Origin: a virus
Taxonomy: Duplodnaviria > Heunggongvirae > Uroviricota > Caudoviricetes
Virus record (IMG/VR): IMGVR_UViG_2690316316_000011
Span: 1 to 30,935 of that record
Length of the DNA stretch: 30,935 bases
Direction: 5' to 3' (one strand)
Shown here: piece by piece, positions 1 to 30,935 of the stretch
Layout of the letters: the number at the start of each line of letters is the position of its first letter
How positions within the stretch are numbered: position 1 is the first letter of the stretch
Program-made: the position numbers and the translations under genes
The notes under the pieces: generated by a model
Databases searched by the model: none
The model's input: the letters and a program-made list of their open reading frames with translations, nothing else
Told to the model about the DNA's origin: nothing

Positions 1-456
1 ATGAACAAGAAAGGAATATTTTTAATCATAGCGTTACTTATTTTTATTTTACTACTATTGCTTATATTCGCTAAGCTAAATTTTAATGTAAATACTGCCC
101 TCGCTATATTATCATTAATTTTAACAGTGCTATCAGGTACGGACTTAGTCAAAAAGTACACTACGGTCAAATCGACAAATAAAAGCCCTATAGATATGTG
201 GATGGTTTTTGGTATTGCTATCTCCGCTGTTTCTATGTATGGATTATATATAGACCCCCAATTATCCCCTTTAGAAGGTTTAACTATTTGTATAGTATCA
301 CTTATACTTTTTGTTACTGTTTTAGTTTCGGCTTTATTAAATTACAAAAAAATAAAGAAACCAGATGTTAGGGAAATAATGAAACAAAGTCATTCGGTTT
401 TTAGAGAAAACGAAGAAACCATTACTATTACAACAACCATAAAAAAAGCCCCGTAA
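1..456 (+). CDS. small integral membrane protein, unknown function
   Basis: Complete 151-aa ORF with about four hydrophobic helices (e.g. IFLIIALLIFILLLLLIF, WMVFGIAISAVSMYGLYI, LTICIVSLILFVTVLVSALL); stop codon lies in the loop of a terminator hairpin; very AT-rich with no AGTACT copies. Confidence 0.5.
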   Translation: MNKKGIFLIIALLIFILLLLLIFAKLNFNVNTALAILSLILTVLSGTDLVKKYTTVKSTNKSPIDMWMVFGIAISAVSMYGLYIDPQLSPLEGLTICIVSLILFVTVLVSALLNYKKIKKPDVREIMKQSHSVFRENEETITITTTIKKAP

Positions 457-468
457 GGGGCTTTTTTA
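441..468. terminator. bidirectional Rho-independent terminator
   Basis: AGCCCC-gtaa-GGGGCT perfect hairpin (447-462) flanked by A7 upstream and T6 downstream, between convergent ORFs 1-456 (+) and 482-1276 (-). Confidence 0.7.
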
Positions 469-481
469 TATTTCACAAGAT

Positions 482-1276
482 TCATAGAATAGGAGAGTAA
501 ATTTCCACTTCAGGATAATAAGCTCTAAGGTAATTTATAAAACCTTCATAAGCATTAAGAAGAGATATTTTATGTGAAATCAAATCTTGTTCTATTATCA
601 GTGCTTTATCGGAAGGTAGCTCATCATAATTGAAATGACAAAGAAGATTATGATTCGCACCACCAAACACCTGAATGTTTCTATTATCGGAAATCGGCAA
701 ATGTCCACATATGATATAATCAATATTTTTATACGAATCAATGAAGCTTTGGAAATGACCGTGGAGTAACTTATCATTTAACGGATAGCCCGCTGGAAAA
801 TCCCTTAAAATACTATCAAACTGATCTCCAAAAATAAGAAGATCGGTGTGAAAAGAATTAGGTAAAGTTTCAACCAATGAACGTACCCTCGCAAACGGTG
901 TAAAGTGGAAGTAAGCGTTTAAAAAGTCCACATCTGACTGTCTTTTTTTATCTGAAAATAATGTATTATCGGTTGCACTCTGTATATAAGCCTCATGTTC
1001 CCTTTTGATTTGATGCAATTTTTCCACTGTATAAGTGAATGGATCTCTATCAACAAGAATATGATCATTTGCACAAAGCAGGATAAGATTTTCATAAGAA
1101 TTGTCATTTGCTAACAGGTCATCGCCCCTTGGTCCTTTTGGGCTTTTGGCTATTACATGAGCCATTTGTCCGATGTGAACCTGCTCTTTAAAAAGAGAAG
1201 TTCGGCAAATATTACATTGCCCAGCGGATAGGCCATACAATTTTTTTATTGCTGCTGTAGTAATTGCATCACTCAT
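482..1276 (-). CDS. HNH-type nuclease domain protein
   Basis: 264-aa ORF; N-terminal zinc-finger HNH signature C-x2-C ... H ... N ... C-x2-H (CNICRTSL...HVIAKSPKGPRG...NLILLCANDH); C-terminal ~150 aa not recognised. Confidence 0.55.
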   Translation of the reverse strand: MSDAITTAAIKKLYGLSAGQCNICRTSLFKEQVHIGQMAHVIAKSPKGPRGDDLLANDNSYENLILLCANDHILVDRDPFTYTVEKLHQIKREHEAYIQSATDNTLFSDKKRQSDVDFLNAYFHFTPFARVRSLVETLPNSFHTDLLIFGDQFDSILRDFPAGYPLNDKLLHGHFQSFIDSYKNIDYIICGHLPISDNRNIQVFGGANHNLLCHFNYDELPSDKALIIEQDLISHKISLLNAYEGFINYLRAYYPEVEIYSPIL

Positions 1277-1336
1277 AAATCAAATCCTTAGATTGCTATT
1301 TTATTAACTCAAAATACATATTAAAGGAAAAATCTT

Positions 1337-1633
1337 TCAGCTTCCACCAACCATAATCAATAGCACTTGCAAAAGTTGTCCTAATGGAACTTGGATCACA
1401 ATAATTCCAAAAGCATCAAGTACTGGTACTATGATCCAGTTATAAAAAATGATGAGTGTAATCACAAAACCAAGGGCATTACGCCAGTGGAATGACACTT
1501 TTTCAATCTCTTCTTTGTTTGTTTCAATCTGCCCCTCGGAATTTGTTTTTTGTACTTCCTGCTCGACTGTCTTCTTCTTGATGAAAAAATCCATTCCCGT
1601 ATTTAATAGCTCTATAATTGTACTTATAATCAT
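1337..1633 (-). CDS. small membrane protein (possible holin-like)
   Basis: 98-aa ORF, hydrophilic N-terminus and two C-terminal hydrophobic helices (ALGFVITLIIFYNWIIVPVL, GIIVIQVPLGQLLQVLLIMV); 4-nt ATGA overlap with the upstream gene. Function is inferred only. Confidence 0.35.
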   Translation of the reverse strand: MIISTIIELLNTGMDFFIKKKTVEQEVQKTNSEGQIETNKEEIEKVSFHWRNALGFVITLIIFYNWIIVPVLDAFGIIVIQVPLGQLLQVLLIMVGGS

Positions 1634-1941
1634 TCAATAATCCCCACACAATATCCCCAAAAGTGCTTTCCCTTTACAAATAGCTTCTTGCTTTCGATTA
1701 AGTACACGTCCATTTCATCACCCTGTAGTGACCATGTGAGTACTTCACCATCTTTAAAACTTTGCTTTTTCTCGTAGCAGATATTCATAAAGCACTCAAT
1801 CTGTATATCTGCTTTCTTCAATTGCTTCTGGAACTTCTTTCCGAGAAAGCATTTATTGATTGGCATACTGTTACCATCTGGTGTAGTACCATTCAGTGTT
1901 ATCTCACTCGTAAGTTCACCATAGTGTTCTTCAAAATTCAT
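1630..1941 (-). CDS. hypothetical protein
   Basis: 103-aa ORF in an operon-like minus-strand run, translationally coupled to neighbours; no recognisable motif. Confidence 0.35.
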   Translation of the reverse strand: MNFEEHYGELTSEITLNGTTPDGNSMPINKCFLGKKFQKQLKKADIQIECFMNICYEKKQSFKDGEVLTWSLQGDEMDVYLIESKKLFVKGKHFWGYCVGIIE

Positions 1942-1942
1942 T

Positions 1943-2512
1943 TTATCCCTTTTTTATAACAAACGATCCCTGTATACCTGCAAGAACAAGTCTTGCCCCC
2001 TTCTCTGCTTCTGCATAGAAATCATAAATGATTTTACGTTTCTTACTTTCACGCAATCCAATTACTCGCTTTTCTTTCTTCTTCTGGCTGGTATCAATCA
2101 ATCGCTCTTTACCATTCTTCCCTTTAATGACCTTATAACGCCCATTTGATAGATTACGTTTCAACCCTGCAATGTTACCGAACCGATCAAGACGTGCTTT
2201 ACTCGTTGGTACAAACTTATCAATGGCCTTTTCCTGAATAAGTACGTCATATAAGTACTTCGCTTGTAGATCCTTCACGAGAATTGTACTGCGAACATCA
2301 TTACCAACTTTCTTGTACATAAAGAGAATGGAACGCTGAGTGAAAGGTACTGCTCCTTTATCGACGGCATTGTTTAAGTCCATTTGCATTTTGGCTGATA
2401 ACGCCCTTGACCTTTTGATTATTTCATTCTGAAAGTAACGTCCGAGACGTTGACCCGTTGTATTAAGATAGGTTGTAGCGTTATTCAGTCCTGTTATTCT
2501 GCCTCTGATCAT
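1943..2512 (-). CDS. hypothetical basic protein
   Basis: 189-aa ORF, Lys/Arg-rich C-terminus (KGKNGKERLIDTSQKKKEKRVIGLRESKKRK); tightly packed with flanking genes. Confidence 0.35.
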   Translation of the reverse strand: MIRGRITGLNNATTYLNTTGQRLGRYFQNEIIKRSRALSAKMQMDLNNAVDKGAVPFTQRSILFMYKKVGNDVRSTILVKDLQAKYLYDVLIQEKAIDKFVPTSKARLDRFGNIAGLKRNLSNGRYKVIKGKNGKERLIDTSQKKKEKRVIGLRESKKRKIIYDFYAEAEKGARLVLAGIQGSFVIKKG

Positions 2513-2514
2513 AT

Positions 2515-2967
2515 TTACCTCACTCCCAACATTTCAATCAAACTCTGTAGCACCCGGAATAATTCGATTCGATTCTTTGGTAATCGGGATTTGCACAAAA
2601 TGGCTTTATTAAGATTATCAGGATGTAAACCGTAATAGCTAATCAATGCAGTTTCAATTAAAGTAGCTTCGGCATCTGTCTTAAAACAGTACAGAATCCT
2701 TTTTGAGTACTCCATACCTGAATCAATCATGGCATTTACACTTTTACTGCTGCCCGTATAGTCCATCCAGTTACTTTCAGTTGATGTACTCTCAAGGTTT
2801 GAAATGTCTTTGATACCTTTATATATCTGCTTCTTCCCGAAGTAGTACTCTCCCGTTTCGGGAAATTCAATTAAGTACACAAATGAACAGTACAGACCTT
2901 CATTTACTTCCTTGACATCCCATTGTTCTGGATCGAACATCGCCCAGTTGTTATTAATTCTCATCAC
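2515..2967 (-). CDS. GIY-YIG-like endonuclease (putative homing endonuclease)
   Basis: 150-aa ORF; N-terminal 'VYLIEFPETGEYYFGKK' has GIY-(10-11 aa)-YIG spacing, followed by a conserved-looking Arg and an E..LI segment (AEATLIETALI). Confidence 0.45.
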   Translation of the reverse strand: MMRINNNWAMFDPEQWDVKEVNEGLYCSFVYLIEFPETGEYYFGKKQIYKGIKDISNLESTSTESNWMDYTGSSKSVNAMIDSGMEYSKRILYCFKTDAEATLIETALISYYGLHPDNLNKAILCKSRLPKNRIELFRVLQSLIEMLGVR

Positions 2968-3004
2968 TAAATACCCATATGTAATTTATATAGGTATTTA
3001 GTGA

Positions 3005-3448
3005 ATGGATTTAAAAAGCAGACTTAAGGAATATGAAGGTACGATTGCCTATCAGAAAAAATTGAGGTACTTCCGTAATGGAAAATTCTTCCCATACTCT
3101 GATTCATTGGGATTCAGTACTGTCGGATATGGTCATTTAATCAAACCGGGAGAAAATTTCAGTACTGGATTATCCCCGAATGAGGCAGAGACTTTACTTG
3201 ATAAAGATATTGCAGTTGCCCGGACAGGATTAAGCACATTACGTTTAGGTACTCTTCCTGCCGACATTGAGGACTATCTGATCATCATGATTTTTCAGTT
3301 AGGGGTGAATGGCGTAAGTAAATTCAGAAAACTACTGGCAGCGGCAAAGGCGGGAGATCGTGATGGTATGCGGCGTGAGTCCGTTGATTCATTATGGTAC
3401 AGACAAACGCCAAACCGGGTAAGAGATATGAATAATAAATTGAAATAA
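3005..3448 (+). CDS. endolysin, T4 lysozyme-like muramidase (GH24)
   Basis: 147-aa ORF; N-terminal catalytic Glu region (EYEGTIAYQ...VGYGH) and C-terminal 'SLWYRQTPNRVRDM' closely parallel T4 lysozyme 'SRWYNQTPNRAKRV'. Confidence 0.85.
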   Translation: MDLKSRLKEYEGTIAYQKKLRYFRNGKFFPYSDSLGFSTVGYGHLIKPGENFSTGLSPNEAETLLDKDIAVARTGLSTLRLGTLPADIEDYLIIMIFQLGVNGVSKFRKLLAAAKAGDRDGMRRESVDSLWYRQTPNRVRDMNNKLK

Positions 3449-3450
3449 CA

Positions 3451-3475
3451 AAGGGGCATTACGCCCCTTTTGTCT
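3451..3475. terminator. bidirectional intrinsic terminator
   Basis: AAGGGGC-attac-GCCCCTT perfect 7-bp stem followed by T-rich tract (ttgtcttttc); sits between convergent lysozyme and the 3459-3731 ORF, overlapping the latter's stop codon. Confidence 0.6.
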
Positions 3476-3731
3476 TTTCGAGAATTGTCAGAATACGTTC
3501 AATCTTCAAATCCAGTTGATGAATTTGATCTTCGAGATTACGTAATGTCTTCTTCATTTCATCCTGCTCTGTTTCGAGGCGGTCTATACTGCTACTGTGT
3601 AGTTGTATCTTTGCTTCAATCTGCGAAACTCGCGTGAGTAAATCTTCAGTATCAGAAGAACTGTCACGGAATATCGTATAAAGAAAACCAAGGCCAGCGA
3701 TAACAAGAGCAAAAATAGTACCGAAATCCAT
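3459..3731 (-). CDS. membrane-anchored coiled-coil protein (possible lysis-associated / spanin-like)
   Basis: 90-aa ORF; N-terminal TM helix (IFALVIAGLGFLYTIF) followed by a heptad-like coiled coil (IEAKIQLHSSSIDRLETEQDEMKKTLRNLEDQIHQLDLKIERIL). Adjacent to endolysin; function inferred. Confidence 0.35.
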   Translation of the reverse strand: MDFGTIFALVIAGLGFLYTIFRDSSSDTEDLLTRVSQIEAKIQLHSSSIDRLETEQDEMKKTLRNLEDQIHQLDLKIERILTILEKTKGA

Positions 3732-3768
3732 ACATTATGCCTTATTATTGTTATTATGAGTATTTATA

Positions 3769-4416
3769 TCAATAGCCAGTGAAACTTGCTAAAGCAATTT
3801 GAAATCCGCTGTTCCCCATTGCCTGGCGATATGTCTTCTGGTTTTTATTCACATACTGTAAAGAGAATGAAGTACTGCTATTCCTTTTAATCAAAATGCC
3901 AGAATAACCAACTGTACCGCCATCATCGGATATGTTGCCCGGACACTGACTAATGCATATCCACGGATCGGCAAAACTCGTTGTAAGCGTCAAGGCAGTA
4001 CCGAGATCATGAGAGGATGGCACGGTAAGAAAACCCTGAATACGTGGCATTGTACCCGCACTGGCAGCAGACCAGATCAATGTTCCAGCACTGTTATACA
4101 CATCAAGGTAGCCTGATGTAAGAGCCGTAGTATTACTGGAGAGCATGAACCGCCCTGAACCTGCCTCGAACATTGCCGAGCCGGGAAAGCAGTACTTTCC
4201 ATTCGTCTGTAGCTGAAACCAGCGTAGCCCCGTATTCGGGAAGAAATTTAGGGGCAAATACCCCAGCGTACTCCCGTTACCAAAGGCACTGTTAATGAGA
4301 TAGTAACCTGTGTCTGAGAGTGTACCCATTGCTTTAACGGAACTCATTACGACCGATTTATTATCGGAATCAATCGTAAGAGCACCTGCTGAATTGTAAA
4401 CCTGAAAACCTGACAT
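3769..4416 (-). CDS. tail-tip associated protein, unknown function
   Basis: 215-aa ORF directly downstream of the J-like gene; Gly/Ser/Thr-rich; N-terminal motif GFQVYNSAGALTIDSD resembles the N-terminus of the neighbouring 101-aa ORF. Confidence 0.35.
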   Translation of the reverse strand: MSGFQVYNSAGALTIDSDNKSVVMSSVKAMGTLSDTGYYLINSAFGNGSTLGYLPLNFFPNTGLRWFQLQTNGKYCFPGSAMFEAGSGRFMLSSNTTALTSGYLDVYNSAGTLIWSAASAGTMPRIQGFLTVPSSHDLGTALTLTTSFADPWICISQCPGNISDDGGTVGYSGILIKRNSSTSFSLQYVNKNQKTYRQAMGNSGFQIALASFTGY

Positions 4417-4424
4417 AGTTATCC

Positions 4425-8312
<3,888 letters not shown>

Positions 8313-8328
<16 letters not shown>

Positions 8329-8936
8329 GTTTGATCCTGATTCACCTGTCCTAATAAACTAAAGTATTCATCCCCTTTATAGAGAGATTGATATACTGAA
8401 TTGGCGGCAATCAATGGCGGCTGTCTGTCCAGCTTCTTATAAATGCTGTTCACATAAACTGTCATTTCATTCGTTTTTTCATTTGGATCGGCTACTGCCT
8501 GAATGTAATCAATAAATCCTGAGAACATCAGCATTGAGTACAATACAGTACTGTCATAGGGATTCAGAATAACGAGTGTAATATTCATCTGTGCATCTTT
8601 AAGGAATCCCCCTAAAGCAAGTGCTCTTACACTCGTGTTCACATTACTAATTTTGAAGTTAATCGCATCGTTATTGATCCCCTTCTGTTCGCTGAAAGAA
8701 GGCAATGAACCACTAATGATATCGGGAAAACTAATGTACTGGTTGCCATTCAGATCAATATCAATAAGTGAATCAGTCCAGTGAAAACCATTTGTACCTT
8801 TCGGGAGTACATCAAAACAGGTAACATGAACACCTAAACTCATTACATCCATGACACTAAGGCGTGGTTTAGTCGTGCCCCGAACTAACTTCCAGTACTT
8901 TAATAATGTTGCGTTAGTTAAAATACTCTCGTCCAT
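8313..8936 (-). CDS. minor tail protein (gpL position)
   Basis: 207-aa ORF, synteny only; overlaps downstream gene by 16 nt. Confidence 0.4.
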
Positions 8937-9493
8937 CAGATGATATTCTCCGTTGCTTTTAATGTAATATTCATTATGTTACCTACGGGCATTGTATAAT
9001 CATTATCGGGATCTAATATTGCTTCAATCTGAATGTTGTTATAGATAATAGCCTCATTTGCCTGCACGGTATTTTGCAGTACAGGAAATACGGTTAATGA
9101 GGTACTGGTACGATCAATAATTCTGTATATCTTTTTATGATTCGTGAATTGTATTAACTCACCAACTGTTATTGAATTATTATTAGTAGTTATTACCCTT
9201 GTACCCTTTGAAGCGATTGACTGACTTGTTAATGCCCCGCTCTGTGCTCCCCTGTAAGCACCCATCAATCCGAGCGATAATGTGAAGGATTTACCCTGCG
9301 AATACTGAGCCAGAAAGTTTTGAACCTCCCCAATACTGGAAGGATTGAAACTTAACTGAAACTGAATCTCATAGTATTGAATACCCGTACTTCTCATGAT
9401 ACGTTGGCCTGTCCATGTTTGATTTGAGTAAACAGGTTCAGTACTTTTAATCTGGAAGTTTGTTATTTTTATTTGATTTGAAAAGGATGCCAT
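8936..9493 (-). CDS. minor tail protein (gpM / distal tail position)
   Basis: 185-aa ORF, first minor tail gene after the tape measure; synteny-based call. Confidence 0.4.
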   Translation of the reverse strand: MASFSNQIKITNFQIKSTEPVYSNQTWTGQRIMRSTGIQYYEIQFQLSFNPSSIGEVQNFLAQYSQGKSFTLSLGLMGAYRGAQSGALTSQSIASKGTRVITTNNNSITVGELIQFTNHKKIYRIIDRTSTSLTVFPVLQNTVQANEAIIYNNIQIEAILDPDNDYTMPVGNIMNITLKATENII

Positions 9494-9494
9494 A

Positions 9495-10067
9495 GTGATA
9501 CCTCGAATATCTTCTTTCTTTATTTATTTGAAAACCTCTTTTCTTAATTTTTTTAGGAGGCTTGATTGGCAGGCCGCATCGGTTATAGTTGCTATGATTT
9601 TGTTTGGAGCACAAATAGGCTATAACACATATGATAAATGGAAGGAAAGTTCAGATAATGTTTTTAAAATGCGTGTAATATTATTAAGCGAAATAAACAA
9701 CAACCTTATGGCTCTTGCAACTGGCGGCGATGATTCTCAGGTATTAGGTACTTACGAAATTTGTATTCCTTTACCTGCCGGAGATACAGAAGCCATTAAA
9801 AGAGTAGCAACCGCCGTTTCCTATTTGCATGATGAAGTATATTTTTCACAATTAGAAAAGTTAGCATCACTTCCTAAAAAAGAAGTAGATGCGATAGTGA
9901 AAAGTTATTATTCATTATCAAGATTGCGTACCCTTTCTACGCAACTTGACTTCAATATCAACTATTCACCGTCTAAGGTAAAATTAATGAGAGATGAATA
10001 TTACAATCTTTATAGCTTAACAAGCTCTCTATCTAACTATTTGACTCATCACACTGAAAATCCCTAA
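9495..10067 (+). CDS. opposite-strand moron ORF, hypothetical membrane protein
   Basis: 190-aa ORF antisense to the tail operon, filling a 585-bp gap between tape measure and minor tail genes; N-terminal hydrophobic helix (AASVIVAMILFGAQIGY); AT-rich, no AGTACT copies. True start may be an internal Met. Confidence 0.3.
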   Translation: MIPRISSFFIYLKTSFLNFFRRLDWQAASVIVAMILFGAQIGYNTYDKWKESSDNVFKMRVILLSEINNNLMALATGGDDSQVLGTYEICIPLPAGDTEAIKRVATAVSYLHDEVYFSQLEKLASLPKKEVDAIVKSYYSLSRLRTLSTQLDFNINYSPSKVKLMRDEYYNLYSLTSSLSNYLTHHTENP

Positions 10068-10077
10068 TTTGAATTTC

Positions 10078-12297
10078 TTAAGTATTCCGTCGCTGACTGC
10101 TTCTCACGGCCTGAGTAACGCTATTAGCGTGTTTCTTCAACATCTCATTGAATTTCTTATCATCACCCGCAACGTCTCCCTGAATGATCAAGGGGGCGTT
10201 GACGGTGATATCTCCAGCGGTACTGCCGCCTTTCTCCTGAGTATCGAGGAACTTAGTCAGCTTCTTGTTAGCTTCTGGCTGTACTACACGCTCACCGGCT
10301 TTCAGTACAAAACTTTTGTTGTCCATACCAGCGGGTAATTCATCTACACCGCCGTGGAACTGCCCACTTGCAGCCCCCTTCGCAGTACTGATAATGCTCA
10401 TACCTAACGATAGTACCTGAGCGTAGTTTGCGAGGCTTGCGGGCCACGGCGTAGCAAGAGCCTGTGCTAATGCTGATTGTATTGATAGTACTGTCTGAGC
10501 AATAGTAATGCCCTTACTCAATGCAAATGCCGCCTGTGCCGCCCCTGAAGATTCACCAAACGCTTCTACCATGCCATCACTTAAGGATTGAGCCGTATCA
10601 CTGAATATAGTCAATTGTTGGTGTGCATTCAGGTTACTGATATCGATAGCCTGAGCGTTATACTTTGCCGTAATCTCTGCCTTTCGCTTTTCATAATCTT
10701 CATGACCCTTCAGTAATAAATCATTCTGCTGAAGTTCTGCATTCATGGCATCCTGATTATCTTTCAGTAATTGATCGGTATTATCATAACTTAAGGGATT
10801 ACCACCATTGATACGCTGATTTTGCTGATCTGTTAGGAATGATTTTTGAGTACTGTTCAGTACACCAGAAGAAATTAAGCTATTTGTATCTTTCAGACCC
10901 TGATTGGGATCTTGATAACCAACCATTGAATTGATTAAATCATTACGTTGTTTAGTACCAGAAGCATTTGCGGCATCGACATATTCTTTAAGTTGCTTTG
11001 GTGATATTCCAAGTACCTGAGCACTGTCCATAATCGTCTTAAGAAGGGCTTTCTGTTGCCTGTCGAACTGCTGTAGGCGTACTTTGAAACCCTTTTCCCC
11101 GACCTGAGCAAGTGCTGTTTCAAGATTACGCTGTGCCTGTAGCCTTTTTGCATCAGCCTGCTTTTGGGCTTGTTCTGCCTGTTTCCGTAGCTGATCGGCT
11201 TTCTTCTGAGCATCCTCACGTTCTTTGGCTTCGTCTTTCCAGCCACCTTGCGGAGCCGTAACAGTAGCTATGTCATTACGAAAGTTGTTAACGAGTCCTT
11301 CAAGATTGGCCTGAGCACTGGCGTACACACTCTGCTTGCCATTATCCATACTGCCAGTTTGCAAGGCTGCACCCTGATAGTTTAAAGCCCCGGCGGTGCG
11401 TAACTTTTCCCATATGTCTAAAAAGTCCTGTAATGTTCCCTTAGACGTTTTAATCTTCTCGTTCAGATCTTCAAATAGTCCTGCTTCATGGGGCTTCTGA
11501 TTGGCGGCATCCAGTACTGCATTCATTGCCCCCACGAGTGGATTCAGACCATCAGCGATAGTACCTTTGATACGGGTAGTCAGCTTATCCAGATTCTTAT
11601 CGAACTCTGCATAGTTAGCTGCTGCCTCGTTACTCACGGCGGCGTTCTGCCCCTGTATGTACGTCATTGCATCGGCTTCAGTATTGAACTGCTGAAGAGT
11701 ACTGATCATGTGGCTTGAATCACTCGCCAGTGTTTCCATGACGTTGACGATTTCGGCCTGTGACTTACCTGCATCCCGCATGGCATAAAACGTGTGGATC
11801 ACGGCCTGCATACCGCCATCTGCTTGTTTAAGGTACTTGTTATATTGCTGTAGGTTCAGCCCGTACTCTTTCAGGTCATCCGATACACCACCACCAGCAC
11901 GGAACGCATCACCAAGTTTATCGAGCGTATCCTTGTTGAAATCCCCAAACTTATCCATTTCAAGCCCAAGACCGCTAAACGCCGCCGATAGCTGCTGGAG
12001 CTGCATGACGGACAATCCAGTACTACGACTGATTTCATTCATTTCACGCACATATTCGCGGCTTGAATTGACCAGTGCAGTAAGGCCACCAATACCAATT
12101 GCAGCAGCCCCCGCTAAACCTGTCATTGCCGTACCGAAACCACCAGCAAGCCCACTAAAACTGCCAGTGAGATCTTCAATCACACCGCCAGCATTTGAAC
12201 CGAATTCTTCAAGTGATGAGGTGCCTTGTCGCAAGGCACGCTGTAAACCTGACGTATCCCCGTCAATATCAAAACGAATTCTATTATTATTTGCCAT
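10078..12297 (-). CDS. tail tape measure protein
   Basis: 739-aa ORF immediately downstream of G/GT chaperones; N-terminal Gly/Ala-rich segment (GLAGGFGTAMTGLAGAAAIGIGG), long Q/A/K-rich helical stretches. Confidence 0.8.
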   Translation of the reverse strand: MANNNRIRFDIDGDTSGLQRALRQGTSSLEEFGSNAGGVIEDLTGSFSGLAGGFGTAMTGLAGAAAIGIGGLTALVNSSREYVREMNEISRSTGLSVMQLQQLSAAFSGLGLEMDKFGDFNKDTLDKLGDAFRAGGGVSDDLKEYGLNLQQYNKYLKQADGGMQAVIHTFYAMRDAGKSQAEIVNVMETLASDSSHMISTLQQFNTEADAMTYIQGQNAAVSNEAAANYAEFDKNLDKLTTRIKGTIADGLNPLVGAMNAVLDAANQKPHEAGLFEDLNEKIKTSKGTLQDFLDIWEKLRTAGALNYQGAALQTGSMDNGKQSVYASAQANLEGLVNNFRNDIATVTAPQGGWKDEAKEREDAQKKADQLRKQAEQAQKQADAKRLQAQRNLETALAQVGEKGFKVRLQQFDRQQKALLKTIMDSAQVLGISPKQLKEYVDAANASGTKQRNDLINSMVGYQDPNQGLKDTNSLISSGVLNSTQKSFLTDQQNQRINGGNPLSYDNTDQLLKDNQDAMNAELQQNDLLLKGHEDYEKRKAEITAKYNAQAIDISNLNAHQQLTIFSDTAQSLSDGMVEAFGESSGAAQAAFALSKGITIAQTVLSIQSALAQALATPWPASLANYAQVLSLGMSIISTAKGAASGQFHGGVDELPAGMDNKSFVLKAGERVVQPEANKKLTKFLDTQEKGGSTAGDITVNAPLIIQGDVAGDDKKFNEMLKKHANSVTQAVRSSQRRNT

Positions 12298-12378
12298 TCT
12301 TATTTCCTAATACCTGATTCCTGATAGCGTCACCTATTGATTTAATATCATTGGCCTGAGCTTCTTTTTTCTTCTGTT

Positions 12379-12974
12379 CTACACTTCTGCTTTTTCTTGT
12401 GTAGTGAGATCGCTATTAAGAACATCCAGAAAATCAAAATCAGCAACTTTGATACTACGCCGTGCCTCTGGCGTGAGATTCCCATTACTTATCGTGGTGT
12501 AATAGCACTGATAAGCATGTTTCAACATCTCAATTTGCGTACCTGTCGGTTCTATATAGGCATCGTAAACCATAAGCATATCGAGTACTTCAGGATCTAA
12601 ATTAAAGTACTCATCTGGTGATAAACCACGTTTATTGACCATTTTACAGAAGTACCGCAGATGGCTATCACTTCTTACTTTTTTTCGACTTCATCCACTG
12701 GATTACTGTCACTGACAAGTTGAATAATTGCCTGATAAATTTTACCCTGCATAACATAATCTATACTGTTGACATTAATACGCCCATCAATATCTTCATC
12801 AGAGAAAATAGGATCACCATTTTCATCTTTAACACAAAGAATAAGAGTATTTGCTACATCAGTACAGTTTGCAAAATCGCGACCATTTGGACGGTGGATG
12901 TAGAGCGTGAAGCCTTCGATCTCAAATGGTTTTAGCTCTGGTTGTAATTTCTTTTTTAGTTCTATTAAATTCAT
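12379..12974 (-). CDS. tail assembly chaperone frameshift fusion (gpGT-like), made by -1 ribosomal frameshift
   Basis: The -1 frame is open from the slippery site (...KK-VRSDSHLRYFCK-MVNKRGLSPDEYF...) into the 87-aa ORF 12379-12642; the frame relation (codon phase +1 in coordinates) matches a -1 shift. Confidence 0.65.
12675..12974 (-). CDS. tail assembly chaperone (gpG-like)
   Basis: 99-aa acidic ORF between major tail candidate and tape measure; ends ...VDEVEKK* with a slippery heptamer immediately before the stop. Confidence 0.7.
   Translation of the reverse strand: MNLIELKKKLQPELKPFEIEGFTLYIHRPNGRDFANCTDVANTLILCVKDENGDPIFSDEDIDGRINVNSIDYVMQGKIYQAIIQLVSDSNPVDEVEKK
12678..12684 (-). promoter_or_regulatory. 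programmed -1 frameshift slippery heptamer A AAA AAG
   Basis: Minus-strand mRNA reads GTC GAA AAA AAG TAA; A_AAA_AAG in the zero frame directly before the G stop codon. Confidence 0.7.
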
Positions 12975-12992
12975 CTGTTATCTCCATATACG

Positions 12993-13021
12993 AAAAAGGG
13001 AAAGTTAATAACCTTCCCTTT
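12993..13021 (-). terminator. intrinsic terminator-like hairpin downstream of major tail gene
   Basis: On the minus transcript AAAGGGAAGG-uuauuaa-CUUUCCCUUU followed by UU; pairs perfectly only on the minus strand (one G-U), A-C mismatch on plus. Lies between the 167-aa gene stop and the G gene start. Confidence 0.45.
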
Positions 13022-13031
13022 ATTTATTAAA

Positions 13032-13535
13032 TTATGGAGTTTCAGTAATCAGTCCTGAATCAATAGCTGCACCATCTACAGCAAGCGTGAAGGTCTTAGT
13101 TACGACTTCATCCTTGTCACCACCAATAGTCGTACTCGACACGAAACAGGTGTAGATAACGTAGAATCCTGTTGTTTTAGTGGCATCTTCAAAATAGCTG
13201 AGTTTGATCTGACAACGTTTTTGATCATCGGCAAGCTGTTCTAACTTTTGGTGTACTTCATTATCTGGCAAGTAATTAACTGCAAGACTAATATCAGGAA
13301 TTGATTTAGTACCTAATAATTTCCGGTCATACGCGTTATTAAATGTTTTTACAGTAATTACGGTACTCTCAAAGCCTGAAGTTGTGAAGGTATTCACTTC
13401 GGGGATTACTTCAAAATCCGTTGTAATAGTACTGCCAGCACTTGTACCTACTTCGACCTGTAGGTTAGCACCAGCAAAAATATCCATAGCCATATTTATA
13501 TCCTTATAAGAATTGAATTGACGGGATAAATCCAT
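13032..13535 (-). CDS. major tail (tube) protein candidate
   Basis: 167-aa ORF immediately upstream of G/GT, the lambda gpV position; paralogous to the N-terminal ~150 aa of the 911-aa fibre (shared NYLPD..HQ.L and GDKD.VVTKT motifs). Likely true start at internal MAMDIF. Confidence 0.5.
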   Translation of the reverse strand: MDLSRQFNSYKDINMAMDIFAGANLQVEVGTSAGSTITTDFEVIPEVNTFTTSGFESTVITVKTFNNAYDRKLLGTKSIPDISLAVNYLPDNEVHQKLEQLADDQKRCQIKLSYFEDATKTTGFYVIYTCFVSSTTIGGDKDEVVTKTFTLAVDGAAIDSGLITETP

Positions 13536-13550
13536 TTATCCCTTTTGTAT

Positions 13551-16286
13551 TTATTTATTATCGAGTAGTGATTGTACAAGTACTTTCAATGTTTCAATTT
13601 CGGCTGCAAGTTCATCATTCTTTATTTTTAGTGCCTTGATAGCAGCAAGACCATCTAACATCATGGGTGTTTCATCGAGATGATAGAGATCACCGACTTC
13701 TTTAACGTATTGTGGATCAATATTCATAATCTGCTGTGAAACCACACCACGTCTTGGTGTTTCATCCTCATCAGATTTAAAAGTGAAGTTCACAAAATCC
13801 ATTTGCGATATATTATTGAGTGCAATATTAAGATCTAATTTTTCACCAATATTCTTTGCTCTTTCATCGGAAACTGAAGAAGTTGTTATTTGTGCCCACG
13901 CTCCCCATGCGGCAACATTCGTTTGTATCCGAGAATAGATACGATTCGACGTATCATAAAAACGTTGTTGATACCATTGATTGGTTGTTCCCATTGCTGA
14001 AGTGCCGCCGACATTTAAACCCTGAGTTGCCTGTGTAAATAATGAGCCATAGATATTTCCGCTTAATGGACCATTTGACCACGTACCGCCGACAGCTTGC
14101 CACCCCTGATTAACAACATTCATATCAGTACCAGTAGCTGCTTGTGATGAGCCAGTAGGTGCAAGTCCTCCAGCAAGGCCAATGGGTGTGCCATAGCCCG
14201 AAATTGGCGGTAGATACGCCCAGCCCTGCCCAGCGACTGACCCAATCCTATCTCTGAAATAGAAAATAACCCCCTTACCGGCTTCCTGGCTATTCTCAAT
14301 TCTTACCCGGCGACCTACCACATCATCACCACCAGTAACATCTAAGTTGATTGCGGGCCAATCATCCCGCGATACCGTTAGTTGATTGCTGATCACTTGA
14401 GGTTGATTGAACGTATTTGATCTGTCCAATGTCGGTACTTCATGCCATTGCCATTTACCACTGTTCTGTGATGGCTGCACACCTCCAGCAAAGACACGAT
14501 TACCATCAGGCTGAACAAGCATTCCAGAATAAGACGGTGAACCATCATACTGTGATACATAACCAGCACCGCCGAATGATGAAGGGGAATCAATAGTTGC
14601 TGTAGTCGTTCGAATGAACCCTTTCGGTGCATCCTTCATATCGGCTACATGGCGAGGATTGATTCCAAGGCCAACTTCTGAAAGCGTATTGTCGATTGAA
14701 TAAATTTGCTGACCATTTAATGTCACAGAACTACCTACGGTAATAGATCCACTGAAGGTCTGCCCAGCACTCCATGTATTGGCAGTGGAAAGCAATGGTA
14801 CAGTACTTCCAGATGTACCAATGTTTGTTGTCGCTGCCGTGCCAAGTCCTAAAGCAGTACGTGCTGCCGCTGCCGTCGTAGCCCCTGTACCGCCACTCGT
14901 TAAGGGTAATGGCGTAGAGAGGGATAACGACGATAAAGCTGCCGTACCGCCAGTGATAGCGGCTGCGTTAGCATTCTGCGTTGCGAGGCTACCTAACCCA
15001 AGATTAGTACGTGCTGTTTCTGTATTCGCAATGTCCGATAGATTCGATGCGATTTTTAGCTGTGCGTCATTAGTAATAGAACCAAGACCAATATCATCTT
15101 TCGAAAGTACTATATCGGCAGAGAGCTCATGACCATTTATCACAATCGTTTTTGGTACAAAATCAGTATTAACATGAGTAGTTAGTAAATTAATTGAAGC
15201 ATTAACACCATCGATCGTGCTATCGACTTCACCCTTTGAGTAAACATCCAGATTGTTACGGGCTTCTTCAATATCAGTCAGATCAGAAAGGTTATGACTG
15301 ATCGCCAATTGTGCATCGTCAGTAACGGAACCAAGACCAACATCATCTTTCGAAAGTACTACATCATCGCTGAGTACATGCCCGTTAATCGTTCTGGTAT
15401 CCGGTACACTGCCTGTGTCTGAACTCGTTAGTACCACATCATCAGAAAGTACATGGCCATTAACGGTACGTTCTACAGGAACAGCACCAACATCGCCAGG
15501 AGTCAGAACAATGTCAGTACTCAGTTGCTTGCCGTTTACTGTTCGAGTGAGAGGAACATAGCGTGCGTCCATCTGTGTAGCGGTATAGATACGAGTCCAC
15601 GCTGTAGTGGCATTCTTCGCATAGATACTTAGCGTTCCCGATTTCGTCATAGCAAGGGAACTGACAGACGAACCATCAACCAGACCAATCCCCATCATGT
15701 CGGCACCAGCAGGATTACCCGCCTGTGTTGACGGTACTTTGATAAAGCTGTTACCCGTAGGGATAGCCGGTGCGTATTGAGGAACATCCGTTGTGTTTGA
15801 ACCTACACCATAATCTCCCTGATAGACCGGAAGTAACGCCGTAATCGCCTGACTACGGGCAACAACATCAGTTGGGGTAAATTCATAGGTTTTGGTTACT
15901 ACGCTATCCTTATCCCCGGAGAGTTGAGTACTGGTAATCGCCCCGTTCACCATTGCATAAGTTAACTGGCTGCCCTCTTCCTGATAGGCAATGGTTAGCT
16001 GGAACACATCCTGATTTTCTGCTGCTTCATCCAGAAATTGATGTGTAGAATCATCAGGGAGGTAATTAACAACAATATCAACTGGATTAGCGGATTTCTC
16101 TGCAAGTAATTTACTGTTATATGTGCTGTTGTAGGTGTCGTACTGATTCACCTCTGATTCAATCTCCAGTACTGGAAATTCTGCCACTTCATTAATCTGG
16201 ACGTTGCCAATTCCCTGTGGTGATCTGTTCCCCGTATCGGGGTTATATGATAATGAAAGTCCATTACCTGTAAAAATATCTGCCAT
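13551..16286 (-). CDS. tail fibre with N-terminal tube-like domain and C-terminal intramolecular chaperone (peptidase S74-like) domain
   Basis: 911-aa ORF; N-terminal domain paralogous to the 167-aa neighbour; central repeats (RTVNGKQLSTDIVLT / RTVNGHVLSDDVVLT / RTINGHVLSDDVVLS / KTIVINGHELSADIVLS; GLGSVTDDAQL / GLGSITNDAQL); C-terminal 106 aa begin SDERAKNIGEKLDLN, matching the auto-cleavage motif of endosialidase / T5 pb1-type chaperone domains. Confidence 0.7.
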   Translation of the reverse strand: MADIFTGNGLSLSYNPDTGNRSPQGIGNVQINEVAEFPVLEIESEVNQYDTYNSTYNSKLLAEKSANPVDIVVNYLPDDSTHQFLDEAAENQDVFQLTIAYQEEGSQLTYAMVNGAITSTQLSGDKDSVVTKTYEFTPTDVVARSQAITALLPVYQGDYGVGSNTTDVPQYAPAIPTGNSFIKVPSTQAGNPAGADMMGIGLVDGSSVSSLAMTKSGTLSIYAKNATTAWTRIYTATQMDARYVPLTRTVNGKQLSTDIVLTPGDVGAVPVERTVNGHVLSDDVVLTSSDTGSVPDTRTINGHVLSDDVVLSKDDVGLGSVTDDAQLAISHNLSDLTDIEEARNNLDVYSKGEVDSTIDGVNASINLLTTHVNTDFVPKTIVINGHELSADIVLSKDDIGLGSITNDAQLKIASNLSDIANTETARTNLGLGSLATQNANAAAITGGTAALSSLSLSTPLPLTSGGTGATTAAAARTALGLGTAATTNIGTSGSTVPLLSTANTWSAGQTFSGSITVGSSVTLNGQQIYSIDNTLSEVGLGINPRHVADMKDAPKGFIRTTTATIDSPSSFGGAGYVSQYDGSPSYSGMLVQPDGNRVFAGGVQPSQNSGKWQWHEVPTLDRSNTFNQPQVISNQLTVSRDDWPAINLDVTGGDDVVGRRVRIENSQEAGKGVIFYFRDRIGSVAGQGWAYLPPISGYGTPIGLAGGLAPTGSSQAATGTDMNVVNQGWQAVGGTWSNGPLSGNIYGSLFTQATQGLNVGGTSAMGTTNQWYQQRFYDTSNRIYSRIQTNVAAWGAWAQITTSSVSDERAKNIGEKLDLNIALNNISQMDFVNFTFKSDEDETPRRGVVSQQIMNIDPQYVKEVGDLYHLDETPMMLDGLAAIKALKIKNDELAAEIETLKVLVQSLLDNK

Positions 16287-16301
16287 TTTAAATCCTTTTA
16301 G

Positions 16302-16694
16302 TTATCTTGTTTTCTCCGTAACTTGAATATTTATCGTGAATGACAGACTTACAGAGCCAGATATGGAATCTGTTACTATGTCGCTTTGTTCATATGAATA
16401 AGAAAGAATAATCAAGCCAGCATCTTTAAATGCCTGTGACTTTTGCTCATCAAAGGTACTGATAATCTGGTCATAAGTAATTGAAGGGGCCGTATTAGTA
16501 CTCTCTGGTTTTGGACTAACAAGGTACTGAATAGCAAATGATGCCGATTGTCTTTGATTGCCAAAATTAATACTGCTCAATGAATAATCGAATGCAATTT
16601 GTGTAAACACATCCTTTTCACGAGAAGCCGTCAGGTTCTTTGAAGCATTAATCAGTTGCTTCATTGTTTGCCGTACTTTACTAACTAATTCCAT
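16302..16694 (-). CDS. head-tail joining or tail completion protein (putative)
   Basis: 130-aa ORF between capsid and tail genes; synteny only. Confidence 0.3.
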   Translation of the reverse strand: MELVSKVRQTMKQLINASKNLTASREKDVFTQIAFDYSLSSINFGNQRQSASFAIQYLVSPKPESTNTAPSITYDQIISTFDEQKSQAFKDAGLIILSYSYEQSDIVTDSISGSVSLSFTINIQVTEKTR

Positions 16695-17017
16695 TAGTAA
16701 TCCTCCGCAAATGATTGCCCTGATTGCGTTCGGTAAAACACATTCACCATCCCGGAGTGATCATCTTCAATGTTATAGACAACCTGATTGATATCATCAA
16801 TTATCAGTACTGAATTAAGTGCCACGTTAGCAGTAGCTAAATCCTCTTTTTTCATACTTACATATGTTTCTGTGCTTTCGATAAATCCACCACCACTATC
16901 AATAGAAACGGGAAGTACTTCTACAATGCCAGTAAAAGTACTTCCCGTAGAAGTCTGGATTATTTGACCGAAAGCATTCAGAAACGCATTACATTGCGAT
17001 TCTTTAAACGCTCTCAT
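16694..17017 (-). CDS. head completion / connector protein (putative)
   Basis: 107-aa ORF immediately after the capsid gene; synteny only. Confidence 0.3.
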   Translation of the reverse strand: MRAFKESQCNAFLNAFGQIIQTSTGSTFTGIVEVLPVSIDSGGGFIESTETYVSMKKEDLATANVALNSVLIIDDINQVVYNIEDDHSGMVNVFYRTQSGQSFAEDY

Positions 17018-17029
17018 AATTAATCCTTA

Positions 17030-20806
<3,777 letters not shown>

Positions 20807-20818
20807 TTAATATCCTTA

Positions 20819-23257
<2,439 letters not shown>

Positions 23258-23395
23258 ATGTTTTGTGTACATCTAAAATGTCACAAACGATTCAAAGCAT
23301 CCGGTGCCGAAAACTCGCATTGACAATCAGGCTGACGGAGTACCTTAATTATTAGCTTCACTTAATTAACTTGATTAAAATCACTTACTTTTCAT

Positions 23396-23424
23396 TTTAC
23401 ATTATCATTATTGCAATGTAATAT
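23396..23424 (+). promoter_or_regulatory. candidate sigma70-type promoter for the DUF3800-like gene
   Basis: TTTACA (-35) - 17 nt - TAATAT (-10) about 40 nt upstream of the TTG start; weak match, by eye. Confidence 0.25.
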
Positions 23425-23465
23425 CGAAAGCACATACACATTGCCGTCATAAAGGAATATCCAAA

Positions 23466-24587
23466 TTGGTAAAAAATGTCTACTTCGACGAATCAGGGTT
23501 TACAGGTAATAACTTACTTTCAAAAGACCAGCCTTTTTTTAGTTATGCAGCAGTCATAACTGATGAAGAAGAAAGTAAACAATGTGTAGATTACATAATA
23601 CAAAAGTACTCGATTGCAGCCGGAGAGCTAAAAGGTAGCACTCTCGTTAATAGCAAGAGACTTCAACCAGCCGTAGATGAGATACTTAATCATTTCCGTG
23701 GTCGTATGCGTGTGGTTGTTAACGAAAAGAAATATGCCCTTTCAGGGAAATTCTTTGAATATATTTTCGAGCCAGTATTAGCTGCTAAAAGCTCAATATT
23801 TTACAACCTTAAATTTCACCTATTCATCTCTAATATAATGTATTTTTCTTTAATAGCTAAGGATGAGTATTCTGAACTATTGCATTCTCGATTTGAAGAT
23901 TTTTCACGAGGTAAAATATTGGTTAATAGTTTTATCGAACCAGTTATTGGTACTAAAAACTCTGAAATTATGATGGACATTCATGATTTCGCCAAACATA
24001 ACATTTCAATAATTGAAGAGGAATATGAAGGTCTTGAGGGAACTGGGTTTGATAAGTGGTTGTTAGATTTGACAACTACTTCTCTTTATAATCTCTTATG
24101 CGATATGAGTAGTAGGTTTGGTACATTGAGGGCTATATGTGACAGTTCAAAACCATTAATCACCCATCAGGAATCATTCAATGAGATGATAGGTAATGAT
24201 GAAATTGTGTTCGAGACCTACAATAATAAAAAAGTCCCGATCACATTCAAACTCTCTGAGCCGATAATCCTTTCTGATTCTAAAGTCACGCATGGTATTC
24301 AAATTGCTGATGTGATAGCTGCGGCCAGCATTTATGTGCTTAATAAGAAAAAATCCAAAGAAAGATATCACGCAAAATGGCTAACTCATTTCGAAGATGA
24401 GATTTTTTATTGGCAATGTTGTGTTGTTCCCACACCAGAAAACCTTGACCCTAAAAATGTCAACAGCTATTTGAATAGATATATATTGCAAGAAATTGCT
24501 GAACGAAGCAGAAAATCAATACCTGTTTTAGATGATATTGAAAAGGATATCATACGAATTTCCAGAACATTAGCAATGGTGCGTTGA
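23466..24587 (+). CDS. DUF3800-like protein (putative RNase H-like fold), unknown function
   Basis: 373-aa ORF beginning with a TTG codon 10 nt after an AAGGA Shine-Dalgarno; N-terminal VYFDESGFTG and C-terminal HGIQIADVIAAASIY match my recollection of the DUF3800 signature; divergent from the structural operon; AT-rich with one AGTACT copy. Confidence 0.5.
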   Translation: MVKNVYFDESGFTGNNLLSKDQPFFSYAAVITDEEESKQCVDYIIQKYSIAAGELKGSTLVNSKRLQPAVDEILNHFRGRMRVVVNEKKYALSGKFFEYIFEPVLAAKSSIFYNLKFHLFISNIMYFSLIAKDEYSELLHSRFEDFSRGKILVNSFIEPVIGTKNSEIMMDIHDFAKHNISIIEEEYEGLEGTGFDKWLLDLTTTSLYNLLCDMSSRFGTLRAICDSSKPLITHQESFNEMIGNDEIVFETYNNKKVPITFKLSEPIILSDSKVTHGIQIADVIAAASIYVLNKKKSKERYHAKWLTHFEDEIFYWQCCVVPTPENLDPKNVNSYLNRYILQEIAERSRKSIPVLDDIEKDIIRISRTLAMVR

Positions 24588-24592
24588 AGTAT

Positions 24593-24635
24593 ATATCCTC
24601 ATGCTGTGTTATTATCACCAGCGGCATGAGGATAT
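24593..24635. repeat. 12-bp perfect inverted repeat (hairpin or operator)
   Basis: ATATCCTCATGC-(19 nt)-GCATGAGGATAT between convergent DUF3800-like and lipoprotein genes; loop too long for a canonical terminator. Confidence 0.4.
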
Positions 24636-24683
24636 CATATGCAATTATTTTATCATGCCACATACACTCAATCACTTAATAAT

Positions 24684-24974
24684 TTAACTTTGATGATTTT
24701 TATTATCTATATTATTATATTTTTGAATTCTTTCCTCGCGTATTAGACATGTAGTACTGCCATCGTCCATCTGGTAGATTGGATTGTAGATGCGACCGCA
24801 ATCACTCTGGAATTGAGGCCGATAGTACTTCACCCCGTTACGTGTACCTGCGTCAAACAGTACTACAACAGCCTTGTTATCAACATTGCCGACAAAAGCG
24901 TTATCCATGAATGAGTGATGTACGTTACTACAGCCTGTTAGCAGTACTACCAACATGACGATGAGTATTTTCAT
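24684..24974 (-). CDS. small lipoprotein (candidate superinfection-exclusion protein)
   Basis: 96-aa ORF; signal peptide MKILIVMLVVLLTG followed by lipobox Cys (LTGC-SN); two further Cys in the mature part. Confidence 0.6.
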   Translation of the reverse strand: MKILIVMLVVLLTGCSNVHHSFMDNAFVGNVDNKAVVVLFDAGTRNGVKYYRPQFQSDCGRIYNPIYQMDDGSTTCLIREERIQKYNNIDNKNHQS

Positions 24975-24984
24975 TTCTATTTCC

Positions 24985-25515
24985 TTATAGTAATTTTTCG
25001 CAGTGCTCGAAGCGGATCGGCTTGTACATGCCCTGTACTGCCCAAACTCCGCATCCCTTAAGCAACTGGTGATGGTTGGTGTCCTGTACCTGTACGATCA
25101 CCTTGTCACAGCATCTATGGATGTTCTGTAGCAGTACGGGGAACATGACGCTCCCGATCAACTCATCACTGAACCTTCTATTTAGCCGTACTACCTCATA
25201 ATCGCCGTGCAGCAATTCGACCGCCGAAGTACCACGCCTCCCAACGTCATCGAGCCAGTGCAAGCCAAAGTACTTTATGTAGTCTGCCGACTCAGTGGGA
25301 AGTATTGGAGTGCTGACAGCACAGAACAGACCATTTGACCTGAACCACTCTTCTTTCCTACGTATGACGCTCATCTGTTCATGGTGTAGCTGCCGCTTCA
25401 GTACATCCCCAGCAATAACCCGGCAGCCATGTATTTCTATCTGTGGCTGGATTTCCACTCCGAGCAGTTGCCCATTGAGAGAAGTGGTCGGCACAGACCA
25501 GTACTGGATGTTCAT
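24985..25515 (-). CDS. hypothetical Cys/His-rich protein
   Basis: 176-aa ORF co-oriented with the lipoprotein gene; visibly GC-richer than surrounding DNA; no motif recognised. Confidence 0.35.
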   Translation of the reverse strand: MNIQYWSVPTTSLNGQLLGVEIQPQIEIHGCRVIAGDVLKRQLHHEQMSVIRRKEEWFRSNGLFCAVSTPILPTESADYIKYFGLHWLDDVGRRGTSAVELLHGDYEVVRLNRRFSDELIGSVMFPVLLQNIHRCCDKVIVQVQDTNHHQLLKGCGVWAVQGMYKPIRFEHCEKLL

Positions 25516-25568
25516 TTAATGACCTCATTTGACCGTAAGTCATTAATATTGATCATTTTTATAGATCA

Positions 25569-25585
25569 TTCAATGCATCATTGAA
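25569..25585. promoter_or_regulatory. palindromic operator-like site
   Basis: TTCAATG-cat-CATTGAA inverted repeat in the divergent intergenic region between 24985-25515 (-) and 25677-25985 (+). Confidence 0.3.
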
Positions 25586-25639
25586 CAGTTTTATCGATAG
25601 GTTGTGATTTACTGGATTTTTAAAGCCACATACCCAACA

Positions 25640-25655
25640 CTGTATATACATACAG
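25640..25655. promoter_or_regulatory. candidate LexA (SOS) box
   Basis: CTGTATATACATACAG fits the enterobacterial LexA consensus CTGT-N8-ACAG with AT-rich spacer; overlaps a TATATA -10-like hexamer, 22 nt upstream of the 25677 start codon. Confidence 0.5.
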
Positions 25656-25676
25656 CACAACTATGGAGAACATCAA

Positions 25677-25985
25677 ATGAGTAAGAATGGCTACGATCCA
25701 GCAATCATTCGAGGGGTTCAGACCTTCACACATTGCGAGCGTGAATTCAGGGTTTGCTACTACGGTTCAGTACTGGATAAGTTTGCATGGGGTGATCGTG
25801 TGTTCTTCCAGAATGGACAAGGGAAGTACTGGTTCGGTACAGTTCAACGTGATTGCTTCGACCTGATCATTGAGTACCCCATCGCTTCAGTACTGGAAGG
25901 GTTAACTTATCTGGTGAGGGAAGATGAAATTGCCAGGCTTCATGAAGATGGTTGGTTTTGTGGACAAGAAGAACTACCGTTTTGA
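25677..25985 (+). CDS. hypothetical protein, possibly SOS-regulated
   Basis: 102-aa ORF with GGAG Shine-Dalgarno 8 nt upstream; preceded by the LexA-box candidate; followed by an AGTACT-flanked inverted repeat. Confidence 0.4.
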   Translation: MSKNGYDPAIIRGVQTFTHCEREFRVCYYGSVLDKFAWGDRVFFQNGQGKYWFGTVQRDCFDLIIEYPIASVLEGLTYLVREDEIARLHEDGWFCGQEELPF

Positions 25986-26096
25986 GTACTACCCCCTCAC
26001 ACCAAACAAACCTACCCATTAGCAAGGGGGAGTACTTTCTCGTAGTATACAGAACGAATAAATTCTTTGTATACTGCCGTTTTATCCTAAAGCGAT

Positions 26097-26783
26097 TTGA
26101 TTATGGACGAGAATAAAAAAGAAGTTATTGAAATAAGATCAGAAGATAAGGACTTTTTTGCAGAATTTATTGATTGTGAAGGTCCAATTATCCAAGATTC
26201 AATTGATCATAAAAAAATCACCCTTGCACTTGATAAAGCCCATGACATAAGAAAGTTTGAAATAGATCTCTATTGGAAGCGTGCTACTTATTTCTTTGCT
26301 TTTTTTACGGTTGTTACTGCTGCATTCGGTTTTACATTCTCAAATTACCGCTATACCTCTCTATCCCCCGCAATTGCTATTATCGGGATGACTTTTTCAC
26401 AGTGTTTTTATCATGTTAATATTGGCAGTAAGTACTGGCAGGAAAACTGGGAGTTCATTATTGATAAAATTGAATATTATGTGACTGGCAATCTTTACAA
26501 AGTTAGTTTCTTTGAAGATCATAATACATTAAGACCATCAGTGTCTAAAATTAACATTTATCTTAGCTGCTTTATCAAATGGGTTTGGATTTGTTCTCTA
26601 TTCCTATCTATTTTTAGCATACTCTTTCCGCATCCTATTTACTCATTGGTCTATTCATTAGTTGCATTCAAGCTGTATAAGCATACAGAACAGCACTGCA
26701 AAAAAACATTCAGTGATGAGTTAACTAATGATAAAAAAATCATTAGACGATTCCATTTCCGAAATCCAACATACAAAAAATAG
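26097..26783 (+). CDS. polytopic membrane protein, unknown function
   Basis: 228-aa ORF; soluble N-terminal ~60 aa then two pairs of hydrophobic helices (YFFAFFTVVTAAFGFTF / AIAIIGMTFSQCFY; IYLSCFIKWVWICSLFLSIFSILF / IYSLVYSLVAF) and a basic C-terminus; AT-rich, one AGTACT copy. Confidence 0.4.
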   Translation: MIMDENKKEVIEIRSEDKDFFAEFIDCEGPIIQDSIDHKKITLALDKAHDIRKFEIDLYWKRATYFFAFFTVVTAAFGFTFSNYRYTSLSPAIAIIGMTFSQCFYHVNIGSKYWQENWEFIIDKIEYYVTGNLYKVSFFEDHNTLRPSVSKINIYLSCFIKWVWICSLFLSIFSILFPHPIYSLVYSLVAFKLYKHTEQHCKKTFSDELTNDKKIIRRFHFRNPTYKK

Positions 26784-26789
26784 TAAATG

Positions 26790-26806
26790 AGGGGCTATAT
26801 GCCCCT
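26790..26806. terminator. bidirectional intrinsic terminator
   Basis: AGGGGC-tatat-GCCCCT hairpin with flanking T-rich sequence between convergent genes 26097-26783 (+) and hcp (-). Confidence 0.6.
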
Positions 26807-26811
26807 TTCTA

Positions 26812-27297
26812 CTATGCTGTAGCTCGTTCATTCCACGCATCTGTATACTGGATATTACCGTCACAGTACTTCCATGTAATTCTTTCGTAGCGTAATTCTA
26901 CACGCTCCATATGATTACATTTTTCAACGGTCTTTGTATTGTACATTATCGGGGTTACGGCAACGACTTTGACGCCTTCAAGAAGCATATTGAAGTACTC
27001 TACTTCCTGGCCTGCATCATTAATCTTGTACCATTTAATTTCGACACTTTTAAGCGACTGGCCTGTAGCAACTGCTTTATAGAGATATGGCGTAGAGCTA
27101 TCAAATTCCTTTTCTAATACCATCGGTGCATGGATTCGAGTTCCAGTAATTTTACCAGTATTATTATCGGTAGGAATATGTAGACCATGACCGAAACCAA
27201 TAATTTCTACACTTCCCTCGCGATCCATTACATCGCATGACCCCTTAATTAATGCTCCACCATCATCTTTAAGCCATAAGTGTGCGGGGATTGCCAT
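26812..27297 (-). CDS. hcp: Hcp (type VI secretion system tube protein) homolog
   Basis: 161-aa ORF; MAIPAHLWLKDDGG N-terminus, IPTDNNTGKITGTRIHAP, PYLYKAVATGQSLKSVEIKWYKINDAGQEVEYF and RVELRYERITWKY blocks parallel enterobacterial and Vibrio Hcp sequences recalled from memory; AAGGAG Shine-Dalgarno 7 nt upstream. Confidence 0.8.
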   Translation of the reverse strand: MAIPAHLWLKDDGGALIKGSCDVMDREGSVEIIGFGHGLHIPTDNNTGKITGTRIHAPMVLEKEFDSSTPYLYKAVATGQSLKSVEIKWYKINDAGQEVEYFNMLLEGVKVVAVTPIMYNTKTVEKCNHMERVELRYERITWKYCDGNIQYTDAWNERATA

Positions 27298-27309
27298 TGA
27301 AAACTCCTT

Positions 27310-27666
27310 TTAATCGTAAAGCCAGCGACCAGCCTTAGCTGATTCGACAAGCATTTTGAGTGTTAATGGTTGTGGTTCAATCCATTCCCATTTATTATCT
27401 TTTGATCGTAAAAAATTCAATGGAAGTATTACTTCTTCATTGGGCCAGTACTTTCCAAATGTGAAGTTTTTCCGATCAACATTGAACTTCGTAAAGTAAT
27501 CATCAAGTATCTCTATCGCATCTTCATCTGCCCAAGGATACTTTCCTGTTGATAGGCTTGTTTCCAGCGTCAATGATGGCTTCCTGAAAAATGGAAAAAC
27601 ACGCCCATTCCAATTGTCGTTATACCAATTCATGACCTGCTGCTCTATGCTATCTGAATCGTTCAT
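27310..27666 (-). CDS. small soluble Trp-rich protein, unknown (operon partner of hcp)
   Basis: 118-aa ORF 12 nt upstream of hcp and 7 nt downstream of the 148-aa ORF. Confidence 0.4.
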   Translation of the reverse strand: MNDSDSIEQQVMNWYNDNWNGRVFPFFRKPSLTLETSLSTGKYPWADEDAIEILDDYFTKFNVDRKNFTFGKYWPNEEVILPLNFLRSKDNKWEWIEPQPLTLKMLVESAKAGRWLYD

Positions 27667-27673
27667 TCAGTAC

Positions 27674-28120
27674 CTACCATAGACGATCTGAAGGATGGGC
27701 GATTGTATTGTACTTATTGACAGCTTTGAAACTGATTATAGAAACGTCTGCTGCGAGTATAACCCAACCAACAAGAGGAATAGTCCTGCCAACGAATGTA
27801 CCTAATCGCTGTGTCATAACTCGTTTGGCATTAGGTGGAAATCCAATCCAAGTGGGCATTCGTACTGGCATCATTCGCCCTCTGAATAATTTTCTGGAAT
27901 AGATTGATGCCACGGATGTTCCGGGGGTTGCCCCTGCGAGTTTACCTGCTACTGTGACACTATTCGAACCAAGATAGATCCCTGCTACTGCGGCTATGTC
28001 TGAGATACCAAAGTGATCTAATGTTTCATCAACCATGATCCAGAAGAATAGCTCCCCTGCACTCAGATTGGACGAACCGTCATAGAAGTATGTTCCGTTA
28101 AGTTCTTCTACTGTATCCAT
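27674..28120 (-). CDS. hydrophobic glycine-zipper-like protein, unknown (first gene of hcp operon)
   Basis: 148-aa ORF with Gly/Ala-rich hydrophobic stretches (ISDIAAVAGIYLGSNSVTVAGKLAGATPG; GRTIPLVGWVILAADVSIISF). Confidence 0.4.
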   Translation of the reverse strand: MDTVEELNGTYFYDGSSNLSAGELFFWIMVDETLDHFGISDIAAVAGIYLGSNSVTVAGKLAGATPGTSVASIYSRKLFRGRMMPVRMPTWIGFPPNAKRVMTQRLGTFVGRTIPLVGWVILAADVSIISFKAVNKYNTIAHPSDRLW

Positions 28121-28267
28121 CAGTAATCCCTACTTTTGTGTAGAATTCCCCATAATACTATCAAGTTGGACATAGATGGGAAATTAAACCCCATGAAATT
28201 TCTGATTTAAGTTTAGCGGTACTTAATCCTAAGTTAAGTTGTGATAATGATCACTCTCAACCAACAG

Positions 28268-28296
28268 TTACTAATTCATCCATAAAATGGTAGAAT
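28268..28296 (+). promoter_or_regulatory. candidate sigma70-type promoter
   Basis: TTACTA (-35) - 17 nt - TAGAAT (-10), ~35 nt upstream of the 28331 start codon. Confidence 0.35.
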
Positions 28297-28330
28297 GCCC
28301 TTAGAAATCCTTAATTGAAAGTTTAAACAA

Positions 28331-29044
28331 ATGAAATTTAAAAAATATAACAATGCTTTGATTTGCACTGTTCTTGTACTCTTATGGGCAGCAATCTTGG
28401 CACTGGTTAAAGTTTTATTTTCTGGGAATAAAGATTTTGAATGGGGTAGTGTCTCTGATTGGGCATCCACATTTTGCAATGCTATAATGGCTGGAGCTGC
28501 ATTATATGCAGCTATTAATGCAAAAAATTGGTTATCAGAGAAAACACGAACATTAGGTTTGGAAAAAGCCGAATCTATACTTAATGAAATCGATACTTTT
28601 TCTTCCGCCCATAGTTCTTATATAGATCGTTTAGCTGAAGCTGAAATCTACTATCGGTCTAATATTTTTGAAAATCAAGTAGACAGGAATATAGTAATAA
28701 ATTCACTTGATGAATTACGAGTGTTAATTGAAAACAACAAACTGAGATTGCAGGATACGCATTCAAAATTTTCATCATTAAAACGTTGGGATGTCACAAT
28801 TTTAAAGGAAGAGGAAATTTATCAGCTACTTGATGTTTATCAAAGAACAATTATGTCTTTATCGAATGCGACTTTTAATCTAAGAAATGCATTATCGGAA
28901 TTCATTAATGATGAAAGGTTTTTTGCACTCTTTGGCCATCATTTCAAAGAATATTATGCAGAGGCTCTTTCGTCCTATCATCAGGGGACATGTATCCATG
29001 ATAAAATTAGGAAATATAAATTCCGAGAACTTTTTGATGTATAG
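28331..29044 (+). CDS. N-terminally membrane-anchored helical protein, unknown function
   Basis: 237-aa ORF; two N-terminal hydrophobic helices (ALICTVLVLLWAAILALVKVLF; FCNAIMAGAALYAAINA) then a charged helical domain; AT-rich with no AGTACT copies. Confidence 0.4.
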   Translation: MKFKKYNNALICTVLVLLWAAILALVKVLFSGNKDFEWGSVSDWASTFCNAIMAGAALYAAINAKNWLSEKTRTLGLEKAESILNEIDTFSSAHSSYIDRLAEAEIYYRSNIFENQVDRNIVINSLDELRVLIENNKLRLQDTHSKFSSLKRWDVTILKEEEIYQLLDVYQRTIMSLSNATFNLRNALSEFINDERFFALFGHHFKEYYAEALSSYHQGTCIHDKIRKYKFRELFDV

Positions 29045-29681
29045 TTTATCGTAGTGCATAGGAATTATGTCGATACCGCATATGGTAACAGTTTCTGATA
29101 AACTCGGGCTTCTCATCTGAGTCTTTCATTAAGCACCGTTACATTAGTTATACTGTCATAACTCACTTAAGCAATAACATCTGTTAGCCGGAGGTTGTGC
29201 GTGCGGCGGCGGGACTGGCGGGTTACTAACTAATGCCTTGATGATAGTACTGATTTAGTAGTTTACCACAGTAAGGGCTTCAACAGCCCGATAACCCCAA
29301 CAAGGGAGTTTACGACCGCGTAGGTACTCACGAAGACTTTAGGCCACAGGCCGACCCAAAAACATTTTGAGTACTTCATTTGTCAGTACTGTTACCTGTC
29401 TGAGCGAGAGCGAGTAAGGGCTTTGGCGTTCTTTCGAGTACAGCGAGAAAAACGCAAAGTTACTAACCAATACTACGAGGAGTTCACGACGAGTAGTATT
29501 CGTGACGCAAGTCACAATTTCATTGAATACTGATAGAGAAAGAAATACATGGAATGAAATGGAATGGATTTCGTATCTCTATACTTAGTTGCCGTATTGA
29601 TGGTAAAACGCAGGTTTCAGGGGCTTTTTTTCCCGTATTACGGCATGGATGTATGCCGTTATATGCCGCAATAAGGCACAA

Positions 29682-30143
29682 TTAACGCAAGCTCTTTAAG
29701 TACTCGATCATGTCATCAATAAAGTTACCTTCTTTTTGTAGTTCTAATAGCTTACCTACCTCTTTATACGTTAGCGTTCTTTGTCCATATGCTGGTGCTG
29801 GTAGTGCGTCTGGGTGCTCCATCATATACTGCTCGATTTGTTTTGCTGCATCCGTGATCGCTGCCCCGTAGTACCTGATCATACGTTCTTTTACTTGTTT
29901 CTTATTCTGACTTACTTTAATAGCATTGATAGTACTGAATAGTAAATCATTTCGTATTTCATCTTCATTGCTCAATACTGTAAACACATCGTATACACTA
30001 ATCTTATCCCTCACATTCAGTTTAGCCACTGAATCCTTCATTATGTTTTTGATATCTTCACATGGGATATCTTTATATAGCTTGCACTGACTAATTAGTG
30101 CTTTTATTTTTCTGTTATCAAAACTTGAATAAGTTTTTGCCAT
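29682..30143 (-). CDS. hypothetical protein
   Basis: 153-aa ORF; no motif recognised. Confidence 0.35.
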   Translation of the reverse strand: MAKTYSSFDNRKIKALISQCKLYKDIPCEDIKNIMKDSVAKLNVRDKISVYDVFTVLSNEDEIRNDLLFSTINAIKVSQNKKQVKERMIRYYGAAITDAAKQIEQYMMEHPDALPAPAYGQRTLTYKEVGKLLELQKEGNFIDDMIEYLKSLR

Positions 30144-30208
30144 GATAAATACTCCTAAGATAGATGTTAATTTTGGCCTGTAGTATTTCCAGTACTCAGG
30201 CCTTTTTA

Positions 30209-30709
30209 TTATTGTGATTTGTGTAATAGTACCGCACTAAGTTTCGGATAAGATTTATACTTCTGCGATAGCTTATAGATGTATGACTTACGTCCAGCAA
30301 CATAAGCTGCATGAGCTTCTTCTACCGTTTGGTATGTTCCAAATTTATGTACTTTCTTATCAAATGTAGCTTGTGCTTGATAGCCCTTATGATTAACGAC
30401 TACACCAGTTGATAAAGATGTTGGTACTTCCCGAAATAATTGATTGATTTCTCTCGGTACAAAGATACAGTTACTTGGGCTGTACTCACTCCCTCCTAAT
30501 ATGTCTTTATCCAAGTGCCAATCATCAACGACATTATCAATATACCAGTAATAAAAGTTACTAAAGAGATACCAATCATCGCAGATAGTAACAGTACTGT
30601 AATTGATGTTATTACGTACTCTTGAGTGAAAATTATTCCATACTAGTTGTGCTTCTTTTATACGTGGTAGTGCCTGACCTTTTAGGTCATTTCTTTTTTC
30701 CTTTTCCAT
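30209..30709 (-). CDS. HNH homing endonuclease with C-terminal AP2-like DNA-binding domain
   Basis: 166-aa ORF; HNH-like H..D......N....N segment (WHLDKDILGGSEYSPSNCIFVPREINQ) and AP2-like C-terminus (GVVVNHKGYQAQATFDKKVHKFGTYQTVEEAHAAYVAGRK). Confidence 0.55.
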   Translation of the reverse strand: MEKEKRNDLKGQALPRIKEAQLVWNNFHSRVRNNINYSTVTICDDWYLFSNFYYWYIDNVVDDWHLDKDILGGSEYSPSNCIFVPREINQLFREVPTSLSTGVVVNHKGYQAQATFDKKVHKFGTYQTVEEAHAAYVAGRKSYIYKLSQKYKSYPKLSAVLLHKSQ

Positions 30710-30785
30710 TTTTCATCCTTGAAAATAAGTACTTCACCCTGAAGTACTGCCAGTACTTTTCTAAAGTGAAAGTACCAAACCCTTA

Positions 30786-30935
30786 CTTGCTACCTAAAAT
30801 CGCATACTGATGTATCAGATACTGAATGGCTGAACTAATCGTAGTAGCCTTACCACATTCTATAAGTGATTTTAGTATTTCTTCTTGTGTAGGATTTAAT
30901 CTCACTCCAACACTAATCGTTTTCTTTTCTTTCAT
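30786..30935 (-). CDS. small DNA-binding protein (ribbon-helix-helix or HTH-like)
   Basis: 49-aa ORF read by hand from the reverse complement (MKEKKTISVGVRLNPTQEEILKSLIECGKATTISSAIQYLIHQYAILGSK); absent from the supplied track because it is below 60 aa. Begins at the window edge. Confidence 0.35.

Follow-up and report, generated by a model that had tools for sequence, protein, structure and literature searches.

Why does a phage genome accumulate a palindromic hexamer that phages usually avoid? The window, which is the whole stretch of DNA that was analysed (30,935 bases), represents an E. coli prophage of ~35 kb sited between mipA and yeaG. A first-pass annotation had put AGTACT at ~85-90 copies against ~10 expected, an 8-9 fold excess, and the exact count agrees with this: there are 89 copies against 9.9 expected from base composition, which is the highest observed/expected ratio among all 4096 hexamers. 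The sites, which as palindromes have no strand, start between 1 and 15 kb at 1419, 1739, 2254, 2706, 2844, 3116, 3161, 3871, 4191, 4538, 4880, 5212, 5554, 5669, 5977, 6260, 7206, 7400, 7588, 7695, 8012, 8103, 8280, 8547, 8894, 9440, 10384, 10487, 10849, 11513, 11698, 12019, 12584, 12606, 13428, 13579 and 14802, and between 15 and 31 kb at 15106, 15355, 15516, 15927, 16168, 16497, 16806, 16914, 16937, 17831, 18066, 18536, 18630, 19108, 19358, 19948, 20282, 20693, 21140, 21602, 21935, 22097, 22350, 22680, 22912, 22932, 23605, 24753, 24824, 24859, 24943, 25269, 25500, 25769, 25825, 25889, 25985, 26031, 26431, 26865, 26994, 27447, 29246, 29370, 29385, 29699, 29931, 30191, 30593, 30728, 30743 and 30752. 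The tetramer GTAC occurs 270 times against 110 expected (2.46x), in line with the ~2-fold enrichment claimed earlier. Longer forms had been called frequent; this is true of the octamer CAGTACTG (17 copies, 0.4 expected) and overstated for the decamer CCAGTACTGG, which occurs only twice. The general statement that phages deplete such sites is borne out by lambda, RB49, T5, FelixO1 and rV5, which together hold 8 AGTACT against 51 expected. ScaI/Eco255I-type restriction recognises the same word, and the window avoids most other palindromes: it lacks 26 of the 64 palindromic hexamers entirely, neither GGTACC nor CGTACG having a single copy, and GCGC is missing where 48 copies are expected. Avoidance as a restriction site was rejected for AGTACT itself, since it is 9x over-represented and the avoidance holds for the 26 other palindromic hexamers and GCGC.

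The enrichment acts at the DNA level, in all reading frames (30/25/25) and in intergenic DNA (9 sites in 2,068 non-coding bases), as the annotation had noted from the Ser-Thr copies (AGT-ACT) at 3116 and 3161 in the lysozyme gene (3005-3448, plus strand) and the Val-Leu copy (GTA-CTT) at 19948 in the portal gene (18774-20291, minus strand), all of which were found again. Expected numbers rise from 7.3 and 20.6 under Markov-1 and Markov-2 models to 43.6 and 82 under Markov-3 and Markov-4, and together with the 26 absent palindromes this could point to a by-product of codon usage, amino-acid composition or avoidance of other palindromes. However, the high-order expectations are too high because they are inflated by the motif itself. 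Against 82 coding copies, a synonymous-codon shuffle within genes gave 20.9±4.1 (maximum 36 of 1000; z=14.8), a codon-order shuffle 10.3±3.1, and a shuffle constrained to keep other palindromes rare 21.3±4.1, so the excess survives codon-preserving nulls and the earlier view that codon pairs do not explain it stands. Peptide contexts that permit AGTACT realise it in 42%-61% of cases against ~10% expected, and there is also a 1.4-1.5x enrichment of the dipeptides Ser-Thr and Val-Leu as such. Site density is also higher in intergenic than in coding DNA (4.35 vs 2.8 per kb). The shuffles refute a by-product, which is extremely unlikely.

The density of AGTACT is ~2.9/kb in the phage and ~0.07/kb in the host chromosome, and comparison with 45.6 kb of E. 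coli flank gave depletion on the host side (3 vs 12.1 expected). A 16-kb prophage remnant holds 40 copies against 2 in its 31 kb flank, and two IS3 insertions inside the remnant hold none. The related set comprised 92 loci (58 viral contigs, 7 named prophages from 7 genera and 27 right-end loci), and its prophages span eight enterobacterial genera. GTAC is enriched 1.6-3.7x in 92/92 of them. AGTACT is in excess in nearly all, ranging over 2.2-13.5x in the neighbourhood of the terminase gene and 1.1-11.5x in the right-end loci, and its sites are spaced roughly exponentially. This signature is always coupled with total absence of GCGC. AGTACT sites are conserved in position in 44.8% of cases, whereas hexamers of equal composition reach 16.7% and flanking ones 17.7% (controls 16.7-19.5%); among these relatives, which are not phylogenetically independent, they are kept in place 2.7x more often than matched hexamers. 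The conserved positions are nearly all intragenic. The sites are thus under purifying selection, and the signature is confined to vertically inherited phage DNA. The annotation had left a choice between a positive function and a phage-specific mutational signature, and conservation favours the former.

The distribution along the window follows the same division. Several accessory genes are site-free and others have few copies. At the prophage end (1..1276) there are 0 sites in 1,251 coding bases, which encode a 151-aa membrane protein, with one weak match among relatives, and a 264-aa HNH-effector-like protein (PADLOC SAVED-HNH/endonuclease effector model matches), present in no relative; these genes read as recently acquired DNA yet to gain the motif. 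An opposite-strand insert of 190 aa in the tail module (9495..10067, plus strand; GC 0.34) has 0 sites and is present in 0-1 relatives. The opposite-strand gene at 28331..29044 (plus strand; 237 aa, with two predicted membrane helices and a coiled coil) is also site-free, and its family shows just 2.9x AGTACT and 1.24x GTAC (44 copies, 28 loci). The densest stretch lies at 24684..25985, where a small early gene (24684-24974) has 4 sites (13.8/kb), an EAL-related early gene (24985-25515) has 2, and a further small early gene (25677-25985) has 3 (9.7/kb). Homologous early-gene clusters in relatives reach 17-30x for AGTACT and ~4x for GTAC.

The signal had been described as specific for the hexamer, a description that did not hold, since it is graded. 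In the family, enrichment falls with distance from CAGTACTG from 31x through 5.7x, 2.0x and 1.2x (0-3 mismatches) to 1.0x. The hierarchy is near-additive, with a GTAC core at 2.5x, then A/T at ±1 and C/G at ±2, and an optimum at CAGTACTG. Half-sites are near-independent (odds ratio 1.25), and positions outside the 8 bp carry at most 0.07 bit each. One lineage, L096, has AGTACT at 1.1x and AGTACV/BGTACT at 3-8x, and so appears to superimpose palindrome avoidance on a retained enrichment of the half-site pentamer AGTAC. Chi, DNA uptake sequences and FtsK KOPS are likewise dispersed short words that act by density and distinguish classes of DNA. Chi-type signals, however, are asymmetric, strand-polarised and mark the cell's own DNA, whereas AGTACT/CAGTACTG is symmetric, unbiased and marks the phage; a polar signal of the Chi/KOPS kind was rejected, because the motif is palindromic and its non-palindromic half-site forms are split 1975 to 1953 between the strands. 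The binding site of the E. coli protein SlmA has a 12-bp consensus, GTGAGTACTCAC, with conserved GT...AC flanks and AGTACT as its central six bases. This site was also rejected: G at -1 is the least favoured base (0.58x), there is no G/T preference at -3/-2, and the SlmA flank version GAGTACTG reaches 3.4x vs 31x for CAGTACTG, so the flanks that SlmA requires are not selected.

A mutational origin could lie in biased repair. It could also lie in deamination, which would turn GCGC into GTAC if it struck methylated cytosines in both strands and would account at once for the missing GCGC and the surplus GTAC. The GTAC excess of ~160 in a window with 0 of 48 expected GCGC may be set beside the ~165 GCGC that a host-like 31-kb ancestor would hold. 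The transition neighbours CAGCACTG and CAGTGCTG are enriched 3-4x and transversion neighbours ~1x, and a C5 methyltransferase is encoded by the jumbo phage RaK2, which bears the same signature. However, GTGC and GCAC, the intermediates, reach no more than 1.1x, the base at -1 is A in 0.53 of the family's GTAC and in 0.23 of the GCGC of E. coli, and after the first deamination a site would cease to be a methylation substrate. A conversion sink would need depleted neighbouring words, and among the single-mismatch neighbours of CAGTACTG none is clearly depleted (lowest 0.7x, 7 copies). The retention of sites above matched controls also argues against mutation, as does the occurrence of the signature in two phage groups, one represented by RaK2, which carries a DNA polymerase gene of its own, and the other by the prophage, in which replication genes could not be recognised. 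A mutational origin of the motif is thus largely refuted and very unlikely.

RaK2 is an unrelated Klebsiella jumbo phage of 346 kb. It has 937 AGTACT against 117 expected, 247 CAGTACTG against 2.9, and 0 GCGC against 215, with the same distance series as the prophage family; in its genes a synonymous shuffle gave 250±12 AGTACT against 811 actual. Loci of two ~350-kb contigs show the same signature. It is absent from lambda, RB49, T5, FelixO1, rV5, PA5oct and Atu_ph07, and the distant relatives of RaK2 from Pseudomonas and Agrobacterium are without it. Enrichment, its graded symmetric landscape and the convergence of two phage groups on it are observed features. The only genes that RaK2 has in common with the family encode a lysozyme, part of a tail fibre and, in a few loci, a small protein, and no common reader gene was found.

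Our preferred reading, to which we give a probability of roughly 0.45, is that AGTACT forms the summit of a DNA mark under positive selection, which works in either orientation and separates phage from host DNA. A two-fold-symmetric motif with a GTAC core would be selected to be as dense as possible on double-stranded DNA, whichever way it points, and the phage/host density contrast would be read as a quantitative mark by a putative sequence-reading protein. Such a mark would act through density and not through single sites, like Chi, uptake sequences or GATC; the fullness with which permissive contexts are used suggests that more is better. RaK2 has the motif built into ~20 early promoters and into terminator centres, a placement that fits pressure to put it wherever sequence allows. 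Because an unrelated jumbo group from the same host family has an identical signature and no plausible common reader gene, the selective agent may come from the enterobacterial cell or be aimed at it, as in weakening or escaping a host nuclease or defence. Alternatively, the reader could be each group's own, the two groups using non-homologous proteins. As the jumbo phages of enterobacteria are probably a single clade, a host-linked agent is not separated from one acquisition by that clade.

A broader version of this reading, which we hold to be possible but rather unlikely, gives the temperate ~35-kb siphophages and the RaK2/121Q/GAP32 jumbo phages a sequence-encoded identity system, in which a dense GTAC/CAGTACTG mark and the complete deletion of GCGC are read by machinery telling phage from host DNA. 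In one form, a GCGC-directed nuclease would destroy the GCGC-rich host chromosome and a GTAC-reading factor would recruit or protect phage DNA. The small element might, furthermore, imitate the signature of the jumbo phages. As an explanation in its own right, mimicry would mean that the element copies the lack of GCGC and the many CAGTACTG in order to survive or exploit jumbo nucleases, transcription or replication, the reader being jumbo-encoded. The twin signature and its distance series are quantitatively alike in both groups, gene flow between them is seen in the lysozyme (54% identical) and the adjoining small gene, and the ~35-kb element has no recognisable genes for replication, recombination or CI/Cro. 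However, the element encodes its own full virion and lysis set, the RaK2-type promoter layout (TTGAC-N10-14-AGTACTG) has 0 matches in the family, and co-infection or induction is only hypothetical. Shared adaptation to one host factor accounts for the same data, and we regard mimicry as quite improbable.

Since the comparison enteric phages avoid AGTACT, both groups must be shielded from AGTACT-type restriction, and a density mark supplies no means for this. Methylation would supply such protection: a phage methyltransferase would modify (A)GTAC(T), and methylated sites would accumulate because they protect the genome or time packaging or early transcription. This would resemble HIP1 (GCGATCGC) of cyanobacterial chromosomes, which is also a short palindrome in many-fold excess, scattered over coding and non-coding DNA, maintained by selection and with a suspected link to a methyltransferase (PMC5861425). 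AGTACT shares with HIP1 the excess over composition and codon nulls, the genome-wide dispersal and the conservation of sites. HIP1 differs in being an 8-bp, GC-rich word enriched 15-300x in cellular chromosomes (PMC5861425), whereas AGTACT is built on a core of 4 bp between graded flanks, is enriched 8-9x (octamer 31-85x) in phage genomes while the host DNA is poor in it, and is always coupled with complete GCGC loss. Just beyond the window is the gene for a 236-aa methyltransferase that contains an NPPF motif (PHROG 3820 'DNA methyltransferase'; weak PADLOC Type II MTase, mad2), and a scan of the viral contigs found methyltransferases at 27 loci, 9 on terminase-set contigs, including a divergent one. 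RaK2 encodes C5 and Dam-type methyltransferases, and its authors reported its DNA as methylated and restriction-resistant, data not shown (PMC3622015). However, RB49 has a methyltransferase 58% identical to that of the family and yet 0 AGTACT against 16 expected, L096 has the methyltransferase but lost the palindrome, and the methyltransferases of RaK2 are not related to that of the family. In Pfam the family enzyme comes closest to the MTS domain (PF05175, below the Pfam cut-off), so it may not act on DNA, and methylation offers no evident reason for graded half-sites or for the seeming advantage of high density. Carriage of restriction-modification does not predict AGTACT enrichment. Methylation is thus a doubtful explanation. 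Five genes from the methyltransferase, and conserved in the family like it, is a GIY-YIG nuclease gene (2515..2967, minus strand; 150 aa; PF19835, E=3e-15), which is present in 27/27 right-end loci with a median identity of 45% and, in cultured phages, finds only remote relatives resembling homing endonucleases. Its product is a candidate enzyme with sequence specificity, and its tie to the motif is hypothetical. Together with the methyltransferase it would be the candidate pair for a resident Type II restriction-modification system of ScaI/Eco255I specificity.

A dimeric repressor or activator binding AGTACT at promoters, with intragenic copies weak or incidental, would place the function in operators. 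RaK2 has 19 site pairs 20 bp apart over the -35 and extended -10 of early promoters (AGTAC-TTGACA-N9-CCAGTAC-TGTATAAT), and among relatives with a retrieved early region, most have a gene for a ribbon-helix-helix-like protein. The window itself has intergenic clusters at 29370/29385, which with 29246 form a group of three (29246..29390) within the 637-base non-coding region 29045-29681, and at 30728/30743/30752 (30728..30757), between a 50-aa ribbon-helix-helix-like gene and a 166-aa gene. A hairpin of 9 bp, AGTACTTCAGGGTGAAGTACT, has two sites of the latter trio as its arms. Relatives retain the hairpin with other stem sequences; therefore the hairpin, not AGTACT, is the conserved feature beside this gene, and AGTACT merely occupies the stem in some members. 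About 90% of sites in the window are intragenic, the promoter-linked arrangement is seen in RaK2 and not in the family, and there is almost no information past 8 bp, unlike in typical operators. The AGTACT set as a whole shows neither concentration at promoters nor an extended informative motif, and operators are distinctly unlikely to account for it.

True Chi (GCTGGTGG) is itself enriched in the window, with 3 copies in a single orientation against 0.2 expected, and RaK2 has 15 against 0.8.

AGTACT occurs exactly 89 times in the 30,935 bases of the window against the 9.9 that its base composition predicts (A 0.28, T 0.32, G 0.18, C 0.21), in agreement with the 85–90 copies against about 10 estimated in the first-pass annotation. 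The excess is real and highly significant. Markov models of first, second and third order predict 7.3, 20.6 and 43.6 copies, respectively, and AGTACT ranks first among hexamers by over-representation, followed by its own extensions GTACTG and CAGTAC. GTAC is present 270 times against 110 expected, as the annotation's figure of about 2-fold had suggested. Of the longer contexts, the octamer CAGTACTG is strongly enriched (17 copies against 0.4 expected), but the decamer CCAGTACTGG was found only twice. The reading frames assigned earlier to individual sites were right; all three frames are used (30/25/25), and 9 further sites lie in 2,068 non-coding bases, where the density (4.35/kb) exceeds that of genes (2.8/kb).

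The argument that a single codon-pair effect is insufficient was borne out. Coding sequence contains 82 AGTACT, whereas shuffling synonymous codons within each gene gave 20.9±4.1 (maximum 36 in 1000 shuffles; z = 14.8) and shuffling codon order gave 10.3±3.1. Because other palindromes are strongly avoided in this genome (26 of the 64 palindromic hexamers are missing), it was important to constrain the shuffle as well; a synonymous shuffle barred from creating GCGC, CTAG or any other purged palindrome gave 21.3±4.1. These three shuffles exclude that the excess stems from codon usage or arises as a side effect of avoiding palindromes. AGTACT is realised in 32 of 77 permissive Ser-Thr contexts, 25 of 41 [Lys/Gln/Glu]-Tyr-x contexts and 25 of 58 x-Val-Leu contexts, for which codon usage predicts 7.2, 4.5 and 5.5, and dipeptides that allow the word show an enrichment of their own, about 1.4x. 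The strength of selection on AGTACT is such that it bends the choice of codons and even the dipeptides used.

The window represents most of a prophage-like element of about 35 kb integrated between mipA and yeaG, with a large serine recombinase at its yeaG end. The host chromosome showed no equal enrichment (3 AGTACT against 12.1 expected in pooled E. coli flanks). E. coli 14EC007 carries a 96%-identical remnant at the same chromosomal site, with 40 AGTACT in 16 kb; 31 kb of flanking chromosome has 2, and two IS3 elements inside the remnant have none. Several stretches of the window are site-free (1–1276, 9495–10067, 27674–28120 and 28331–29044), formed by accessory genes that relatives either seldom carry or carry with weak marking; the remaining genes of this kind have one or two AGTACT each.

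The excess extends to related phages. All 58 viral contigs with a related terminase (62–96% identity) are enriched in AGTACT (2.2–13.5x), as are seven prophages (from Cedecea, Pluralibacter, Phytobacter, Citrobacter, Pseudescherichia, Kluyvera and Enterobacter) and 26 of 27 right-end loci, and GTAC is raised 1.6–3.7x in all of them. Densities in the family peak in small early genes (17–30x). When the window was aligned to 53 relatives at 66–82% nucleotide identity, 44.8% of comparisons preserved AGTACT in place (487/1086; 73 sites). The rate was 16.7% among hexamers of equal composition, 17.7% among those 6–17 bp away and 19.5% among all hexamers; this ratio is indicative rather than a formal test, because the relatives are not independent. 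The protected footprint at conserved sites is the six AGTACT bases. Spacing behaved differently between the window and its relatives. In the window, 18 of 88 nearest-neighbour intervals fall at 300–349 bp against 5 expected, a value that none of 20,000 simulations reached, although the bin was picked after the data were seen; the run 3871-4191-4538-4880-5212-5554, across three genes, is an example. The peak is missing in relatives (around the terminase gene) and in the jumbo phage RaK2, and general periodic spacing was rejected.

The anatomy of the signal was resolved by pooling 1.43 Mb of family sequence. Enrichment declines smoothly with the number of mismatches from CAGTACTG, the octamer optimum: 31x with none, 5.7x with one, 2.0x with two, 1.2x with three and 1.0x beyond. 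The costliest mismatches are those in the central GTAC, and no clearly depleted single-mismatch neighbour was found. At GTAC, the presence of A at −1 hardly depends on that of T at +1 (median odds ratio 1.25), and non-palindromic half-site forms have no strand bias (1975 versus 1953). There is almost no information outside the octamer; an extended hidden motif or repeat family was rejected since the flanks are nearly information-free, and the flanks do not fit SlmA sites either. GGTACC (0.08x) and CGTACG (0.09x) are nearly missing beside GGTACT at 4x, and therefore ordinary restriction avoidance overlies the enrichment. In one family lineage (L096), AGTACT is at background (4 copies, 1.1x), and AGTAC followed by A, C or G, with its complement, is raised 3–8x. 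Therefore the selected unit is GTAC with a preference for 5' A on either strand, and two of these units overlap economically in AGTACT.

When viral contigs were scanned for pairs of CAGTACTG no more than 30 bp apart, the matches listed included family members and at least three contigs of about 350 kb without protein similarity to the family. One of these is Klebsiella phage RaK2 (100% identity), and two others are probably phages 121Q and GAP32; their retrieved loci have counts as in RaK2. The whole RaK2 genome has 937 AGTACT against 116.5 expected (8.0x), 247 CAGTACTG against 2.9 (85x) and GTAC at 2.51x, and its enrichment falls with distance from CAGTACTG in the series 85, 7.4, 1.8, 1.16 and 1. 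RaK2 genes contain 811 AGTACT against 250±12 after synonymous shuffling. Seven comparison phages were sampled, and AGTACT numbered 5 against 11.9 expected in lambda, 0 against 15.9 in RB49, 1 against 8.2 in T5, 2 against 8.0 in FelixO1 and 0 against 7.2 in rV5. PA5oct (Pseudomonas) and Atu_ph07 (Agrobacterium), which infect other host families and have been described as remotely related to RaK2, each have 1 against 10 expected. Comparison of RaK2 with all family proteins by tblastn and blastp matched only a lysozyme (54%), a tail-fibre fragment and one small protein sporadically present, in five family loci, and a common gene was rejected as the reader of the motif on these grounds.

The densest region of RaK2 (52–70 sites per 10 kb) consists mainly of small hypothetical ORFs and matches the annotated terminal repeat of the related phage Muenster. 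This region, at 220–250 kb, holds about 20 sigma-70-type early promoters of the form AGTAC-TTGACA-N9-CCAGTAC-TGTATAAT, with 19 site pairs at exactly 20 bp spacing; the word "promoter" is absent from the RaK2 genome paper. Several apparent terminators of RaK2 are 20-bp perfect palindromes centred on AGTACT. The promoter layout would fit binding of a regulator there, as expected if the sites arose as operators. It also fits a pressure to place the motif at every position the sequence permits, because motif and promoter have the T of TTGACA and the extended −10 TG in common. The arrangement is absent from the siphophage family, and we give an operator origin lower weight.

Loss of GCGC is paired with the excess. 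GCGC is absent from the window (48 expected; synonymous shuffling would create 35) and from RaK2 (215 expected; shuffling would create 138), and its count is zero in nearly every family locus; host flanks are 1.6x enriched. GCGC is retained by lambda (1.16x), RB49 (1.56x), T5 (0.5x), FelixO1 (0.4x) and rV5 (0.5x), and stands at 1.4x in PA5oct and 1.2x in Atu_ph07. Its absence always accompanies the GTAC/AGTACT excess in the window, the family loci (L012–L104) and RaK2. A possible cause is a nuclease acting on GCGC, either phage-encoded for host DNA breakdown or host-encoded. A mutational origin of the AGTACT excess carries lower weight; one such route, deamination turning GCGC into GTAC, was rejected because intermediates and flanks are discordant with it. 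Other 4-bp palindromes are also totally purged, differently by lineage. CTAG is present once in the window against 110 expected, and a subset of relatives to which the window belongs has almost none; a second, non-overlapping subset is nearly free of TGCA, and further relatives have little TCGA. The CTAG pattern may follow adaptation to the host, because E. coli and lambda likewise have hardly any CTAG. Published work describes counter-selection against GATC in phages of enterobacteria, and FelixO1 (20001–45000) is in line with it, with a complete purge of this 4-bp palindrome (0 against 89 expected).

The best-supported reading of these data is a positively selected mark on phage DNA that acts through density, common to two unrelated enterobacterial phage groups and coupled with total loss of GCGC. 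AGTACT/GTAC would serve in either orientation, and it might be read by a host factor, by phage proteins that converged on it, or by a factor of the jumbo phages, mimicked by the small element. A methylation-linked origin, which we weight lower, would point to the 236-aa methyltransferase that the element encodes just left of window position 1 (L006:11312–12022). The enzyme is found at the right end in 27 family loci, 9 of them on terminase-set contigs, and has a weak likeness to Type II DNA methyltransferases. Homologues were found by tblastn in 289 phage records, and those of RB49-like phages are 57–58% identical (RB49 74465–75304, between baseplate genes 8 and 9). Its candidacy is weakened by RB49, which has a 58%-identical homologue yet no AGTACT, and by L096, which has the enzyme without the palindrome excess. 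A GATC-type target is possible because TGATCA is the second most enriched palindrome in both the window (1.5x) and RB49 (2.0x). The two methyltransferases of RaK2 belong to other families; RaK2 DNA was described, with data not shown, as carrying methylation and resisting many enzymes (PMC3622015).

A further candidate reader is the GIY-YIG nuclease (2515–2967), conserved in all 27 right-end loci. Its homologues in cultured phages were distant, homing-endonuclease-like matches and uninformative, and no relative with a solved structure was found. A 50-aa protein (30783–30935, minus strand; MKEKKTISVGVRLNPTQEEILKSLIECGKATTISSAIQYLIHQYAILGSK), present in most relatives with a retrieved early region, is read from its sequence as a putative ribbon-helix-helix DNA binder. 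In most relatives its gene is followed by a hairpin (window 30728–30748) just upstream of the next gene's ribosome-binding site, with a varying stem and a kept AGGA-type loop. The protein was rejected as the reader, since the adjacent conserved feature is this variable-stem hairpin and most relatives lack AGTACT there. A 237-aa opposite-strand gene was rejected as a repressor; its product is a membrane protein with a coiled coil.

Loss of palindromes of the restriction type is the expectation for a phage genome, and here such a word is raised about 9-fold, with the octamer up to 85-fold in RaK2. No description of the AGTACT/GTAC excess or of the GCGC absence in these phages was found in the literature searched, and the excess is, as far as our searches show, previously undescribed. 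The hosts of the two groups are medically important (E. coli and Klebsiella, and Cronobacter if the contig of about 359 kb is GAP32). A reader, if it exists, would represent a new way of recognising, protecting or regulating phage DNA and a new host-range determinant for jumbo phages under development for therapy. The GCGC absence provides a second, independently testable handle, and the motif pair a cheap sequence signature for finding group members in metagenomes.

The element has a lambda-type terminase and portal, a protease-capsid fusion, siphovirus tail genes, a lysis cassette and the GIY-YIG nuclease. No close relative was found among cultured phages, and no replication, CI/Cro or recombination genes were recognised in its roughly 35 kb (window 23223–30935, element loci L006 and L010). 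The early region has small unknown genes, a relative of EAL-domain c-di-GMP phosphodiesterases (24985–25515; relatives have the complete domain) and a 166-aa protein (30209–30709) matching the C-terminal part of phage HNH endonucleases. Accessory cargo lies at 482–1276, 23466–24587, 26097–26783 and 26812–28120. The N-terminus of a 264-aa cargo protein matches HNH endonuclease effectors of CBASS/SAVED systems and PDC-M68A; the other cargo comprises a DUF3800 protein, an 8xMP membrane protein and an Hcp/DUF1493/DUF8209 trio. The cargo looks like prophage-borne defence or competition genes. A 637-base non-coding region (29045–29681) between convergent genes contains the inverted repeats GTGACTTGCGTCAC and AATACTAC...GTAGTATT and the repeated GTTAGTAAC, and could house an origin, a non-coding RNA or a cos site. 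The element showed neither a Gam nor a recombinase gene that could be recognised. Chi (GCTGGTGG) is present three times in the window (11891, 12140 and 21084, minus strand), in a single orientation, against 0.2 expected per strand. Reasoning from gene order, this orientation would be active for RecBCD entering at the early-gene end of a cos-cut genome. In RaK2, Chi is distributed 15 versus 3 by orientation (expected 0.8).

What the first reader, a model, noticed from the sequence alone, without database searches (positions are those of the whole stretch)
9495..10067. Antisense gene inserted inside the tail operon
The only plus-strand ORF within the 20-kb structural operon fills the gap between tape measure and the first minor tail gene. 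Its start codon abuts the divergent start of the 8936-9493 gene (9493/9495), and its stop lies 10 nt from the tape measure stop. It encodes a protein with an N-terminal hydrophobic helix and is AT-rich and AGTACT-free. It is either a moron expressed against late transcription or a minus-strand gene that has decayed here.
Basis: seen in the sequence. Interest (0 to 1): 0.5.

Follow-up and report, generated by a model that had tools for sequence, protein, structure and literature searches.

The report
Backwards accessory gene between tail genes
A real, conserved gene for a 190-residue membrane-anchored protein sits backwards between the tape-measure and distal-tail genes of an enterobacterial prophage, in a slot where related phages carry nothing or other backwards-facing cargo; it is probably a lysogen-expressed envelope protein that excludes other phages, but its function is untested.

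Summary
The ORF at 9495-10067 (+) is exactly as described and is a genuine protein-coding gene. Relatives at 31-97% identity occupy the same place and strand in prophages of E. coli, Enterobacter, Kosakonia, Buttiauxella and Pectobacterium. dN/dS is 0.10-0.21, and the start position is kept as ATG/GTG/TTG with an AAAGGA ribosome site.

The "decayed minus-strand gene" reading is rejected. The "moron" reading is supported and sharpened. Of 80 related viral contigs, about 59 have only a 31-139 nt gap between tape measure and distal tail protein, usually a terminator hairpin plus an ATAAATA motif. The other 19 carry one of three unrelated cargo genes, all antisense: this family, DUF6216 membrane proteins, or DUF726 hydrolase-like proteins.

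The gene's first 11 codons overlap the tail gene's ribosome site and ATAAATA motif. Its own ribosome site and a promoter-like element lie inside the tail gene, and that element is found only in cargo-bearing loci. A Citrobacter prophage relic keeps this gene intact beside broken tail genes.

The protein is predicted as one membrane helix plus a four-helix bundle, with no known family apart from PHROG 3829 (unknown function). The best guess is prophage-expressed superinfection exclusion, analogous to HK97 gp15. The gene and its hotspot are well supported; the function is not.

The parts
9495..10067 (+). Coding sequence of the 190-aa cargo protein (GTG start, TAA stop). It consists of an N-terminal amphipathic helix, one membrane helix and a four-helix bundle.
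   Evidence: The ORF is listed. Homologs at 31-97% identity are. dN/dS is 0.10-0.21. The start position is kept as ATG/GTG/TTG in relatives. The AF2 model has pLDDT 82.8.
9561..9629 (+). Codons 23-45, the single hydrophobic (membrane-anchor) segment LDWQAASVIVAMILFGAQIGYNT.
   Evidence: Kyte-Doolittle scan. Residues L23-M34 are invariant among the six close homologs. This also shows that the annotated 157-aa variants starting at M34 are truncated.
9711..9776 (+). Codons 73-94, the most conserved motif of the family (ALATGGDDSxVLGTxEICIPLP). It forms the loop between bundle helices and contains the only Cys.
   Evidence: Alignments A1 and A2. The AF2 model has a loop at residues 76-96.
9482..9487 (+). 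Shine-Dalgarno AAAGGA for the cargo gene, 7 nt before the GTG. It is the complement of distal-tail-protein codons 3-4 (TCC TTT).
   Evidence: It is conserved in all homologous loci. Codon 3 is TCC in 7 of 7 cargo-family loci and in none of about 60 other loci.
9377..9405 (+). Candidate promoter for the cargo gene: TTGAAT, then 17 nt with TG at -15/-14, then TACGTT. It is embedded in distal-tail-protein codons 30-39.
   Evidence: The element was located. It is present in 10 of 19 cargo-bearing loci (7 of 7 of this family) and 0 of 59 empty loci. Synonymous divergence of DTP codons 1-40 is reduced. Nucleotide conservation peaks at 9333-9512. The consensus match is weak and it is not proven to be a promoter.
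9501..9504 (-). Shine-Dalgarno (GAGG) of the distal tail protein gene, lying inside codons 3-4 of the cargo gene.
   Evidence: Sequence. The equivalent in relatives is GGAG (ATGCAATCTCCG).
9520..9527 (-). ATAAATAA motif 27 nt upstream of the distal tail protein start, a likely promoter element of the distal tail unit. It lies inside cargo codons 9-11 (F-I-Y).
   Evidence: ATAAAT occurs within 70 nt upstream of the DTP start in 71 of 80 related loci, mostly at -27 to -37 and at -43 to -53 in the DUF726 loci. It sits at exactly -34 in all 7 loci of this family. TATTTAT is invariant in the plus-strand alignment.
8936..9493 (-). Distal tail protein gene (T5 pb9-like), the divergent neighbour.
   Evidence: Pfam DTP-pb9_B-dom and PHROG 1302.
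10078..12297 (-). Tape measure protein gene, the convergent neighbour.
   Evidence: PHROG 13674, E = 2.8e-88.

Best explanation
The ORF is an accessory (moron-type) cargo gene. It sits in a recombination and insertion hotspot at the boundary between the tape-measure transcription unit and the distal-tail transcription unit of a temperate enterobacterial siphophage with a T5-like tail tip.

It encodes a single-pass inner-membrane protein. A short basic N-terminus, probably cytoplasmic, is followed by one membrane helix that continues into a roughly 145-residue four-helix bundle. By the charge balance around the helix, the bundle is probably periplasmic.

I infer that it is transcribed from its own weak promoter, embedded in the first 120 nt of the distal tail protein gene, while the prophage is repressed. 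Each of the two head-to-head genes carries the other's ribosome-binding site in its first codons, and the cargo transcript is antisense to the start of the tail gene. Cargo expression and distal-tail expression should therefore be mutually antagonistic: cargo on in the lysogen, off in lytic growth.

The most likely activity is superinfection exclusion at the envelope, that is, interference with the membrane step of genome injection by incoming long-tailed phages, as for HK97 gp15 or P22 SieA.

What is shown: a real gene, purifying selection, hotspot cargo, and overlapping signals. What is inferred: expression in the lysogen, membrane topology, and the exclusion activity.

My probabilities are: real accessory cargo gene about 0.95; own promoter with antisense coupling about 0.6; injection-blocking exclusion specifically about 0.35-0.4.
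For: **Coding**
- dN/dS is 0.10-0.21 with saturated dS, and the other five frames are closed.
- The start is kept as ATG/GTG/TTG with a conserved AAAGGA site.

**Fixed place and strand**
- The gene holds the same place and strand in prophages whose copy is 97, 85, 62, 44 and 32% identical.

**Accessory status**
- About 59 of 80 related contigs have no gene at the junction. Nineteen carry one of three unrelated antisense cargo genes, and one has an IS1 insertion.
- Phage DCP80 has tape measure and distal tail protein adjacent.

**Mosaicism**
- The cargo's identity is uncoupled from its flanks. In L009, tape measure is 85% identical, DTP 80% and the cargo 44%. In L015 the figures are 83%, 70% and 85%.
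- Nucleotide conservation peaks at both cassette borders.

**Value to the host**
- A Citrobacter cronae relic keeps the gene intact at 81% identity. The flanking DTP and tape-measure fragments there are frameshifted or truncated.

**Signals**
- DTP codon 3 is TCC, which creates the cargo's ribosome site, only where this cargo is present.
- The promoter-like element occurs in 10 of 19 cargo-bearing loci and 0 of 59 empty loci.
- Synonymous change in DTP codons 1-40 is reduced.

**Protein**
- There is one hydrophobic helix, with an N-flank net charge of +1 to +3 and a C-flank of -1 to +2.
- The AF2 model (pLDDT 82.8) shows that helix continuing into a helical bundle.

**Precedents**
- HK97 gp15 is a moron next to the tape measure gene and an inner-membrane exclusion protein (PMC3594210).
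- An antisense gene nested in a phage operon couples immunity to the life cycle in S. aureus phage 80alpha (PMC11087260).
Against: - No transcript or protein data were available, and no functional homolog exists. Pfam, NCBIfam, PADLOC and PDB sequence searches gave nothing. The fold matches are generic four-helix bundles, and there is nothing in BFVD.
- The promoter candidate matches the consensus poorly (4/6 and 3/6 plus TG). The standard scan found no promoter in 9300-9494, and no terminator is conserved.
- The association of the promoter-like element and the TCC codon with cargo could reflect shared descent or co-transfer of the border segment.
- Hydrophobicity of the helix is borderline in this copy (1.52).
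- The most distant relative (P0012) has the opposite charge bias.
- The cargo's allele type does not co-vary with tape measure or distal tail protein. There is therefore no sign that it is matched to its own phage's injection machinery.
- A Pantoea homolog lies in a non-phage context next to a Sel1-repeat gene.
Confidence: 0.45

Rival explanations
1. It is a lysogen-expressed cargo gene, but not an injection blocker. It could be an envelope-located abortive-infection or defence sensor, or a host-fitness factor such as one for stress or envelope remodelling. Its helical bundle would bind a host or phage ligand.
Confidence: 0.3
2. It acts in the phage's own lytic cycle. It could be an early or middle gene like T5 llp, protecting infected cells and progeny. 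It could also be a membrane factor needed for the phage's own injection or tail maturation.
For: The position between tail genes is stable down to 32% identity. T5 llp is likewise encoded on the opposite strand beside a tail gene (my own knowledge, not checked here).
Against: About 59 of 80 relatives with the same tail module lack any gene here, and others carry unrelated cargo, so it cannot be essential for tail function. It is retained intact in a relic that cannot make virions. It has no lipoprotein signal: the only Cys is residue 90.
Confidence: 0.1
3. The transcript is what matters rather than the protein: an antisense RNA or transcriptional-interference element that keeps distal tail genes silent in the lysogen.
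For: The head-to-head overlap of both ribosome sites and of the ATAAATA motif means any plus-strand transcript is antisense to the tail gene's initiation region. All three cargo families are antisense.
Against: Strong purifying selection on the protein over its whole length and a conserved fold show the protein is used. Most relatives manage without any insert. There is no Rfam match. Antisense regulation may be an added effect, not the sole function.
Confidence: 0.04
4. It is a chance ORF, or the remnant of a decayed minus-strand gene in a long spacer.
For: None beyond the AT-richness and the lack of annotation. All database copies are named 'hypothetical protein'.
Against: dN/dS is 0.10-0.21. 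The minus frames have 14-16 stops each. There are full-length homologs at 31-97% identity. No relative has a minus-strand gene here.
Confidence: 0.01

Closest known systems
HK97 gp15 moron (superinfection exclusion protein; YebO-like)
   Same: It is an extra gene inside the tail gene cluster, directly next to the tape measure gene of a temperate enterobacterial siphophage. It has an N-terminal membrane helix followed by a helical tail. It is present in some relatives and absent from others (PMC3594210; HK97 record).
   Different: gp15 is 62 aa, lies upstream of the tape measure gene on the same strand, and has an annotated terminator. This protein is 190 aa, lies downstream and is antisense. 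There is no sequence relationship (hhalign probability about 1%). Exclusion activity is shown for gp15 and is only inferred here.
P22 SieA
   Same: It is a prophage-expressed inner-membrane protein of similar size (162-164 aa). It exists as several types less than 30% identical at one locus (PMC10883804), much like the 31-97% allele spread seen here.
   Different: SieA has three predicted membrane helices, lies in a different genome region of a podophage, and targets ejection proteins. No sequence similarity was detected here.
Noncontiguous (antisense) operons in S. aureus prophages, ith/tha of 80alpha
   Same: [quoted passage not shown]
   Different: There the antisense gene is the inhibitor (Ith) inside the lysogeny operon. 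Here the antisense gene is the presumed immunity or cargo gene at a late-gene boundary. Reciprocal regulation here is inferred from anatomy only.
T5 Llp and T1/phi80/N15 Cor receptor-blocking lipoproteins
   Same: They are small envelope proteins encoded within or beside tail genes that prevent superinfection. (Cor is mentioned in PMC3594210; the llp strand and location are from my own knowledge.)
   Different: Those are outer-membrane lipoproteins with a signal peptide and lipobox. This protein has no Cys before residue 90 and a long basic N-terminus typical of a signal anchor.
PHROG 3829 (phage protein family, function unknown)
   Same: It is the only library family that matches: 10 of 12 family members match, with best E = 3.9e-10, and the window protein matches at E = 1.2e-4 over residues 20-142.
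   Different: The match is weak and partial, and the family carries no functional annotation. No member could be found in the GenBank phage set by tblastn.
Accessory or defence hotspots of temperate phages (P2/P4-type hotspots)
   Same: A fixed junction between conserved genes is empty in most relatives and filled with alternative, unrelated cargo in others. The concept is from Rousset et al. 2022, listed as reference 12 in PMC10884400, which I did not read.
   Different: The slot is inside the tail gene cluster. The cargos are single genes, always antisense, and none matches a known defence system in PADLOC.

Membership tests
Moron (Hendrix/Juhala sense) | An extra gene present in one phage and absent at the same junction in close relatives. 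| tested here: met
   About 59 of 80 contigs with a 45-97% identical distal tail protein have only a 31-139 nt gap. Seven carry this family and 12 carry other cargo. DCP80 has the two tail genes 27 nt apart.
Moron (Hendrix/Juhala sense) | Its own promoter and terminator flanking the gene. | tested here: inconclusive
   A weak promoter-like element at 9377-9405 is found only in cargo-bearing loci (10 of 19 against 0 of 59), but it scores 7/12 plus TG. The standard scan found nothing in 9300-9494. The 10118-10130 hairpin is not conserved as a hairpin. Only L008 has a convincing terminator.
Moron (Hendrix/Juhala sense) | Nucleotide composition different from the neighbouring genes. | tested here: met
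   GC is 33.9% against 39.7%, the fourth lowest of 38 genes. AGTACT is depleted in homologs, with 1 site against 9.3 expected over five lineages. The effect is modest.
Moron (Hendrix/Juhala sense) | Expressed from the repressed prophage. | not testable with these tools
   No transcriptome could be consulted. Retention in a decayed Citrobacter prophage is indirect support.
HK97 gp15 / YebO family | Sequence homology to gp15. | tested here: not met
   hhalign of family alignment A3 against gp15 gives probability about 1%.
Superinfection exclusion proteins (functional class) | Blocks infection or DNA entry of superinfecting phage when expressed. | not testable with these tools
   This needs plating and DNA-entry assays.
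Superinfection exclusion proteins (functional class) | Cell-envelope location. | tested here: inconclusive
   There is one hydrophobic helix (KD 1.5-2.3) with a more basic N-flank in 10 of 11 full-length members. AF2 models a long helix running into a bundle. This is prediction only.
Known Sie, Imm or defence families in Pfam, NCBIfam and PADLOC | A profile match above threshold. | tested here: not met
   There is no Pfam family above noise, none in NCBIfam, and none in PADLOC for the window protein or relatives.
Llp/Cor-type lipoproteins | Signal peptide with a lipobox Cys. | tested here: not met
   The only Cys is at position 90, and there is no L-x-x-C near the hydrophobic segment.
PHROG 3829 | An HMM match. 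| tested here: met
   E = 1.2e-4 for the window protein. Ten of 12 members match, with best E = 3.9e-10. The family has no known function.
Noncontiguous (antisense) operon | A gene on the opposite strand between co-oriented genes, whose transcript overlaps theirs. | tested here: inconclusive
   The anatomy fits: there is 1 nt between the divergent starts, and the ribosome sites are mutually embedded. Overlapping transcripts were not observed. In empty relatives the junction carries a terminator-like hairpin in 44 of 55 loci, so the flanking genes may be two units rather than one operon.

The most novel reading that the evidence does not exclude
The tape-measure/distal-tail junction of this prophage lineage is a dedicated antisense expression slot. 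A promoter and ribosome site written into the first 40 codons of the distal tail protein gene drive whichever cargo is installed. The head-to-head overlap makes cargo expression and distal-tail expression mutually exclusive, giving a built-in lysogeny/lysis switch. The 190-aa protein would then found a new family of inner-membrane proteins that block genome injection. The DUF6216 and DUF726 cargos would be two further undescribed exclusion or defence genes.
Probability: 0.25. Interest if true: 0.65.

Novelty: new member of a known kind. Interest (0 to 1): 0.4.

Why it matters
Accessory genes carried inside prophage tail clusters are a proven source of phage-resistance functions, such as HK97 gp15. 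Most such genes remain "hypothetical".

This analysis turns an odd ORF into a defined, testable object. It delimits a hotspot with three alternative single-gene cargos, all antisense. It also identifies the likely control elements and provides natural empty-site controls.

If the exclusion function holds, it would add a new protein family to the small set of injection-blocking proteins. It would also give a clean example of how gene orientation ties a prophage's immunity gene to its life cycle. If it does not hold, the locus is still an ordinary, well-behaved moron.

Tried and rejected
**Searches that found nothing useful**
- The locus has no DNA match (blastn) and the protein no tblastn match in the GenBank phage set. 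There is also no megablast match in complete E. coli genomes. The lineage is known only from draft genomes, metagenomes and IMG/VR.
- Pfam, NCBIfam, PADLOC and PDB sequence searches gave no family.
- An exhaustive HMMER search of 1.84 billion representatives found only 8 relatives. A profile search added one more.
- The genome-contig scan found only two species-representative genomes.
- Rfam gave nothing.
- A literature search for DUF6216 found nothing relevant.

**Structure**
- The first AF2 run, with 6 close sequences, was poor (pLDDT 49.7). The second, with 12 diverse sequences, gave 82.8.

**Ideas rejected**
- Start at ATG 9594 (M34), as in some 157-aa annotations. Residues 19-33 are invariant and under selection, and the upstream start codon is conserved.
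- The 10118-10130 hairpin as a terminator. The stem is broken in L002 and L015, and its conservation follows tape-measure coding.
- The TTGATT-16-TATAGT hit at 9562-9589 as the promoter. It lies inside the conserved coding region downstream of the start.
- Co-variation of the cargo type with tape measure or distal tail protein. None was seen.
- Twin-arginine or Sec-cleavable signal. The RR is not conserved and there is no AxA site.
- Homology to HK97 gp15.

Full report
**Observation.** The window carries a long run of minus-strand phage structural genes.
- Terminase large subunit, 20819-22726.
- Protease-capsid fusion, 17030-18826.
- Tail tube, 13032-13535.
- Tail assembly chaperone, 12675-12974.
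- Tape measure, 10078-12297.
- A T5 pb9-like distal tail protein (DTP), 8936-9493.
- Further tail-tip genes, 4724-8936.

The ORF at 9495-10067 (+) starts with GTG and encodes 190 aa.
- It lies 1 nt from the divergent ATG of the DTP gene.
- Its stop lies 10 nt from the tape-measure stop.
- It is the only plus-strand ORF of 75 aa or more between 3459 and 23222 that is not nested in a larger minus-strand gene.
- Over 9494-10077 the plus frame has one stop, while the other five frames have 14-20.
- GC is 33.9% against 39.7% for the window, the fourth lowest of 38 genes.

So the description is accurate.

**It is a real gene.** Full-length homologs exist at 96, 85, 81, 63 and 60% identity. An exhaustive search adds 45, 34, 33 and 29%.
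- The exact window protein is recorded in E. coli draft genomes. Others come from Enterobacter, Buttiauxella, Kosakonia, Citrobacter, Pantoea and Pectobacterium. All are named "hypothetical".
- Pairwise dN/dS is 0.10-0.21, with synonymous sites near saturation.
- The start position is kept as ATG in three lineages, GTG here and TTG in Citrobacter. AAAGGA lies 7 nt upstream in all of them.
- Residues 19-33 are invariant among close homologs. Database annotations of 157 aa that start at M34 are therefore truncated.
- No Rfam family matches the region.

The "decayed minus-strand gene" alternative is rejected.

**Same place, same strand, in many relatives.** The homolog sits between tape measure and DTP on the opposite strand in every phage context recovered.
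- Kosakonia-type prophages L001-L004.
- L008 and L009, the latter 44% identical.
- A Pectobacterium cacticida prophage, L012, 32% identical, whose tail proteins are only 36-42% identical to the window's.
- Six IMG/VR contigs.

The cargo's identity is uncoupled from that of its flanks.

| Locus | Tape measure | DTP | Cargo |
|---|---|---|---|
| L009 | 85% | 80% | 44% |
| L015 | 83% | 70% | 85% |

A 60-nt identity profile shows sharp conservation peaks at both borders, at 9333-9512 and 10113-10172. Between them the body varies independently of the flanks. That is the signature of a mosaic cassette.

**The junction is a cargo hotspot.** I fetched 80 IMG/VR contigs encoding a DTP homolog at 45-97% identity and measured the tape-measure-stop to DTP-start interval.

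| State of the junction | Loci |
|---|---|
| Gap of 139 nt or less, no gene | 58 |
| 226-nt gap, no gene (L068) | 1 |
| This family, antisense | 7 |
| DUF6216 multi-pass membrane protein, 203-269 aa, antisense | 8 |
| DUF726 alpha/beta-hydrolase-like protein, 260-280 aa, antisense | 4 |
| IS1 insertion | 1 |
| Split tape-measure frame (L079), effectively empty | 1 |

- Escherichia phage DCP80 has a 37%-identical tape measure followed 27 nt later by a 33%-identical DTP, with nothing between them.
- The presence/absence criterion for a moron is therefore met.
- All three cargo families run against the tail genes.
- None matches a known defence system in PADLOC.

**What the empty site looks like.** In 44 of 55 empty loci the gap holds a GC-rich hairpin followed by a T-run on the tail-gene strand. 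After it comes a conserved (T)ATAAATA(C) motif.
- ATAAAT occurs within 70 nt upstream of the DTP start in 71 of 80 loci, mostly at -27 to -37 and at -43 to -53 in the DUF726 loci.
- So the "20-kb operon" is probably at least two units, and the cargo sits at their boundary.
- In the window, ATAAATA[C/A] occurs 8 times on the minus strand against once on the plus strand. Several copies lie 12-46 nt upstream of minus-strand genes.
- The motif resembles the T4 late-promoter consensus TATAAATA (my own knowledge). Whether it is a promoter here is untested.

**Overlapping signals.** In this family the cargo's 5' end has extended over the tail gene's control region.
- The DTP Shine-Dalgarno (GAGG, 9504-9501) is the complement of cargo codons 3-4.
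- The ATAAATA motif (9527-9520) is the complement of codons 9-11. This probably explains the conserved I-Y in an otherwise variable N-terminus.
- Conversely, the cargo's AAAGGA is the complement of DTP codons 3-4 (TCC TTT).
- Codon 3 is TCC in 7 of 7 loci carrying this family and in none of about 60 others, which use AGT, ACT, ACA, TCA or TCT.

A promoter-like element lies inside DTP codons 30-39. It reads TTGAAT, then 17 nt with TG at -15/-14, then TACGTT, at 9377-9405.
- It occurs in 10 of 19 cargo-bearing loci: 7 of 7 of this family, 2 of 8 DUF6216 and 1 of 4 DUF726.
- It occurs in 0 of 59 empty loci (Fisher P = 7e-8, not corrected for phylogeny).
- Synonymous divergence in DTP codons 1-40 is 0.25-0.51, against 0.60-0.75 for the rest of the gene.

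These facts fit a cargo promoter and ribosome site written into the tail gene. They could also reflect co-transfer of the border segment with the cassette.
- The consensus match is weak, and the standard scan found no promoter in 9300-9494.
- No terminator is conserved. The 10118-10130 hairpin is broken in L002 and L015, and only L008 has a good one.
- The window has no terminator-like hairpin on the tail strand within the spacer.

**Evidence that the host keeps it.** In Citrobacter cronae and related metagenome contigs, a 1.77-kb fragment corresponding to window 8677-10431 interrupts a Hydrolase_3 gene near modABC/gal.
- The DTP copy is split into two frames, at 44-63% identity.
- Only residues 618-739 of the tape measure remain, also in two frames.
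- The cargo gene is intact at 81% identity, with dN/dS 0.12 against the window.

A 34%-identical homolog in Pantoea cypripedii is chromosomal, without phage genes nearby, next to a Sel1-repeat protein.

**The protein.** It has one hydrophobic segment at residues about 23-45.
- The N-flank has a net charge of +1 to +3 and the C-flank -1 to +2. This leans towards N-in/C-out in 10 of 11 full-length members.
- There is no lipobox, since the sole Cys is residue 90. There is no conserved twin-arginine and no signal-peptidase site.
- With 12 diverse sequences, AlphaFold2 gives pLDDT 82.8 and pTM 0.67. The model has helix 5-22, a long helix 25-75 that includes the membrane segment, a loop 76-96 carrying the most conserved motif (ALATGGDDSxVLGTxEICIPLP), then four more helices.
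- BFVD gives nothing below E = 0.08.
- The only family match is PHROG 3829, of unknown function. Ten of 12 members match, with best E = 3.9e-10.

**How it most likely works.**

*Shown:*
- It is an accessory gene under purifying selection.
- It is installed antisense at a boundary between two tail units.
- Its initiation signals interlock with those of the DTP gene.

*Inferred:*
- It is transcribed from its own promoter in the lysogen.
- Its 5' leader is antisense to the DTP start, and late transcripts are antisense to it. The two states would therefore antagonise each other. This "noncontiguous operon" logic is shown experimentally for ith/tha in S. aureus phage 80alpha (PMC11087260).
- Antisense orientation would also keep a cargo terminator from truncating tail transcription. 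That may explain why all three cargos share it.

*By analogy only:* the protein acts at the inner membrane to block genome entry of incoming siphophages.
- HK97 gp15 is a moron next to the tape measure gene that inserts into the inner membrane and excludes HK97 and HK75. Escape maps to the tail tube/tape measure region (PMC3594210; PMC10883804).

Arguments against a close parallel:
- gp15 is 62 aa, on the same strand, upstream of the tape measure, and unrelated in sequence.
- The cargo type here does not co-vary with tape measure or DTP.

My probabilities are: accessory cargo gene 0.95; own promoter with antisense coupling about 0.6; injection-blocking exclusion 0.35-0.4; another envelope defence or fitness role about 0.3; a lytic-cycle role about 0.1.

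**Novelty and verdict.** Morons in tail clusters and cargo hotspots in temperate phages are established concepts, so the kind is known.
- New here are an uncharacterised protein family and a defined hotspot with three unrelated cargos that are always antisense.
- Also new is the interlocked head-to-head arrangement of control signals.
- This is a good, testable lead rather than a surprise.
- Interest is 0.4, and the novelty class is a new member of a known kind.

Noticed in passing
whole window (for example 1419, 9440, 10384 ... 30752); also L002, L008, L009, L012: The palindrome AGTACT is the most frequent hexamer in the window: 89 copies against 7.5 +/- 2.5 expected from dinucleotide shuffles, about 2.9 per kb. 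It is spread evenly over the three codon phases (30/25/25), so it is a DNA-level signal. Related prophages, including the distant Pectobacterium one, have 2.5-3.9 per kb. Bacterial flanks have about 0-0.05 per kb. The AT-rich accessory-looking genes are depleted: 1-456, 482-1276, 9495-10067, 23466-24587 (DUF3800), 26097-26783 (8xMP) and 28331-29044. Its function is unknown; it could be a binding or modification site tied to the core phage genome.
   Followed up: partly
minus strand at 23240-23247, 13547-13558, 13020-13027, 9520-9527, 3760-3767; relatives L024-L103 at about -27 to -37 before the DTP start (-43 to -53 in the DUF726 loci): An ATAAATA(C/A) motif, resembling the T4 late-promoter consensus TATAAATA, occurs 8 times on the minus strand against once on the plus strand. 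It lies 12-46 nt upstream of several structural genes. ATAAAT occurs within 70 nt upstream of the distal tail protein gene in 71 of 80 related contigs, usually just after a terminator-like hairpin. It is a candidate late promoter element that splits the structural block into several units.
   Followed up: partly
L027, L047, L048, L067, L073, L074, L076, L077 (about 2150-3070, minus strand of each locus); L036, L037, L044, L080; L060: The same tape-measure/DTP junction carries other antisense cargo in related viral contigs. These are DUF6216 multi-pass membrane proteins (8 loci) and DUF726 hydrolase-like proteins with a GHSLG motif (4 loci). One locus has an IS1 insertion. None matches PADLOC. 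They are candidate undescribed exclusion or defence genes.
   Followed up: partly
L005 9184-10921 (also L006, L007), Citrobacter cronae chromosome near modABC/gal: A 1.77-kb prophage relic is inserted in a Hydrolase_3 (HAD) gene. It holds fragments of three tail genes that are frameshifted or truncated, and an intact copy of the 190-aa gene.
   Followed up: yes
window 13032-13535 (-) and 13551-16286 (-): There are two adjacent tail-tube paralogs. One is a 167-aa tube protein. The other is a 911-aa protein whose first 134 residues or so are 36% identical to the tube protein (E = 2e-21). The rest of it is a long fibre-like extension ending in a Peptidase_S74 intramolecular chaperone domain. This suggests tube subunits that carry side fibres.
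   Followed up: partly
window 23466-24587 (+), 26097-26783 (+), 28331-29044 (+), 1-456 (+), 482-1276 (-): There are other AT-rich (30-35% GC), AGTACT-poor genes outside the structural block. They include a DUF3800 protein and an 8xMP octameric membrane protein, and are probably further accessory or lysogeny-expressed cargo.
   Followed up: no
L010 8001-9880 (Pantoea cypripedii chromosome): A 34%-identical homolog of the 190-aa protein lies outside any recognisable prophage. It is immediately upstream of a 421-aa Sel1-repeat protein on the same strand, possibly as a two-gene unit.
   Followed up: no
L021 (Escherichia phage DCP80, PQ671644.1, 16904-17464 in the record): The DTP homolog of DCP80 (186 aa, locus 7203-7763) is not annotated in the GenBank record, which shows a 584-nt unannotated gap after the tape measure gene. 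The record's taxonomy (Straboviridae, 141 kb) looks inconsistent with this siphovirus-type tail module.
   Followed up: no

What the first reader, a model, noticed from the sequence alone, without database searches (positions are those of the whole stretch)
12379..12974. Canonical -1 programmed frameshift joining the two tail assembly chaperone ORFs
The G-like ORF ends GAA AAA AAG TAA on the minus strand. The heptamer A AAA AAG (plus coordinates 12678-12684) is the classic dnaX-type slippery site, and the -1 frame runs open from it into the 87-aa ORF, predicting a ~200-aa G-T fusion. This supports the identity of the flanking major-tail and tape-measure genes.
Basis: seen in the sequence. Interest (0 to 1): 0.4.

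Follow-up and report, generated by a model that had tools for sequence, protein, structure and literature searches.

The report
Tail chaperone G-T frameshift site
This is an ordinary but well-supported case of the ribosomal "slip" that long-tailed phages use to make a short and a long version of a tail-building helper protein, found in an unannotated E. coli prophage whose own copy of the long version has lost its last 31 residues.

Summary
On the minus strand a 99-aa ORF (12974..12675) ends GAA AAA AAG TAA. The heptamer A AAA AAG is at 12684..12678. The -1 frame opens only 13 nt before the stop and runs into the 87-aa ORF, giving a 198-aa fusion.

In 47 of 48 viral-contig relatives (43-96% identity), G AAA AAA R TAA is kept in phase with a 125-134-codon -1 ORF behind it. 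The 12 codons between the slip site and the first ATG of T evolve as coding sequence, though they have no start codon or Shine-Dalgarno site. I found no stimulatory RNA structure or upstream Shine-Dalgarno-like element, so "dnaX-type" applies to the heptamer only.

New point: this E. coli copy carries a 1-nt deletion plus substitution (GTGAAAGAA to GTG-TAGAA at about 12381). It removes the conserved C-terminal 31 residues of T, so intact relatives make a fusion of about 229 aa. The family is labelled "hypothetical protein" wherever a source names it.

Verdict: a new member of a known kind, of low interest.

The parts
12675..12974 (-). G ORF, the tail assembly chaperone short form (99 aa). It has its own Shine-Dalgarno site (GGAG).
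12678..12684 (-). Slippery heptamer A AAA AAG in X XXY YYZ phase, the proposed -1 shift site.
   Evidence: Invariant as A AAA AAR in 47 of 48 IMG/VR loci and 4 of 5 GTDB loci. Zero column entropy.
12675..12677 (-). Zero-frame stop TAA directly abutting the heptamer. It may act as a "shifty stop".
   Evidence: Always TAA wherever the motif is kept, including the first A of TAA, which is the third base of the T-frame codon GTA/ATA.
12691..12693 (-). TGA that closes the T (-1) frame upstream. It limits the productive shift window to 13 nt.
12643..12678 (-). Twelve linker codons in the T frame (VRSDSHLRYFCK). They have no start codon and can be reached only by frameshifting from G.
   Evidence: The synonymous fraction of single-base codon differences is 0.57 in the T frame, against 0.21 and 0.16 in the other two frames. 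No stop in 29 of 29 unique sequences. Start-like codons in only 4 of 29.
12379..12642 (-). T part as a listed ORF (87 aa from its ATG). It has no Shine-Dalgarno site and is truncated in this copy.
   Evidence: Anti-SD duplex only -3.0 kcal/mol. Relatives have 118 aa from the same ATG.
12379..12382 (-). Lesion: GTG-TAGAA where relatives have GTGAAAGAA. It is a 1-nt deletion plus a substitution, and it creates TAG and shifts the frame.
   Evidence: Alignment A1. The 87-aa form is on 1-2 contigs, against 254 collection blocks for the 118-aa form.
12287..12379 (-). Remnant of the T C-terminus (EQKKKEAQANDIKSIGDAIRNQVLGNKNGK*). It is now out of frame, and its stop overlaps the start of the tape measure gene.
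   Evidence: This segment is most of a long C-terminal helix, residues 81-116, in the T model, which has only moderate confidence.
13032..13535 (-). Major tail (tube) protein gene, upstream neighbour.
   Evidence: Pfam Phage_tail_3 above its cutoff, and phrog_158 at E 8e-20.
10078..12297 (-). Tape measure protein gene, downstream neighbour.
   Evidence: phrog_13674 at E 2.8e-88. Distant tape measure matches in isolated phages.
12999..13018 (-). Terminator-like hairpin with a T tract between the major tail gene and G. It may attenuate expression of the chaperone and tape measure genes.
   Evidence: Consensus scan only. A terminator is annotated at the same position in Klebsiella phage KLB5.

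Best explanation
Proposed mechanism. Most ribosomes translating the chaperone gene G end at TAA and release the 99-aa G protein. A minority slip one base back on A AAA AAG, where the single E. coli tRNA-Lys can re-pair with AAA in the -1 frame. These ribosomes continue through 12 linker codons into T and make a G-T fusion.

By analogy with lambda, G and the G part of G-T coat the tape measure protein. The T part recruits the major tail protein, and neither product ends up in the virion.

The recoding signal appears to consist of the heptamer and the abutting stop codon only. No RNA structure or Shine-Dalgarno-like stimulator is present, which fits a low yield of a few per cent. I cannot tell whether the slip is a tandem P/A-site slip or a P-site slip of tRNA-Lys from AAG to AAA while TAA waits in the A site.

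In this particular E. coli prophage a later mutation truncates T by 31 conserved residues. The fusion made here (198 aa instead of about 229) is therefore probably impaired.

Shown here: the sequence anatomy, its conservation, the coding signature of the linker, the fold of G and the lesion. Inferred: the slip itself, its efficiency, the protein interactions and the effect of the truncation.
For: - Anatomy: the heptamer is in phase inside a 13-nt productive window, and the -1 frame is open for 99 codons.
- Gene order: terminase, portal, head, tail tube, G/T, tape measure, distal tail protein, central fibre, all on one strand.
- Conservation: G AAA AAA R TAA is kept in phase, with a 125-134-codon -1 ORF, in 47 of 48 IMG/VR loci at 43-96% protein identity and in 4 of 5 GTDB genomes. 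Flanking codons vary freely.
- Internal control: a Lys-Lys pair near the N-terminus of G is encoded variously (AAA AAG, AAG AAA and others) and forms a heptamer in only about 13 of 47 unique sequences. General Lys codon usage in the window is 59% AAA and 41% AAG.
- Linker: it evolves as coding sequence in the T frame without a start codon, and the T ATG has no Shine-Dalgarno site.
- Literature: A_AAA_AAG is the most shift-prone heptamer in E. coli, which has a single tRNA-Lys. Lambda G/GT frameshifting is low-level, and its roughly 30:1 product ratio is crucial for tail assembly. G-T frameshifting is widely conserved in long-tailed phages (PMC5009743).
- Host: E. coli.
Against: There is no direct evidence for the fusion protein or for the efficiency of the slip. 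No stimulatory element was found, so efficiency could be very low. Sequence match of G to a named chaperone family is below Pfam's cutoff (20.4 bits against 28.8). T matches nothing known by sequence or fold. One relative, Phytobacter massiliensis JC163, has one A fewer, which puts T in the +1 frame. The copy in the window has a damaged T, so the system may no longer work in this strain.
Confidence: 0.85

Rival explanations
1. Transcriptional slippage. RNA polymerase adds one extra A on the run of seven A, so some mRNAs carry G and T in one frame. The ribosome reads these normally and makes the same G-T protein.
For: The site is a homopolymer run, A7 in the window and A8 in 12 of 47 relatives. 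One extra A gives exactly the same protein. No ribosomal stimulator was found. Bacteria do use transcriptional slippage productively (PMC5009743).
Against: High-efficiency slippage by bacterial RNA polymerase is reported for runs of 9 A or T (PMC5009743), and no relative has more than 8. In 35 of 47 loci the run is closed by G, giving A AAA AAG, which is the best ribosomal shift site in E. coli. A longer run would favour the polymerase. The strict phase and the abutting stop mean something for a ribosome but not for a polymerase.
Confidence: 0.07
2. No recoding. T is translated on its own from ATG 12642 as a separate small protein, and the heptamer is just the codons for a Lys-rich C-terminus.
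For: Gene callers annotate T as a separate ORF from this ATG in hundreds of genomes, and the ATG is conserved.
Against: The ATG has no Shine-Dalgarno site, -3.0 kcal/mol against -6.4 for G. The 12 codons upstream of it have no start codon in 25 of 29 unique sequences. Even so, they keep an open frame in 29 of 29 and show a synonymous fraction of 0.57 in that frame, against 0.21 and 0.16 in the others. The -1 frame always opens just before the heptamer, and G AAA AAA R TAA is invariant at the nucleotide level.
Confidence: 0.03
3. Chance juxtaposition or relic. The heptamer is there by chance in an A-rich, Lys-rich sequence and has no function in any member.
For: AAAAAAG is over-represented in the window, 19 copies against 10.4 expected. 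A second in-phase copy sits in the same gene and leads nowhere.
Against: The expected number in the 3-codon window is about 0.002. The site is invariant across about 50 loci down to 43% identity, while the other heptamer is not.
Confidence: 0.02

Closest known systems
Phage lambda gpG / gpGT tail assembly chaperones (Levin, Hendrix and Casjens 1993; Xu, Hendrix and Duda 2004, 2013, 2014; cited from PMC5009743)
   Same: Two overlapping ORFs lie between the major tail gene and the tape measure gene. [quoted passage not shown] The second ORF has no start signals of its own. No strong stimulator is present, so a low-level shift is expected.
   Different: The heptamer is A AAA AAG, not lambda's G GGA AAG (the lambda heptamer is from my own knowledge). 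The zero-frame stop abuts the heptamer directly. I detected no sequence similarity to lambda G or T, and T is an orphan. The copy in the window has a truncated T.
HK97 tail assembly chaperone, PDB 2ob9
   Different: Only the fold is shared, and a sequence profile search of PDB finds nothing. The comparison rests on a predicted model.
E. coli dnaX frameshift cassette
   Same: Identical heptamer A AAA AAG, the same host, and the same single tRNA-Lys logic (PMC5009743).
   Different: dnaX has an upstream Shine-Dalgarno-like element and a downstream stem-loop and shifts at about 50% (from my own knowledge). Here neither stimulator is present or conserved, and no Rfam family matches at the site.
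"Shifty stop" frameshifting (Weiss et al. 1987, cited in PMC5009743)
   Same: A stop codon lies immediately 3' of a slippery run, so slow termination may give the P-site tRNA time to slip.
   Different: Not tested here. The invariance of TAA can also be explained by the need to end G at the right length.

Membership tests
Tail assembly chaperone G/GT programmed -1 frameshift of long-tailed phages | Two same-strand ORFs between the major tail protein gene and the tape measure gene | tested here: met
   Major tail protein 13535..13032, G 12974..12675, T 12642..12379, tape measure 12297..10078. The whole structural module is in the canonical order.
Tail assembly chaperone G/GT programmed -1 frameshift of long-tailed phages | The second ORF is in the -1 frame, overlaps the end of the first and lacks its own initiation signals | tested here: met
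   13-nt overlap. No Shine-Dalgarno site before ATG 12642, and no start codon in the linker.
Tail assembly chaperone G/GT programmed -1 frameshift of long-tailed phages | An X XXY YYZ slippery heptamer in phase within the overlap | tested here: met
   A AAA AAG at 12684..12678.
Tail assembly chaperone G/GT programmed -1 frameshift of long-tailed phages | The arrangement is conserved among diverged relatives | tested here: met
   47 of 48 IMG/VR loci and 4 of 5 GTDB loci. Coding signature of the linker.
Tail assembly chaperone G/GT programmed -1 frameshift of long-tailed phages | The first ORF is homologous to known tail assembly chaperones by sequence | tested here: inconclusive
   Phage_TAC_13 at 20.4 bits, against a cutoff of 28.8. 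There are weak matches in 31 of 32 homologues, best E 3.4e-5. phrog_344 at E 4.3e-5.
Tail assembly chaperone G/GT programmed -1 frameshift of long-tailed phages | The first ORF has the tail assembly chaperone fold | tested here: met
Tail assembly chaperone G/GT programmed -1 frameshift of long-tailed phages | Both G and G-T are made, in a skewed ratio, and both are needed for tail assembly | not testable with these tools
   Needs a reporter assay, mass spectrometry and genetics.
Intact copy of this prophage family's G-T gene | T frame open for 125-134 codons after the slip site, ending over the tape measure start codon | tested here: not met
   Only 98 codons in the window. The lesion GTG-TAGAA replaces GTGAAAGAA.
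dnaX-type frameshift cassette | A AAA AAG heptamer | tested here: met
dnaX-type frameshift cassette | Shine-Dalgarno-like stimulator about 10 nt upstream | tested here: not met
   The anti-SD duplex of the 19 nt upstream has a median of -3.1 kcal/mol over 42 sequences, against a background median of -2.2. The GG of GGAT is not conserved.
dnaX-type frameshift cassette | Stem-loop a few nucleotides downstream | tested here: not met
   MFE z-scores of 0.17 (95 nt) and -1.34 (48 nt). RNAalifold predicts 0 pairs over 44 sequences. Median z of 0.38 over 31 relatives. No Rfam family matches at the site, and all matches in the region are weak and far below gathering scores.
Productive transcriptional slippage site | A homopolymer run long enough for efficient polymerase slippage (9 A or T in the bacterial cases cited in PMC5009743) | tested here: not met
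   The run is 7 A in the window and at most 8 in relatives.

The most novel reading that the evidence does not exclude
The whole recoding signal may be the 10 nt A AAA AAG UAA, which are invariant in a prophage family that has diverged to 43% identity and has no RNA structure or Shine-Dalgarno-like stimulator. The abutting stop codon would then be the stimulator, making this a minimal "shifty stop" -1 cassette that sets the G to G-T ratio. In addition, the E. coli copy in this window would be a natural T-truncation mutant that could show what the conserved C-terminal helix of T does.
Probability: 0.3. Interest if true: 0.35.

Novelty: new member of a known kind. Interest (0 to 1): 0.22.

Why it matters
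It matters mainly for annotation. G and T of this prophage family occur on hundreds of E. coli and Klebsiella contigs. Every member to which a source gives a name is called "hypothetical protein", with T called as a separate gene from various start codons. Recognising the frameshift names two genes and fixes the identity of the tail tube and tape measure genes next to them. It also flags this strain's prophage as probably tail-defective.

The family offers a clean natural example of a bare A AAA AAG plus stop cassette in E. coli. This could be used to measure how much an adjacent stop codon contributes to -1 frameshifting. None of this would surprise a specialist.

Tried and rejected
- **Isolated phages.** Megablast of 4 kb and tblastn of the fusion against 50,697 phage records gave no match. 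Tape measure tblastn found only distant phages at no more than 53% identity over part of the protein. Their chaperone regions belong to other families and carry no annotated frameshift.
- **Complete E. coli genomes.** Megablast of the 801-nt region gave no match.
- **PDB sequence profile search with the G alignment.** Only chance-level matches.
- **Rfam.** No frameshift element. All eight matches are far below their gathering scores.
- **Downstream hairpin seen by eye** (AGAAGT...ACTTCT, starting 2 nt after the heptamer). It is no more stable than shuffled sequence and is not conserved. Rejected as a stimulator.
- **Upstream GGAT as a Shine-Dalgarno-like stimulator.** The GG is not conserved. 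Rejected.
- **P0003 as a natural hard-wired in-frame G-T fusion.** It comes from a long-read "tig" assembly whose neighbouring genes are all broken into pieces. Rejected as a homopolymer assembly error.
- **T structure model.** Moderate confidence, pLDDT 72 and pTM 0.38. It has no significant structural neighbour in BFVD, so it says nothing about what T does.
- **Rescue of the truncated T by a second -1 slip** at GAA AAA GCA (12396..12388). The frames would allow it (read), but there is no canonical heptamer, and the combined yield of two rare events would be negligible. Not pursued.

Full report
**1. What is in the sequence**

All relevant genes are on the minus strand. The ORF 12974..12675 encodes 99 aa and ends GTC GAA AAA AAG TAA. 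The string AAAAAAG lies at 12678-12684, in the X XXY YYZ phase of that ORF.

Translating one base upstream gives ...SSG* SRKKVRSDSHLRYFCKMVNKRGL..., which runs to the stop of the 87-aa ORF 12642..12379. A -1 slip on the heptamer therefore yields 99 + 12 + 87 = 198 aa.

The -1 frame is closed by TGA at 12693..12691. A shift can give a fusion only within 13 nt, and the heptamer sits exactly there.

**2. Is it more than chance?**

The bare heptamer string is common in this A-rich window, 19 copies against 10.4 expected. In-phase A_AAA_AAR is rare: 5 in 8115 codons of minus-strand genes, or about 0.002 expected in a 3-codon window. Of the six in-phase sites in ORFs of at least 80 aa, only this one is followed by a long -1 ORF, 99 codons against 3-17 for the others.

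**3. Context and identity of the proteins**

The minus strand carries a siphovirus-type structural module in the canonical order:

- large terminase;
- portal;
- protease and major head fusion;
- a 911-aa tail-tube and fibre protein;
- major tail protein (13535..13032; Phage_tail_3, phrog_158);
- G and T;
- tape measure protein (12297..10078; phrog_13674, E 2.8e-88);
- distal tail protein, a further tail protein and the central fibre.

G matches Pfam Phage_TAC_13 only below the curated cutoff (20.4 against 28.8 bits), but 31 of 32 homologues give the same weak match. phrog_344, a tail assembly chaperone family, scores E 4.3e-5.

T matches nothing by sequence. Its model has only moderate confidence and no structural neighbours.

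**4. Comparative evidence**

No isolated phage is close. However, 48 IMG/VR contigs encode relatives of G at 43-96% identity. I also retrieved two E. coli contigs carrying the intact 118-aa form of T and five GTDB genomes: Scandinavium, Pluralibacter, Buttiauxella and two Phytobacter.

In 47 of the 48 IMG/VR loci and 4 of the 5 GTDB loci, G ends GAA AAA AAR TAA. The last base of the heptamer is G in 35 of those 47 IMG/VR loci and A in 12. The -1 frame stays open for 125-134 codons.

Column entropy is zero across G AAA AAA and TAA, while the neighbouring codons vary freely.

An internal control is available in the same gene. The Lys-Lys pair at codons 7-8 is written AAA AAG, AAG AAA, AAA CAA and so on. 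It forms an in-phase heptamer in only about 13 of 47 unique sequences. The window's genes use AAA for 59% and AAG for 41% of Lys codons.

The 12 codons between the slip site and the first ATG of T are informative:

- There is no stop in the T frame in 29 of 29 unique sequences.
- A start-like codon occurs in only 4 of 29.
- 57% of single-base codon differences are synonymous in the T frame, against 21% and 16% in the other two frames.

These codons are therefore translated, and they can be reached only from G.

The T ATG has no Shine-Dalgarno site (-3.0 kcal/mol), while the G start scores -6.4.

**5. Exceptions**

L047 and L057 are the same Phytobacter massiliensis JC163 sequence. It has one A fewer (GAA AAA AAT AAT...), which puts T in the +1 frame. 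This may be a homopolymer miscall. To my recollection that genome was pyrosequenced, but I could not check this.

P0003 looked like an in-frame G-T fusion. It comes from a long-read assembly in which the neighbouring genes are all fragmented, so I treat it as an artefact.

**6. Stimulators**

I found none:

- The 95 nt from the heptamer fold no better than shuffles (z 0.17), and the 48 nt after it only weakly better (z -1.34).
- RNAalifold finds no consensus pair over 44 sequences.
- The median z over 31 relatives is 0.38.
- There is no conserved Shine-Dalgarno-like element upstream, with a median duplex of -3.1 kcal/mol against a background of -2.2.
- No Rfam family matches at the site.

The conserved signal is therefore the heptamer plus the abutting TAA. 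A_AAA_AAG is reported as the most shift-prone heptamer in E. coli, whose single tRNA-Lys pairs better with AAA than with AAG. Lambda needs only a low-level shift, and the roughly 30:1 ratio of its two products is crucial for tail assembly (PMC5009743). A bare heptamer is therefore plausible.

The stop codon may help as a "shifty stop" (Weiss et al. 1987, as cited in PMC5009743). Its invariance can also be explained by the need to end G at the right place, so this point remains open.

**7. Rival mechanisms**

- **Transcriptional slippage.** It would give the same protein. However, efficient bacterial cases use runs of 9 A or T (PMC5009743). Here the run is 7, at most 8 in relatives, and in most loci it is closed by the G that is best for the ribosome.
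- **Independent initiation of T.** The linker analysis argues against it.
- **Chance.** The conservation across the family argues against it.

**8. A lesion in this copy**

The window is an E. coli contig (GCA_001285325.1). Every relative has a T extension of 125-134 codons, ending in a TAA that overlaps the tape measure start. The window has only 98.

Alignment with close relatives shows GTG-TAGAA in the window where they have GTGAAAGAA. This 1-nt deletion plus substitution creates TAG at 12381..12379 and throws the last 30 codons (12379..12287) out of frame.

The lost segment is conserved, with a consensus of about SIGEAIKxQVLGKKxNGK. It forms most of a long C-terminal helix in the T model, which has only moderate confidence.

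The look-ups found the 87-aa form on one or two contigs, while the 118-aa form is indexed in 254 blocks of the collection. The change is not in a homopolymer, so I take it for a real mutation rather than a sequencing error. It probably impairs G-T in this strain. That last step is inference.

**9. Comparison with what is known**

This works like lambda G/GT and passes every test of that kind that can be run on sequence. Its product has the HK97 chaperone fold. It shares only the heptamer with dnaX and fails both dnaX stimulator tests.

It is a new member of a known kind, in a prophage family that public databases leave as "hypothetical protein" wherever they name it. Interest is low. The finding is sound, useful for annotation and not surprising.

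Noticed in passing
window 12379-12382 and 12287-12379 (-): T is truncated in this copy. GTG-TAGAA replaces the relatives' GTGAAAGAA, so 31 conserved C-terminal residues are lost and their coding sequence remains out of frame up to the tape measure start.
   Followed up: yes
window 13551-16286 (-): A 911-aa ORF directly upstream of the major tail gene. About its first 135 residues are a paralogue of the major tail protein (36% identity, E 2e-21). Fibre-like repeats and a C-terminal Peptidase_S74 intramolecular chaperone domain follow. This looks like a tail-tube domain fused to a fibre.
   Followed up: partly
window 12951-12957 (-): A second in-phase A AAA AAG lies at codons 6-8 of G. The -1 frame closes after 9 codons, so any slip here would be abortive. 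It is present in only about 13 of 47 unique relatives, so it is probably incidental.
   Followed up: yes
window 12999-13018 (-): A terminator-like hairpin with a T tract lies between the major tail gene and G. It may lower expression of the chaperone and tape measure genes relative to the tube protein. A terminator is annotated at the same position in Klebsiella phage KLB5.
   Followed up: no
window 9495-10067 (+): A 190-aa ORF on the opposite strand sits between the tape measure and distal tail protein genes and has no PHROG match. The close E. coli relative L049 has a different 209-aa DUF6216 gene at the same place. This looks like an exchangeable moron slot.
   Followed up: partly
L047 3290-3345 and L057 1792-1840: Phytobacter massiliensis JC163 has GAAAAAAATAAT, one A fewer than its nearest relatives. 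G then runs on for 14 codons and T lies in the +1 frame. This is either a homopolymer miscall or a real +1/-2 arrangement.
   Followed up: partly
L003, L007 and similar loci, the 10 nt after the G stop: In part of the family the T-frame codons V-R-G-D are written GTAAGAGGTGAT or GTAAGGGGTGAT. This is a strong Shine-Dalgarno-like sequence directly 3' of the slip site, with an anti-SD duplex down to -8.2 kcal/mol. The window has the weaker GAAGTGAT, and distant relatives lack it. Its meaning is unknown.
   Followed up: partly
window 17030-18826 (-): A 598-aa ORF matches both major head protein and head maturation protease PHROG families. It appears to be a protease and capsid fusion gene.
   Followed up: no
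L052 (ENA ERZ1332367 tig00000001): An apparent hard-wired in-frame G-T fusion (P0003). It lies in a long-read assembly whose phage genes are fragmented, so it is most likely an assembly artefact.
   Followed up: yes
L009 about 3001-3297: My script found only a 25-aa ATG-initiated ORF for G in this locus, although tblastn aligns residues 1-99. G may carry a stop or a frameshift upstream there. The slip site and T are intact.
   Followed up: no

What the first reader, a model, noticed from the sequence alone, without database searches (positions are those of the whole stretch)
13032..16286. Tail fibre built on a duplicated tail-tube-like domain
The N-terminal ~150 aa of the 911-aa protein align with the adjacent 167-aa protein in the major-tail position (NYLPDDSTHQFLDEAAENQ...GDKDSVVTKTYEF versus NYLPDNEVHQKLEQLADDQ...GDKDEVVTKTFTL). 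The long protein then continues into classic fibre repeats and a C-terminal chaperone domain. This suggests a tube subunit paralog that co-assembles into the tail and displays a side fibre, encoded by a separate gene rather than by the frameshift or Ig-like extension routes known for other siphoviruses. If instead neither is the tube protein, the true tube gene is missing from an otherwise complete tail module, which would itself be odd.
Basis: partly seen in the sequence, partly recalled or inferred. Interest (0 to 1): 0.7.

Follow-up and report, generated by a model that had tools for sequence, protein, structure and literature searches.

The report
Side fibre fused to tail-tube paralog
A prophage of E. 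coli and its relatives carries, next to its normal tail-tube gene, a diverged copy of that gene fused to a long receptor-binding fibre, which suggests a way of attaching side fibres to a phage tail that I found described nowhere.

Summary
The 911-aa protein (13551-16286, minus strand) and the adjacent 167-aa ORF (its real start is probably at 13493, giving 153 aa) are paralogs: BLASTP E = 2e-21, family-to-family hhalign probability 99.7%.

Both are predicted to have the lambda gpV tail-tube fold. The short one is the canonical major tube protein. It passes Pfam Phage_tail_3 and sits directly upstream of a G/GT-type chaperone pair with an A AAA AAG frameshift site, so no tube gene is missing.

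The long protein consists of a tube-like domain, a small beta-sandwich like gpV's Ig-like decoration, a repeat shaft, a tip 48% identical to the HK578 lateral tail fibre, and a Peptidase_S74 chaperone.

The gene pair is not a one-off. It occurs in all 12 related loci examined, and more than 90 sequence clusters of such long proteins exist. All the named ones come from Enterobacterales and are annotated only as tail fibre proteins.

Most likely the tube-like domain sits in the tube wall and covalently anchors side fibres. [quoted passage not shown] Position and copy number are untested.

It is a new variant of a known kind and moderately interesting.

The parts
13551..16286 (-). Gene for the 911-aa fusion of a tail-tube paralog and a side fibre
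   Evidence: Single uninterrupted ORF. It is 910/911 identical to E. coli HEB2068771.1, annotated 'tail fiber domain-containing protein'. An AAGGA Shine-Dalgarno sequence lies upstream.
15837..16286 (-). Tail-tube (TTP)-like domain, aa 1-150
   Evidence: BLASTP against the short TTP gives E = 2e-21. hhalign gives probability 99.7%. phrog_158 'major tail protein' matches at E = 5.7e-23. In the AF2 model the core blocks have pLDDT of about 85-92, and the top Foldseek matches in the PDB are lambda gpV, YDC107, 80alpha, NF5 and monocin tube proteins at probability 1.00.
15552..15779 (-). Second, all-beta domain (aa 170-245), probably an Ig/FN3-like sandwich. It follows a low-confidence linker (aa 151-169).
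   Evidence: The AF2 model has five strands with pLDDT 86-90. Foldseek alignments to full-length gpV (243-245 aa) and to FN3-bearing major tail proteins span 250-294 columns, so they cover both domains. The domain is conserved across the family with motifs GDYGVGS...GNSFIKVP...NP...TAWTRIYT. It matches no Pfam family or PDB sequence.
14967..15551 (-). Repeat shaft, aa 246-440
   Evidence: Four copies of [VI]NGxxLSxD[IV][VA]L and two NLSD[LI] motifs. Several tail fibre PHROGs match here.
14697..14966 (-). Segment rich in Thr, Ala, Ser and Gly, aa 441-530
   Evidence: Composition is T 20%, A 17%, S 16%, G 14%. phrog_37013 'tail fiber' matches aa 442-522.
13875..14696 (-). Distal (receptor-binding) part, aa 531-804
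   Evidence: tblastn gives 48% identity to the Escherichia phage HK578 tail fibre over aa 532-907, E = 5e-100. It also matches the lateral tail fibres of many T1-like and other coliphages.
13554..13874 (-). Peptidase_S74 intramolecular chaperone, aa 805-911, starting with SDERAK at aa 806
   Evidence: Pfam PF13884 matches aa 806-862 at 32.6 bits against a cut-off of 22.
13032..13493 (-). Major tail tube protein, 153 aa (the listed ORF extends to 13535)
   Evidence: Pfam Phage_tail_3 scores 30.7 bits against a cut-off of 24.2. phrog_158 matches at E = 8.3e-20. Foldseek matches gpV and YDC107 at probability 1.00. More than 130 homologues of about 150 aa are named 'phage tail tube protein'.
13523..13542 (.). 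Stem-loop in the spacer between the long and short genes
   Evidence: Found. A hairpin at the same place, with a different sequence, is present in all 9 related loci folded.
12999..13018 (-). Terminator-like hairpin plus T-run just after the short TTP gene
   Evidence: Found. It recurs in 7 of the 9 related loci folded.
12379..12974 (-). Tail assembly chaperone pair of the G/GT type. The 99-aa ORF ends at 12675. The slippery site A AAA AAG at 12678-12684 leads by a -1 shift into the 87-aa ORF frame.
   Evidence: phrog_344 and Pfam TAC_13 give weak matches. The 87-aa ORF has no Shine-Dalgarno sequence.
16302..17017 (-). Two small neck genes upstream. The 107-aa protein (16694-17017) resembles FII / head closure. 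The 130-aa protein (16302-16694) is a possible terminator by size and position only.
   Evidence: For the 107-aa protein: phrog_4598 'head closure Hc1' E = 0.01, hhalign against lambda FII E = 0.008, and PGAP names it 'head-tail joining protein' in L016. The 130-aa protein matches nothing.
8936..9493 (-). Distal tail protein (Dit), the proposed neighbour of the paralog ring
   Evidence: phrog_1302 'distal tail protein' matches at E = 9.3e-17. The Pfam pb9 B-domain scores 27 bits, equal to its cut-off.

Best explanation
The 911-aa protein is this phage's side tail fibre, and its attachment module is a diverged duplicate of the phage's own tail tube protein.

**Shown**
- Residues 1-150 are a paralog of the 153-aa major tube protein and are predicted to have the gpV-type tube fold.
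- A small beta-sandwich follows, in the position of gpV's Ig-like decoration.
- After that comes an exchangeable fibre with an S74 chaperone.
- The gene pair, long gene first and short gene second, is conserved throughout a lineage of lambda-like Enterobacterales prophages.

**Inferred**
- The fibre trimerises with the help of its C-terminal chaperone, which then cleaves itself off at about Ser806.
- The three tethered tube-like domains take subunit positions in the tube wall, so the fibre is covalently part of the tube rather than docked on it.
- My preferred version is that two trimers build one dedicated hexameric ring between the distal tail protein and the first ring of the short tube protein, giving two side fibres near the tip. 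These would speed reversible adsorption before the J-like central fibre binds.

On this reading, one polypeptide does what T5 does with three proteins: the p140 tube-paralog ring, the p132 Ig-like collar and the pb1 fibre. I put about 0.7 on the domain sitting in the tube wall and about 0.4 on the single distal ring specifically.
For: - **Paralogy.**
- **Tube fold in both proteins.**
- **Retained tube elements.** The N-arm DIFxG, the hairpin region, NYLPD..H and GDKDxVVTK are conserved between the paralogs. The domain therefore keeps the elements that tube proteins use to contact neighbouring rings. I did not map these motifs onto a structure, so that assignment is from general knowledge of tube proteins.
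- **The short protein is the canonical tube protein.** It passes the Pfam cut-off, lies immediately upstream of the G/GT chaperone pair and is followed by a terminator-like hairpin.
- **The short protein evolves more slowly.** Its mean pairwise identity is 63-68%, against 41-45% for the long protein's N-domain. This is what is expected if the short protein is the major homopolymer and the long one a minor component.
- **Conservation of the arrangement.** It is present in all 12 related loci examined: 10 genome loci, an E. coli RefSeq prophage and the DCP80 record. A full HMMER scan found more than 90 clusters of long proteins, 487-1563 aa, with the tube-like domain starting at residue 1.
- **Exchangeable C-termini.** The ends carry S74, Phage_tail_C_2, or no family plus a separate small ORF that looks like a fibre assembly chaperone. 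The tip is 48% identical to the HK578 lateral tail fibre. This pattern is typical of receptor-binding side fibres.
- **No other fibre gene.** The window has no Stf/Tfa-type gene downstream of the J-like gene.
- **Precedents.** T5 p140 is a tube-protein duplicate that forms a single ring next to Dit, and that ring carries the fibre collar (PMC10038345). In Ur-lambda, three adjacent N-terminal collar domains are joined to each trimeric Stf by 10-residue linkers (PMC12617516).
Against: - There are no virion data, so neither incorporation nor copy number nor position is shown.
- Both genes have equally good AAGGA Shine-Dalgarno sequences, so nothing in the start signals predicts a rare protein.
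- The gene lies between the neck genes and the tube gene, not among the tip genes, where the T5 authors place p140.
- Correlations of pairwise identities between proteins lean only slightly towards tip proteins and are not discriminating.
- Six tube-like domains must be matched to three-fold fibres, and that geometry is untested.
- The model confidence is only moderate: mean pLDDT 74.8 for the long N-terminus and 65.6 for the short protein.
- The Pfam tube families did not report the long N-domain at E <= 0.01.
Confidence: 0.6

Rival explanations
1. Bottle-brush tail. The long paralog co-polymerises with the short tube protein at many positions along the tube. This would resemble SPP1 gp17.1/gp17.1*, but with two genes instead of a frameshift. 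The tail would carry many fibres along its length.
For: - The N-domain keeps the N-arm and hairpin-region motifs of the short tube protein. If both ring faces are intact, it could stack anywhere.
- Both genes have equally strong Shine-Dalgarno sequences, and no sense-strand terminator lies between them.
- The domain order (tube domain, beta-sandwich, extension) is that of decorated major tube proteins such as gpV.
Against: - The long N-domain evolves clearly faster than the short tube protein.
- All the attachment modes for side fibres in siphophages and tailocins that I found described place the fibres at the tip.
- Fibres of about 650 residues on many rings would be very costly and could hinder each other.
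- None of this is decisive.
Confidence: 0.2
2. Neck fibres. The paralog forms the last, head-proximal ring of the tube, so the fibres emerge below the head like whiskers.
For: - The gene lies between the two small neck genes and the tube gene.
- No gpZ-sized tail-completion gene is visible, and the 130-aa protein could not be identified as a terminator.
Against: - Adjacency to the tube gene is explained simply by tandem duplication.
- It is hard to see how a paralog would be added only at the end of polymerisation.
- The tip of the fibre is homologous to lateral tail fibres that act at the cell surface.
- From the 739-aa tape measure protein I estimate a tail of about 110 nm (my own estimate, not computed here). 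A neck fibre would then not reach the tip.
- In the 9-genome subset, pairwise identities correlate less with the 130-aa protein (0.38) than with the tip proteins (0.58-0.73). This evidence is weak.
Confidence: 0.1
3. Reversed roles, or no insertion in the tube. Either the long protein is the major tube protein and the 153-aa protein is a special undecorated ring (as T5 p140 is relative to pb6), or the tube-like domain only docks on the outside of the tail.
For: - In T5 the decorated protein is the major one and the undecorated paralog is the single ring.
- Nothing computed here measures abundance.
Against: - The short protein is the better conserved of the two, passes the Pfam tube model, and lies in the V position before G/GT with a terminator-like hairpin after it.
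- By my estimate of about 26 rings, a tube built only of the long protein would carry about 50 trimeric fibres and weigh as much as the capsid. Nothing like that is known to me.
- A complete tube fold with conserved inter-ring elements is not expected for a mere docking domain.
Confidence: 0.07

Closest known systems
Phage T5 p140 (tube-protein duplicate ring), the p132 Ig-like collar and the pb1 L-shaped fibre (PMC10038345)
   Same: A duplicate of the tube protein is used in addition to the major tube protein. In T5 it forms one ring between the tube and Dit, and that ring is the platform for the side fibres through an Ig-like domain. The protein here has the same three modules in the same order: tube fold, beta-sandwich, fibre.
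   Different: In T5 these are three separate proteins held together non-covalently, and p140 is a tandem double tube domain that forms trimers. By the authors' account its gene lies with the baseplate genes, and it is only 9% identical to pb6. Here everything is one polypeptide with a single tube domain, about 30% identical to the major tube protein, encoded directly upstream of it. Its position in the virion is not known.
Ur-lambda side tail fibre Stf (PMC12617516)
   Same: It is a trimeric side fibre of a lambda-like siphophage that speeds adsorption. Three adjacent N-terminal domains, arranged in a ring around the tail axis, are tethered to each trimer by short linkers. This solves the same symmetry problem.
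   Different: StfN is an Ig-like collar of 12 copies wrapped around the gpV/gpM junction, not a tube-wall subunit. The stf gene lies downstream of J. I found no sequence similarity between domain 2 and StfN (hhalign probability 0.1%).
Decorated major tube proteins: lambda gpV (Ig-like C-domain) and SPP1 gp17.1* (FN3 domain added by frameshift)
   Same: A tube domain is followed by a beta-sandwich exposed on the outside of the tube. Foldseek aligns the model to full-length gpV across both domains.
   Different: Those decorations are single small domains carried on the major tube protein itself or on its frameshift variant. Here a separate paralogous gene carries the decoration plus a fibre of about 650 residues with its own chaperone.
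Lateral tail fibres of HK578 (Dhillonvirus) and T1-like coliphages
   Same: The distal 380 residues, including the S74 chaperone, are homologous (48% identity, E = 5e-100).
   Different: The N-terminal attachment part is unrelated. None of the 50,697 phage records has the tube-like N-domain except DCP80.
Lactococcus phage Nocturne116 DTP1/DTP2 hetero-hexameric ring (PMC13595954)
   Same: Two paralogs with a tube-like fold share the wall of the tail. One of them carries an extra outer domain.
   Different: Those are distal tail proteins, three plus three in a single ring, with a small outer domain and no fibre.

Membership tests
Siphophage major tail tube protein (lambda gpV type; Pfam Phage_tail_3 and related families) | Profile match above the curated cut-off | tested here: met
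   The short protein scores 30.7 bits on PF08813 against a cut-off of 24.2 and matches phrog_158 at E = 8.3e-20. The long N-domain matches phrog_158 at E = 5.7e-23, but no Pfam tube family was reported for it at E <= 0.01.
Siphophage major tail tube protein (lambda gpV type; Pfam Phage_tail_3 and related families) | Tail-tube beta-sandwich fold | tested here: met
   Both AF2 models give lambda gpV, YDC107, 80alpha, NF5 and monocin tube proteins as top Foldseek matches in the PDB, with probability 1.00 and E between 3e-8 and 1e-6. Model confidence is moderate (mean pLDDT 74.8 and 65.6).
Siphophage major tail tube protein (lambda gpV type; Pfam Phage_tail_3 and related families) | Gene directly upstream of the G/GT chaperone pair with a programmed frameshift | tested here: met
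   This is met for the short gene: an A AAA AAG site lies at the end of the 99-aa chaperone ORF. The long gene is one position further upstream.
Siphophage major tail tube protein (lambda gpV type; Pfam Phage_tail_3 and related families) | Polymerises as stacked hexameric rings around the tape measure protein in the virion | not testable with these tools
   Needs virion proteomics, cryo-EM or multimer modelling.
Trimeric tail fibre or spike with a Peptidase_S74 intramolecular chaperone | C-terminal PF13884 domain | tested here: met
   32.6 bits against a cut-off of 22, at aa 806-862. The domain is also present in 8 of the 10 related long proteins scanned.
Trimeric tail fibre or spike with a Peptidase_S74 intramolecular chaperone | Cleavage-site serine with a downstream lysine at the start of the domain | tested here: inconclusive
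   SDERAK is present at aa 806-811. That this matches the catalytic Ser/Lys motif is my recollection of the family, not a test.
Trimeric tail fibre or spike with a Peptidase_S74 intramolecular chaperone | Trimerisation and autoproteolytic release of the chaperone | not testable with these tools
   Needs expression and mass spectrometry.
T5 p140-type extra tube-paralog ring | A tube-fold paralog encoded in addition to the major tube protein | tested here: met
T5 p140-type extra tube-paralog ring | Forms a single ring between Dit and the first tube ring | not testable with these tools
   Correlations of pairwise identities give only a weak, non-discriminating lean towards tip proteins.
T5 p140-type extra tube-paralog ring | Undecorated ring surrounded by a separate Ig-like collar protein that holds the fibres | tested here: not met
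   Here the beta-domain and the fibre are part of the same chain. It is therefore not a member of this family, only a possible functional analogue.
Lambda Stf-type side tail fibre | N-terminal StfN collar domain, with the gene downstream of J | tested here: not met
   hhalign of the domain 2 family against lambda Stf residues 1-110 gives probability 0.1% (a single-sequence target, so sensitivity is low). The gene lies upstream of the tube gene.

The most novel reading that the evidence does not exclude
The long paralog is not confined to one ring but is built into the tube repeatedly. These prophages would then make siphovirus tails studded along their length with full-size trimeric receptor-binding fibres, turning the whole tail into an adsorption organ. 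Each fibre would be stitched into the tube wall through three tube-fold subunits, an assembly geometry with no structural precedent that I know of.
Probability: 0.2. Interest if true: 0.8.

Novelty: new variant of a known kind. Interest (0 to 1): 0.58.

Why it matters
A 2026 structural paper lists three characterised ways of attaching side fibres in siphophages and tailocins and adds a fourth (PMC13455828). All four are non-covalent:
- a Dit decoration domain (monocin);
- an Ig-like collar made by the fibre itself (Ur-lambda);
- a collar protein around an extra tube-like ring (T5);
- docking on the central fibre (F-pyocin).

A fibre that is covalently continuous with a tube-fold subunit would be a further mode. 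It would also be a clear case of gene duplication creating a new structural role. It poses a concrete symmetry question: how do six tube positions serve three-fold fibres?

The family is large in Enterobacterales prophages, including E. coli, Salmonella, Klebsiella, Serratia and Edwardsiella. Databases call its members only 'tail fiber domain-containing protein', so the attachment domain is unannotated.

In practice, the conserved first 250 residues mark the boundary at which fibre tips are naturally swapped. That is useful for host-range prediction and for engineering these phages.

Tried and rejected
1. **Nucleotide search against phages.** Megablast of the region against 50,697 phage genomes found nothing.
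2. **Protein searches against phages and plasmids.** tblastn of the N-domain found only the DCP80 record among phages and nothing in plasmids.
3. **Word-index protein search.** It returned only 16-19 hits, all truncated, because assemblies break inside the fibre gene. This at first made the family look rare. The full HMMER scan corrected that.
4. **Profile searches against PDB sequences.** The short tube family, the 130-aa family and domain 2 all gave nothing meaningful.
5. **hhalign against single lambda proteins.** The 107-aa, 130-aa, domain 2 and long N-domain families were compared with lambda FII, Z, U, V, M, G and StfN. Only the 107-aa family against FII gave a hint (E = 0.008). Even the long N-domain against gpV failed, so the test is too insensitive to identify the 130-aa protein or domain 2.
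6. **Pfam on domain 2 alone.** No family matched, even at E <= 10.
7. **Correlation of pairwise identities between proteins.** This was meant to place the paralog near the tip or the neck. Almost every tail protein correlates with every other, so it is not discriminating.
8. **Shine-Dalgarno comparison as a proxy for expression.** Many genes in the module share AAGGA, so it is uninformative.
9. **'The tube gene is missing'.** Rejected; see the membership test.
10. **A chance or low-complexity match between the two proteins.** Rejected on the statistics and on conservation in all 12 related loci.
11. **Literature searches.** Four searches for a described fusion of a tube protein and a fibre found none. 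The library is incomplete, so this is absence of evidence only.


Full report
**What is in the window**

The minus strand carries a lambda-like head and tail module. In transcription order it contains:
- the small terminase and a GpA-type large terminase;
- a 176-aa head-tail joining protein;
- a lambda-B-type portal;
- a fused S78 protease and capsid protein;
- two small proteins of 107 and 130 aa;
- the 911-aa protein;
- the 167-aa ORF;
- a 99-aa tail assembly chaperone and an 87-aa ORF;
- a 739-aa tape measure protein;
- a pb9-like distal tail protein (Dit);
- 207-aa and 138-aa (DUF6950) tip proteins;
- a 1067-aa J-like central fibre.

The 911-aa protein is 910/911 identical to an E. coli protein annotated 'tail fiber domain-containing protein'. 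The short protein is 99% identical to a Klebsiella pneumoniae 'phage tail protein'. A Buttiauxella genome carries the same module, with the short tube protein and the long N-domain each about 96% identical. This is therefore a temperate phage of Enterobacterales. I found no close cultured relative.

**Check of the observation**

The paralogy is real.
- BLASTP of the two proteins gives 36% identity over 134 residues, E = 2e-21.
- Comparing the two families profile to profile gives probability 99.7%, E = 5.7e-27.
- Both proteins match phrog_158 'major tail protein'.
- The fibre repeats and the Peptidase_S74 chaperone are present.

One detail needs correction. Homologues of the short protein all start at MAMDIF, which is M15 of the ORF, and a good ribosome-binding site precedes that codon. 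The gene is therefore most likely 13032-13493, 153 aa.

**Which is the tube protein**

The short protein is the major tube protein.
- It passes the curated Pfam cut-off for Phage_tail_3.
- Its AF2 model matches lambda gpV and other solved siphophage tube proteins at Foldseek probability 1.00.
- It lies immediately upstream of a chaperone pair. The first ORF of that pair ends in the slippery heptamer A AAA AAG, from which a -1 shift reads into the 87-aa ORF, which has no ribosome-binding site of its own. This is the classical V-G-GT-H arrangement.

So the tube gene is not missing.

**Anatomy of the long protein**

An AF2 model of residues 1-250 has mean pLDDT 74.8, with the cores of both domains at about 85-92. 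The protein divides as follows.

| Residues | Feature | Evidence |
|---|---|---|
| 1-150 | Tube fold | Model, |
| 152-167 | Floppy linker | Low pLDDT, |
| 170-245 | Five-stranded beta domain | Model, |
| 246-440 | Repeat shaft | |
| 441-530 | Thr/Ala/Ser/Gly-rich stretch | |
| 532-907 | 48% identical to the HK578 tail fibre, E = 5e-100 | |
| from 806 | S74 chaperone, beginning SDERAK | |

The top Foldseek matches in the PDB are lambda gpV, YDC107, 80alpha, NF5, monocin and Sf11 tube proteins. Alignments to full-length gpV, and to FN3-bearing major tail proteins in the BFVD library, run through both domains. The first 250 residues therefore look like a decorated tube protein of the gpV type, meaning a tube domain plus an Ig/FN3-like sandwich. 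The identity of the second domain is inferred only from these alignment spans. It matches nothing by sequence.

**How widespread it is**

A scan of one genome per species with the short tube protein returned ten prophages. They come from Buttiauxella, Pluralibacter, Scandinavium, Pseudocitrobacter, Enterobacter, Phytobacter (two), Serratia, Mangrovibacter and Yersinia. In all ten, the gene directly upstream of the tube gene, or upstream of one small ORF that precedes the tube gene, encodes a 590-1182-aa protein with the tube-like N-terminus.

The same arrangement holds in an E. coli RefSeq prophage. There the order is head-tail joining protein, hypothetical 130 aa, a 1233-aa 'tail fiber domain-containing protein', then 'phage tail tube protein'. 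It also holds in the siphovirus-like module of GenBank record DCP80.

A full HMMER scan of 1.84 billion cluster representatives found 267 relatives at E <= 0.001. More than 90 of them are long proteins of 487-1563 aa with the match starting at residue 1. Every named example I checked is from Enterobacterales and is annotated only as a tail fibre, an S74 peptidase or hypothetical.

The two paralog groups are cleanly separated. Identity is 17-35% between the groups, 41-45% within the long N-domains and 63-68% within the short proteins. The duplication is therefore old, and the long copy evolves faster.

The first 250 residues or so are conserved, and the rest is exchanged. Of the ten related long proteins scanned, eight end in S74 and one ends in Phage_tail_C_2. 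The other two match no family and are followed by a small ORF that looks like a fibre assembly chaperone.

**How it most likely works**

Shown:
- a complete, conserved tube-fold domain is covalently joined to a modular fibre;
- it is encoded beside the real tube gene in every member examined;
- the window has no other side-fibre gene.

Inferred: the fibre trimerises through its chaperone, and its three tube-like domains occupy subunit positions in the tube wall.

Where this happens cannot be decided here. I favour a single ring next to Dit, which would give two fibres per virion. My reasons are these.
- All the attachment modes for side fibres in siphophages and tailocins that I found described place the fibres at the tip (PMC13455828).
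- T5 already uses a tube-protein duplicate, p140, as exactly such a ring, and that ring carries an Ig-like collar and the fibres (PMC10038345).
- Ur-lambda shows that three adjacent ring domains can be linked to one trimer by short linkers (PMC12617516).
- The faster evolution of the long copy suits a minor component.

Against this version:
- the gene lies beside the neck genes;
- both genes have similar ribosome-binding sites;
- the correlation of pairwise identities between proteins does not discriminate.

The rivals are fibres along the whole tube, a head-proximal ring, and reversed roles or mere docking. I rate them at about 0.2, 0.1 and 0.07.

**Comparison with what is known, and novelty**

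It works like a fused version of the T5 p140 / p132 / pb1 arrangement, or like a gpV-type decorated tube protein whose decoration has grown into a full fibre. It is not a member of either family. The p140 ring is undecorated and uses a separate collar protein, and gpV-type decorations sit on the major tube protein itself.

Four literature searches found no description of a fusion between a tube protein and a fibre. The library is incomplete, so this is absence of evidence only.

I file it as a new variant of a known kind. The mechanism is plausible but untested. Interest is moderate to fairly high for phage structural biology.

Noticed in passing
window 13523-13542 (spacer between the 911-aa gene and the tube gene); the same place in L006-L009, L011-L014 and L016: A stem-loop is kept in every related locus although its sequence differs, so the structure itself appears to be conserved. 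In the direction of the genes it has no U-tract. On the opposite strand it reads as a terminator. It might set the relative expression of the two paralogs or stop antisense transcripts. Its function is unknown.
   Followed up: partly
window 12678-12684 (-), end of the 99-aa chaperone ORF: There is a canonical A AAA AAG slippery heptamer. A -1 shift reads on into the 87-aa ORF frame (…KKVRSDSHLRYFCKMVNK…), giving a G/GT-type chaperone pair.
   Followed up: yes
window 9495-10067 (+): A 190-aa ORF lies on the opposite strand, wedged between the tape measure and distal tail protein genes. It matches no family. It is not present at that place in the E. coli prophage L016, so it is probably an inserted accessory gene (moron).
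   Followed up: partly
L001 = GenBank PQ671644 (Escherichia phage DCP80), bases 1-22500: This 141-kb record is filed under Straboviridae/Gaprivervirus. It begins with a lambda-like siphovirus head and tail module, which includes a 698-aa fusion of a tube-like domain and a fibre, a second 745-aa fibre gene and a 164-aa tube protein. T4-like genes (endonuclease VII, motA) follow directly. It looks like a chimeric assembly.
   Followed up: partly
L010 9580-9957 and L015 9491-9970: Where the long protein lacks the S74 chaperone, a 125-159-aa ORF sits between it and the tube gene. Its tryptophan/proline-rich C-terminal motif resembles tail fibre assembly proteins, as far as I recall that family.
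   Followed up: partly
window 2515-2967 (-), 23466-24587 (+), 26097-26783 (+): Accessory genes lie around the structural module: a SegE-like GIY-YIG endonuclease, a DUF3800 protein and an 8xMP octameric membrane protein. The last two are on the opposite strand next to the terminase genes.
   Followed up: no
window 16302-16694 (-) and the neck region in general: Only two small genes (107 and 130 aa) lie between the capsid gene and the tail genes, and no gpZ-sized tail-completion gene is visible. The 130-aa protein has the size and position of lambda gpU but matches nothing by sequence.
   Followed up: partly
L002-L004 and proteins P0005-P0016: Metagenome and draft-genome assemblies repeatedly end inside the long fibre gene, so databases hold many truncated copies of 136-430 aa. 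As a result, a word-index search under-reports the family.
   Followed up: yes

What the first reader, a model, noticed from the sequence alone, without database searches (positions are those of the whole stretch)
13554..13871. C-terminal autoproteolytic intramolecular chaperone domain on the fibre
The last 106 residues begin ...TSSVS|DERAKNIGEKLDLN..., matching the conserved cleavage-site context (Ser followed by D-E-R-x-K-N) of the chaperone domains of endosialidase tailspikes and T5 L-shaped fibres (peptidase S74). The mature fibre should therefore end near residue 805 and the domain be released after trimerisation.
Basis: partly seen in the sequence, partly recalled or inferred. Interest (0 to 1): 0.45.

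Follow-up and report, generated by a model that had tools for sequence, protein, structure and literature searches.

The report
Self-cleaving chaperone domain on prophage fibre

Summary
Confirmed and ordinary. The gene lies on the minus strand (13551..16286, 911 aa). Residues 806-911 (nt 13871..13554) match Pfam PF13884 Peptidase_S74 over the whole 58-position profile, at 32.6 bits against a cutoff of 22. The nucleophile Ser806 and the general base Lys811 have the i/i+5 spacing seen in endoNF (S911/K916), T5 pb1 (S1264/K1269) and MyRF (S587/K592). In 69 homologous C-terminal domains Lys is invariant and the Ser position is Ser in 60 and Cys in 9. A profile of these domains finds solved S74 domains: DT57C LtfA at 1e-23, MyRF at 6e-15 and S16 gp37 at 3e-13. 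An AlphaFold model (pLDDT 89.5) superposes on the MyRF ICA domain with TM 0.78 and rmsd 1.6 Å.

One correction. By the T5 precedent the scissile bond precedes the serine, so it is V805|S806, not S806|D807.

The exact protein is already in NCBI (E. coli, "tail fiber domain-containing protein", PF13884 precomputed).

A side observation has more interest. Residues 1-150 are a full-length paralogue (36% identity) of the adjacent tail-tube protein. This anchor occurs in about 100 protein clusters, and only one weak match to it was found among 50,697 sequenced phage records.

The parts
13551..16286 (-). Whole fibre gene, 911 aa plus stop; an AAGGA Shine-Dalgarno lies 8 nt upstream of the ATG
   Evidence: PHROG tail-fibre families 1980, 5481, 6578 and others; 100% identical NCBI E. 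coli protein P0001
13554..13871 (-). Peptidase S74 / C-terminal intramolecular chaperone domain, residues 806-911 (predicted released fragment, 11.98 kDa)
   Evidence: PF13884, 32.6 bits, profile 1-58/58; profile against PDB; AF2 pLDDT 89.5 and Foldseek TM 0.78 to 7dc3; mass
13869..13874 (-). Predicted scissile bond: codons Val805 (13874-13872) and Ser806 (13871-13869); Ser806 is the predicted nucleophile
   Evidence: Coordinates. The position is Ser in 60 and Cys in 9 of 69 homologous domains. T5 precedent is Thr1263|Ser1264. The crystallised released chaperone 3gud begins with SDERHK
13854..13856 (-). Lys811 codon, predicted general base of the Ser-Lys dyad (i+5)
   Evidence: Lys in 69/69 homologous domains; equivalent to endoNF K916 and MyRF K592 and T5 K1269
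13560..13673 (-). C-terminal long helix, residues about 872-909, predicted to form the trimeric coiled coil that drives trimerisation
   Evidence: AF2 model helix at model positions 77-114 with pLDDT above 90; in MyRF the C-terminal triple coiled coil is the main driver of trimerisation (PMC8326128)
13872..14696 (-). Variable distal tip (residues 531-805), probably the receptor-binding part; contains the invariant WYQQRFYDT...R786..QTN motif just upstream of the cleavage site
   Evidence: Shared with only 16 of 120 best homologues; 48% identity to the HK578 tail fibre over residues 532-907; invariant columns; weak Foldseek hit to the R1 pyocin fibre 6cl5 from a low-confidence model
14697..15806 (-). 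Shaft (residues 161-530) with three 25-aa RT(V/I)NGxxLSxDxVL repeats and ARxNLGLG-type repeats
   Evidence: Repeats listed; shared with 120/120 homologues; PDB hits to fibre repeat regions 7z47, 9zd7 and 6ct8
15807..16286 (-). N-terminal tail-tube-protein-like domain (residues 1-160), paralogue of the next gene
   Evidence: 36% identity and E 1e-23 to the adjacent 167-aa TTP; phrog_158 'major tail protein' at E 5.7e-23; present in 119/120 homologues
13032..13535 (-). Adjacent tail tube protein gene. The more likely start is the ATG at 13493, giving 153 aa beginning MAMDIFAG, parallel to the fibre's MADIFTG
   Evidence: PF08813 Phage_tail_3; phrog_158; called as 153 aa in L001, L002 and L006; Shine-Dalgarno context

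Best explanation
Residues 806-911 are a peptidase-S74 C-terminal intramolecular chaperone (ICA) domain at the end of a prophage lateral tail fibre.

Inferred mechanism, by homology with endoNF, T5 pb1 and MyRF: three nascent chains are brought into register by the C-terminal helix (about 872-909), which forms a triple coiled coil. The alpha/beta body of the domain then templates folding of the upstream trimeric tip. Once the trimer is correctly folded, Ser806, activated by Lys811, attacks the Val805-Ser806 peptide bond. The 12-kDa domain, beginning with Ser806, dissociates. This leaves an 805-residue (84.2 kDa) mature fibre whose distal receptor-binding tip is unmasked.

What is shown here: domain identity, motif, conservation and fold. 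What is inferred: trimer dependence, the exact scissile bond, and release.
For: - Pfam PF13884 is matched above the gathering score over the full profile.
- S806 and K811 have i/i+5 spacing. In 69 non-identical homologous domains K811 is 69/69, D807 68/69, G847 69/69, and position 806 is Ser in 60 and Cys in 9.
- An HMM of the domain hits solved S74/ICA domains, with the Ser and Lys columns aligned in each: 8hqz_d DT57C LtfA 1.1e-23, 7dc3 MyRF 5.7e-15, 6f45 3.3e-13, 8jov 2.2e-12, 3gud 3.4e-5.
- The AF2 model has pLDDT 89.5 and shows helix, strands, a short hairpin and a long C-terminal helix.
- The top Foldseek PDB matches are MyRF ICA (TM 0.78, rmsd 1.6 Å), then 3gud and 3gw6, which are intramolecular chaperones.
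- In T5 pb1 the scissile bond is Thr1263|Ser1264, the S1264A mutant blocks cleavage, and only the cleaved protein blocks adsorption (PMC4690869).
- The S/K dyad is indispensable in MyRF and endoNF (PMC8326128).
- The protein context is that of a fibre inside a complete siphovirus morphogenesis module.
Against: - There is no experimental evidence for this protein.
- The domain is short (106 aa) and lacks the long beta-hairpin 'tentacles' of the endoNF and T5 chaperones, so how it contacts the tip is unknown.
- The residue before the Ser is Val, not Thr as in T5.
- Counterparts of the T5 trimer-sensing residues Arg1250 and Asp1239 could not be assigned. R775, D778 and R786 are invariant upstream, but their equivalence is untested, and the monomer model of tip plus domain was poor (pLDDT 65).
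Confidence: 0.86

Rival explanations
1. The S74-like domain is present but is not cleaved. It would stay on the virion fibre as a C-terminal trimerisation cap or coiled coil.
For: The domain is compact and has no long tentacles. The T5-type sensor residues are not identified.
Against: Both dyad residues are strictly retained here and across homologues. In T5 the uncleaved form cannot bind receptor. Every characterised domain with an intact Ser-Lys dyad self-cleaves.
Confidence: 0.07
2. Cleavage occurs, but after the serine (S806|D807), so the mature fibre would end in ...TSSVS.
For: [quoted passage not shown]
Against: T5 pb1 and K1F endoNF lose the Ser with the chaperone. The scissile bond is stated as Thr1263-Ser1264. 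The crystallised released chaperone 3gud starts with SDERHK.
Confidence: 0.06
3. The SDERAKN motif is a chance resemblance and the C-terminus is just a coiled-coil tail.
For: None beyond the shortness of the motif.
Against: Full-length Pfam profile match above threshold; profile-to-PDB hits down to 1e-23; fold match with TM 0.78.
Confidence: 0.01

Closest known systems
[quoted passage not shown]
   Same: An S74 domain at the extreme C-terminus of a siphovirus lateral fibre. It has a Ser-x4-Lys dyad and a C-terminal coiled coil. DT57C LtfA is the best solved-sequence match (E 1.1e-23). T5-like and Drexler/Dhillon-type coliphage fibres share 40-55% identity with residues about 530-911.
   Different: The T5 domain has 133 residues with long beta-hairpin tentacles, whereas this one has 106 residues with a short hairpin. 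DT57C has Gly where this domain has Asp807. The fibre's N-terminal attachment differs completely: T5 and DT57C thread into an LtfC collar, while this fibre starts with a tail-tube-protein paralogue.
K1F endosialidase endoNF C-terminal intramolecular chaperone domain (PDB 3GW6), the founding member of MEROPS/Pfam S74
   Same: Same family (PF13884). Ser911/Lys916 correspond to Ser806/Lys811. The mechanism is trimer-dependent autoproteolysis and release.
   Different: endoNF is a tailspike with sialidase activity and a larger chaperone domain. The Foldseek match is only partial (TMq about 0.54, high rmsd). No enzymatic domain was detected here.
Myelin regulatory factor (MyRF) ICA domain (PDB 7DC3)
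   Same: Closest fold match (TM 0.78, rmsd 1.6 Å, 24% identity), with similar compact size and the same Ser/Lys dyad.
   Different: It is a eukaryotic membrane-bound transcription factor, where cleavage liberates the N-terminal DNA-binding trimer. There is little contact with the upstream beta-helix.
Tail tube proteins with C-terminal extensions (SPP1 gp17.1*, lambda gpV Ig-like domain); from general knowledge, not tested here
   Same: A tail-tube-protein fold followed by an outward-facing extension, encoded next to or overlapping the plain TTP gene.
   Different: Those extensions are small Ig/FN3 domains on the same gene, made by frameshift or fusion. Here a separate paralogous gene carries a 760-residue trimeric fibre with a self-cleaving chaperone.

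Membership tests
Peptidase S74 / C-terminal intramolecular chaperone (PF13884) | Sequence match to the family profile above the curated threshold | tested here: met
   32.6 bits against a cutoff of 22, E 1e-7, profile 1-58/58 on residues 806-862. The same hit is precomputed for the identical database protein.
Peptidase S74 / C-terminal intramolecular chaperone (PF13884) | Nucleophile Ser at the first position of the domain | tested here: met
   S806 aligns to profile position 1 and to the Ser column of 8jov, 6f45, 3gud and 8hqz. The position is Ser in 60 and Cys in 9 of 69 homologues.
Peptidase S74 / C-terminal intramolecular chaperone (PF13884) | General-base Lys five residues after the Ser | tested here: met
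   K811 is invariant in 69/69 homologues. It is equivalent to K916 (endoNF), K592 (MyRF) and K1269 (T5).
Peptidase S74 / C-terminal intramolecular chaperone (PF13884) | Location at the extreme C-terminus of a trimeric fibre or spike | tested here: met
   Residues 806-911 of 911. The upstream part has fibre repeats and tail-fibre PHROG and PDB hits. Trimeric state is inferred, not shown.
Peptidase S74 / C-terminal intramolecular chaperone (PF13884) | Fold: alpha/beta body followed by a long C-terminal helix (triple coiled coil in the trimer) | tested here: met
   AF2 pLDDT 89.5. Foldseek top hits are 7dc3 (TM 0.78), 3gud and 3gw6.
Peptidase S74 / C-terminal intramolecular chaperone (PF13884) | Long beta-hairpin 'tentacle' embracing the upstream domain (endoNF/T5 subtype; not required for the family) | tested here: not met
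   Only a short hairpin at residues 861-870. Homologues carry 15-25-residue insertions at this point that this protein lacks. It resembles the compact MyRF type.
Peptidase S74 / C-terminal intramolecular chaperone (PF13884) | Upstream trimer-sensing Arg/Asp contributed by a neighbouring chain (T5 Arg1250/Asp1239) | tested here: inconclusive
   R775, D778 and R786 are invariant in 13-15 tip homologues. No reliable model or alignment to T5 was obtained (tip model pLDDT 65).
Peptidase S74 / C-terminal intramolecular chaperone (PF13884) | Trimer-dependent autoproteolysis and release of the domain; the domain is required for folding | not testable with these tools
   Needs expression, S806A and K811A mutants, and mass spectrometry.
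Siphovirus tail tube protein (Phage_tail_3 / phrog_158), for the N-terminal domain | Sequence homology to TTPs over the full TTP length | tested here: met
   36% identity over 134 residues to the adjacent TTP, E 1e-23; phrog_158 at E 5.7e-23. [quoted passage not shown]
Siphovirus tail tube protein (Phage_tail_3 / phrog_158), for the N-terminal domain | Assembly into hexameric rings of the tail tube | not testable with these tools
   Needs cryo-EM or virion proteomics with stoichiometry.

The most novel reading that the evidence does not exclude
The fibre carrying this S74 domain is mounted on the tail by a full-length tail-tube-protein paralogue fused to its N-terminus. It would therefore be built into, or form a dedicated ring of, the tail tube itself rather than docking on a baseplate or collar adaptor. 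Three neighbouring TTP-like domains of a hexameric ring would feed one trimeric fibre, and the S74 domain would supply the trimer register. This would be an undescribed attachment mode, conserved in roughly 100 protein clusters of Enterobacteriaceae prophages and essentially absent from sequenced isolated phages.
Probability: 0.3. Interest if true: 0.55.

Novelty: new member of a known kind. Interest (0 to 1): 0.17.

Why it matters
For the finding itself it matters little. S74 chaperone domains are common on enterobacterial phage fibres and are found by routine Pfam annotation. Knowing the processing site (V805|S806) is practically useful for expressing the mature receptor-binding fibre and for interpreting virion proteomics. 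The wider protein is more interesting. It defines a mosaic fibre family (constant TTP-like anchor and shaft, swappable tips, swappable S74 domains) in an Enterobacteriaceae prophage lineage that apparently has no studied representative.

Tried and rejected
- Megablast of the fibre region against 50,697 phage records and against complete E. coli genomes gave no match. The element is known only from draft assemblies, for example GCA_012600405.1.
- NCBIfam gave no hit for the fibre.
- Single-sequence phmmer against PDB gave only a marginal MyRF hit (E 0.046). A profile of homologues was needed.
- The AF2 monomer model of tip plus chaperone (residues 640-911) was poor (pLDDT 65, pTM 0.33). I therefore could not place R775, D778 or R786 relative to Ser806 or assign the tip fold. 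The Foldseek hit to R1 pyocin fibre 6cl5 (E 0.016) is only a hint.
- A second word-indexed homology search with residues 640-911 returned only 18 proteins, which limited alignment depth.
- Two literature searches for a TTP-fused fibre found nothing relevant. The K. pneumoniae prophage RBP paper does not describe it.
- I considered that the N-terminal domain could be a tail terminator rather than a TTP copy, and rejected this as the primary reading. It is 36% identical to the adjacent TTP over the TTP's full length.

Full report
**Observation.** The stretch 13554..13871 lies inside a 911-codon ORF on the minus strand (13551..16286). Translating it shows ...WAQITTSSVSDERAKNIGEKLDLN.... Ser806 is at 13871-13869 and Asp807 at 13868-13866, and the stretch covers exactly residues 806-911, 106 aa. 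The plus strand of the stretch is riddled with stops, so nothing else is encoded there.

**Identity of the domain.** Four independent tests agree.
- Pfam: PF13884 Peptidase_S74 ('chaperone of endosialidase') matches residues 806-862 over the complete 58-position profile, at 32.6 bits (gathering cutoff 22) and E 1e-7.
- Conservation: I extracted the homologous C-terminal domains from the 120 best database relatives, which gave 69 non-identical sequences. Lys811 is invariant (69/69), Asp807 is 68/69, Gly847 is 69/69, and position 806 is Ser in 60 and Cys in 9.
- Solved relatives: an HMM built from 16 diverse domains (alignment A1) finds DT57C LtfA (8hqz_d, 1.1e-23), MyRF ICA (7dc3, 5.7e-15), Salmonella phage S16 long-fibre gp37 (6f45, 3.3e-13), 8jov (2.2e-12) and the neck-appendage chaperone 3gud (3.4e-5). 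The Ser and Lys columns are aligned in each.
- Fold: AlphaFold2 on A1 gives a confident model (pLDDT 89.5) with a small alpha/beta body, a short hairpin and a long C-terminal helix. Foldseek against the PDB returns MyRF ICA first (TM 0.78, rmsd 1.6 Å), followed by the two founding 'intramolecular chaperone' entries 3gud and 3gw6.

**Mechanism (inferred by homology).**
- In T5 pb1 the chaperone is cut off at Thr1263|Ser1264.
- The S1264A mutant blocks that cut.
- Ser1264 is activated by Lys1269, and an Arg from a neighbouring chain makes cleavage depend on correct trimer formation.
- The serine leaves with the chaperone, and only the processed fibre competes for the receptor (PMC4690869).
- In MyRF and endoNF the equivalent pairs S587/K592 and S911/K916 are indispensable, and the C-terminal triple coiled coil drives trimerisation (PMC8326128).

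Mapping this onto the present protein gives the following sequence of events. The helix at about 872-909 trimerises and the domain templates the tip. Ser806/Lys811 then cleaves Val805|Ser806. An 11.98-kDa fragment is released and an 84.2-kDa mature fibre remains (masses). The released 3gud chaperone begins with SDERHK, which supports cleavage N-terminal to the Ser. The alternative S806|D807 is kept as a minor rival because of the phi29 model mentioned.

**Differences from the textbook examples.** The domain is compact. Where many homologues, and T5 and endoNF, carry a long beta-hairpin 'tentacle', this one has only VKEVGDLYHL (861-870), which explains why MyRF is the best structural match. I could not identify the trimer-sensing Arg/Asp. 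R775, D778 and R786 are invariant in the tip, but the monomer model of residues 640-911 was too poor to use (pLDDT 65).

**Context.** The window is a prophage. On the minus strand the gene order is:
- small and large terminase;
- a head-tail joining protein and a lambda-type portal;
- an S78 protease-HK97 capsid fusion;
- two small proteins;
- this fibre;
- a tail tube protein;
- two chaperone-sized ORFs;
- a 739-aa tape measure;
- a pb9-like distal tail protein and further tail-tip proteins;
- a 1067-aa gpJ-like tip protein;
- lysis genes.

An identical protein is deposited from E. coli drafts as 'tail fiber domain-containing protein' with PF13884 already assigned, and relatives are named 'pyocin knob domain-containing S74 family peptidase'. 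Residues 532-907 are 48% identical to the HK578 tail fibre and 40-55% identical to lateral fibres of many coliphages. The finding is therefore an ordinary, automatically annotatable member of a well-studied family.

**Modularity and the unusual N-terminus (outside the finding).**
- The protein is a mosaic. The anchor (1-160) is in 119/120 relatives, the shaft (160-530) in 120/120, the tip (530-805) in 16/120 and the S74 domain in 77/120.
- The anchor is a full-length paralogue of the adjacent tail tube protein: 36% identity, E 1e-23, and both hit phrog_158.
- The two genes even share the N-terminal sequence and Shine-Dalgarno context if the TTP starts at 13493 (MAMDIFAG against MADIFTG).
- The order fibre-TTP-chaperones-tape measure is conserved in distant relatives (L005 and L006).
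- An exhaustive phmmer search of 1.84 billion representative proteins finds only 139 clusters. About 100 of them are long proteins (560-1563 aa) with the domain at residue 1, and the remainder are mostly TTP-sized proteins of about 150 aa, plus some shorter fragments and intermediate-length proteins.
- Among 50,697 phage genome records only one weak match exists: DCP80, a 'hypothetical protein', 27% identity. It sits in a similar gene neighbourhood (protease-capsid fusion upstream, TTP downstream, though with an additional 745-aa ORF between the long protein and the TTP).
- I found no paper describing such an anchor.
- Whether it forms a dedicated tube ring or decorates the tube sporadically is unknown. 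This is the most novel reading the data leave open.

**Verdict.** Observation confirmed and interpretation supported, with a one-residue correction of the cleavage site. Novelty is low (a new member of a known kind) and so is interest. The N-terminal tail-tube-protein fusion and the natural Ser-to-Cys variants in relatives are the items worth a further look.

Noticed in passing
window 15807-16286 (-) and 13032-13535 (-): The fibre's first ~150 residues are a full-length paralogue (36% identity) of the adjacent tail tube protein. This anchor heads about 100 clusters of long fibre proteins in Enterobacteriaceae prophages and has only one weak match (Escherichia phage DCP80) among 50,697 sequenced phage records.
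   Followed up: partly
homologues P0059, P0060, P0061, P0066, P0068, P0078, P0092, P0095-P0098, P0114 (C-terminal ~130 residues): Twelve related fibres have Cys instead of the S74 nucleophile Ser (motif NCDIKLK), with the Lys retained. This may be a natural Cys-Lys variant of the autoproteolytic dyad.
   Followed up: no
window 13493-13535 (-): The tail tube protein ORF has two possible starts. The ATG at 13493 (153 aa, MAMDIFAG...) has the same AAGGA-N8 context and N-terminal sequence as the fibre gene, and it is the start called in related contigs. The 167-aa ORF start is probably too long.
   Followed up: partly
window 3769-4416 (-): A 215-aa protein downstream of the gpJ-like gene carries DUF8377 (PF28254). 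The same domain replaces the tip and S74 end in a fibre homologue of this family (P0014, 548 aa), which suggests a second or exchangeable receptor-binding module.
   Followed up: no
window 9495-10067 (+): A 190-aa gene is inserted on the opposite strand between the tape measure and distal tail protein genes (phrog_3829, unknown function). A relative has a different reverse-strand gene (DUF6216) at the same spot, so this looks like a moron insertion site.
   Followed up: no
window 17030-18826 (-): The prohead protease (S78) and HK97-type major capsid protein are fused in one 598-aa ORF, and this is conserved in relatives and in DCP80.
   Followed up: no
L004 (PQ671644.1 Escherichia phage DCP80, 2763-15530): A record classified as Straboviridae/Tevenvirinae (141 kb) carries a siphovirus-type module (protease-capsid fusion, TTP-like long protein, TTP) resembling this prophage. 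This may indicate a chimeric assembly or a misclassification.
   Followed up: no
window 13872-14400 (-) compared with P0004: Homologue P0004 (79% identity overall) is nearly identical from GGLAPTGSS (about residue 706) to the C-terminus but diverges sharply just upstream. This indicates a recent recombination breakpoint inside the tip.
   Followed up: no

What the first reader, a model, noticed from the sequence alone, without database searches (positions are those of the whole stretch)
23466..24587. DUF3800-like gene with TTG start, divergent from the packaging operon
The 373-aa ORF starts at a TTG with a proper Shine-Dalgarno and carries the N-terminal YFDESG and C-terminal HGIQIADVIA signatures I associate with DUF3800, a poorly characterised family that recurs in phages and defence islands. 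It is plus-strand, AT-rich and AGTACT-poor, so it looks like acquired cargo. Candidate roles are a nuclease-like anti-defence or exclusion function.
Basis: partly seen in the sequence, partly recalled or inferred. Interest (0 to 1): 0.6.

Follow-up and report, generated by a model that had tools for sequence, protein, structure and literature searches.

The report
Prophage DUF3800 nuclease-like cargo gene
A prophage carries a self-contained gene for a DUF3800 protein whose predicted fold resembles RNase HII, sitting where a related prophage carries a known anti-phage nuclease, which makes it a reasonable but untested candidate for a one-gene phage-defence function.

Summary

The gene is discrete cargo. 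It is AT-rich, transcribed divergently from terS, and shared between phages at higher identity than the phage backbone. It stays intact in IS-riddled prophage remnants. In Vibrio cholerae a homologue is a single-gene integron cassette.

It has no conserved partner gene, no reverse transcriptase, no cas genes and no known DUF3800-associated RNA. Neighbours of its relatives are often defence proteins (Avs2, Lamassu, Old-like, restriction-modification, PDC candidates). A related E. coli prophage carries an OLD nuclease in the same slot.

The best reading is a stand-alone RNase H-like nuclease acting in superinfection exclusion or defence. That function is inferred, not shown. It is a new member of a known, uncharacterised family, of moderate interest.

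The parts
23466..24587 (+). Coding sequence of the 373-aa stand-alone DUF3800 protein (TTG start, TGA stop). Predicted RNase H-like core: beta1 3-10 (D8, E9), beta2 24-31, beta3 81-87, beta4 221-226 (D226), beta5 268-270, helix 276-292 (Q279, D282). A helical insertion spans about residues 88-218 and C-terminal helices span 300-372.
23452..23456 (+). Shine-Dalgarno AAGGA, 9 nt upstream of the TTG start; conserved in enterobacterial orthologues.
23396..23424 (+). Sigma-70 promoter-like site TTTACA-17-TAATAT, about 40 nt upstream of the start. It is a candidate own promoter for the gene (consensus match only).
23388..23430 (.). Imperfect palindrome (16-nt arms, 81% complementary) overlapping the two divergent promoter-like sites. 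A possible operator; not tested.
24593..24635 (+). Perfect 12-bp inverted repeat (19-nt loop) starting 6 nt after the stop codon. The region folds at -24.6 kcal/mol, z = -3.2. It is probably the transcript end or a stabiliser between convergent genes. There is no canonical T-run directly after it.
23447..24603 (+). Extent of the exchangeable module: the stretch shared with a diverged prophage (L089) at 80.8% nucleotide identity while the adjacent terminase genes are 68.7% identical.
22641..23222 (-). Small terminase subunit gene, first gene of the divergent packaging/structural operon. It marks the left border of the variable slot.

Best explanation
This is a stand-alone, prophage-borne DUF3800 protein. 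It has a predicted metal-dependent RNase H-like core, closest in fold to type 2 RNase H, with the carboxylates D8, E9, D226 and D282. The core is elaborated by a helical insertion of about 130 residues and a C-terminal helical bundle. The gene is an autonomous accessory unit (a 'moron'): it faces away from the late operon, appears to have its own promoter-like site, a weak TTG start and a downstream hairpin, and lies in a variable slot next to terS. The most likely role is that the lysogen makes it at a low level and it acts alone as a superinfection-exclusion or anti-phage nuclease, cleaving an invader's nucleic acid. By analogy with the fold the substrate would be an RNA-containing duplex or an RNA/DNA hybrid. 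The helical domains probably provide substrate or trigger recognition. What is shown: the gene is real and under purifying selection, it belongs to DUF3800, its predicted fold is RNase H-like, the candidate catalytic residues are conserved, it travels as a one-gene unit, and it has a defence-island and hotspot context. What is inferred: catalytic activity, the substrate, and the defence phenotype.

For: Active site: in 76 cluster representatives at 24-42% identity, D8 is kept in 74/76, E9 in 74/76, D226 in 76/76, D282 in 74 (plus 2 E), Q279 in 73, S272 in 76 and K88 in 76.

Selection: dN/dS 0.05-0.10, and the ORF is intact in two IS-disrupted prophage remnants.

One-gene unit: no neighbour family recurs (183 Pfam families in 149 neighbours, none in more than 3). 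The V. cholerae homologue is a cassette bounded by attC repeats with about 75 nt of spare sequence. The 150 best-scoring of 334 clusters at E<=1e-30 are nearly all 340-420 aa apart from shorter fragments, so there are no domain fusions among them.

Defence context: adjacent same-strand genes include Avs2 (1766 bits), PDC-S46 (792), PDC-S06 (735), LmuB with a full Lamassu operon (375), LeoBC and a type II methyltransferase; wider neighbours include DrmD, IetS, PD-Lambda-5, PD-T4-6 and restriction enzymes.

Hotspot: a related E. coli prophage (terminase genes 77% identical) has an OLD-family nuclease (PADLOC Old 251 bits; AAA_15 plus OLD TOPRIM) in the same divergent position next to terS. Variable prophage slots of this kind hold antiviral genes in P2-like phages (PMC9122126), and V. 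cholerae integron cassettes are rich in single-gene defence systems (10.1101/2024.07.02.601686).
Against: There is no experimental evidence for any DUF3800 protein. Csx32 in the CASK system was not assigned a role.

The protein matches no PADLOC model of a known or candidate defence system.

The link to RNase H is structural only: there is no sequence-profile similarity to RNase HII or to any PDB chain.

I could not read model coordinates, so clustering of the four carboxylates in space was not verified.

Guilt by association was not measured against a matched background.

How a constitutively made nuclease would spare the host is unexplained.

Other genes in the same cargo region (Hcp, DUF1493, a membrane protein) are not defence genes, so the region is not purely a defence locus.
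Confidence: 0.5

Rival explanations
1. Anti-defence factor serving the phage. An RNase H-like enzyme could destroy an RNA/DNA-hybrid or RNA component of a host immune system, for example retron msDNA or guide RNAs, and so help the phage or prophage establish itself.
For: It is phage-borne, and the fold suits hybrid or RNA substrates. DUF3800 domains co-occur with retrons and CRISPR systems, so they interact with such nucleic acids in some contexts.
Against: Only 1 of 50,697 deposited phage genomes encodes a homologue, and that copy lies beside an integrase. BFVD has a single marginal structural match. The gene is kept intact in decayed prophages that can no longer make virions. It occurs in chromosomal defence islands, plasmids and an integron cassette. 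It is transcribed away from the late operon with its own promoter-like site, which is the layout of lysogen-expressed genes.
Confidence: 0.12
2. A housekeeping nucleic-acid enzyme of the phage's own life cycle, such as primer removal, R-loop processing or recombination-intermediate processing during replication.
For: RNase H-type enzymes do this in many replicons, and the fold is closest to RNase HII/HIII.
Against: The gene is absent from the closely related prophage L114, which has an OLD nuclease in its place, so it is dispensable for this phage type. Its composition and AGTACT content differ from the backbone. It is exchanged as a discrete module. It occurs outside phages in most loci.
Confidence: 0.07
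3. A selfish mobile nuclease, either a transposase or homing-type enzyme or an addiction toxin. Its spread would reflect its own mobility rather than any benefit to the host.
Against: No terminal inverted repeats flank the gene. Each locus has a single copy. In V. cholerae it is mobilised by attC sites, not by its own ends. RNase HII/HIII score clearly above integrases and transposases. No adjacent antitoxin-like gene recurs.
Confidence: 0.05
4. A partner of a non-coding RNA, as proposed for other DUF3800 genes. The protein would process or use a structured RNA encoded nearby or elsewhere, with a role not necessarily related to defence.
For: Eleven RNA motifs were found next to DUF3800 genes (PMC5737381).
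Against: No Rfam family reaches its threshold in the window. No DUF3800-I to -XI, drum or skipping-rope match was found in 42 related loci totalling about 413 kb. The V. cholerae cassette leaves only about 75 nt of non-coding sequence. The test covers described motifs only.
Confidence: 0.08

Closest known systems
Pfam DUF3800 (PF12686), an uncharacterised family
   Same: Scores above the gathering threshold. Has the N-terminal DE and C-terminal QxxD motifs. RNase H-like fold, as already predicted for other members.
   Different: The 149-position Pfam model is spread over residues 4-287, so this subfamily has a helical insertion of about 130 residues and an extra C-terminal helical region of about 85 residues. 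It forms its own group: 334 clusters at E<=1e-30, whose 150 best-scoring members are nearly all 340-420 aa. PHROG 12991 matches it end to end.
Type 2 RNase H (RNase HII / HIII / eukaryotic H2A)
   Different: No detectable sequence relationship. The last conserved carboxylate (D282, with Q279) sits on the helix after beta5, which published work on other DUF3800 proteins calls a catalytic rearrangement. It has large helical additions. It is accessory and mobile rather than a core gene.
Retron type VII DUF3800 effector (subtypes VII-A1 and VII-A2)
   Same: Same Pfam family, and the same predicted RNase H2-like fold.
   Different: No reverse transcriptase or msr/msd nearby, and no PADLOC match at E<=1. 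The retron-linked proteins lack the Q of QxxD, whereas Q279 is nearly invariant here.
CRISPR-associated DUF3800 proteins (TPR-DUF3800 with Cas12a2/Cas12a3; Csx32 with Cas13 CASK)
   Same: Same domain family, in an immune context.
   Different: No TPR fusion and no cas genes in the window or in the loci examined. One distant locus has a CRISPR array about 1 kb upstream. Those proteins are also uncharacterised.
P2 Old and other single-gene nucleases in prophage variable hotspots
   Same: The same kind of position and layout. A related prophage has an OLD nuclease in exactly this slot next to terS, which fits the hotspot concept of PMC9122126.
   Different: An unrelated fold (RNase H-like against ABC ATPase plus TOPRIM), and no phenotype is known for this gene.

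Membership tests
Pfam DUF3800 (PF12686) | Whole-protein HMM score at or above the curated gathering score | tested here: met
   42.3 bits against 21, E = 1.6e-10, model positions 1-145 of 149
Pfam DUF3800 (PF12686) | N-terminal DE motif and C-terminal QxxD motif | tested here: met
   D8-E9 and Q279-I-A-D282, each conserved in at least 73 of 76 diverse relatives. Motif definition as quoted in PMC7736814.
RNase H-like superfamily (fold level) | Central mixed beta-sheet in the RNase H arrangement with flanking helices; conserved carboxylates on beta1, at the end of beta4 and on the helix after beta5 | tested here: met
Type 2 RNase H (RNase HII/HIII) | Sequence-profile membership (Pfam RNase_HII or similarity to solved RNase HII) | tested here: not met
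   No RNase_HII hit at E<=1. No PDB sequence hit with the single sequence or the profile. hhalign against E. coli RnhB gives probability 0.1.
Type 2 RNase H (RNase HII/HIII) | Cleavage of RNA/DNA hybrids or at single ribonucleotides in duplex DNA | not testable with these tools
   Needs purified protein and substrates.
Retron type VII | Adjacent retron reverse transcriptase and msr/msd ncRNA | tested here: not met
   No RT among neighbours in the window or in the 95 loci clustered or scanned. No PADLOC match for the protein.
DUF3800-associated structured RNAs (DUF3800-I to -XI, drum, skipping-rope) | One of the described RNA motifs next to the gene | tested here: not met
   No Rfam hit at the gathering score in the window. 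Only sub-threshold unrelated matches in 23150-26150. None in 42 related loci.
CRISPR-associated DUF3800 (TPR-DUF3800, Csx32) | TPR fusion and/or a cas12a2, cas12a3 or cas13 operon | tested here: not met
   DUF3800 is the only Pfam domain above its cut-off; a sub-threshold Cas9_PI match (14.2 bits against 25, E = 0.037) is the only other listing. No cas genes in the window.
Known or candidate anti-phage systems (PADLOC-DB v2.0.0) | Match to a system's protein model | tested here: not met
   0 families at E<=1.
Prophage accessory ('moron') gene in a defence hotspot | Discrete unit with its own expression signals, atypical composition, variable occupancy of the same slot in related phages, and known defence genes as alternative occupants | tested here: met
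   Divergent orientation, a promoter-like site and a hairpin. GC 34.5% against 40.6%. Module borders 23447-24603. An OLD nuclease in the same slot of L114, and an extra 187-aa gene inserted in L002. The expression signals are consensus matches only.
Prophage accessory ('moron') gene in a defence hotspot | Protective phenotype in the lysogen | not testable with these tools
   Needs phage challenge assays.
Integron gene cassette (for the V. cholerae homologue, 44% identical) | A single ORF bounded by attC recombination sites within a cassette array | tested here: met
   VCR-type repeats at L103 5880-6003 and 7157-7280 flank the gene at 6001-7161, with 17 repeat copies in 13 kb.

The most novel reading that the evidence does not exclude
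The roughly 375-aa stand-alone DUF3800 subfamily is a previously unrecognised single-protein anti-phage system. It would be an RNase HII-like nuclease whose helical insertion senses infection, spread by prophages, integron cassettes, plasmids and defence islands. That would give the first function for DUF3800 and a foothold for the retron- and CRISPR-associated members.
Probability: 0.4. Interest if true: 0.6.

Novelty: new member of a known kind. Interest (0 to 1): 0.4.

Why it matters
DUF3800 is a widespread family that recurs beside retrons, Cas12a2/Cas12a3, Cas13 and eleven orphan RNA motifs, yet I found no reported activity for any member. This subfamily is the simplest form of it: one gene with no partner, small enough to be an integron cassette. 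It sits in a prophage slot that holds an OLD nuclease in a sister phage. That makes it a clean entry point for testing what a DUF3800 nuclease cleaves and whether it protects against phages. If it does, it adds a compact RNase H-type effector to the list of defence systems. If it does not, the gene is one more prophage accessory gene of unknown role.

Tried and rejected
- Known DUF3800 RNA partners: an Rfam scan of the window at gathering scores, a permissive scan of 23150-26150, and scans of 42 related loci (about 413 kb) found none.
- Sequence link to RNase HII: phmmer and a profile search against PDB sequences, and hhalign against E. coli RnhB, all found nothing. The relationship is visible only in structure.
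- A conserved partner gene: all-against-all clustering of 1,128 neighbour ORFs from 95 loci, and Pfam on 149 close neighbours, found no recurrent family.
- A Lamassu effector role in L045: rejected, because a complete LmuA-LmuC-LmuB set lies upstream of the DUF3800 gene.
- An IS or transposase reading: no terminal inverted repeats.
- Membership of a named defence system: no PADLOC match. None of the 16 V. cholerae integron systems described in 10.1101/2024.07.02.601686 is described as DUF3800 or RNase H-like.
- The helical insertion and C-terminal domain: Foldseek against the PDB and BFVD gave no informative match.
- Megablast against deposited phages: no match.
- Supplementary text of Weinberg 2017 on the DUF3800 RNAs: not held in the library.
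- D271, which looked like the RNase HII 'DS' aspartate: rejected as catalytic because it is kept in only 34 of 76 relatives.

Full report
**The observation**

The window holds an ORF at 23466-24587 on the plus strand. It is 373 codons long and starts with TTG. AAGGA lies at 23452-23456, 9 nt upstream. The D8-E9 motif is only eight codons into the ORF, and no other start codon lies between the upstream stop and that motif. NCBI's annotation of two E. coli genomes places the start at the same codon.

The TTG and its Shine-Dalgarno sequence are conserved in all enterobacterial orthologues examined, from 75 to 100% amino-acid identity. More distant homologues have ATG at the same codon.

The gene is a real, selected coding sequence. 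A search found 417 homologues. Pairwise dN/dS among enterobacterial copies is 0.05-0.10, with no indels.

**Family and fold**

Pfam DUF3800 (PF12686) scores 42.3 bits against a gathering score of 21. PHROG 12991, of unknown function, matches end to end at 1e-114. NCBIfam and PADLOC give nothing.

The 149-position Pfam model is stretched over residues 4-287, so this protein has a large insertion. An AlphaFold2 model built on a 60-sequence alignment is confident, with pLDDT 88.6 and pTM 0.86.

Foldseek agrees on the top hit but only weakly. The resemblance is structural only. Neither the sequence nor its profile finds any PDB chain, and hhalign against E. coli RnhB is null.

The order of secondary-structure elements fits type 2 RNase H: beta1, beta2, helix, beta3, long helix, beta4, beta5, helix. 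Added to that core are a helical insertion at about residues 88-218 and C-terminal helices at 300-372.

**Candidate active site**

I checked conservation in 76 representatives of 50%-identity clusters that are only 24-42% identical to the query:

| Residue | Location | Conserved in |
|---|---|---|
| D8 | end of beta1 | 74/76 |
| E9 | end of beta1 | 74/76 |
| D226 | end of beta4 | 76/76 |
| D282 | helix after beta5 | 74/76, plus 2 Glu |
| Q279 | helix after beta5 | 73/76 |
| S272 | | 76/76 |
| K88 | | 76/76 |
| E54 | | 75/76 |
| K56 | | 73/76 |
| G11, G14 | | 75/76 each |

D271 looked like the RNase HII 'DS' aspartate but is not conserved (34/76).

The pattern fits an active two-metal nuclease of the RNase H type. 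The last carboxylate sits on the helix, which matches the 'catalytic rearrangement' noted for another DUF3800 protein (PMC10910872). I could not read the model's coordinates, so spatial clustering of these residues is inferred, not shown.

**Genomic setting in the window**

The window is a prophage. On the minus strand it runs from tail and head genes to a lambda-type large terminase (20819-22726) and a small terminase (22641-23222). The exact protein occurs on contigs where the element ends in a large serine recombinase next to the host prkA/yeaG gene.

The DUF3800 gene faces away from terS across 243 nt. That spacer holds these features:
- A promoter-like TTTACA-17-TAATAT site for the gene.
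- An overlapping divergent promoter-like site.
- A strong minus-strand terminator-like hairpin just before the terS ATG.

A perfect 12-bp hairpin follows the stop codon (-24.6 kcal/mol, z = -3.2).

The gene is 34.5% GC against 40.6% for the structural module.

**The AGTACT signal**

The hexamer AGTACT is the most frequent hexamer in the window: 89 copies against about 10 expected, in all reading frames. This is a natural trait of this prophage family, at 2-4 per kb in phage DNA against about 0-0.1 per kb in the E. coli flanks.

The DUF3800 gene has 1 site where 3.7 are expected. That is not significant alone. In three diverged lineages pooled, the count is 1 against 10.1 expected (P = 5e-4).

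**It is a discrete, exchangeable, single-gene unit**

- A diverged prophage (L089) shares window 23447-24603 at 80.8% identity, while the adjacent terminase genes are only 68.7% identical.
- Two E. coli genomes carry the gene intact beside terminase genes that are broken by IS elements.
- In Serratia marcescens an 80%-identical copy lies in a small island right after icd, and a duplicated icd 3' end is visible in one strain.
- In Vibrio cholerae a 44%-identical homologue is a superintegron cassette. VCR/attC repeats lie at L103 5880-6003 and 7157-7280, around a gene at 6001-7161, which leaves about 75 nt of non-coding sequence.
- Across 95 loci no neighbour family recurs. The closest 149 neighbours of 45 loci hit 183 different Pfam families, and none occurs in more than three proteins.
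- A search of 1.84 billion cluster representatives finds 334 clusters at E<=1e-30. The 150 best-scoring ones listed are nearly all 340-420 aa apart from shorter fragments, so there are no fusions among them.

**What it is not**

- Not retron-linked: there is no reverse transcriptase nearby and no PADLOC retron model matches.
- Not CRISPR-linked: there is no TPR fusion and there are no cas genes.
- No known DUF3800 RNA: none of the DUF3800-associated RNA motifs, drum or skipping-rope is detectable in the window or in 42 related loci.
- Not an insertion sequence: no terminal inverted repeats flank it.

**Context points to conflict systems**

Same-strand genes directly adjacent to homologues include:
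- Avs2 (1766 bits)
- PDC-S46, inside a type I restriction-modification locus right after hsdS (792 bits)
- PDC-S06 (735 bits)
- A complete Lamassu operon (LmuB 375 bits)
- LeoBC
- A type II methyltransferase

The wider set of neighbours adds DrmD, IetS, PD-Lambda-5 A and B, PD-T4-6, type II, III and IV restriction enzymes and a CARF regulator. Eight loci have a tyrosine integrase, and three Melainabacteria loci have a tRNA gene immediately upstream.

The most telling comparison is a related E. coli prophage whose terminase genes are 77% identical. It carries an OLD-family nuclease (PADLOC Old 251 bits; AAA_15 plus OLD-like TOPRIM) in the same divergent position next to terS. A third relative has an extra 187-aa gene inserted there.

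This is the signature of a prophage hotspot of antiviral genes, as described for P2-like phages (PMC9122126). V. cholerae integron cassettes are likewise enriched in one-gene defence systems (10.1101/2024.07.02.601686).

Homologues are nearly absent from deposited phage genomes. One of 50,697 has one, next to an integrase. The viral structure library gives a single marginal match. Homologues occur on 63 plasmids.

**Mechanism, with its limits**

The best-supported reading is this. The lysogen expresses the gene from its own promoter, at a low level given the conserved TTG start. The product is a metal-dependent RNase H-like endonuclease that works alone against incoming phages or other mobile DNA. 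By analogy with the fold, it probably acts on RNA-containing duplexes. The helical additions probably supply recognition or gating.

The fold, the conserved residues, the autonomy of the gene and its context are shown. The activity, the substrate, the trigger and the phenotype are inferred.

No DUF3800 protein has a reported activity in the literature I could search. The most recent paper I found on a DUF3800 protein (Csx32 in the Cas13 CASK system) leaves it unassigned.

The rivals are less well supported, for the reasons given in their entries:
- An anti-defence role.
- A phage replication role.
- Selfish mobility.
- Partnership with an undescribed RNA.

**Verdict**

The gene is a new member of a known but uncharacterised family. 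The RNase H-like fold of DUF3800 and its association with immune systems were already published.

This analysis adds four things. It delineates a stand-alone subfamily. It shows that the subfamily travels as a one-gene module (prophage moron, integron cassette, islands). It shows that the subfamily lacks the known RNA or protein partners. It shows that the gene occupies a slot used by an OLD nuclease in a sister prophage. Interest is moderate: a good, cheap experimental candidate rather than a surprise.

Noticed in passing
window 1-30935 (for example 63 sites in 482-23222): The palindrome AGTACT is the most frequent hexamer in the window: 89 copies against about 10 expected from base composition. 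It occurs in all reading frames and in non-coding DNA. Related prophages have 2-4 per kb, while the flanking E. coli chromosome has about 0-0.1 per kb. It is therefore a DNA-level signature of this phage family, and its function is unknown.
   Followed up: partly
window 23228-23257 (minus strand) and 23388-23430: A 12-bp GC-rich hairpin followed by TTTTTT runs straight into the terS ATG and sequesters its Shine-Dalgarno sequence. A promoter-like site on the same strand lies about 140 nt upstream and overlaps a palindrome. This looks like a late operon controlled by antitermination or attenuation.
   Followed up: no
window 26097-28120: The cargo downstream includes an octameric membrane protein (RipA / 8xMP family, 26097-26783, plus strand), an Hcp-family type VI secretion protein (26812-27297, minus strand), DUF1493 (27310-27666) and an STM2901/DUF8209 protein (27674-28120). 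This is a T6SS-related set carried by a prophage.
   Followed up: no
window 24684-25985: Three small genes of unknown function have no Pfam or PADLOC match: 96 aa with a lipoprotein-like N-terminus, 176 aa and 102 aa. Their GC content (39-50%) is well above that of the DUF3800 gene, and AGTACT is very dense there (12 sites in about 1.4 kb). They are absent from the E. coli G3/10 copy of the element, so the cargo region is a mosaic.
   Followed up: partly
L114 9982-11802 (E. coli ESBLEC_MG48 prophage): A sister prophage carries an OLD-family ATP-dependent nuclease in the slot next to terS, and a GIY-YIG nuclease gene further along its cargo region.
   Followed up: yes
L097-L102, and L100 12494-12658 (Serratia marcescens): An 80%-identical DUF3800 gene lies directly after icd in an island of about 5 kb holding three or four unknown genes. 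One strain keeps a 54-aa duplicated icd fragment at the far end, so this looks like the remnant of an element integrated at icd.
   Followed up: no
L070 4790-9357 (also L071, L078; gut spirochaete MAGs): A more distant homologue (31% identical) overlaps the end of a type I R-M specificity gene by 4 nt and is followed after 18 nt by a PDC-S46 / AAA_13 ATPase. The arrangement recalls prrC embedded in an hsd locus.
   Followed up: partly
L005 920-1488 and L018 7235-7410: One homologue lies about 1 kb downstream of a 10-repeat CRISPR array (CRISPR-DR4). Another is followed immediately by isrK and C4 antisense RNA genes, which are phage immunity-type RNAs.
   Followed up: no
L113 3950-5977 (Acinetobacter johnsonii plasmid pR4WN_E10B): A 675-aa 'ATP-binding protein' with no Pfam or PADLOC match overlaps the start of a 38%-identical DUF3800 gene by 10 nt. 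This may be a two-gene ATPase-nuclease variant of the system.
   Followed up: partly

What the first reader, a model, noticed from the sequence alone, without database searches (positions are those of the whole stretch)
24684..25515. Lipoprotein and partner gene: candidate superinfection-exclusion module
The 96-aa ORF has a textbook lipoprotein signal (MKILIVMLVVLLTG-C-SN). Small phage lipoproteins such as T5 Llp and the Cor proteins block the phage's own outer-membrane receptor. It is co-transcribed with a 176-aa Cys/His-rich ORF of unknown function, and the pair sits in a block that looks GC-richer than the rest of the window.
Basis: partly seen in the sequence, partly recalled or inferred. 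Interest (0 to 1): 0.5.

Follow-up and report, generated by a model that had tools for sequence, protein, structure and literature searches.

The report
Prophage EAL-like regulator plus lipoprotein operon
The "unknown partner" gene encodes a shrunken, catalytically dead EAL-domain protein related to the Salmonella flagella repressor STM1697, and it sits in a conserved prophage operon with a small outer-membrane lipoprotein that is not related to the known exclusion proteins Cor or Llp.

Summary
Both ORFs are real, conserved and under purifying selection. They form a tight two-gene unit (10-nt gap, each with its own ribosome-binding site, hairpin downstream) in the cargo region of a lambda-like E. 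coli prophage.

The 176-aa "Cys/His-rich" protein is a miniaturised, degenerate EAL-like domain. Its family profile hits STM1697 at E 2e-30, and the AlphaFold model best matches the STM1697-FlhD complex (TM 0.80). Five of nine catalytic residues are missing or replaced. The hydrophobic core of the FlhD-binding surface is kept. One contact helix is deleted, and three polar contacts differ in this clade.

The most likely role is a protein-binding regulator that inhibits the flagellar master regulator FlhD4C2. This is inferred, not shown. Near-identical copies are common in Klebsiella pneumoniae, which I understand to be non-flagellate, and that argues against it.

The lipoprotein has a conserved lipobox and two invariant cysteines. 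It belongs to a small orphan family. Its weak Cor match disappears once the signal peptide is removed, and it has no fold neighbours. In phage contigs it directly follows EAL-like genes of three divergent lineages. It also occurs alone, including in a virulent jumbo phage.

Superinfection exclusion is neither supported nor excluded. The GC-rich block is the EAL-like gene only.

The parts
24985..25515 (-). Gene 1: 176-aa miniaturised, degenerate EAL-like protein of the STM1697/YdiV type. It keeps E21 (ExL), D89/D90 (DDxG) and Q161. It lacks the catalytic Asn, the ExxE glutamates and the EGVE glutamate, and has Lys->R110. Positions matching FlhD contacts are V91, L102, F115, S122, V127, L128, Q130, N131 and C135.
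   Evidence: Family profile vs PDB: STM1697 E 2.3e-30, YdiV about 1e-4. AF2 pLDDT 82.8. Best Foldseek hit is the 5hxg_A STM1697-FlhD complex, E 3e-12, TM 0.80. Alignments. No Pfam hit at E<=0.1. Weak hit to the PdeH model, 25 bits against a cutoff of 190.
24975..24984 (-). 10-nt spacer between the two genes. It holds the AAGGA ribosome-binding site of gene 2, just after the stop codon of gene 1.
   Evidence: Sequence read. A comparable short spacing (about 3 to 28 nt) is seen in related loci.
24684..24974 (-). Gene 2: 96-aa lipoprotein precursor. The signal peptide is residues 1-14, and the lipobox is LTG-C with Cys15 at 24930-24932. Residue +2 is Ser, so outer-membrane sorting is predicted by the Lol rule. 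The mature domain has the YRPQF motif and two invariant Cys (C59, C76).
   Evidence: Alignment of 33 homologues. Only 34 hits among 1.84 billion representatives, about 28 to 30 of them true, all small lipoproteins where read. No Pfam, PDB or BFVD relatives.
24593..24635 (.). 12-bp-stem hairpin between the convergent lipoprotein and DUF3800 genes. It is a probable terminator for the operon, but no U-tract follows it on the minus strand.
   Evidence: RNA fold of 24585-24690 on the minus strand; sequence.
25516..25676 (.). 161-nt divergent intergenic region. It should hold the operon's promoter, which was not located confidently. It contains the palindrome TTCAATG-CAT-CATTGAA (25569-25585), several GATC sites, and a LexA box (25638-25657) that belongs to the neighbouring 102-aa gene.
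25677..25985 (+). Divergent 102-aa gene (phrog_2100, function unknown). It accompanies the pair in most related loci and is preceded by a conserved LexA box. It is a neighbour, not shown to belong to the module.

Best explanation
This is a two-gene accessory (moron) operon in the cargo region of a lambda-like prophage with a serine integrase, upstream of the terminase genes. Gene 1 encodes a miniaturised EAL-like protein descended from the STM1697/YdiV (RflP) group. It has lost the residues needed to hydrolyse c-di-GMP. It most likely acts by protein-protein binding, and the best-supported target is the FlhD subunit of the flagellar master regulator FlhD4C2, so a lysogen would make fewer flagella. 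Gene 2 encodes a small, probably disulfide-bonded, outer-membrane lipoprotein of an uncharacterised family that is genetically coupled to EAL-like genes in this phage group. Its target is unknown. The best guess is an envelope component, possibly a phage receptor.

Shown here: the fold and family of gene 1, the loss of catalytic residues, the lipobox, the conserved gene pairing, and purifying selection on both genes. Inferred: FlhD binding, motility repression, lipoprotein localisation and role, and expression in the lysogen.
For: - The profile of the 176-aa family hits STM1697 at E 2.3e-30 and YdiV/CdgR at about 1e-4.
- BLASTP to STM1697 gives 26% identity, E 1e-18.
- The AF2 model (pLDDT 82.8) best matches 5hxg_A, the STM1697-FlhD complex (TM 0.80). 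YdiV comes next, then canonical EAL domains.
- Against active PdeH, the family lacks the catalytic Asn, the ExxE glutamates and the EGVE glutamate, and has Lys->Arg.
- STM1697 and YdiV neither bind nor hydrolyse c-di-GMP, and they act through FlhD. The STM1697 double mutant F160A/L173A abolishes FlhD binding and motility repression (PMC5622320).
- These two core positions are F115 and L128 in the window protein. Across the family they are F/Y and L (I in one member). L136, V147 and L172 are replaced conservatively.
- The segment FPVL(I/L)xNIxxxCDK, which carries these contacts, is the best-conserved part of the family.
- Pairing: the lipoprotein directly follows an EAL-like gene in 10 of 16 assessable IMG/VR contigs found with the lipoprotein profile. 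It is present after 8 of 10 contigs found with the EAL-like profile.
- The upstream EAL-like genes belong to three divergent lineages: mini, a full-length 220-aa form 35% identical to STM1697, and a YdiV-like 184-aa form.
- pN/pS is 0.17 for gene 1 and 0.09 for gene 2.
- Precedents: prophage TldR remodels host flagella (bioRxiv 10.1101/2025.07.22.666180). In the chromosome, rflP lies next to the lipoprotein gene nlpC and responds to envelope stress.
Against: - No binding or phenotype data exist.
- The helix carrying STM1697 contacts V115 and L116 is deleted in the whole mini family.
- In the window's own clade three polar or aromatic contacts are changed (K167->S, K175->Q, Y180->C). Most other members keep R, K and Y there.
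- Copies 97% identical occur on 723 Klebsiella contigs, many of them K. pneumoniae. From general knowledge, that species normally lacks flagella and flhDC, so FlhD cannot be the selected target there.
- The two genes differ in GC content (50% vs 39%).
- Each gene also occurs without the other. The lipoprotein is alone in Serratia, C. koseri, several viral contigs and the virulent phage EJP2. The EAL-like gene is alone in Pseudescherichia prophages and in the Cedecea chromosome.
- They may therefore be independent morons.
- No promoter was located.
Confidence: 0.45

Rival explanations
1. The lipoprotein is a superinfection-exclusion factor that masks an outer-membrane receptor, functionally like Cor or Llp. 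The upstream gene is an accessory or unrelated passenger.
For: The lipobox is conserved and residue +2 is not Asp, which predicts outer-membrane sorting. The family is confined to phages and prophage cargo regions. It also occurs alone in prophages and in the virulent jumbo phage EJP2. For a virulent phage, a role that benefits the phage, such as receptor masking, is the obvious reading. Purifying selection is strong (pN/pS 0.09).
Against: There is no homology to Cor. The PHROG hit is driven by the signal peptide and is lost for mature domains. There is no fold or sequence match to anything in BFVD or PDB. The gene is not adjacent to tail-fibre or receptor-binding genes. This view does not explain why EAL-like genes of three lineages sit directly upstream.
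Confidence: 0.2
2. The EAL-like protein is a protein-binding regulator whose target is not FlhD. Candidates are another transcription factor or a phage or host repressor. From my own knowledge (not checked here), YdiV has also been reported to act on Fur through SlyD.
For: Near-identical copies are abundant in Klebsiella pneumoniae. The V115/L116 contact helix is lost, and K167, K175 and Y180 equivalents are replaced in this clade. Chromosomal relatives lie next to the biofilm regulator gene bssR in Cedecea, not next to flagellar genes. Purifying selection persists in the window's E. coli/Klebsiella clade.
Against: The closest characterised relatives, STM1697 and YdiV, both act through the same FlhD surface. 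The two hot-spot hydrophobic positions are conserved. Most hosts of the family are flagellated Enterobacterales as far as I know (E. coli, Lelliottia, Buttiauxella, Pseudescherichia, Scandinavium, Cedecea).
Confidence: 0.25
3. The 176-aa protein still handles cyclic dinucleotides. It would be a c-di-GMP phosphodiesterase or receptor, or a sponge for defence signalling nucleotides.
For: It has the EAL fold and keeps the ExL Glu, the DD pair and the QG motif. Degenerate EAL domains such as FimX and LapD appear in the fold hits as c-di-GMP complexes.
Against: The Asn, the ExxE and EGVE glutamates and the catalytic Lys are missing. Two segments of the barrel are deleted. There is no Pfam EAL hit. 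Its nearest relatives neither bind nor hydrolyse c-di-GMP (PMC5622320). There is no PADLOC hit.
Confidence: 0.05
4. The two genes are functionally independent morons that travel together. Their adjacency reflects shared ancestry of one prophage lineage, not a joint mechanism.
For: The two genes differ in GC and GC3. Each gene is found without the other. In L010 the lipoprotein's place is taken by an unrelated secreted 123-aa protein.
Against: The spacing is tight and conserved. The pairing persists even where the EAL-like partner is a very different lineage (HMM scores 30-119 against 240-310) while the lipoprotein stays conserved.
Confidence: 0.3

Closest known systems
STM1697 of Salmonella Typhimurium (EAL-like anti-FlhD4C2 factor; PDB 5HXG)
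   Same: It is the best sequence and fold match. It has a degenerate EAL fold without a full catalytic set. The FlhD-contact core F160/L173 is conserved as F115/L128, and the FPxLxxxIxxxCDK segment is shared.
   Different: STM1697 is 235 aa in the PDB chain and chromosomal. Its orthologue in Citrobacter lies between fabI and sapF. The window protein is 176 aa with two internal deletions, one of which removes the V115/L116 contact helix. Overall identity is 26%. The window protein is prophage-borne and followed by a lipoprotein gene. K167, K175 and Y180 equivalents are changed in this clade.
YdiV / RflP of E. coli and Salmonella (anti-FlhD4C2 factor; PDB 3TLQ, 4ES4)
   Same: It is the second-best fold match and an EAL-like protein with no reported catalysis. 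Its FlhD-contact residues F155, F168, F181 and A184 fall on the same alignment positions as the STM1697 contacts. Its gene lies next to a lipoprotein gene, nlpC.
   Different: Sequence identity is only about 20% in alignment A3 (13-15% in the Foldseek structural alignments). YdiV is 237 aa. nlpC is upstream of it and encodes an unrelated NlpC/P60 protein. YdiV-like partners of this lipoprotein do exist in other phage contigs (L064, L067), but not in this window.
Cor (HK022/phi80/N15/T1) and Llp (T5) exclusion lipoproteins
   Same: They are small phage-encoded lipoproteins with a lipobox.
   Different: The mature domain shows no detectable sequence similarity, and there is no fold match. From my own knowledge, cor and llp lie near tail or receptor-binding genes. 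This gene lies in the cargo region upstream of the terminase genes, on the integrase side.
Prophage-encoded TldR regulators of flagellin
   Same: They are temperate-phage cargo that remodels host flagella, with proposed benefits against flagellotropic phages and immune recognition.
   Different: TldR is an RNA-guided DNA-binding repressor of fliC. The protein here would act after translation on FlhD4C2. The two are unrelated in sequence.

Membership tests
EAL-like anti-FlhD4C2 factors (STM1697, YdiV/RflP) | EAL fold with significant sequence relationship to STM1697 or YdiV | tested here: met
   Profile vs PDB: STM1697 E 2.3e-30, YdiV 1e-4. Foldseek top hits are 5hxg_A, 3tlq and 4es4. BLASTP E 1e-18.
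EAL-like anti-FlhD4C2 factors (STM1697, YdiV/RflP) | Loss of the c-di-GMP catalytic and metal-binding residues | tested here: met
   In the alignment with PdeH and YdiV, the Asn, the ExxE glutamates and the EGVE glutamate are absent and Lys is replaced by Arg. There is no Pfam EAL hit.
EAL-like anti-FlhD4C2 factors (STM1697, YdiV/RflP) | Conservation of the FlhD-contact residues (STM1697 V115, L116, L136, V147, F160, K167, L172, L173, K175, H176, Y180) | tested here: inconclusive
   The core positions F160 and L173 are identical. L136, V147 and L172 are replaced conservatively. V115 and L116 are deleted. K167->S, K175->Q, H176->N and Y180->C in the window clade, whereas most other family members have R, K and Y at the K167, K175 and Y180 positions (residue list from PMC5622320).
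EAL-like anti-FlhD4C2 factors (STM1697, YdiV/RflP) | Binds FlhD and represses class II flagellar genes and motility | not testable with these tools
   This needs pull-down, two-hybrid and motility assays.
EAL-like anti-FlhD4C2 factors (STM1697, YdiV/RflP) | The host has the FlhD4C2 target | tested here: inconclusive
   The exact protein is from E. coli, on 27 contigs. Copies 97% identical lie on 723 Klebsiella contigs. That K. pneumoniae normally lacks flhDC is general knowledge, not checked here.
Active EAL c-di-GMP phosphodiesterases (Pfam PF00563) | Pfam gathering score and a complete catalytic set (E, N, E, E, D, D, K, E, Q) | tested here: not met
   No PF00563 hit at E<=0.1. The PdeH NCBIfam model gives 25 bits against a cutoff of 190. 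Five of nine catalytic positions are lost.
Cor superinfection-exclusion lipoproteins (phrog_1119) | Lipoprotein signal peptide with lipobox | tested here: met
   MKILIVMLVVLLTG-C. The Cys is conserved in at least 90% of 33 homologues.
Cor superinfection-exclusion lipoproteins (phrog_1119) | Similarity of the mature domain to the Cor family profile | tested here: not met
   The full-length hit has E 0.002 over residues 1-54, and only 4 of 33 members hit. No hit remains for four mature domains even at E<=1.
Cor superinfection-exclusion lipoproteins (phrog_1119) | Blocks the phage's outer-membrane receptor (FhuA for Cor) | not testable with these tools
   This needs adsorption and plating assays.
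T5 Llp-type receptor-blocking lipoproteins | Sequence or fold similarity to Llp, and a gene next to the receptor-binding protein gene | tested here: not met
   No PDB or BFVD neighbour at E<=0.001, and no PDB sequence hit at E<=10. I did not confirm that Llp itself is in those libraries. The neighbouring genes are DUF3800 and the EAL-like gene, not tail genes.
Spanin outer-membrane subunit (Rz1-like) | Small lipoprotein gene embedded in or next to an Rz-like gene in the lysis cassette | tested here: not met
   The PHROG spanin hit covers the signal peptide only, residues 1-21. The only lysozyme-family gene I scanned is at 3005..3448, far away.

The most novel reading that the evidence does not exclude
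The EAL-like protein and the lipoprotein form a dedicated phage module that rewires the cell surface of the lysogen. The cytoplasmic mini-EAL protein switches off flagellar synthesis at FlhD4C2. The outer-membrane lipoprotein acts on an envelope target, such as a receptor, the flagellar basal body or envelope-stress signalling. Together they would protect the lysogen against flagellotropic and other superinfecting phages, or against immune detection. This would be the first phage-encoded anti-FlhDC factor and a new two-part exclusion strategy.
Probability: 0.15. Interest if true: 0.7.

Novelty: new variant of a known kind. Interest (0 to 1): 0.45.

Why it matters
EAL-like anti-FlhD4C2 factors are so far described as chromosomal regulators of Salmonella and E. 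coli motility and virulence. A mobile, miniaturised version carried by prophages of E. coli, Klebsiella, Lelliottia, Pseudescherichia and relatives would mean temperate phages can switch off host flagella after translation. That would add to the recent TldR story of prophage flagellar remodelling. It could affect phage resistance, immune recognition and colonisation.

The 176-aa form also shows how far this fold can be trimmed in a gene that is still under purifying selection.

The coupled lipoprotein family has no known relatives. It is a compact, testable candidate for a new envelope-acting phage protein.

My full-text searches for prophage, EAL-like and FlhD together found no paper.

Tried and rejected
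- Cor, phrog_1754, spanin, LvhB7, lysozyme-inhibitor and 'T6SS immunity lipoprotein' hits for the 96-aa protein all overlap the signal peptide. The Cor and phrog_1754 hits are lost when it is removed.
- Fold search of the lipoprotein model (pLDDT 69.7) gave nothing at E<=0.001 in BFVD or PDB. The top hits, Sm/Hfq-like, have probability below 0.2.
- The exhaustive profile search found four long proteins (1021-2033 aa). These are repetitive proteins (PKD/Ig-like and mucin-like repeats by Pfam) that match only short stretches of the profile, so I did not count them as relatives.
- PADLOC gave no credible hit for any cargo gene.
- Megablast of the locus found nothing in 50,697 phage records. In 5,426 complete E. 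coli genomes it found only two partial matches.
- tblastn against the phage records found no member of the mini-EAL family. It found only a different 229-aa EAL protein in P1-like phages.
- The promoter scan found no convincing minus-strand promoter upstream of gene 1.
- Literature searches on 8xMP/RipA gave nothing relevant.
- The idea that the whole pair is a GC-rich island was rejected. Only gene 1 is GC-rich, and partly the 102-aa neighbour.

Full report
**Observation**

One is 96 aa (24684..24974) and the other 176 aa (24985..25515). They are 10 nt apart. GAGG precedes the first gene, and AAGGA lies in the 10-nt gap just after the first gene's stop codon. A 12-bp hairpin (about 24593-24635) separates the lipoprotein gene from the convergent DUF3800 gene.

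Against a 97%-identical copy (L068), pN/pS is 0.17 for the 176-aa gene and 0.09 for the lipoprotein gene. Both are therefore real, selected genes.

The GC claim is only half right. The 176-aa gene is 50.3% GC (GC3 60%), in the top 0.3% of equal-sized windows. The lipoprotein gene is 39.2% GC, which matches the window mean of 39.7%.

**Context**

Window 482..23222 is the structural and packaging arm of a lambda-like prophage. It holds a gpA terminase, a lambda-family portal, a capsid/protease fusion, a J-like tail tip protein and a lysozyme.

The pair lies in a cargo block upstream of the terminase genes. The block also holds:
- a DUF3800 gene;
- a 102-aa gene;
- an 8xMP/RipA membrane protein gene;
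- an orphan Hcp-DUF1493-STM2901 trio.

Longer contigs that carry the identical protein show the layout prkA | serine recombinase | small genes | cargo | terS terL portal.

The exact proteins come from E. coli. Copies 95-97% identical are frequent in Klebsiella, on 723 contigs for one variant. E. coli G3/10 has the same prophage arm but only remnants of the pair. Strain AREA_C483 has a diverged pair at about 80% nucleotide identity.

**The 176-aa protein**

Pfam gives nothing. NCBIfam gives a sub-threshold hit to the PdeH phosphodiesterase model.

The family is small. There are 29 clusters at 90% identity, 169-201 aa apart from truncated entries, none with a precomputed Pfam hit and almost all labelled "hypothetical" where a name is given.

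Its profile hits STM1697 (PDB 5HXG) at E 2.3e-30 and YdiV/CdgR at about 1e-4. An AlphaFold model (pLDDT 82.8) best matches the STM1697-FlhD complex chain (E 3e-12, TM 0.80). YdiV comes next, followed by dozens of canonical EAL domains.

I aligned it with active PdeH and with YdiV:
- Kept: the ExL glutamate (E21), the DD pair (D89/D90) and the QG motif (Q161).
- Lost: the catalytic Asn, the ExxE glutamates and the EGVE glutamate.
- Changed: the catalytic Lys becomes R110.
- Missing: two segments, together about 35-45 residues.

It is thus a miniaturised, catalytically dead EAL-like domain. The conserved cysteines C65 and C136 are shared with STM1697 and form no evident metal-binding motif.

**Likely mechanism of gene 1**

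STM1697 and YdiV neither bind nor cleave c-di-GMP. They bind FlhD and inhibit FlhD4C2. In STM1697, eleven residues contact FlhD, and the double mutant F160A/L173A abolishes binding and motility repression (PMC5622320).

I rebuilt STM1697 residues 5-223 from the printed alignments and mapped the contacts:

| STM1697 contact | Window protein | Rest of the family |
|---|---|---|
| F160 | F115 | F or Y |
| L173 | L128 | L (I in one) |
| L136 | V91 | V, L or M |
| V147 | L102 | L, V, I or F |
| L172 | V127 | V or I |
| V115, L116 | deleted | deleted |
| K167 | S122 | mostly R |
| K175 | Q130 | mostly K |
| H176 | N131 | N or S |
| Y180 | C135 | mostly Y |

The hydrophobic heart of the interface is therefore kept and its periphery is not.

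FlhD is the best-supported target, but it is an inference. The abundance of near-identical copies in K. pneumoniae argues for relaxed or different targeting in this clade, because that species is non-flagellate as far as I know. Purifying selection nevertheless persists.

**The lipoprotein**

The lipobox (LTG-C) is conserved. Residue +2 is S, G, T or N, so outer-membrane sorting is predicted. The mature domain has a YRPQF motif and two invariant cysteines.

An exhaustive profile search of 1.84 billion representatives found 34 hits. About 28 to 30 are true, and those I read are all 80-125-aa lipoproteins. The four long hits are repetitive proteins matched only over short stretches.

There is no Pfam, PDB-sequence, PDB-fold or BFVD-fold relative. 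The Cor hit (E 0.002) and the phrog_1754 hit both start at residue 1 and vanish for mature domains. On the evidence available, the protein is not a member of the Cor or Llp families.

**Is the pair a module?**

I surveyed 67 fetched loci with HMMs of both families.
- The lipoprotein directly follows an EAL-like gene in E. coli, Lelliottia, Pseudescherichia, Buttiauxella and Scandinavium prophages.
- It does so in 10 of 16 assessable IMG/VR contigs found with the lipoprotein profile. Two more contigs have an EAL-like gene 2.5 kb away.
- Of 10 contigs found with the EAL-like profile, 8 carry the lipoprotein downstream.
- The upstream partner can be the mini form, a full-length 220-aa form 35% identical to STM1697 (L061), or a YdiV-like 184-aa form (L064, L067). 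The lipoprotein stays well conserved throughout.

That pattern argues for a functional link. Three things argue against one:
- The lipoprotein occurs alone in Serratia, C. koseri and several viral contigs, often divergent from an 8xMP gene, and in the virulent jumbo phage EJP2.
- The EAL-like gene occurs alone in some Pseudescherichia prophages and in the Cedecea chromosome between rimO and bssR.
- The two genes differ in base composition.

**Comparison with what is known**

The closest known proteins are STM1697 and YdiV/RflP. This protein differs from them in being prophage-borne, about 60 residues shorter, and paired with a lipoprotein.

My full-text searches for prophage, EAL-like and FlhD together returned nothing. 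TldR is a precedent for prophages remodelling host flagella.

The chromosomal rflP gene lies beside the lipoprotein gene nlpC and responds to envelope stress. I treat this only as a lead.

Among 50,697 deposited phage records no member of the mini-EAL family was found. A few P1-like phages carry a different 229-aa EAL protein.

**Verdict**

The Cor/Llp interpretation is unsupported by homology, though exclusion remains untested. The main new result is the identity of the partner gene.

I rate this a new variant of a known kind, with moderate interest. The function rests on inference, and the Klebsiella distribution is a genuine caveat.

Noticed in passing
window 25638-25657 and 25677-25985 (+): A strong LexA (SOS) box, CACTGTATATACATACAGCA, matches the consensus at 17 of 20 positions, with 0 matches expected in shuffles. 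It lies 20 nt upstream of the 102-aa ORF (phrog_2100, function unknown). The CTG-N10-CAG core is kept at the same place in most of the 10 other aligned loci, some of them quite diverged. The gene is therefore probably SOS-induced. It could be a LexA-controlled antirepressor like Gifsy GfoA, 186 Tum or N15 AntC (PMC3121763).
   Followed up: partly
window 26812-28120 (-): An orphan Hcp gene (T6SS_HCP, E 2e-31) is followed by DUF1493 and STM2901-family (DUF8209) genes inside the prophage cargo region. No other T6SS genes are in the window. The same trio is present in E. coli G3/10 and in L068-L071.
   Followed up: no
window 26097-26783 (+); L004 4141-5526, L005 4722-5480, L060, L064: An 8xMP/RipA 'octameric membrane protein' gene (PF24838) lies near the pair. 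In loci where the lipoprotein stands alone, it is often directly divergent from an 8xMP gene. I found no literature on this family. A second CTGT-N8-ACAG motif lies in its 3' part (26673-26688).
   Followed up: partly
window 25569-25585 and 25516-25600: A perfect palindrome, TTCAATG-CAT-CATTGAA, and several GATC sites lie upstream of the EAL-like gene. In the alignment the palindrome is seen only in the window (the close relative L022 shares just part of it), whereas a GATCAATTATCAAT-like element is conserved across the family. These may be operator or Dam-methylation sites.
   Followed up: no
L002 8186-8478 (E. coli G3/10): The same prophage arm next to ybhA/modC keeps only short remnants of the EAL-like, lipoprotein and 102-aa genes. 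The cassette has been deleted there. In the Buttiauxella MAG (L022 6001-6528) the EAL-like gene has an in-frame stop.
   Followed up: partly
L017 5001-5582 (Cedecea lapagei), L012, L024: Chromosomal members of the mini-EAL family (193-201 aa) sit between rimO and bssR/yliI/gstB, with no lipoprotein gene nearby. This may be the source of the GC-rich prophage copy.
   Followed up: partly
L073 3710-4399 (phage P1 isolate OP279344), L072 4710-5399 (Salmonella phage SJ1), phage vB_EcoM-Ro157c2YLVW: P1-like phages carry a 229-aa EAL protein next to mat, annotated 'ydiV' in SJ1. It keeps DDFGSG, KLDKSF, AEGVE and QGY motifs, so it may be an active phosphodiesterase. It is 29% identical to STM1697 and 25% to YdiV.
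   Followed up: partly
L074 1456-1701 (Escherichia phage EJP2, Asteriusvirus, 349 kb): This virulent jumbo phage encodes an 81-aa member of the same lipoprotein family (HMM E 3e-22), with no EAL-like gene among the seven annotated genes around it.
   Followed up: partly
window 23466-24587 (+): A DUF3800 gene (phrog_12991, E 1e-114) lies convergent with the pair. It is 99.6% identical in nucleotides between the window and L068, whereas the adjacent lipoprotein gene is only 94.5% identical. This suggests mosaic exchange within the cargo block.
   Followed up: no

Follow-up and report, generated by a model that had tools for sequence, protein, structure and literature searches.

Many temperate phages and plasmids sense the distress of their host through LexA-controlled genes of the kind known from prophages. 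The proteins DinI and PsiB act on RecA, and SocB is a toxin which binds the clamp and blocks replication. Among the SOS-dependent loci, the p95-tum-orf97 operon of phage 186 and its P2-like relatives, and the dinI-antirepressor loci of the phages Gifsy-1 to Gifsy-3, are the closest described systems to the locus presented here. For the Gifsy loci the antirepressor activity of GfoA and GftA was demonstrated, and LexA-controlled antirepressors encoded far from the immunity region are established (PMC3121763). For tightly LexA-controlled genes of Salmonella a distance between box and ATG of 21.6 +/- 5.8 bp was reported (PMC8072944).

With these systems we compared a locus on a stretch of phage DNA of 30,935 nucleotides, called the window in the following, where a LexA box precedes a gene for a protein of 102 amino acids. 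The regulatory logic is familiar and can be regarded as a textbook device; the interest lies in an uncharacterised family of mobile proteins that keeps a LexA box of its own. New in this study are the membership of the protein in phrog_2100, the spread of this family over three types of elements and a conserved tail on a fold that found no match.

The gene for the 102-aa acidic protein, a long-form member of phrog_2100, is located on the plus strand (25677..25985); the assignment is based on the phrog_2100 match, 86 homologues from a profile search and an AlphaFold2 model. An intergenic region (25516-25676) separates it from a divergent ORF of 176 aa on the minus strand (24985-25515, from the ORF call). 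The arrangement of box, divergent region and downstream 102-aa ORF, described in an earlier note on this DNA, was thereby confirmed. The core of the box, CTGTATATACATACAG, has the form CTGT-N8-ACAG (25640-25655), and 21 nt lie between its end and the ATG.

The bare pattern CTGT-N8-ACAG was found twice in the window (0.39 expected), and at least two copies were also present in 7 of 100 shuffles. Such weak enrichment would be compatible with a palindrome in which LexA plays no role, bound by a repressor of the element itself or formed by chance or at the RNA level. As the count alone is weak, the window was scored with a LexA weight matrix, a scan which the earlier note had proposed. The matrix comprises 20 columns and is based on 20 published LexA sites of E. 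coli (training range 12-27 bits), which reportedly go back to Lewis 1994 and Fernandez de Henestrosa 2000. The 20-mer CACTGTATATACATACAGCA (25638..25657, no strand assigned) reached 24.5 bits, a value in the upper part of this training range. This score was attained by none of 5000 shuffles of the window, the shuffle maximum being 23.0 bits. The annotated LexA site of the p95 promoter of phage 186 served as positive control and scored 28.0 bits with the same matrix. With its CTGT-N8-ACAG core, its AT-rich spacer and its closeness to the consensus TACTGTATATATATACAGTA, the 20-mer has the features of a gammaproteobacterial LexA box. The LexA-consensus palindrome claimed for 25640-25655 is thus present.

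The second CTGT-N8-ACAG (26673-26688) lies within the 8xMP gene and scored 18.4 bits, a value found in 2.6% of the shuffles. It was not found in other 8xMP homologues and is probably fortuitous. Besides this one intragenic match, 25638-25657 is the sole strong LexA site in the 30.9-kb window.

The conservation of the box was investigated at homologous loci. An initial word-indexed search with a single protein query returned just four proteins. To obtain the locus set, cluster representatives were searched in full with HMMER, contigs of viruses and genomes were scanned and exact sequences were looked up; for each locus the best match to the LexA matrix within 120 nt upstream of the start was taken as the box. 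All 38 homologous loci, which represent 31 distinct sequences, carry a LexA box of 17.4-28.8 bits, and between its end and the ATG lie 12-21 nt. This spacing agrees with the 21.6 +/- 5.8 bp of the Salmonella genes (PMC8072944). In most of the loci of 12-20 kb, the box is the sole site of at least 17 bits.

In the box-anchored alignment, the 20-mer carries 1.51 bits of information per column versus 0.46-0.49 in the 40-nt flanks. The box is kept in the orthologous promoters while the flanks drift: the 31 distinct sequences agree throughout in the CTG and CAG columns, whereas their spacer is variable and their flanks have diverged. The conserved columns are exactly the contact bases of LexA, CTG(T)/(A)CAG, accompanied by flanking TA and a spacer rich in AT. 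In several relatives the right half-site reads CCAG and not ACAG. This exchange is a common variant of LexA sites which breaks the palindrome and is tolerated by LexA; the pattern is therefore that of a protein-binding site and not of an RNA hairpin.

These observations bear on the supposition of a palindrome without a role for LexA. Apart from the weak enrichment of the bare pattern, the evidence argues against it: the conserved columns coincide with the LexA contacts, the matrix score exceeds that of every shuffle, the exchange to CCAG disrupts hairpin pairing, and the consensus is kept on three unrelated types of elements that have no common regulator. A search of Rfam over 25400-26200 gave no match. 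We regard this explanation as highly improbable. LexA very probably controls the 102-aa gene, as judged from matrix score and conservation, and the box, found at 38 of 38 loci, is very probably the working operator that the earlier note had postulated when it placed the gene under LexA and SOS control.

The elements of the promoter were derived from the alignment. In the window and in four other loci (L003, L010, L013, L027), a motif TGGA(C/A/T)N precedes AA(T/C)ACT at a distance of 17 nt. For the window this gives a putative -35 hexamer TGGATT (25613..25618, plus strand) and a putative -10 hexamer AACACT (25636..25641, plus strand), the spacing of which is kept in the alignment; the LexA box begins within the -10 hexamer. 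In most relatives the -10 hexamer is AATACT versus AACACT in the window. As a separate observation, the box of the window has C instead of T at its first position. Based on the 31 aligned sequences, TGGAnn-17-AAtACT is a plausible sigma-70 promoter. A simple scan for the sigma-70 consensus called no promoter at the box, and the hexamers of the window itself are weak. A TATATA within the box had been proposed earlier as -10 element; these letters are present, but the alignment favours AACACT at 25636-25641 instead. With this geometry, transcription would start inside the LexA box, near 25648. A ribosome-binding site GGAGA (25665..25669, plus strand) was read from the sequence 7 nt before the ATG, and motifs of the GGAG type occur at the same place in the relatives.

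A stem-loop with a stem of 13 bp and a loop of 27 nt, followed by UUUCU, was found directly after the stop codon (25984..26037, plus strand; RNA fold -19.1 kcal/mol, z = -2.5). It is the probable 3' boundary of the transcription unit; a scan with the terminator consensus did not recognise a canonical terminator in it. Read-through from the LexA-controlled promoter as a means of controlling the downstream 8xMP gene was considered as well. It is unlikely because of this stem-loop and because the 8xMP gene carries its own upstream region of 210 bp in 30 other E. coli genomes.

The intergenic region contains a further palindrome, TTCAATG-cat-CATTGAA (25569..25585, no strand assigned), to which the earlier note had drawn attention. 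Its presence was confirmed, but its role as a functional site found neither statistical nor comparative support. Perfect inverted repeats of this size occur at 1.16 per kb in the window, 11% of the shuffles of the intergenic region hold an equal or better one, and the palindrome was not found in the orthologous region of two relatives (L002/L004). We rejected it as a feature because of this shuffle frequency and the missing conservation.

The window carries genes for lysis, tail, head, portal and terminase on the minus strand of its left 23 kb. Contigs with an identical 102-aa protein run beyond the window into a gene for a large serine recombinase of 646 aa and then into host DNA. At one locus that has this gene and box (L032), the host flank shows 100% identity to yeaG of E. 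coli. E. coli G3/10 has a decayed copy within ybhA, with a recombinase fragment at its end. By its gene content and flanks, the element (G+C 39.7%) is therefore a temperate siphovirus prophage of E. coli and relatives, bounded by a large serine recombinase. The description as a lytic-type genome has to be abandoned for this reason, and likewise the remark that LexA control would be unusual here: in a temperate element it is of a familiar kind, known from tum of phage 186 and from the dinI-antirepressor operons of Gifsy (PMC3121763). The homing endonucleases mentioned along with the lytic type are real, their genes being of the HNH type (30209-30709) and of the GIY-YIG type, SegE-like (2515-2967), but they are uninformative on lifestyle. 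The yeaG flank and the copy in G3/10 point to E. coli, and thus to a host that has the cognate LexA with specificity for CTGT-N8-ACAG.

Between the small terminase gene and the integrase, the element holds the LexA-boxed gene, variable cargo and a few small uncharacterised ORFs. The cargo genes encode a DUF3800 protein, a lipoprotein, a degenerate EAL-like protein, an 8xMP/RipA membrane protein and an Hcp-DUF1493-DUF8209 module. With Pfam and PHROGs, no repressor, regulator or replication gene was recognised among the ORFs of the element; neither a CI-like repressor nor an S24 repressor nor an HTH regulator was among them. When the prophage was compared by megablast with 50,697 phage records, no match was obtained. 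The best relative of the capsid has less than 30% identity, so no characterised phage serves as a guide; among cultured phages the element has no close relative. The 102-aa gene thus marks a little-known prophage lineage of E. coli and other enterobacteria, one without a recognisable repressor or replication module.

This gene content leads to the main alternative to an SOS accessory factor. The 102-aa protein could be the trigger of prophage induction, either as antirepressor or as direct activator of the divergent late operon, and would then replace RecA-mediated cleavage of a repressor in the manner of Tum in phage 186 and of GfoA and GftA in Gifsy. The lack of a CI-like or S24 repressor or an HTH regulator among the recognised ORFs would fit, and so would the fact that the box of the gene is, besides one intragenic match, the only strong LexA site of the window. 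Antirepressors are often small acidic proteins like this one, and there is the precedent of antirepressors under LexA control at a distance from the immunity region (PMC3121763). Furthermore, in the serine-integrase siphovirus prophages the long form of the gene is always located upstream of the small terminase gene and divergent from it. Cargo genes intervene in many loci; in loci free of cargo, L027 for example, the two genes are adjacent and share a control region of 250 bp.

The distribution of the family is less favourable to such a trigger. The 102-aa protein matched phrog_2100, a family of unknown function, with E = 9.3e-11 over residues 21-87. The profile search gave 86 homologues in two size classes, a long form of about 100-104 aa, to which the protein of the window belongs, and a short form of about 85 aa. 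Compared with the short form, the window protein has about 17 additional N-terminal residues and the ELPF tail. The long form was also found on plasmids of Enterobacter, Serratia, Salmonella and E. coli with genes for conjugative transfer. There the gene lies beside topB and hha, and each copy is preceded at 12-13 nt by a LexA box of its own (25.8 and 17.4 bits). The short form occurs in P2/186-like prophages, as third gene of an operon in Cartapus and Enterobacter with LexA boxes of 23.6-26.1 bits. The first gene of this operon matches the PHROG families of the Tum N-terminus (698, 1993, 8554) and the second one is DinI. The unit of box and gene occurs on three unrelated types of mobile elements: siphovirus prophages, P2/186-like prophages and conjugative plasmids.

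Cartapus gp46, which matched phrog_2100 with E = 4.8e-40, shares 36% identity with the window protein in a pairwise comparison (E = 7e-12). In a tblastn search against the 50,697 phage records Cartapus gp46 alone was found, and no antirepressor of Gifsy or 186. The window protein and Tum of 186 gave no alignment. No homology was detected for 186 Orf97 and Cartapus gp47 with the 237-aa protein of the window. Similarity to the antirepressors of 186 and Gifsy was thus not found, and the Tum N-terminal PHROGs match a different gene of the Cartapus operon. The P2/186-like phages accordingly have a homologue of the Tum N-terminus already, alongside their phrog_2100 gene. The presence on conjugative plasmids, which have no phage repressor, argues against an antirepressor specific for a repressor. 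In addition, the C-terminal peptide is common to carriers whose repressors would be unrelated. In view of both sides we consider an induction trigger unlikely, and an SOS accessory factor is preferred.

The protein itself is acidic (pI 4.8) and soluble, without a membrane segment. Pfam gave no family with E <= 0.01 for the 102-aa protein, the DinI family (PF06183) included, and no meaningful family at E <= 1 for 81 members of phrog_2100. AlphaFold2 predicted, with good confidence (mean pLDDT 87.9), five strands and one helix. This predicted fold had no structural match in PDB or BFVD, and the search of PDB by sequence profile gave only spurious matches to designed repeats. Since the fold has no known relative, the globular domain offers no hint on function.

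More information can be drawn from the C-terminus, HEDGWFCGQEELPF. In residues 91-102 the pLDDT drops to 61 and then to 48. The codons for the final Q-E-E-L-P-F (25965..25982, plus strand) are assigned to a docking motif, predicted to be disordered, because of its conservation, its pLDDT and its likeness to peptides of the clamp and SSB type. Of the 25 members with 95 aa or more in alignment A3, 19 have [QR]-x-[ED]-L-P-F as their extreme C-terminus, behind an acidic/aromatic stretch; in the long form Q-x-E-L-P-F hardly varies. Members of the short form have N-Y-S-L-F(D) or F-D-D-D-F-x-L at this end.

Two kinds of peptide resemble this tail. The motif for the beta clamp lies in a disordered segment and has Gln at position 1, followed by an aliphatic residue, with Leu or Met at position 4 and Phe or Leu at position 5 or 6; QVELEF (C-terminus of Pol III alpha), QLSLPL (Hda) and QLELDF (the phage display winner) are known clamp-binding peptides (PMC11139829). 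Among the members of at least 95 aa, 17 of 25 have Q1, L4 and F6, and two more have R1 or L6; position 2 is variable (E, G, W, R, H) and not aliphatic. The SSB tip of T. thermophilus ends in EEELPF, and its last five residues are identical to EELPF-COOH of the window protein (PMC13489159). The window protein ends in [DE][DE][IL]PF as SSB tips do, which is a likeness of sequence alone. The ending [ED]LPF-COOH was found in 19 of 25 members of at least 95 aa, and the short subfamily lacks an SSB-type tip. E-L-P-F fits the reading as SSB tip whereas the invariant Gln does not. As the motifs stand, the clamp and the SSB tip cannot both be the main reading.

With a tail for the clamp, the protein would also suit a replication blocker similar to SocB. 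The gene might accordingly encode an SOS-induced toxin or growth-arrest factor comparable to SulA, TisB, SymE or SocB, with an abortive or addiction function. A small, tightly LexA-boxed gene on mobile elements is consistent with this, and the position at the edge of a cargo and defence hotspot (8xMP, GTPase, AIPR and Hcp modules) as well. Nonsense mutations were detected in 3 of 31 distinct loci (L002/L004, L013) and in the copy of E. coli G3/10. Occasional alleles of this kind would fit a toxin. They show that the gene can be lost while the element stays; some lysogens therefore do without it or even select against it, which counts against the accessory factor. For a toxin, neither an antitoxin partner nor an antisense RNA was detected (no match in Rfam), and the product is soluble and acidic without membrane segment. 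A toxin is in our opinion quite improbable; it overlaps in part with the accessory factor and does not exclude it.

For the accessory factor, we infer the promoter hexamers, the occupancy by LexA and the whole mechanism of the protein as follows. In undamaged E. coli, LexA on 25638-25657 would cover the -10 hexamer together with the transcription start and so keep the gene silent. After DNA damage, the self-cleavage of LexA stimulated by RecA would leave the promoter free, and the 102-aa protein would be made. Composed of a small acidic globular domain and a flexible tail with the end Q-x-E-L-P-F-COOH, it would act as an SOS accessory factor of mobile elements. The tail may dock in the peptide pocket of a hub of host replication and repair, either the beta sliding clamp or a protein binding the SSB tip. 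Docking would redirect or block DNA transactions of the host to the advantage of the element during SOS, comparable to the action of DinI and PsiB on RecA.

Taken together, a LexA-controlled gene whose product is an SOS accessory factor docking on a host hub is the reading that we consider reasonably probable. The docking mechanism of the C-terminal tail, viewed by itself, is put forward tentatively, on the basis of motif likeness. If it is true, mobile elements would have a new way to manipulate replication and repair in the SOS response. Still more speculative, and rather doubtful at present, is the generalisation that phrog_2100 is an unrecognised class of SOS effectors spread by phages and plasmids. 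Its members would be LexA-gated decoys or adaptors with the tail in the pocket for the beta clamp or the SSB tip, and in the lineage of serine-integrase siphoviruses they would form the sole link from host damage to the lytic programme.

In comparison with the known systems, the tail resembles the SSB tip (DDDIPF in E. coli, EEELPF in T. thermophilus) in its EELPF-COOH at the extreme C-terminus, predicted to be disordered and preceded by an acidic/aromatic stretch. In contrast to SSB, no OB fold and no Pfam match to SSB was detected for the window protein. Where the window family has its invariant Gln at -5, SSB tips have Asp or Glu, and a terminal PF is lacking in the short subfamily. With the proteins carrying a clamp motif (Pol II, Pol IV, the C-terminus of Pol III alpha, Hda, SocB), it shares the disordered C-terminal Q-x-E-L-P-F with Gln 1, Leu 4 and Phe 6, and NYSLF of the short subfamily is close to the clamp-type motif QLSLF. 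It differs from them in position 2, which is not aliphatic, and in a globular domain unrelated to known clamp partners.

At the level of the locus, the Gifsy-1/-2/-3 dinI-antirepressor loci are similar in that a LexA box precedes the first ATG by about 19 bp and in small proteins encoded far from the immunity region (PMC3121763). No sequence relationship to them was found by tblastn. Antirepressor activity was demonstrated for GfoA and GftA (PMC3121763) and would be conjecture for the window family, which also occurs on plasmids. Unlike the 186-type operons, the window gene is alone behind its box, in a siphovirus with serine integrase, and its product has no similarity to Tum or DinI. In phage 186, no phrog_2100 gene was present in the stretch examined. 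Common to the window locus and to the p95-tum-orf97 operon with its P2-like relatives is a single strong LexA box over the -10 element of a dedicated promoter, a putative one in the window, that drives small genes at the genome edge, beside the packaging genes and a cargo hotspot. Furthermore, a short-form homologue is an operon member in the Cartapus and Enterobacter prophages. In P2-like phages this homologue shares its operon with DinI. The modulators DinI and PsiB are, like the protein described here, small acidic proteins on phages and plasmids, and the window protein would be expected, as they are, to act on the DNA-damage machinery of the host and not on the DNA of the element.

The gene for the RipA-family octameric membrane protein (8xMP) and 210 bp of upstream DNA move together as a cassette, located at 25887-26783 of the window and at 5001-5898 of L043, a locus of E. 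coli NCTC86. The upstream part of this cassette contains the 3'-terminal ~100 nt of the 102-aa gene. Thirty other complete E. coli genomes have the same stretch at 96% identity. In NCTC86 the cassette lies in a different island, which also encodes a recombinase and a nucleoid-associated protein. At 26044-26075 of the window, promoter-like hexamers accompany an inverted repeat (GTATACAGAA...TTTGTATAC).

Further LexA-like sites were identified with the weight matrix for this repressor. The second site of the window, AGCTGTATAAGCATACAGAA (26671-26690; 18.4 bits), is placed within the 3'-terminal part of the 8xMP/RipA coding sequence and specifies LYKHTE of the protein. An equally high score was obtained with 2.6% of the window shuffles. 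The site has the same sequence in four comparison loci (L032-L035) and is not present in other 8xMP homologues (L001, from E. coli G3/10; L028; L043). The E. coli variant loci L036-L039 carry a different LexA-like site, TACTGGATCATATTCCAGTA (17.2 bits), between a GTPase gene and an HNH gene that converge. The NCTC86 island has a strong LexA box at L043:697-716, TACTGTATGAATAACCAGTG (22.5 bits), 35 nt upstream of the 'nucleoid-associated protein' gene, which is followed by a gene for a 572-aa hypothetical protein. The island genes behind this box may represent another SOS-controlled mobile-element module.

Nonsense mutations in the 102-aa gene were found in the Buttiauxella copy, present in a genome MAG and in an identical IMG/VR contig (L002/L004:6001-6309), in one further IMG/VR contig (L013:5995-6306) and in E. 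coli G3/10 (L001:6290-6600). In G3/10 the LexA box of the gene copy is also decayed (14.8 bits), and no gene is given at this place by the PGAP annotation.

Within the intergenic region upstream of the 102-aa gene, two GATC (Dam) sites stand in inverted arrangement, TGATCATTTTTATAGATCA (25529-25567). This pair overlaps TTGACC-16-GATCAT on the + strand, the only consensus-type promoter call of the region. A GATC-containing sequence is again found at this place in the relatives L003-L008.

On the other side of this region, the divergent 176-aa ORF (24985-25515, - strand) is related to, and shorter than, an EAL-domain protein that a Rahnella prophage encodes at this position; the two share 25% identity, the ORF has an internal deletion, and the Pfam EAL match is no longer found. 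The next gene (24684-24974, - strand) codes for a lipoprotein that weakly matches Cor superinfection exclusion. These two genes are cargo, missing in many relatives. An orphan Hcp gene (type VI secretion tube/effector), followed by a DUF1493 gene and an STM2901/DUF8209-family gene (26812-28120), is likewise prophage cargo, lying between the terminase and integrase regions; the window contains no other T6SS genes.

Genes for a GIY-YIG SegE-like endonuclease (2515-2967, - strand) and an HNH endonuclease (30209-30709, - strand) are situated amid the lysis genes and upstream of the packaging region, respectively. The 3-TM holin (1337-1633) matches the Pfam 'GTA holin' below threshold (23.2 bits, cut-off 24.8).

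In general, the prophage lineage, represented by the whole window, L032:14533-18333 and L031, comprises about 33 kb with a large serine recombinase. Many IMG/VR contigs of 31-33 kb share their ends with the window. E. coli G3/10 carries the insertion in ybhA; in other E. coli it adjoins yeaG. No repressor, antiterminator or replication gene is recognisable in the lineage, and its capsid shows <30% identity to that of the nearest cultured phage.

Follow-up and report, generated by a model that had tools for sequence, protein, structure and literature searches.

Orphan or auxiliary hcp islands have been described in Pantoea and Erwinia (PMC3235180; PMC9796082), and Ssp6-like genes have been found beside an orphan hcp in Klebsiella (PMC6889166). 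The Ssp6 family comprises small membrane-depolarizing effectors with a downstream immunity gene and a variable genomic context, occasionally together with an orphan Hcp (PMC6889166). The locus presented here has a comparable composition. It lies in a 30,935-nt stretch of the IMG/VR virus record IMGVR_UViG_2690316316_000011 (the window), internal to a siphovirus-like E. coli prophage of ~37 kb located between mipA and yeaG. A first-pass annotation, made from the DNA letters and their translations, had suggested that it could be an Hcp–effector–immunity module carried by the phage, and our analysis supports this suggestion with a canonical Hcp, a toxin domain known from the C-terminus of Rhs proteins and an immunity-like DUF1493 protein. 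The computational checks that it had proposed, as far as they could be run, all turned out in its favor. We consider it fairly likely that the cassette is an orphan type VI secretion system (T6SS) “ammunition” moron of a temperate siphovirus-like E. coli prophage, consisting of a toxin, its immunity protein and a dedicated Hcp, and probably serving to arm and shield the phage's host against neighboring bacteria.

Cassette anatomy and phage setting

The cassette and its surroundings comprise the following features:

27674-28120, minus strand: candidate toxin gene (148 aa), STM2901 family / DUF8209 (PF26636)
27310-27666, minus strand: putative immunity gene (118 aa), DUF1493
26812-27297, minus strand: hcp (161 aa), T6SS tube and carrier protein
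27304-27309, minus strand: AAGGAG ribosome-binding site, 6 nt 5′ of the hcp start codon, read from the sequence
26780-26806, minus strand: hairpin AGGGGCATATAGCCCCT with a T-rich tail, intrinsic-terminator-like, from a consensus scan and the sequence
28121-28330, no strand assigned: divergent intergenic region (210 bp) 5′ of the toxin gene
28331-29044, plus strand: divergent gene for a 237-aa predicted membrane protein, outside the operon
26097-26783, plus strand: convergent gene for an 8xMP / “RipA family octameric membrane protein” (Pfam PF24838, E-value = 6.3e-27)

The three minus-strand ORFs were recovered as earlier described, in the order toxin–immunity–hcp and separated by 7 and 12 nt, and all of them match curated families well above cut-off, so that none is a chance ORF. 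The operon does end at a terminator-like site, which is placed between hcp and the convergent RipA/8xMP gene and has its G+C-rich hairpin part (26806-26790) directly past hcp, followed by the T-rich tail. The promoter of the toxin operon presumably lies within 28121-28330, where a consensus scan and reading of the sequence found no strong sigma-70 consensus. Concerning the neighboring genes, homologues of the 237-aa membrane protein adjoin the toxin–immunity pair in two related viral contigs (L095 and L136). The 8xMP gene is also annotated in the prophage of E. coli G3/10. As it was found near the cassette in no more than 4 of 86 loci, it counts as a separate moron, accompanying the cassette only in its closest relatives.

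The window phage encodes TerS, TerL, a portal, a protease–capsid fusion, a tape measure and a J-like tip protein. The cassette was correctly assigned to a siphovirus accessory region, as it is part of an accessory island, bounded by TerS and the recombinase end, that also encodes a Cor-like protein, DUF3800 and the 8xMP membrane protein. A related prophage at a different site in G3/10, although riddled with IS elements and truncated, carries the cassette too, with 95.6% conservation between the two prophages and the three ORFs intact and tightly coupled. The density of AGTACT is intermediate, as noted before, with 3 sites in the 1.3-kb cassette against 2.9 per kb in the whole window; chromosomal homologues of the cassette do not share this signature of the phage. 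Host DNA instead of phage cargo, which the first-pass annotation had named among the outcomes that would overturn its proposal, was rejected on account of the phage genes on both sides, the related prophages at two different chromosomal sites and the AGTACT signature. When 50,697 phage records were searched by megablast with the cassette and with the first 25 kb of the window, nothing matched, and there is thus no named relative.

Hcp, toxin candidate and DUF1493 partner

The Hcp-family signature proposed for the 161-aa ORF was confirmed over the full length (Pfam T6SS_HCP, E-value = 1.7e-31, 109.6 bits with a cut-off of 23.5; TIGR03344 (TssD), E-value = 1.9e-44, 151.5 bits with a cut-off of 58.9; residues 1-158 covered). 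It also matches, end to end, the solved hexameric Hcp of PDB entry 4HKH (E-value = 2.4e-72), which we take to be Hcp1 of the EAEC Sci-1 system. Compared with the Hcps of two E. coli core T6SS clusters (E100341 and CFT073), it presents 71% identity to one and 64% to the other, and nearly the same length, one loop being 2 residues shorter. Judged by its sequence, the protein is a canonical, bona fide Hcp, very similar to the structural Hcp of the Sci-1/CFT073-type T6SS of E. coli, and the 4HKH match together with the identity to the core-cluster proteins points to the Hcp beta-barrel fold and to the formation of a hexameric ring. Among phage records, tblastn with the Hcp gave only matches of 25–29% identity, one of which is a mis-filed Salmonella chromosome. 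A second hcp of the same class in G3/10 was not detectable by blastn. An orphan Hcp with 75% identity is located on an Enterobacter plasmid, beside another small stand-alone protein with a polymorphic-toxin domain.

The 148-aa protein belongs to the STM2901 family (NCBIfam NF045926, E-value = 3e-54, 182.8 bits with a cut-off of 110; PHROG 21993, E-value = 2e-60), and the PF26636 assignment was precomputed for its homologues. It contains a hydrophobic helix (residues 113–134) that bears the invariant R112 and D125, a moderately hydrophobic stretch (39–57) and the conserved polar loop GKxAGATPGTSxAS. It had been likened to a glycine-zipper protein, and a GxxxGxxxG motif does exist (59–67), but it lies in the conserved polar loop and none is present in the helix; given this hydropathy, with the only such motif outside the hydrophobic helix, a glycine-zipper membrane-disrupting peptide was rejected. 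The AF2 model is of moderate confidence (pLDDT 78.6) and has no specific or informative PDB neighbor, so pore formation is a guess. The reading of DUF8209 as a toxin domain comes from its other occurrences, since Rhs/YD polymorphic toxins have it at their very C-terminal end. Specifically, it is the extreme C-terminus of RHS-repeat proteins (P0331 and P0386) and also ends fragments carrying Rhs-end motifs; the strict pattern of the Rhs-core end motif is present in 14 of 38 longer homologues, a number that rises to roughly 20 when Rhs-end-like motifs read by eye are included. No fusion of the domain to Hcp, PAAR or VgrG was seen among the homologues, and when the fused C-terminal domains were aligned and used as a query, most of the homologues retrieved were stand-alone proteins of proteobacteria, and none had a new architecture. 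The window protein consists of little more than the toxin domain itself, with about 8 extra N-terminal residues, is devoid of a Rhs, PAAR or VgrG carrier, and appears to be a small (16 kDa) membrane-type toxin that putatively inserts into membranes.

The 118-aa protein matches DUF1493 (PF07377) above cut-off, with an ACP-like helical fold, and is acidic and soluble, with neither a signal peptide nor a hydrophobic segment. A gene of this family lies directly 3′ of the toxin gene in 75 of 79 genomic loci, where it often overlaps the stop codon of the latter, and in 60 of 64 viral loci. DUF1493 is also found behind an orphan Rhs-type C-terminal cassette and behind another fused form from metagenomes (L089 and L090), while orphan or tandem copies and a displaced toxin fragment with DUF1493 occur as well (L013, L026, L028 and L066). 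It is the fastest-diverging of the three cassette proteins: the mean identities among distant loci are 34% for DUF1493, 50% for the toxin and 60% for Hcp. Two other Rhs fusions (L087 and L088) are followed by ORFs that are not recognizably DUF1493: those behind the former gave no significant hhalign match to the DUF1493 profile (probabilities of 0.2% and 2.6%) and the one behind the latter has no Pfam match on record. The immunity role, which had been offered as one possibility for the 118-aa protein, gains support from the downstream position, the pairing behind two fused versions, the orphan copies and arrays and the fastest divergence, and because of these features DUF1493 would behave as the immunity partner of the toxin candidate.

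Distribution and possible roles of the cassette

Synteny study of 79 chromosomal loci showed that hcp follows the pair in the same operon in 34 of them, from many Enterobacterales genera, and that the flanks of the Hcp-linked loci share nothing else across genera. The toxin is thus genetically linked to a T6SS carrier gene, in the window and in these loci, and most cassettes with an Hcp are found on chromosomes, outside phages. Of 5,426 complete E. coli genomes, 375 carry another allele of the toxin–DUF1493 pair. The exact cassette proteins of the window are present in dozens of assemblies, among them GCA_029540165.1, GCA_054490245.1, GCA_001285325.1 and that of G3/10, GCF_014295275.1. Members of the DUF8209 family abound in Burkholderia and in Enterobacterales from plants, insects and the environment. 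The toxin/immunity family is widespread, and no functional or experimental study of DUF1493 (PF07377), STM2901 or DUF8209 (PF26636) was found in the literature. Among viruses, the pair is a common phage moron, mostly at P2 hot spots; 47 of the 64 viral contigs that carry it are P2-like, with the pair between gpA and the portal gene or between the tail-fiber-assembly and sheath genes, positions that it also takes in Erwinia phage EtG. An operonic Hcp is present in none of the 62 IMG/VR contigs with a called toxin gene (a convergent one in two), and the contigs most similar to the window phage, L095 and L136, have no Hcp.

According to the T6SS reading that we favor, in a lysogen with a compatible T6SS the DUF1493 protein would bind the toxin in the cytoplasm and keep it harmless, perhaps soluble. 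The hexamer of the phage's Hcp would then take up the toxin in its lumen, co-polymerize with the host tube and be fired into neighboring cells, the adjacent Hcp presumably standing in for a Rhs, PAAR or VgrG carrier. With its 148 aa, the toxin is within the size range that the Hcp lumen reportedly accepts, as Silverman et al. are said to have found in 2013. Once delivered, it would insert into the inner membrane and dissipate the membrane potential, lysogens and kin would survive because they make DUF1493, and the phage would gain from a host that outcompetes non-lysogens. Several observations count against this reading: T6SS core genes (VgrG, PAAR, TssB/C) were not found within 10 kb in any of 80 genomic loci, where the large ORFs adjoining the cassette, searched for T6SS genes, are all housekeeping, phage or defense-like genes; no second hcp of the same class was seen in G3/10 by blastn; the gene order differs from the usual hcp–toxin–immunity; T6SS toxins that target membranes do not usually have a soluble, cytoplasmic immunity protein; and two of the Rhs fusions have no recognizable DUF1493 behind them. 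Additionally, phage copies of the pair are nearly always Hcp-less, which leaves room for a T6SS-independent role.

Such a role is proposed by the rival to which we would give some, albeit limited, credence, namely that the pair is mainly a prophage toxin–antitoxin, abortive-infection or superinfection-exclusion module, with Hcp carried along by accident or as a secondary addition. The membrane-depolarizing toxin would then be held by an antitoxin that is labile or titratable, and be freed on infection by another phage. The P2-like contigs, with the pair at two classical P2 moron/defense hot spots, speak for this view, and so do the lack of Hcp even in the phages most like the window phage, the exclusion- or defense-flavored island neighbors (the Cor-like protein, DUF3800 and 8xMP) and the GAP1-N1 and helicase–PLD genes, examples of the defense-like genes that some chromosomal copies adjoin. 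However, PADLOC (PADLOC-DB v2) gave no match for the three cassette proteins at E ≤ 0.1, an operonic Hcp in 34 chromosomal loci would have no role in such a module, the Rhs fusions indicate that the domain is an exported toxin elsewhere, and orphan-immunity arrays are typical of interbacterial toxin systems. In a further reading, which we also hold to be rather unlikely, the DUF8209–DUF1493 pair, with its places at both P2 hot spots and in the siphovirus lineage of the window, would be among the commonest cargo of Enterobacterales temperate phages and have a phage-centered function. In one version, an interbacterial toxin would have been turned into a switch for abortive infection or exclusion; the other, seen in the window phage, would be lysogenic conversion of the T6SS, where the phage's own Hcp joins the host machine and fires the phage toxin, so that the prophage spreads in the population as non-lysogens die.

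It is less probable still that the cassette is mainly defensive, DUF1493 protecting against the same toxin of competitors, or a silent remnant in a lysogen without a compatible T6SS. Silent homologues of T6SS effector–immunity pairs are documented (SMDB11_0810/0809; PMC6889166), orphan DUF1493 genes exist, and G3/10 combines an IS-riddled, truncated prophage with the lack of a blastn-detectable second hcp of this class, but immunity alone would not need an intact toxin gene and hcp, and the three coupled ORFs have been conserved between prophages at different sites and recur as exact proteins in many assemblies. An action on eukaryotic hosts or in virulence seems very improbable. It could be argued from STM2901/STM2902 (pigA/pigB), which adjoin invH at the SPI-1 edge, from the reported regulation of some pig genes by HilC (PMC7232297; PMC1781944) and from a Typhimurium isolate whose SPI-1 region has a gene annotated as DUF1493. 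Yet, according to a review, the pig genes seem to have no part in virulence (PMC7232297), the family abounds in Burkholderia and in Enterobacterales of plants, insects and the environment, and the constant cognate partner, the orphan partner genes and the Rhs-CT architecture point to self-protection against an antibacterial toxin. Finally, we give hardly any credit to a use of Hcp by the phage itself, be it as a virion or tail part or as a decoy against the host T6SS or against competing phages when they assemble their tail tubes. The common fold of Hcp and phage tail-tube proteins speaks for it, as does the location of hcp on the strand of the structural genes, but the 71% identity of its product is to a T6SS structural Hcp and not to a phage tube protein, and the same Hcp-containing cassette is mostly found outside phages. 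Hcp as a virion part was rejected, as a major tail protein is already encoded by the phage (ORF 13551-16286, phrog_158) and close relatives are Hcp-less.

If the T6SS reading is true, a temperate phage hands its host a ready-to-use T6SS round made of carrier, toxin and antidote, and lysogenic conversion would be linked to contact-dependent bacterial warfare. A function would also be assigned to the widespread, uncharacterized pair of STM2901/DUF8209 and DUF1493, which spans Enterobacterales, Burkholderia, dozens of P2-like prophages and the Salmonella SPI-1 edge (pigA/pigB). An ACP-fold cytoplasmic immunity protein against a membrane-type toxin would represent a new toxin–immunity interface and a new immunity mechanism, possibly one in which the hydrophobic helix of the toxin is sequestered as an acyl chain is by ACP.

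Comparison with known systems

Like the orphan hcp islands, the cassette combines hcp, a small cargo toxin and a downstream immunity gene, off the core cluster and in variable, horizontally acquired contexts. It differs from them in its toxin–immunity–hcp order and in its location inside a temperate phage, and the toxin and immunity families that we found described for such islands do not include DUF8209/STM2901 or DUF1493. With Ssp6–Sip6 of Serratia and Tse4–Tsi4 of Pseudomonas, whose effectors are small, membrane-depolarizing and ion-selective, it shares a small effector without enzymatic signature, predicted membrane activity, a downstream immunity gene and a scattered context. The likeness does not extend to a small transmembrane immunity protein of the Ssp6/Tse4 type: Sip6 is a membrane protein with two TM helices, whereas DUF1493 is soluble, acidic and ACP-like, with no hydrophobic segment. 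A JBC 2024 paper on a “prophage-encoded fitness factor” deals with a MuF-fused toxin, Hcp2 serving only as a test substrate.

Among the Rhs/YD polymorphic toxins, the same domain follows the Rhs core end motif at the extreme C-terminus, with DUF1493 downstream in L089 and L090, and their CT–immunity arrays include orphan and displaced copies as those of the cassette family do; the window toxin, by contrast, is the bare domain (148 aa) without a Rhs, PAAR or VgrG carrier. The Salmonella pair pigA–pigB (STM2901–STM2902), at the mutS-proximal edge of SPI-1, belongs to the same protein family, whose NCBIfam name derives from STM2901, but it is chromosomal, has no adjacent Hcp and is described as of unknown function. 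From the gene order given in papers, STM2901 would be pigA and STM2902 the DUF1493 gene. The tin/old and Z/fun positions of P2-like prophages are reportedly hot spots of anti-phage defense, as Rousset et al. are said to have described in 2022, and it is exactly these positions that the Hcp-less pair occupies in 47 viral contigs and in EtG, whereas the window pair is Hcp-linked, sits in a siphovirus-type phage and has no match to a PADLOC defense family. As for the carrier, the window Hcp is much like EAEC Sci-1 Hcp1 and the E100341 and CFT073 core Hcps (full-length 4HKH match; 64–71% identity to the two core proteins), but the core-cluster hcp sits between tagL and clpV, while that of the window sits in a phage accessory island with a toxin–immunity pair.

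The three genes and their products

The cassette consists of three tightly packed genes, and an ORF call confirmed all of them at the positions and on the strand proposed in the first-pass annotation:

28120-27674, minus strand: 148-aa ORF, predicted toxin domain
27666-27310, minus strand: 118-aa DUF1493 ORF
27297-26812, minus strand: hcp ORF, 161 aa

The intergenic gaps are 7 and 12 nt, the start codon of hcp is preceded by AAGGAG (read from the sequence), and between the hcp stop and the convergent neighbour gene there is a hairpin rich in G+C (26806-26790) followed by a T-rich tail, in agreement with the spacing and operon-closing terminator described earlier. No convincing sigma-70 consensus was detected in the 210-bp region 5' of the toxin gene.

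The Hcp-family signature noted for the 161-aa protein was borne out by HMM search, with matches far over the cut-off to T6SS_HCP (1.7e-31) and, at full length, to TIGR03344 TssD (1.9e-44). It also aligns over its whole length with 4HKH, a solved hexameric Hcp structure (E = 2.4e-72). Identity is 64% to the core Hcp of CFT073 and 71% to an Hcp from a complete E. coli T6SS cluster (tssBCKL-tagL-hcp-clpV-vgrG-tle1-tli1), where its gene is flanked by tagL and clpV. These matches identify it, at the sequence level, as a canonical tube-type Hcp. A role as phage tail-tube protein was rejected, since the phage already encodes a major tail protein; the two viral contigs that resemble it most, L095 and L136, lack Hcp.

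The 148-aa protein belongs to the NCBIfam STM2901 family (3e-54), which is Pfam DUF8209 in precomputed annotation. Searched with a profile, a set of 1.84 billion representative proteins gave 509 relatives; among the best 150 of these, 38 are 200-787 aa long, and all 38 carry the domain at the extreme C-terminus. RHS repeats occur in two of the longer relatives and a strict Rhs/YD core end motif (…YDPxxGRF…NNPxxxxDPxG…) lies just N-terminal to the domain in 14, rising to roughly 20 when Rhs-end-like motifs read by eye are added. A C-terminal domain behind an Rhs core is the standard polymorphic toxin architecture, so that the stand-alone protein would amount in essence to the toxin domain alone. 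Its features are a moderately hydrophobic region (39-57), a conserved polar loop (GKxAGATPGTSxAS) and a single clearly hydrophobic helix (113-134) that contains R112 and D125, both invariant across the family. Hydropathy and motif analysis did not support the glycine zipper suggested previously, and an AF2 model (pLDDT 78.6) had no informative PDB neighbour. We infer that the toxin acts by membrane insertion and depolarisation.

The 118-aa protein is a member of DUF1493 (3.3e-24), acidic, soluble and without signal peptide, and is likely the immunity protein. Our genomic comparison covered 80 loci from different species, 79 of them with a called toxin gene; in 75 of the 79, DUF1493 lies directly 3' of the toxin gene, frequently with an overlap at the toxin stop codon, and it has this position in 60 of 64 IMG/VR contigs as well. 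The pairing is kept where the toxin domain sits in a longer protein, as in an orphan Rhs-type cassette 3' of a 2,311-aa LRR/DUF6443 protein (L089) and in a locus with a 432-aa form of the toxin protein (L090). For the ORFs 3' of two Rhs fusions no recognisable DUF1493 domain is on record, and hhalign of those at one fusion locus (L087) with the DUF1493 profile was not significant. Of the three proteins DUF1493 evolves fastest: across distant loci its mean identity is 34%, compared with 60% for Hcp and 50% for the toxin.

In several loci whole cassettes stand in tandem or are duplicated, DUF1493 genes occur in tandem or as additional orphans, or a displaced fragment of the toxin is accompanied by a DUF1493 of its own; such cases are found among L065, L056, L072, L028, L013, L066 and L026. 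These arrangements suggest a toxin-immunity module under ongoing recombinational turnover and correspond to the effector-replacement footprints known from T6SS and Rhs islands (compare PMC9796082).

The phage and its accessory island

The gene content is that of a siphovirus-type prophage, as judged from TerS, TerL, portal, a protease-capsid fusion, head-tail joining protein, tape measure and a J-like tip protein on the minus strand, with lysis genes at the left end of the window. In E. coli assemblies encoding exactly these proteins (loci L004 and L091) the prophage occupies about 37 kb between mipA (yeaF) and yeaG, and the end next to yeaG encodes a large serine recombinase of 646 aa. No similar deposited phage was matched at the DNA level, and neither a replication module nor a CI/Cro-type switch was recognisable in the prophage; a short ORF at 30783-30935, ribbon-helix-helix-like on visual inspection of its sequence, is the sole candidate for a regulator. 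The 911-aa ORF at 13551-16286 (minus strand) matches major tail protein family phrog_158 in its N-terminal 150 aa and is tail-fibre-like in the remainder, with a Peptidase_S74 intramolecular chaperone domain at its end; for a tail-tube decoration or fusion it is unusually long. A SegE-like GIY-YIG endonuclease (2515-2967, minus strand) and an HNH endonuclease (30209-30709, minus strand) are possible homing endonucleases.

The cassette is positioned in an accessory island with TerS on one side and the recombinase end on the other. The island also encodes a 237-aa membrane protein, and its further morons span 23466-26783:

23466-24587: DUF3800 protein
24684-24974: Cor-like 96-aa protein
24985-25515: 176-aa protein with a weak EAL/c-di-GMP phosphodiesterase-like C-terminus
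26097-26783: 8xMP/'RipA family octameric membrane protein'

The first-pass annotation had left room for host DNA at this position. That reading was rejected, because phage genes occupy both flanks and a related prophage lies at another site; the cassette is best read as phage cargo. The relative is an IS-damaged prophage of E. coli G3/10, inserted in ybhA. It shares with the window the order TerS-DUF3800-RipA-Hcp-DUF1493-toxin and is 95.6% identical over the cassette. No other such case turned up in 5,426 complete E. coli genomes, and a second hcp of this class was not detected in G3/10. AGTACT occurs 89 times in the window (7.5 +/- 2.5 expected, about 12-fold enriched), evenly spaced at about 5-7 sites per 2 kb, with the longest site-free gap at 27453-29245. 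Sites are just as dense in L095 and L136 (2.5-2.9 per kb), compared with 0.0-0.3 per kb for bacterial loci. Phage copies of the cassette hold 3-4 sites, upholding the intermediate density noted earlier, and chromosomal homologues (70-90% protein identity to the window toxin) hold none, or one in locus L011, which supports a long residence of the cassette in the phage. The motif could be a modification, binding or anti-restriction signal.

Distribution of the pair and its linkage to Hcp

A same-strand hcp follows DUF1493, as in the window, in 34 of the 79 genomic loci, from many Enterobacterales genera, and lies adjacent on the opposite strand in two more. Flanks are otherwise unrelated (housekeeping, P2-like prophage, integrase and defence-like genes) and contain no VgrG, PAAR or T6SS core genes within 10 kb, so the mobile unit is toxin-immunity, with or without Hcp. 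On E. hormaechei plasmid NZ_CP058189.1 (L159, 4402-5492) a P2-like CI/integrase pair lies beside an orphan Hcp, 75% identical to that of the window, whose neighbours are small hypothetical genes and a 130-aa protein with a 'polymorphic toxin type 44 domain'. This further Hcp and small-toxin module on a mobile element suggests that small cargo toxins are frequent companions of the Hcp class.

The pair is common among phages. P2-like phages account for 47 of the 64 IMG/VR contigs with it, at two classical P2 moron hot spots (between gpA and portal, and between tail-fibre-assembly and sheath), and the pair is likewise at P2 hot spots in Erwinia phage EtG. An adjacent Hcp, convergent, is present in only two of the 64. 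An Hcp-less allele between icd and rluE (L003, 5001-5785), beside a prophage integration site, occurs in 375 of 5,426 complete E. coli genomes, at least 99% conserved, its toxin 37% identical to that of the window. Since phage-borne pairs nearly always lack Hcp, the pair may have a function in phages that does not involve a T6SS, for instance in TA, Abi or exclusion, but none of the three cassette proteins was matched in PADLOC. The toxin of Hcp-less pairs may instead normally be carried by the host's own Hcp.

Proposed mechanism and known systems

On balance we favour, with moderate confidence, a T6SS cargo module. Hcp is the receptor and chaperone for T6SS cargo. DUF1493 would neutralise the toxin in the producer's cytoplasm, the 16-kDa toxin would enter the lumen of the phage-encoded Hcp hexamer, and the loaded Hcp would co-assemble with the host tube and be fired, whereupon the toxin would damage the inner membrane of the target cell. 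Lysogens would be immune, and the phage would presumably benefit.

The family namesake STM2901/STM2902 (pigA/pigB) adjoins SPI-1 and has been described as of unknown function (PMC7232297, PMC1781944). No functional study of DUF1493, STM2901 or DUF8209 was found in the searchable literature, and the DUF8209-DUF1493 toxin-immunity family is without experimental characterisation to date. Orphan hcp-effector-immunity islands are a known kind of system, of which the cassette is a new member, carried by a temperate phage and unusual in its gene order and its putative ACP-fold cytoplasmic immunity protein. The closest functional parallel is the published Ssp6 family of small membrane-depolarising effectors, which have an immunity gene just 3', lie in varying surroundings and are in some cases accompanied by an orphan Hcp (PMC6889166). 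The immunity protein of that family is a membrane protein, whereas DUF1493 is soluble.
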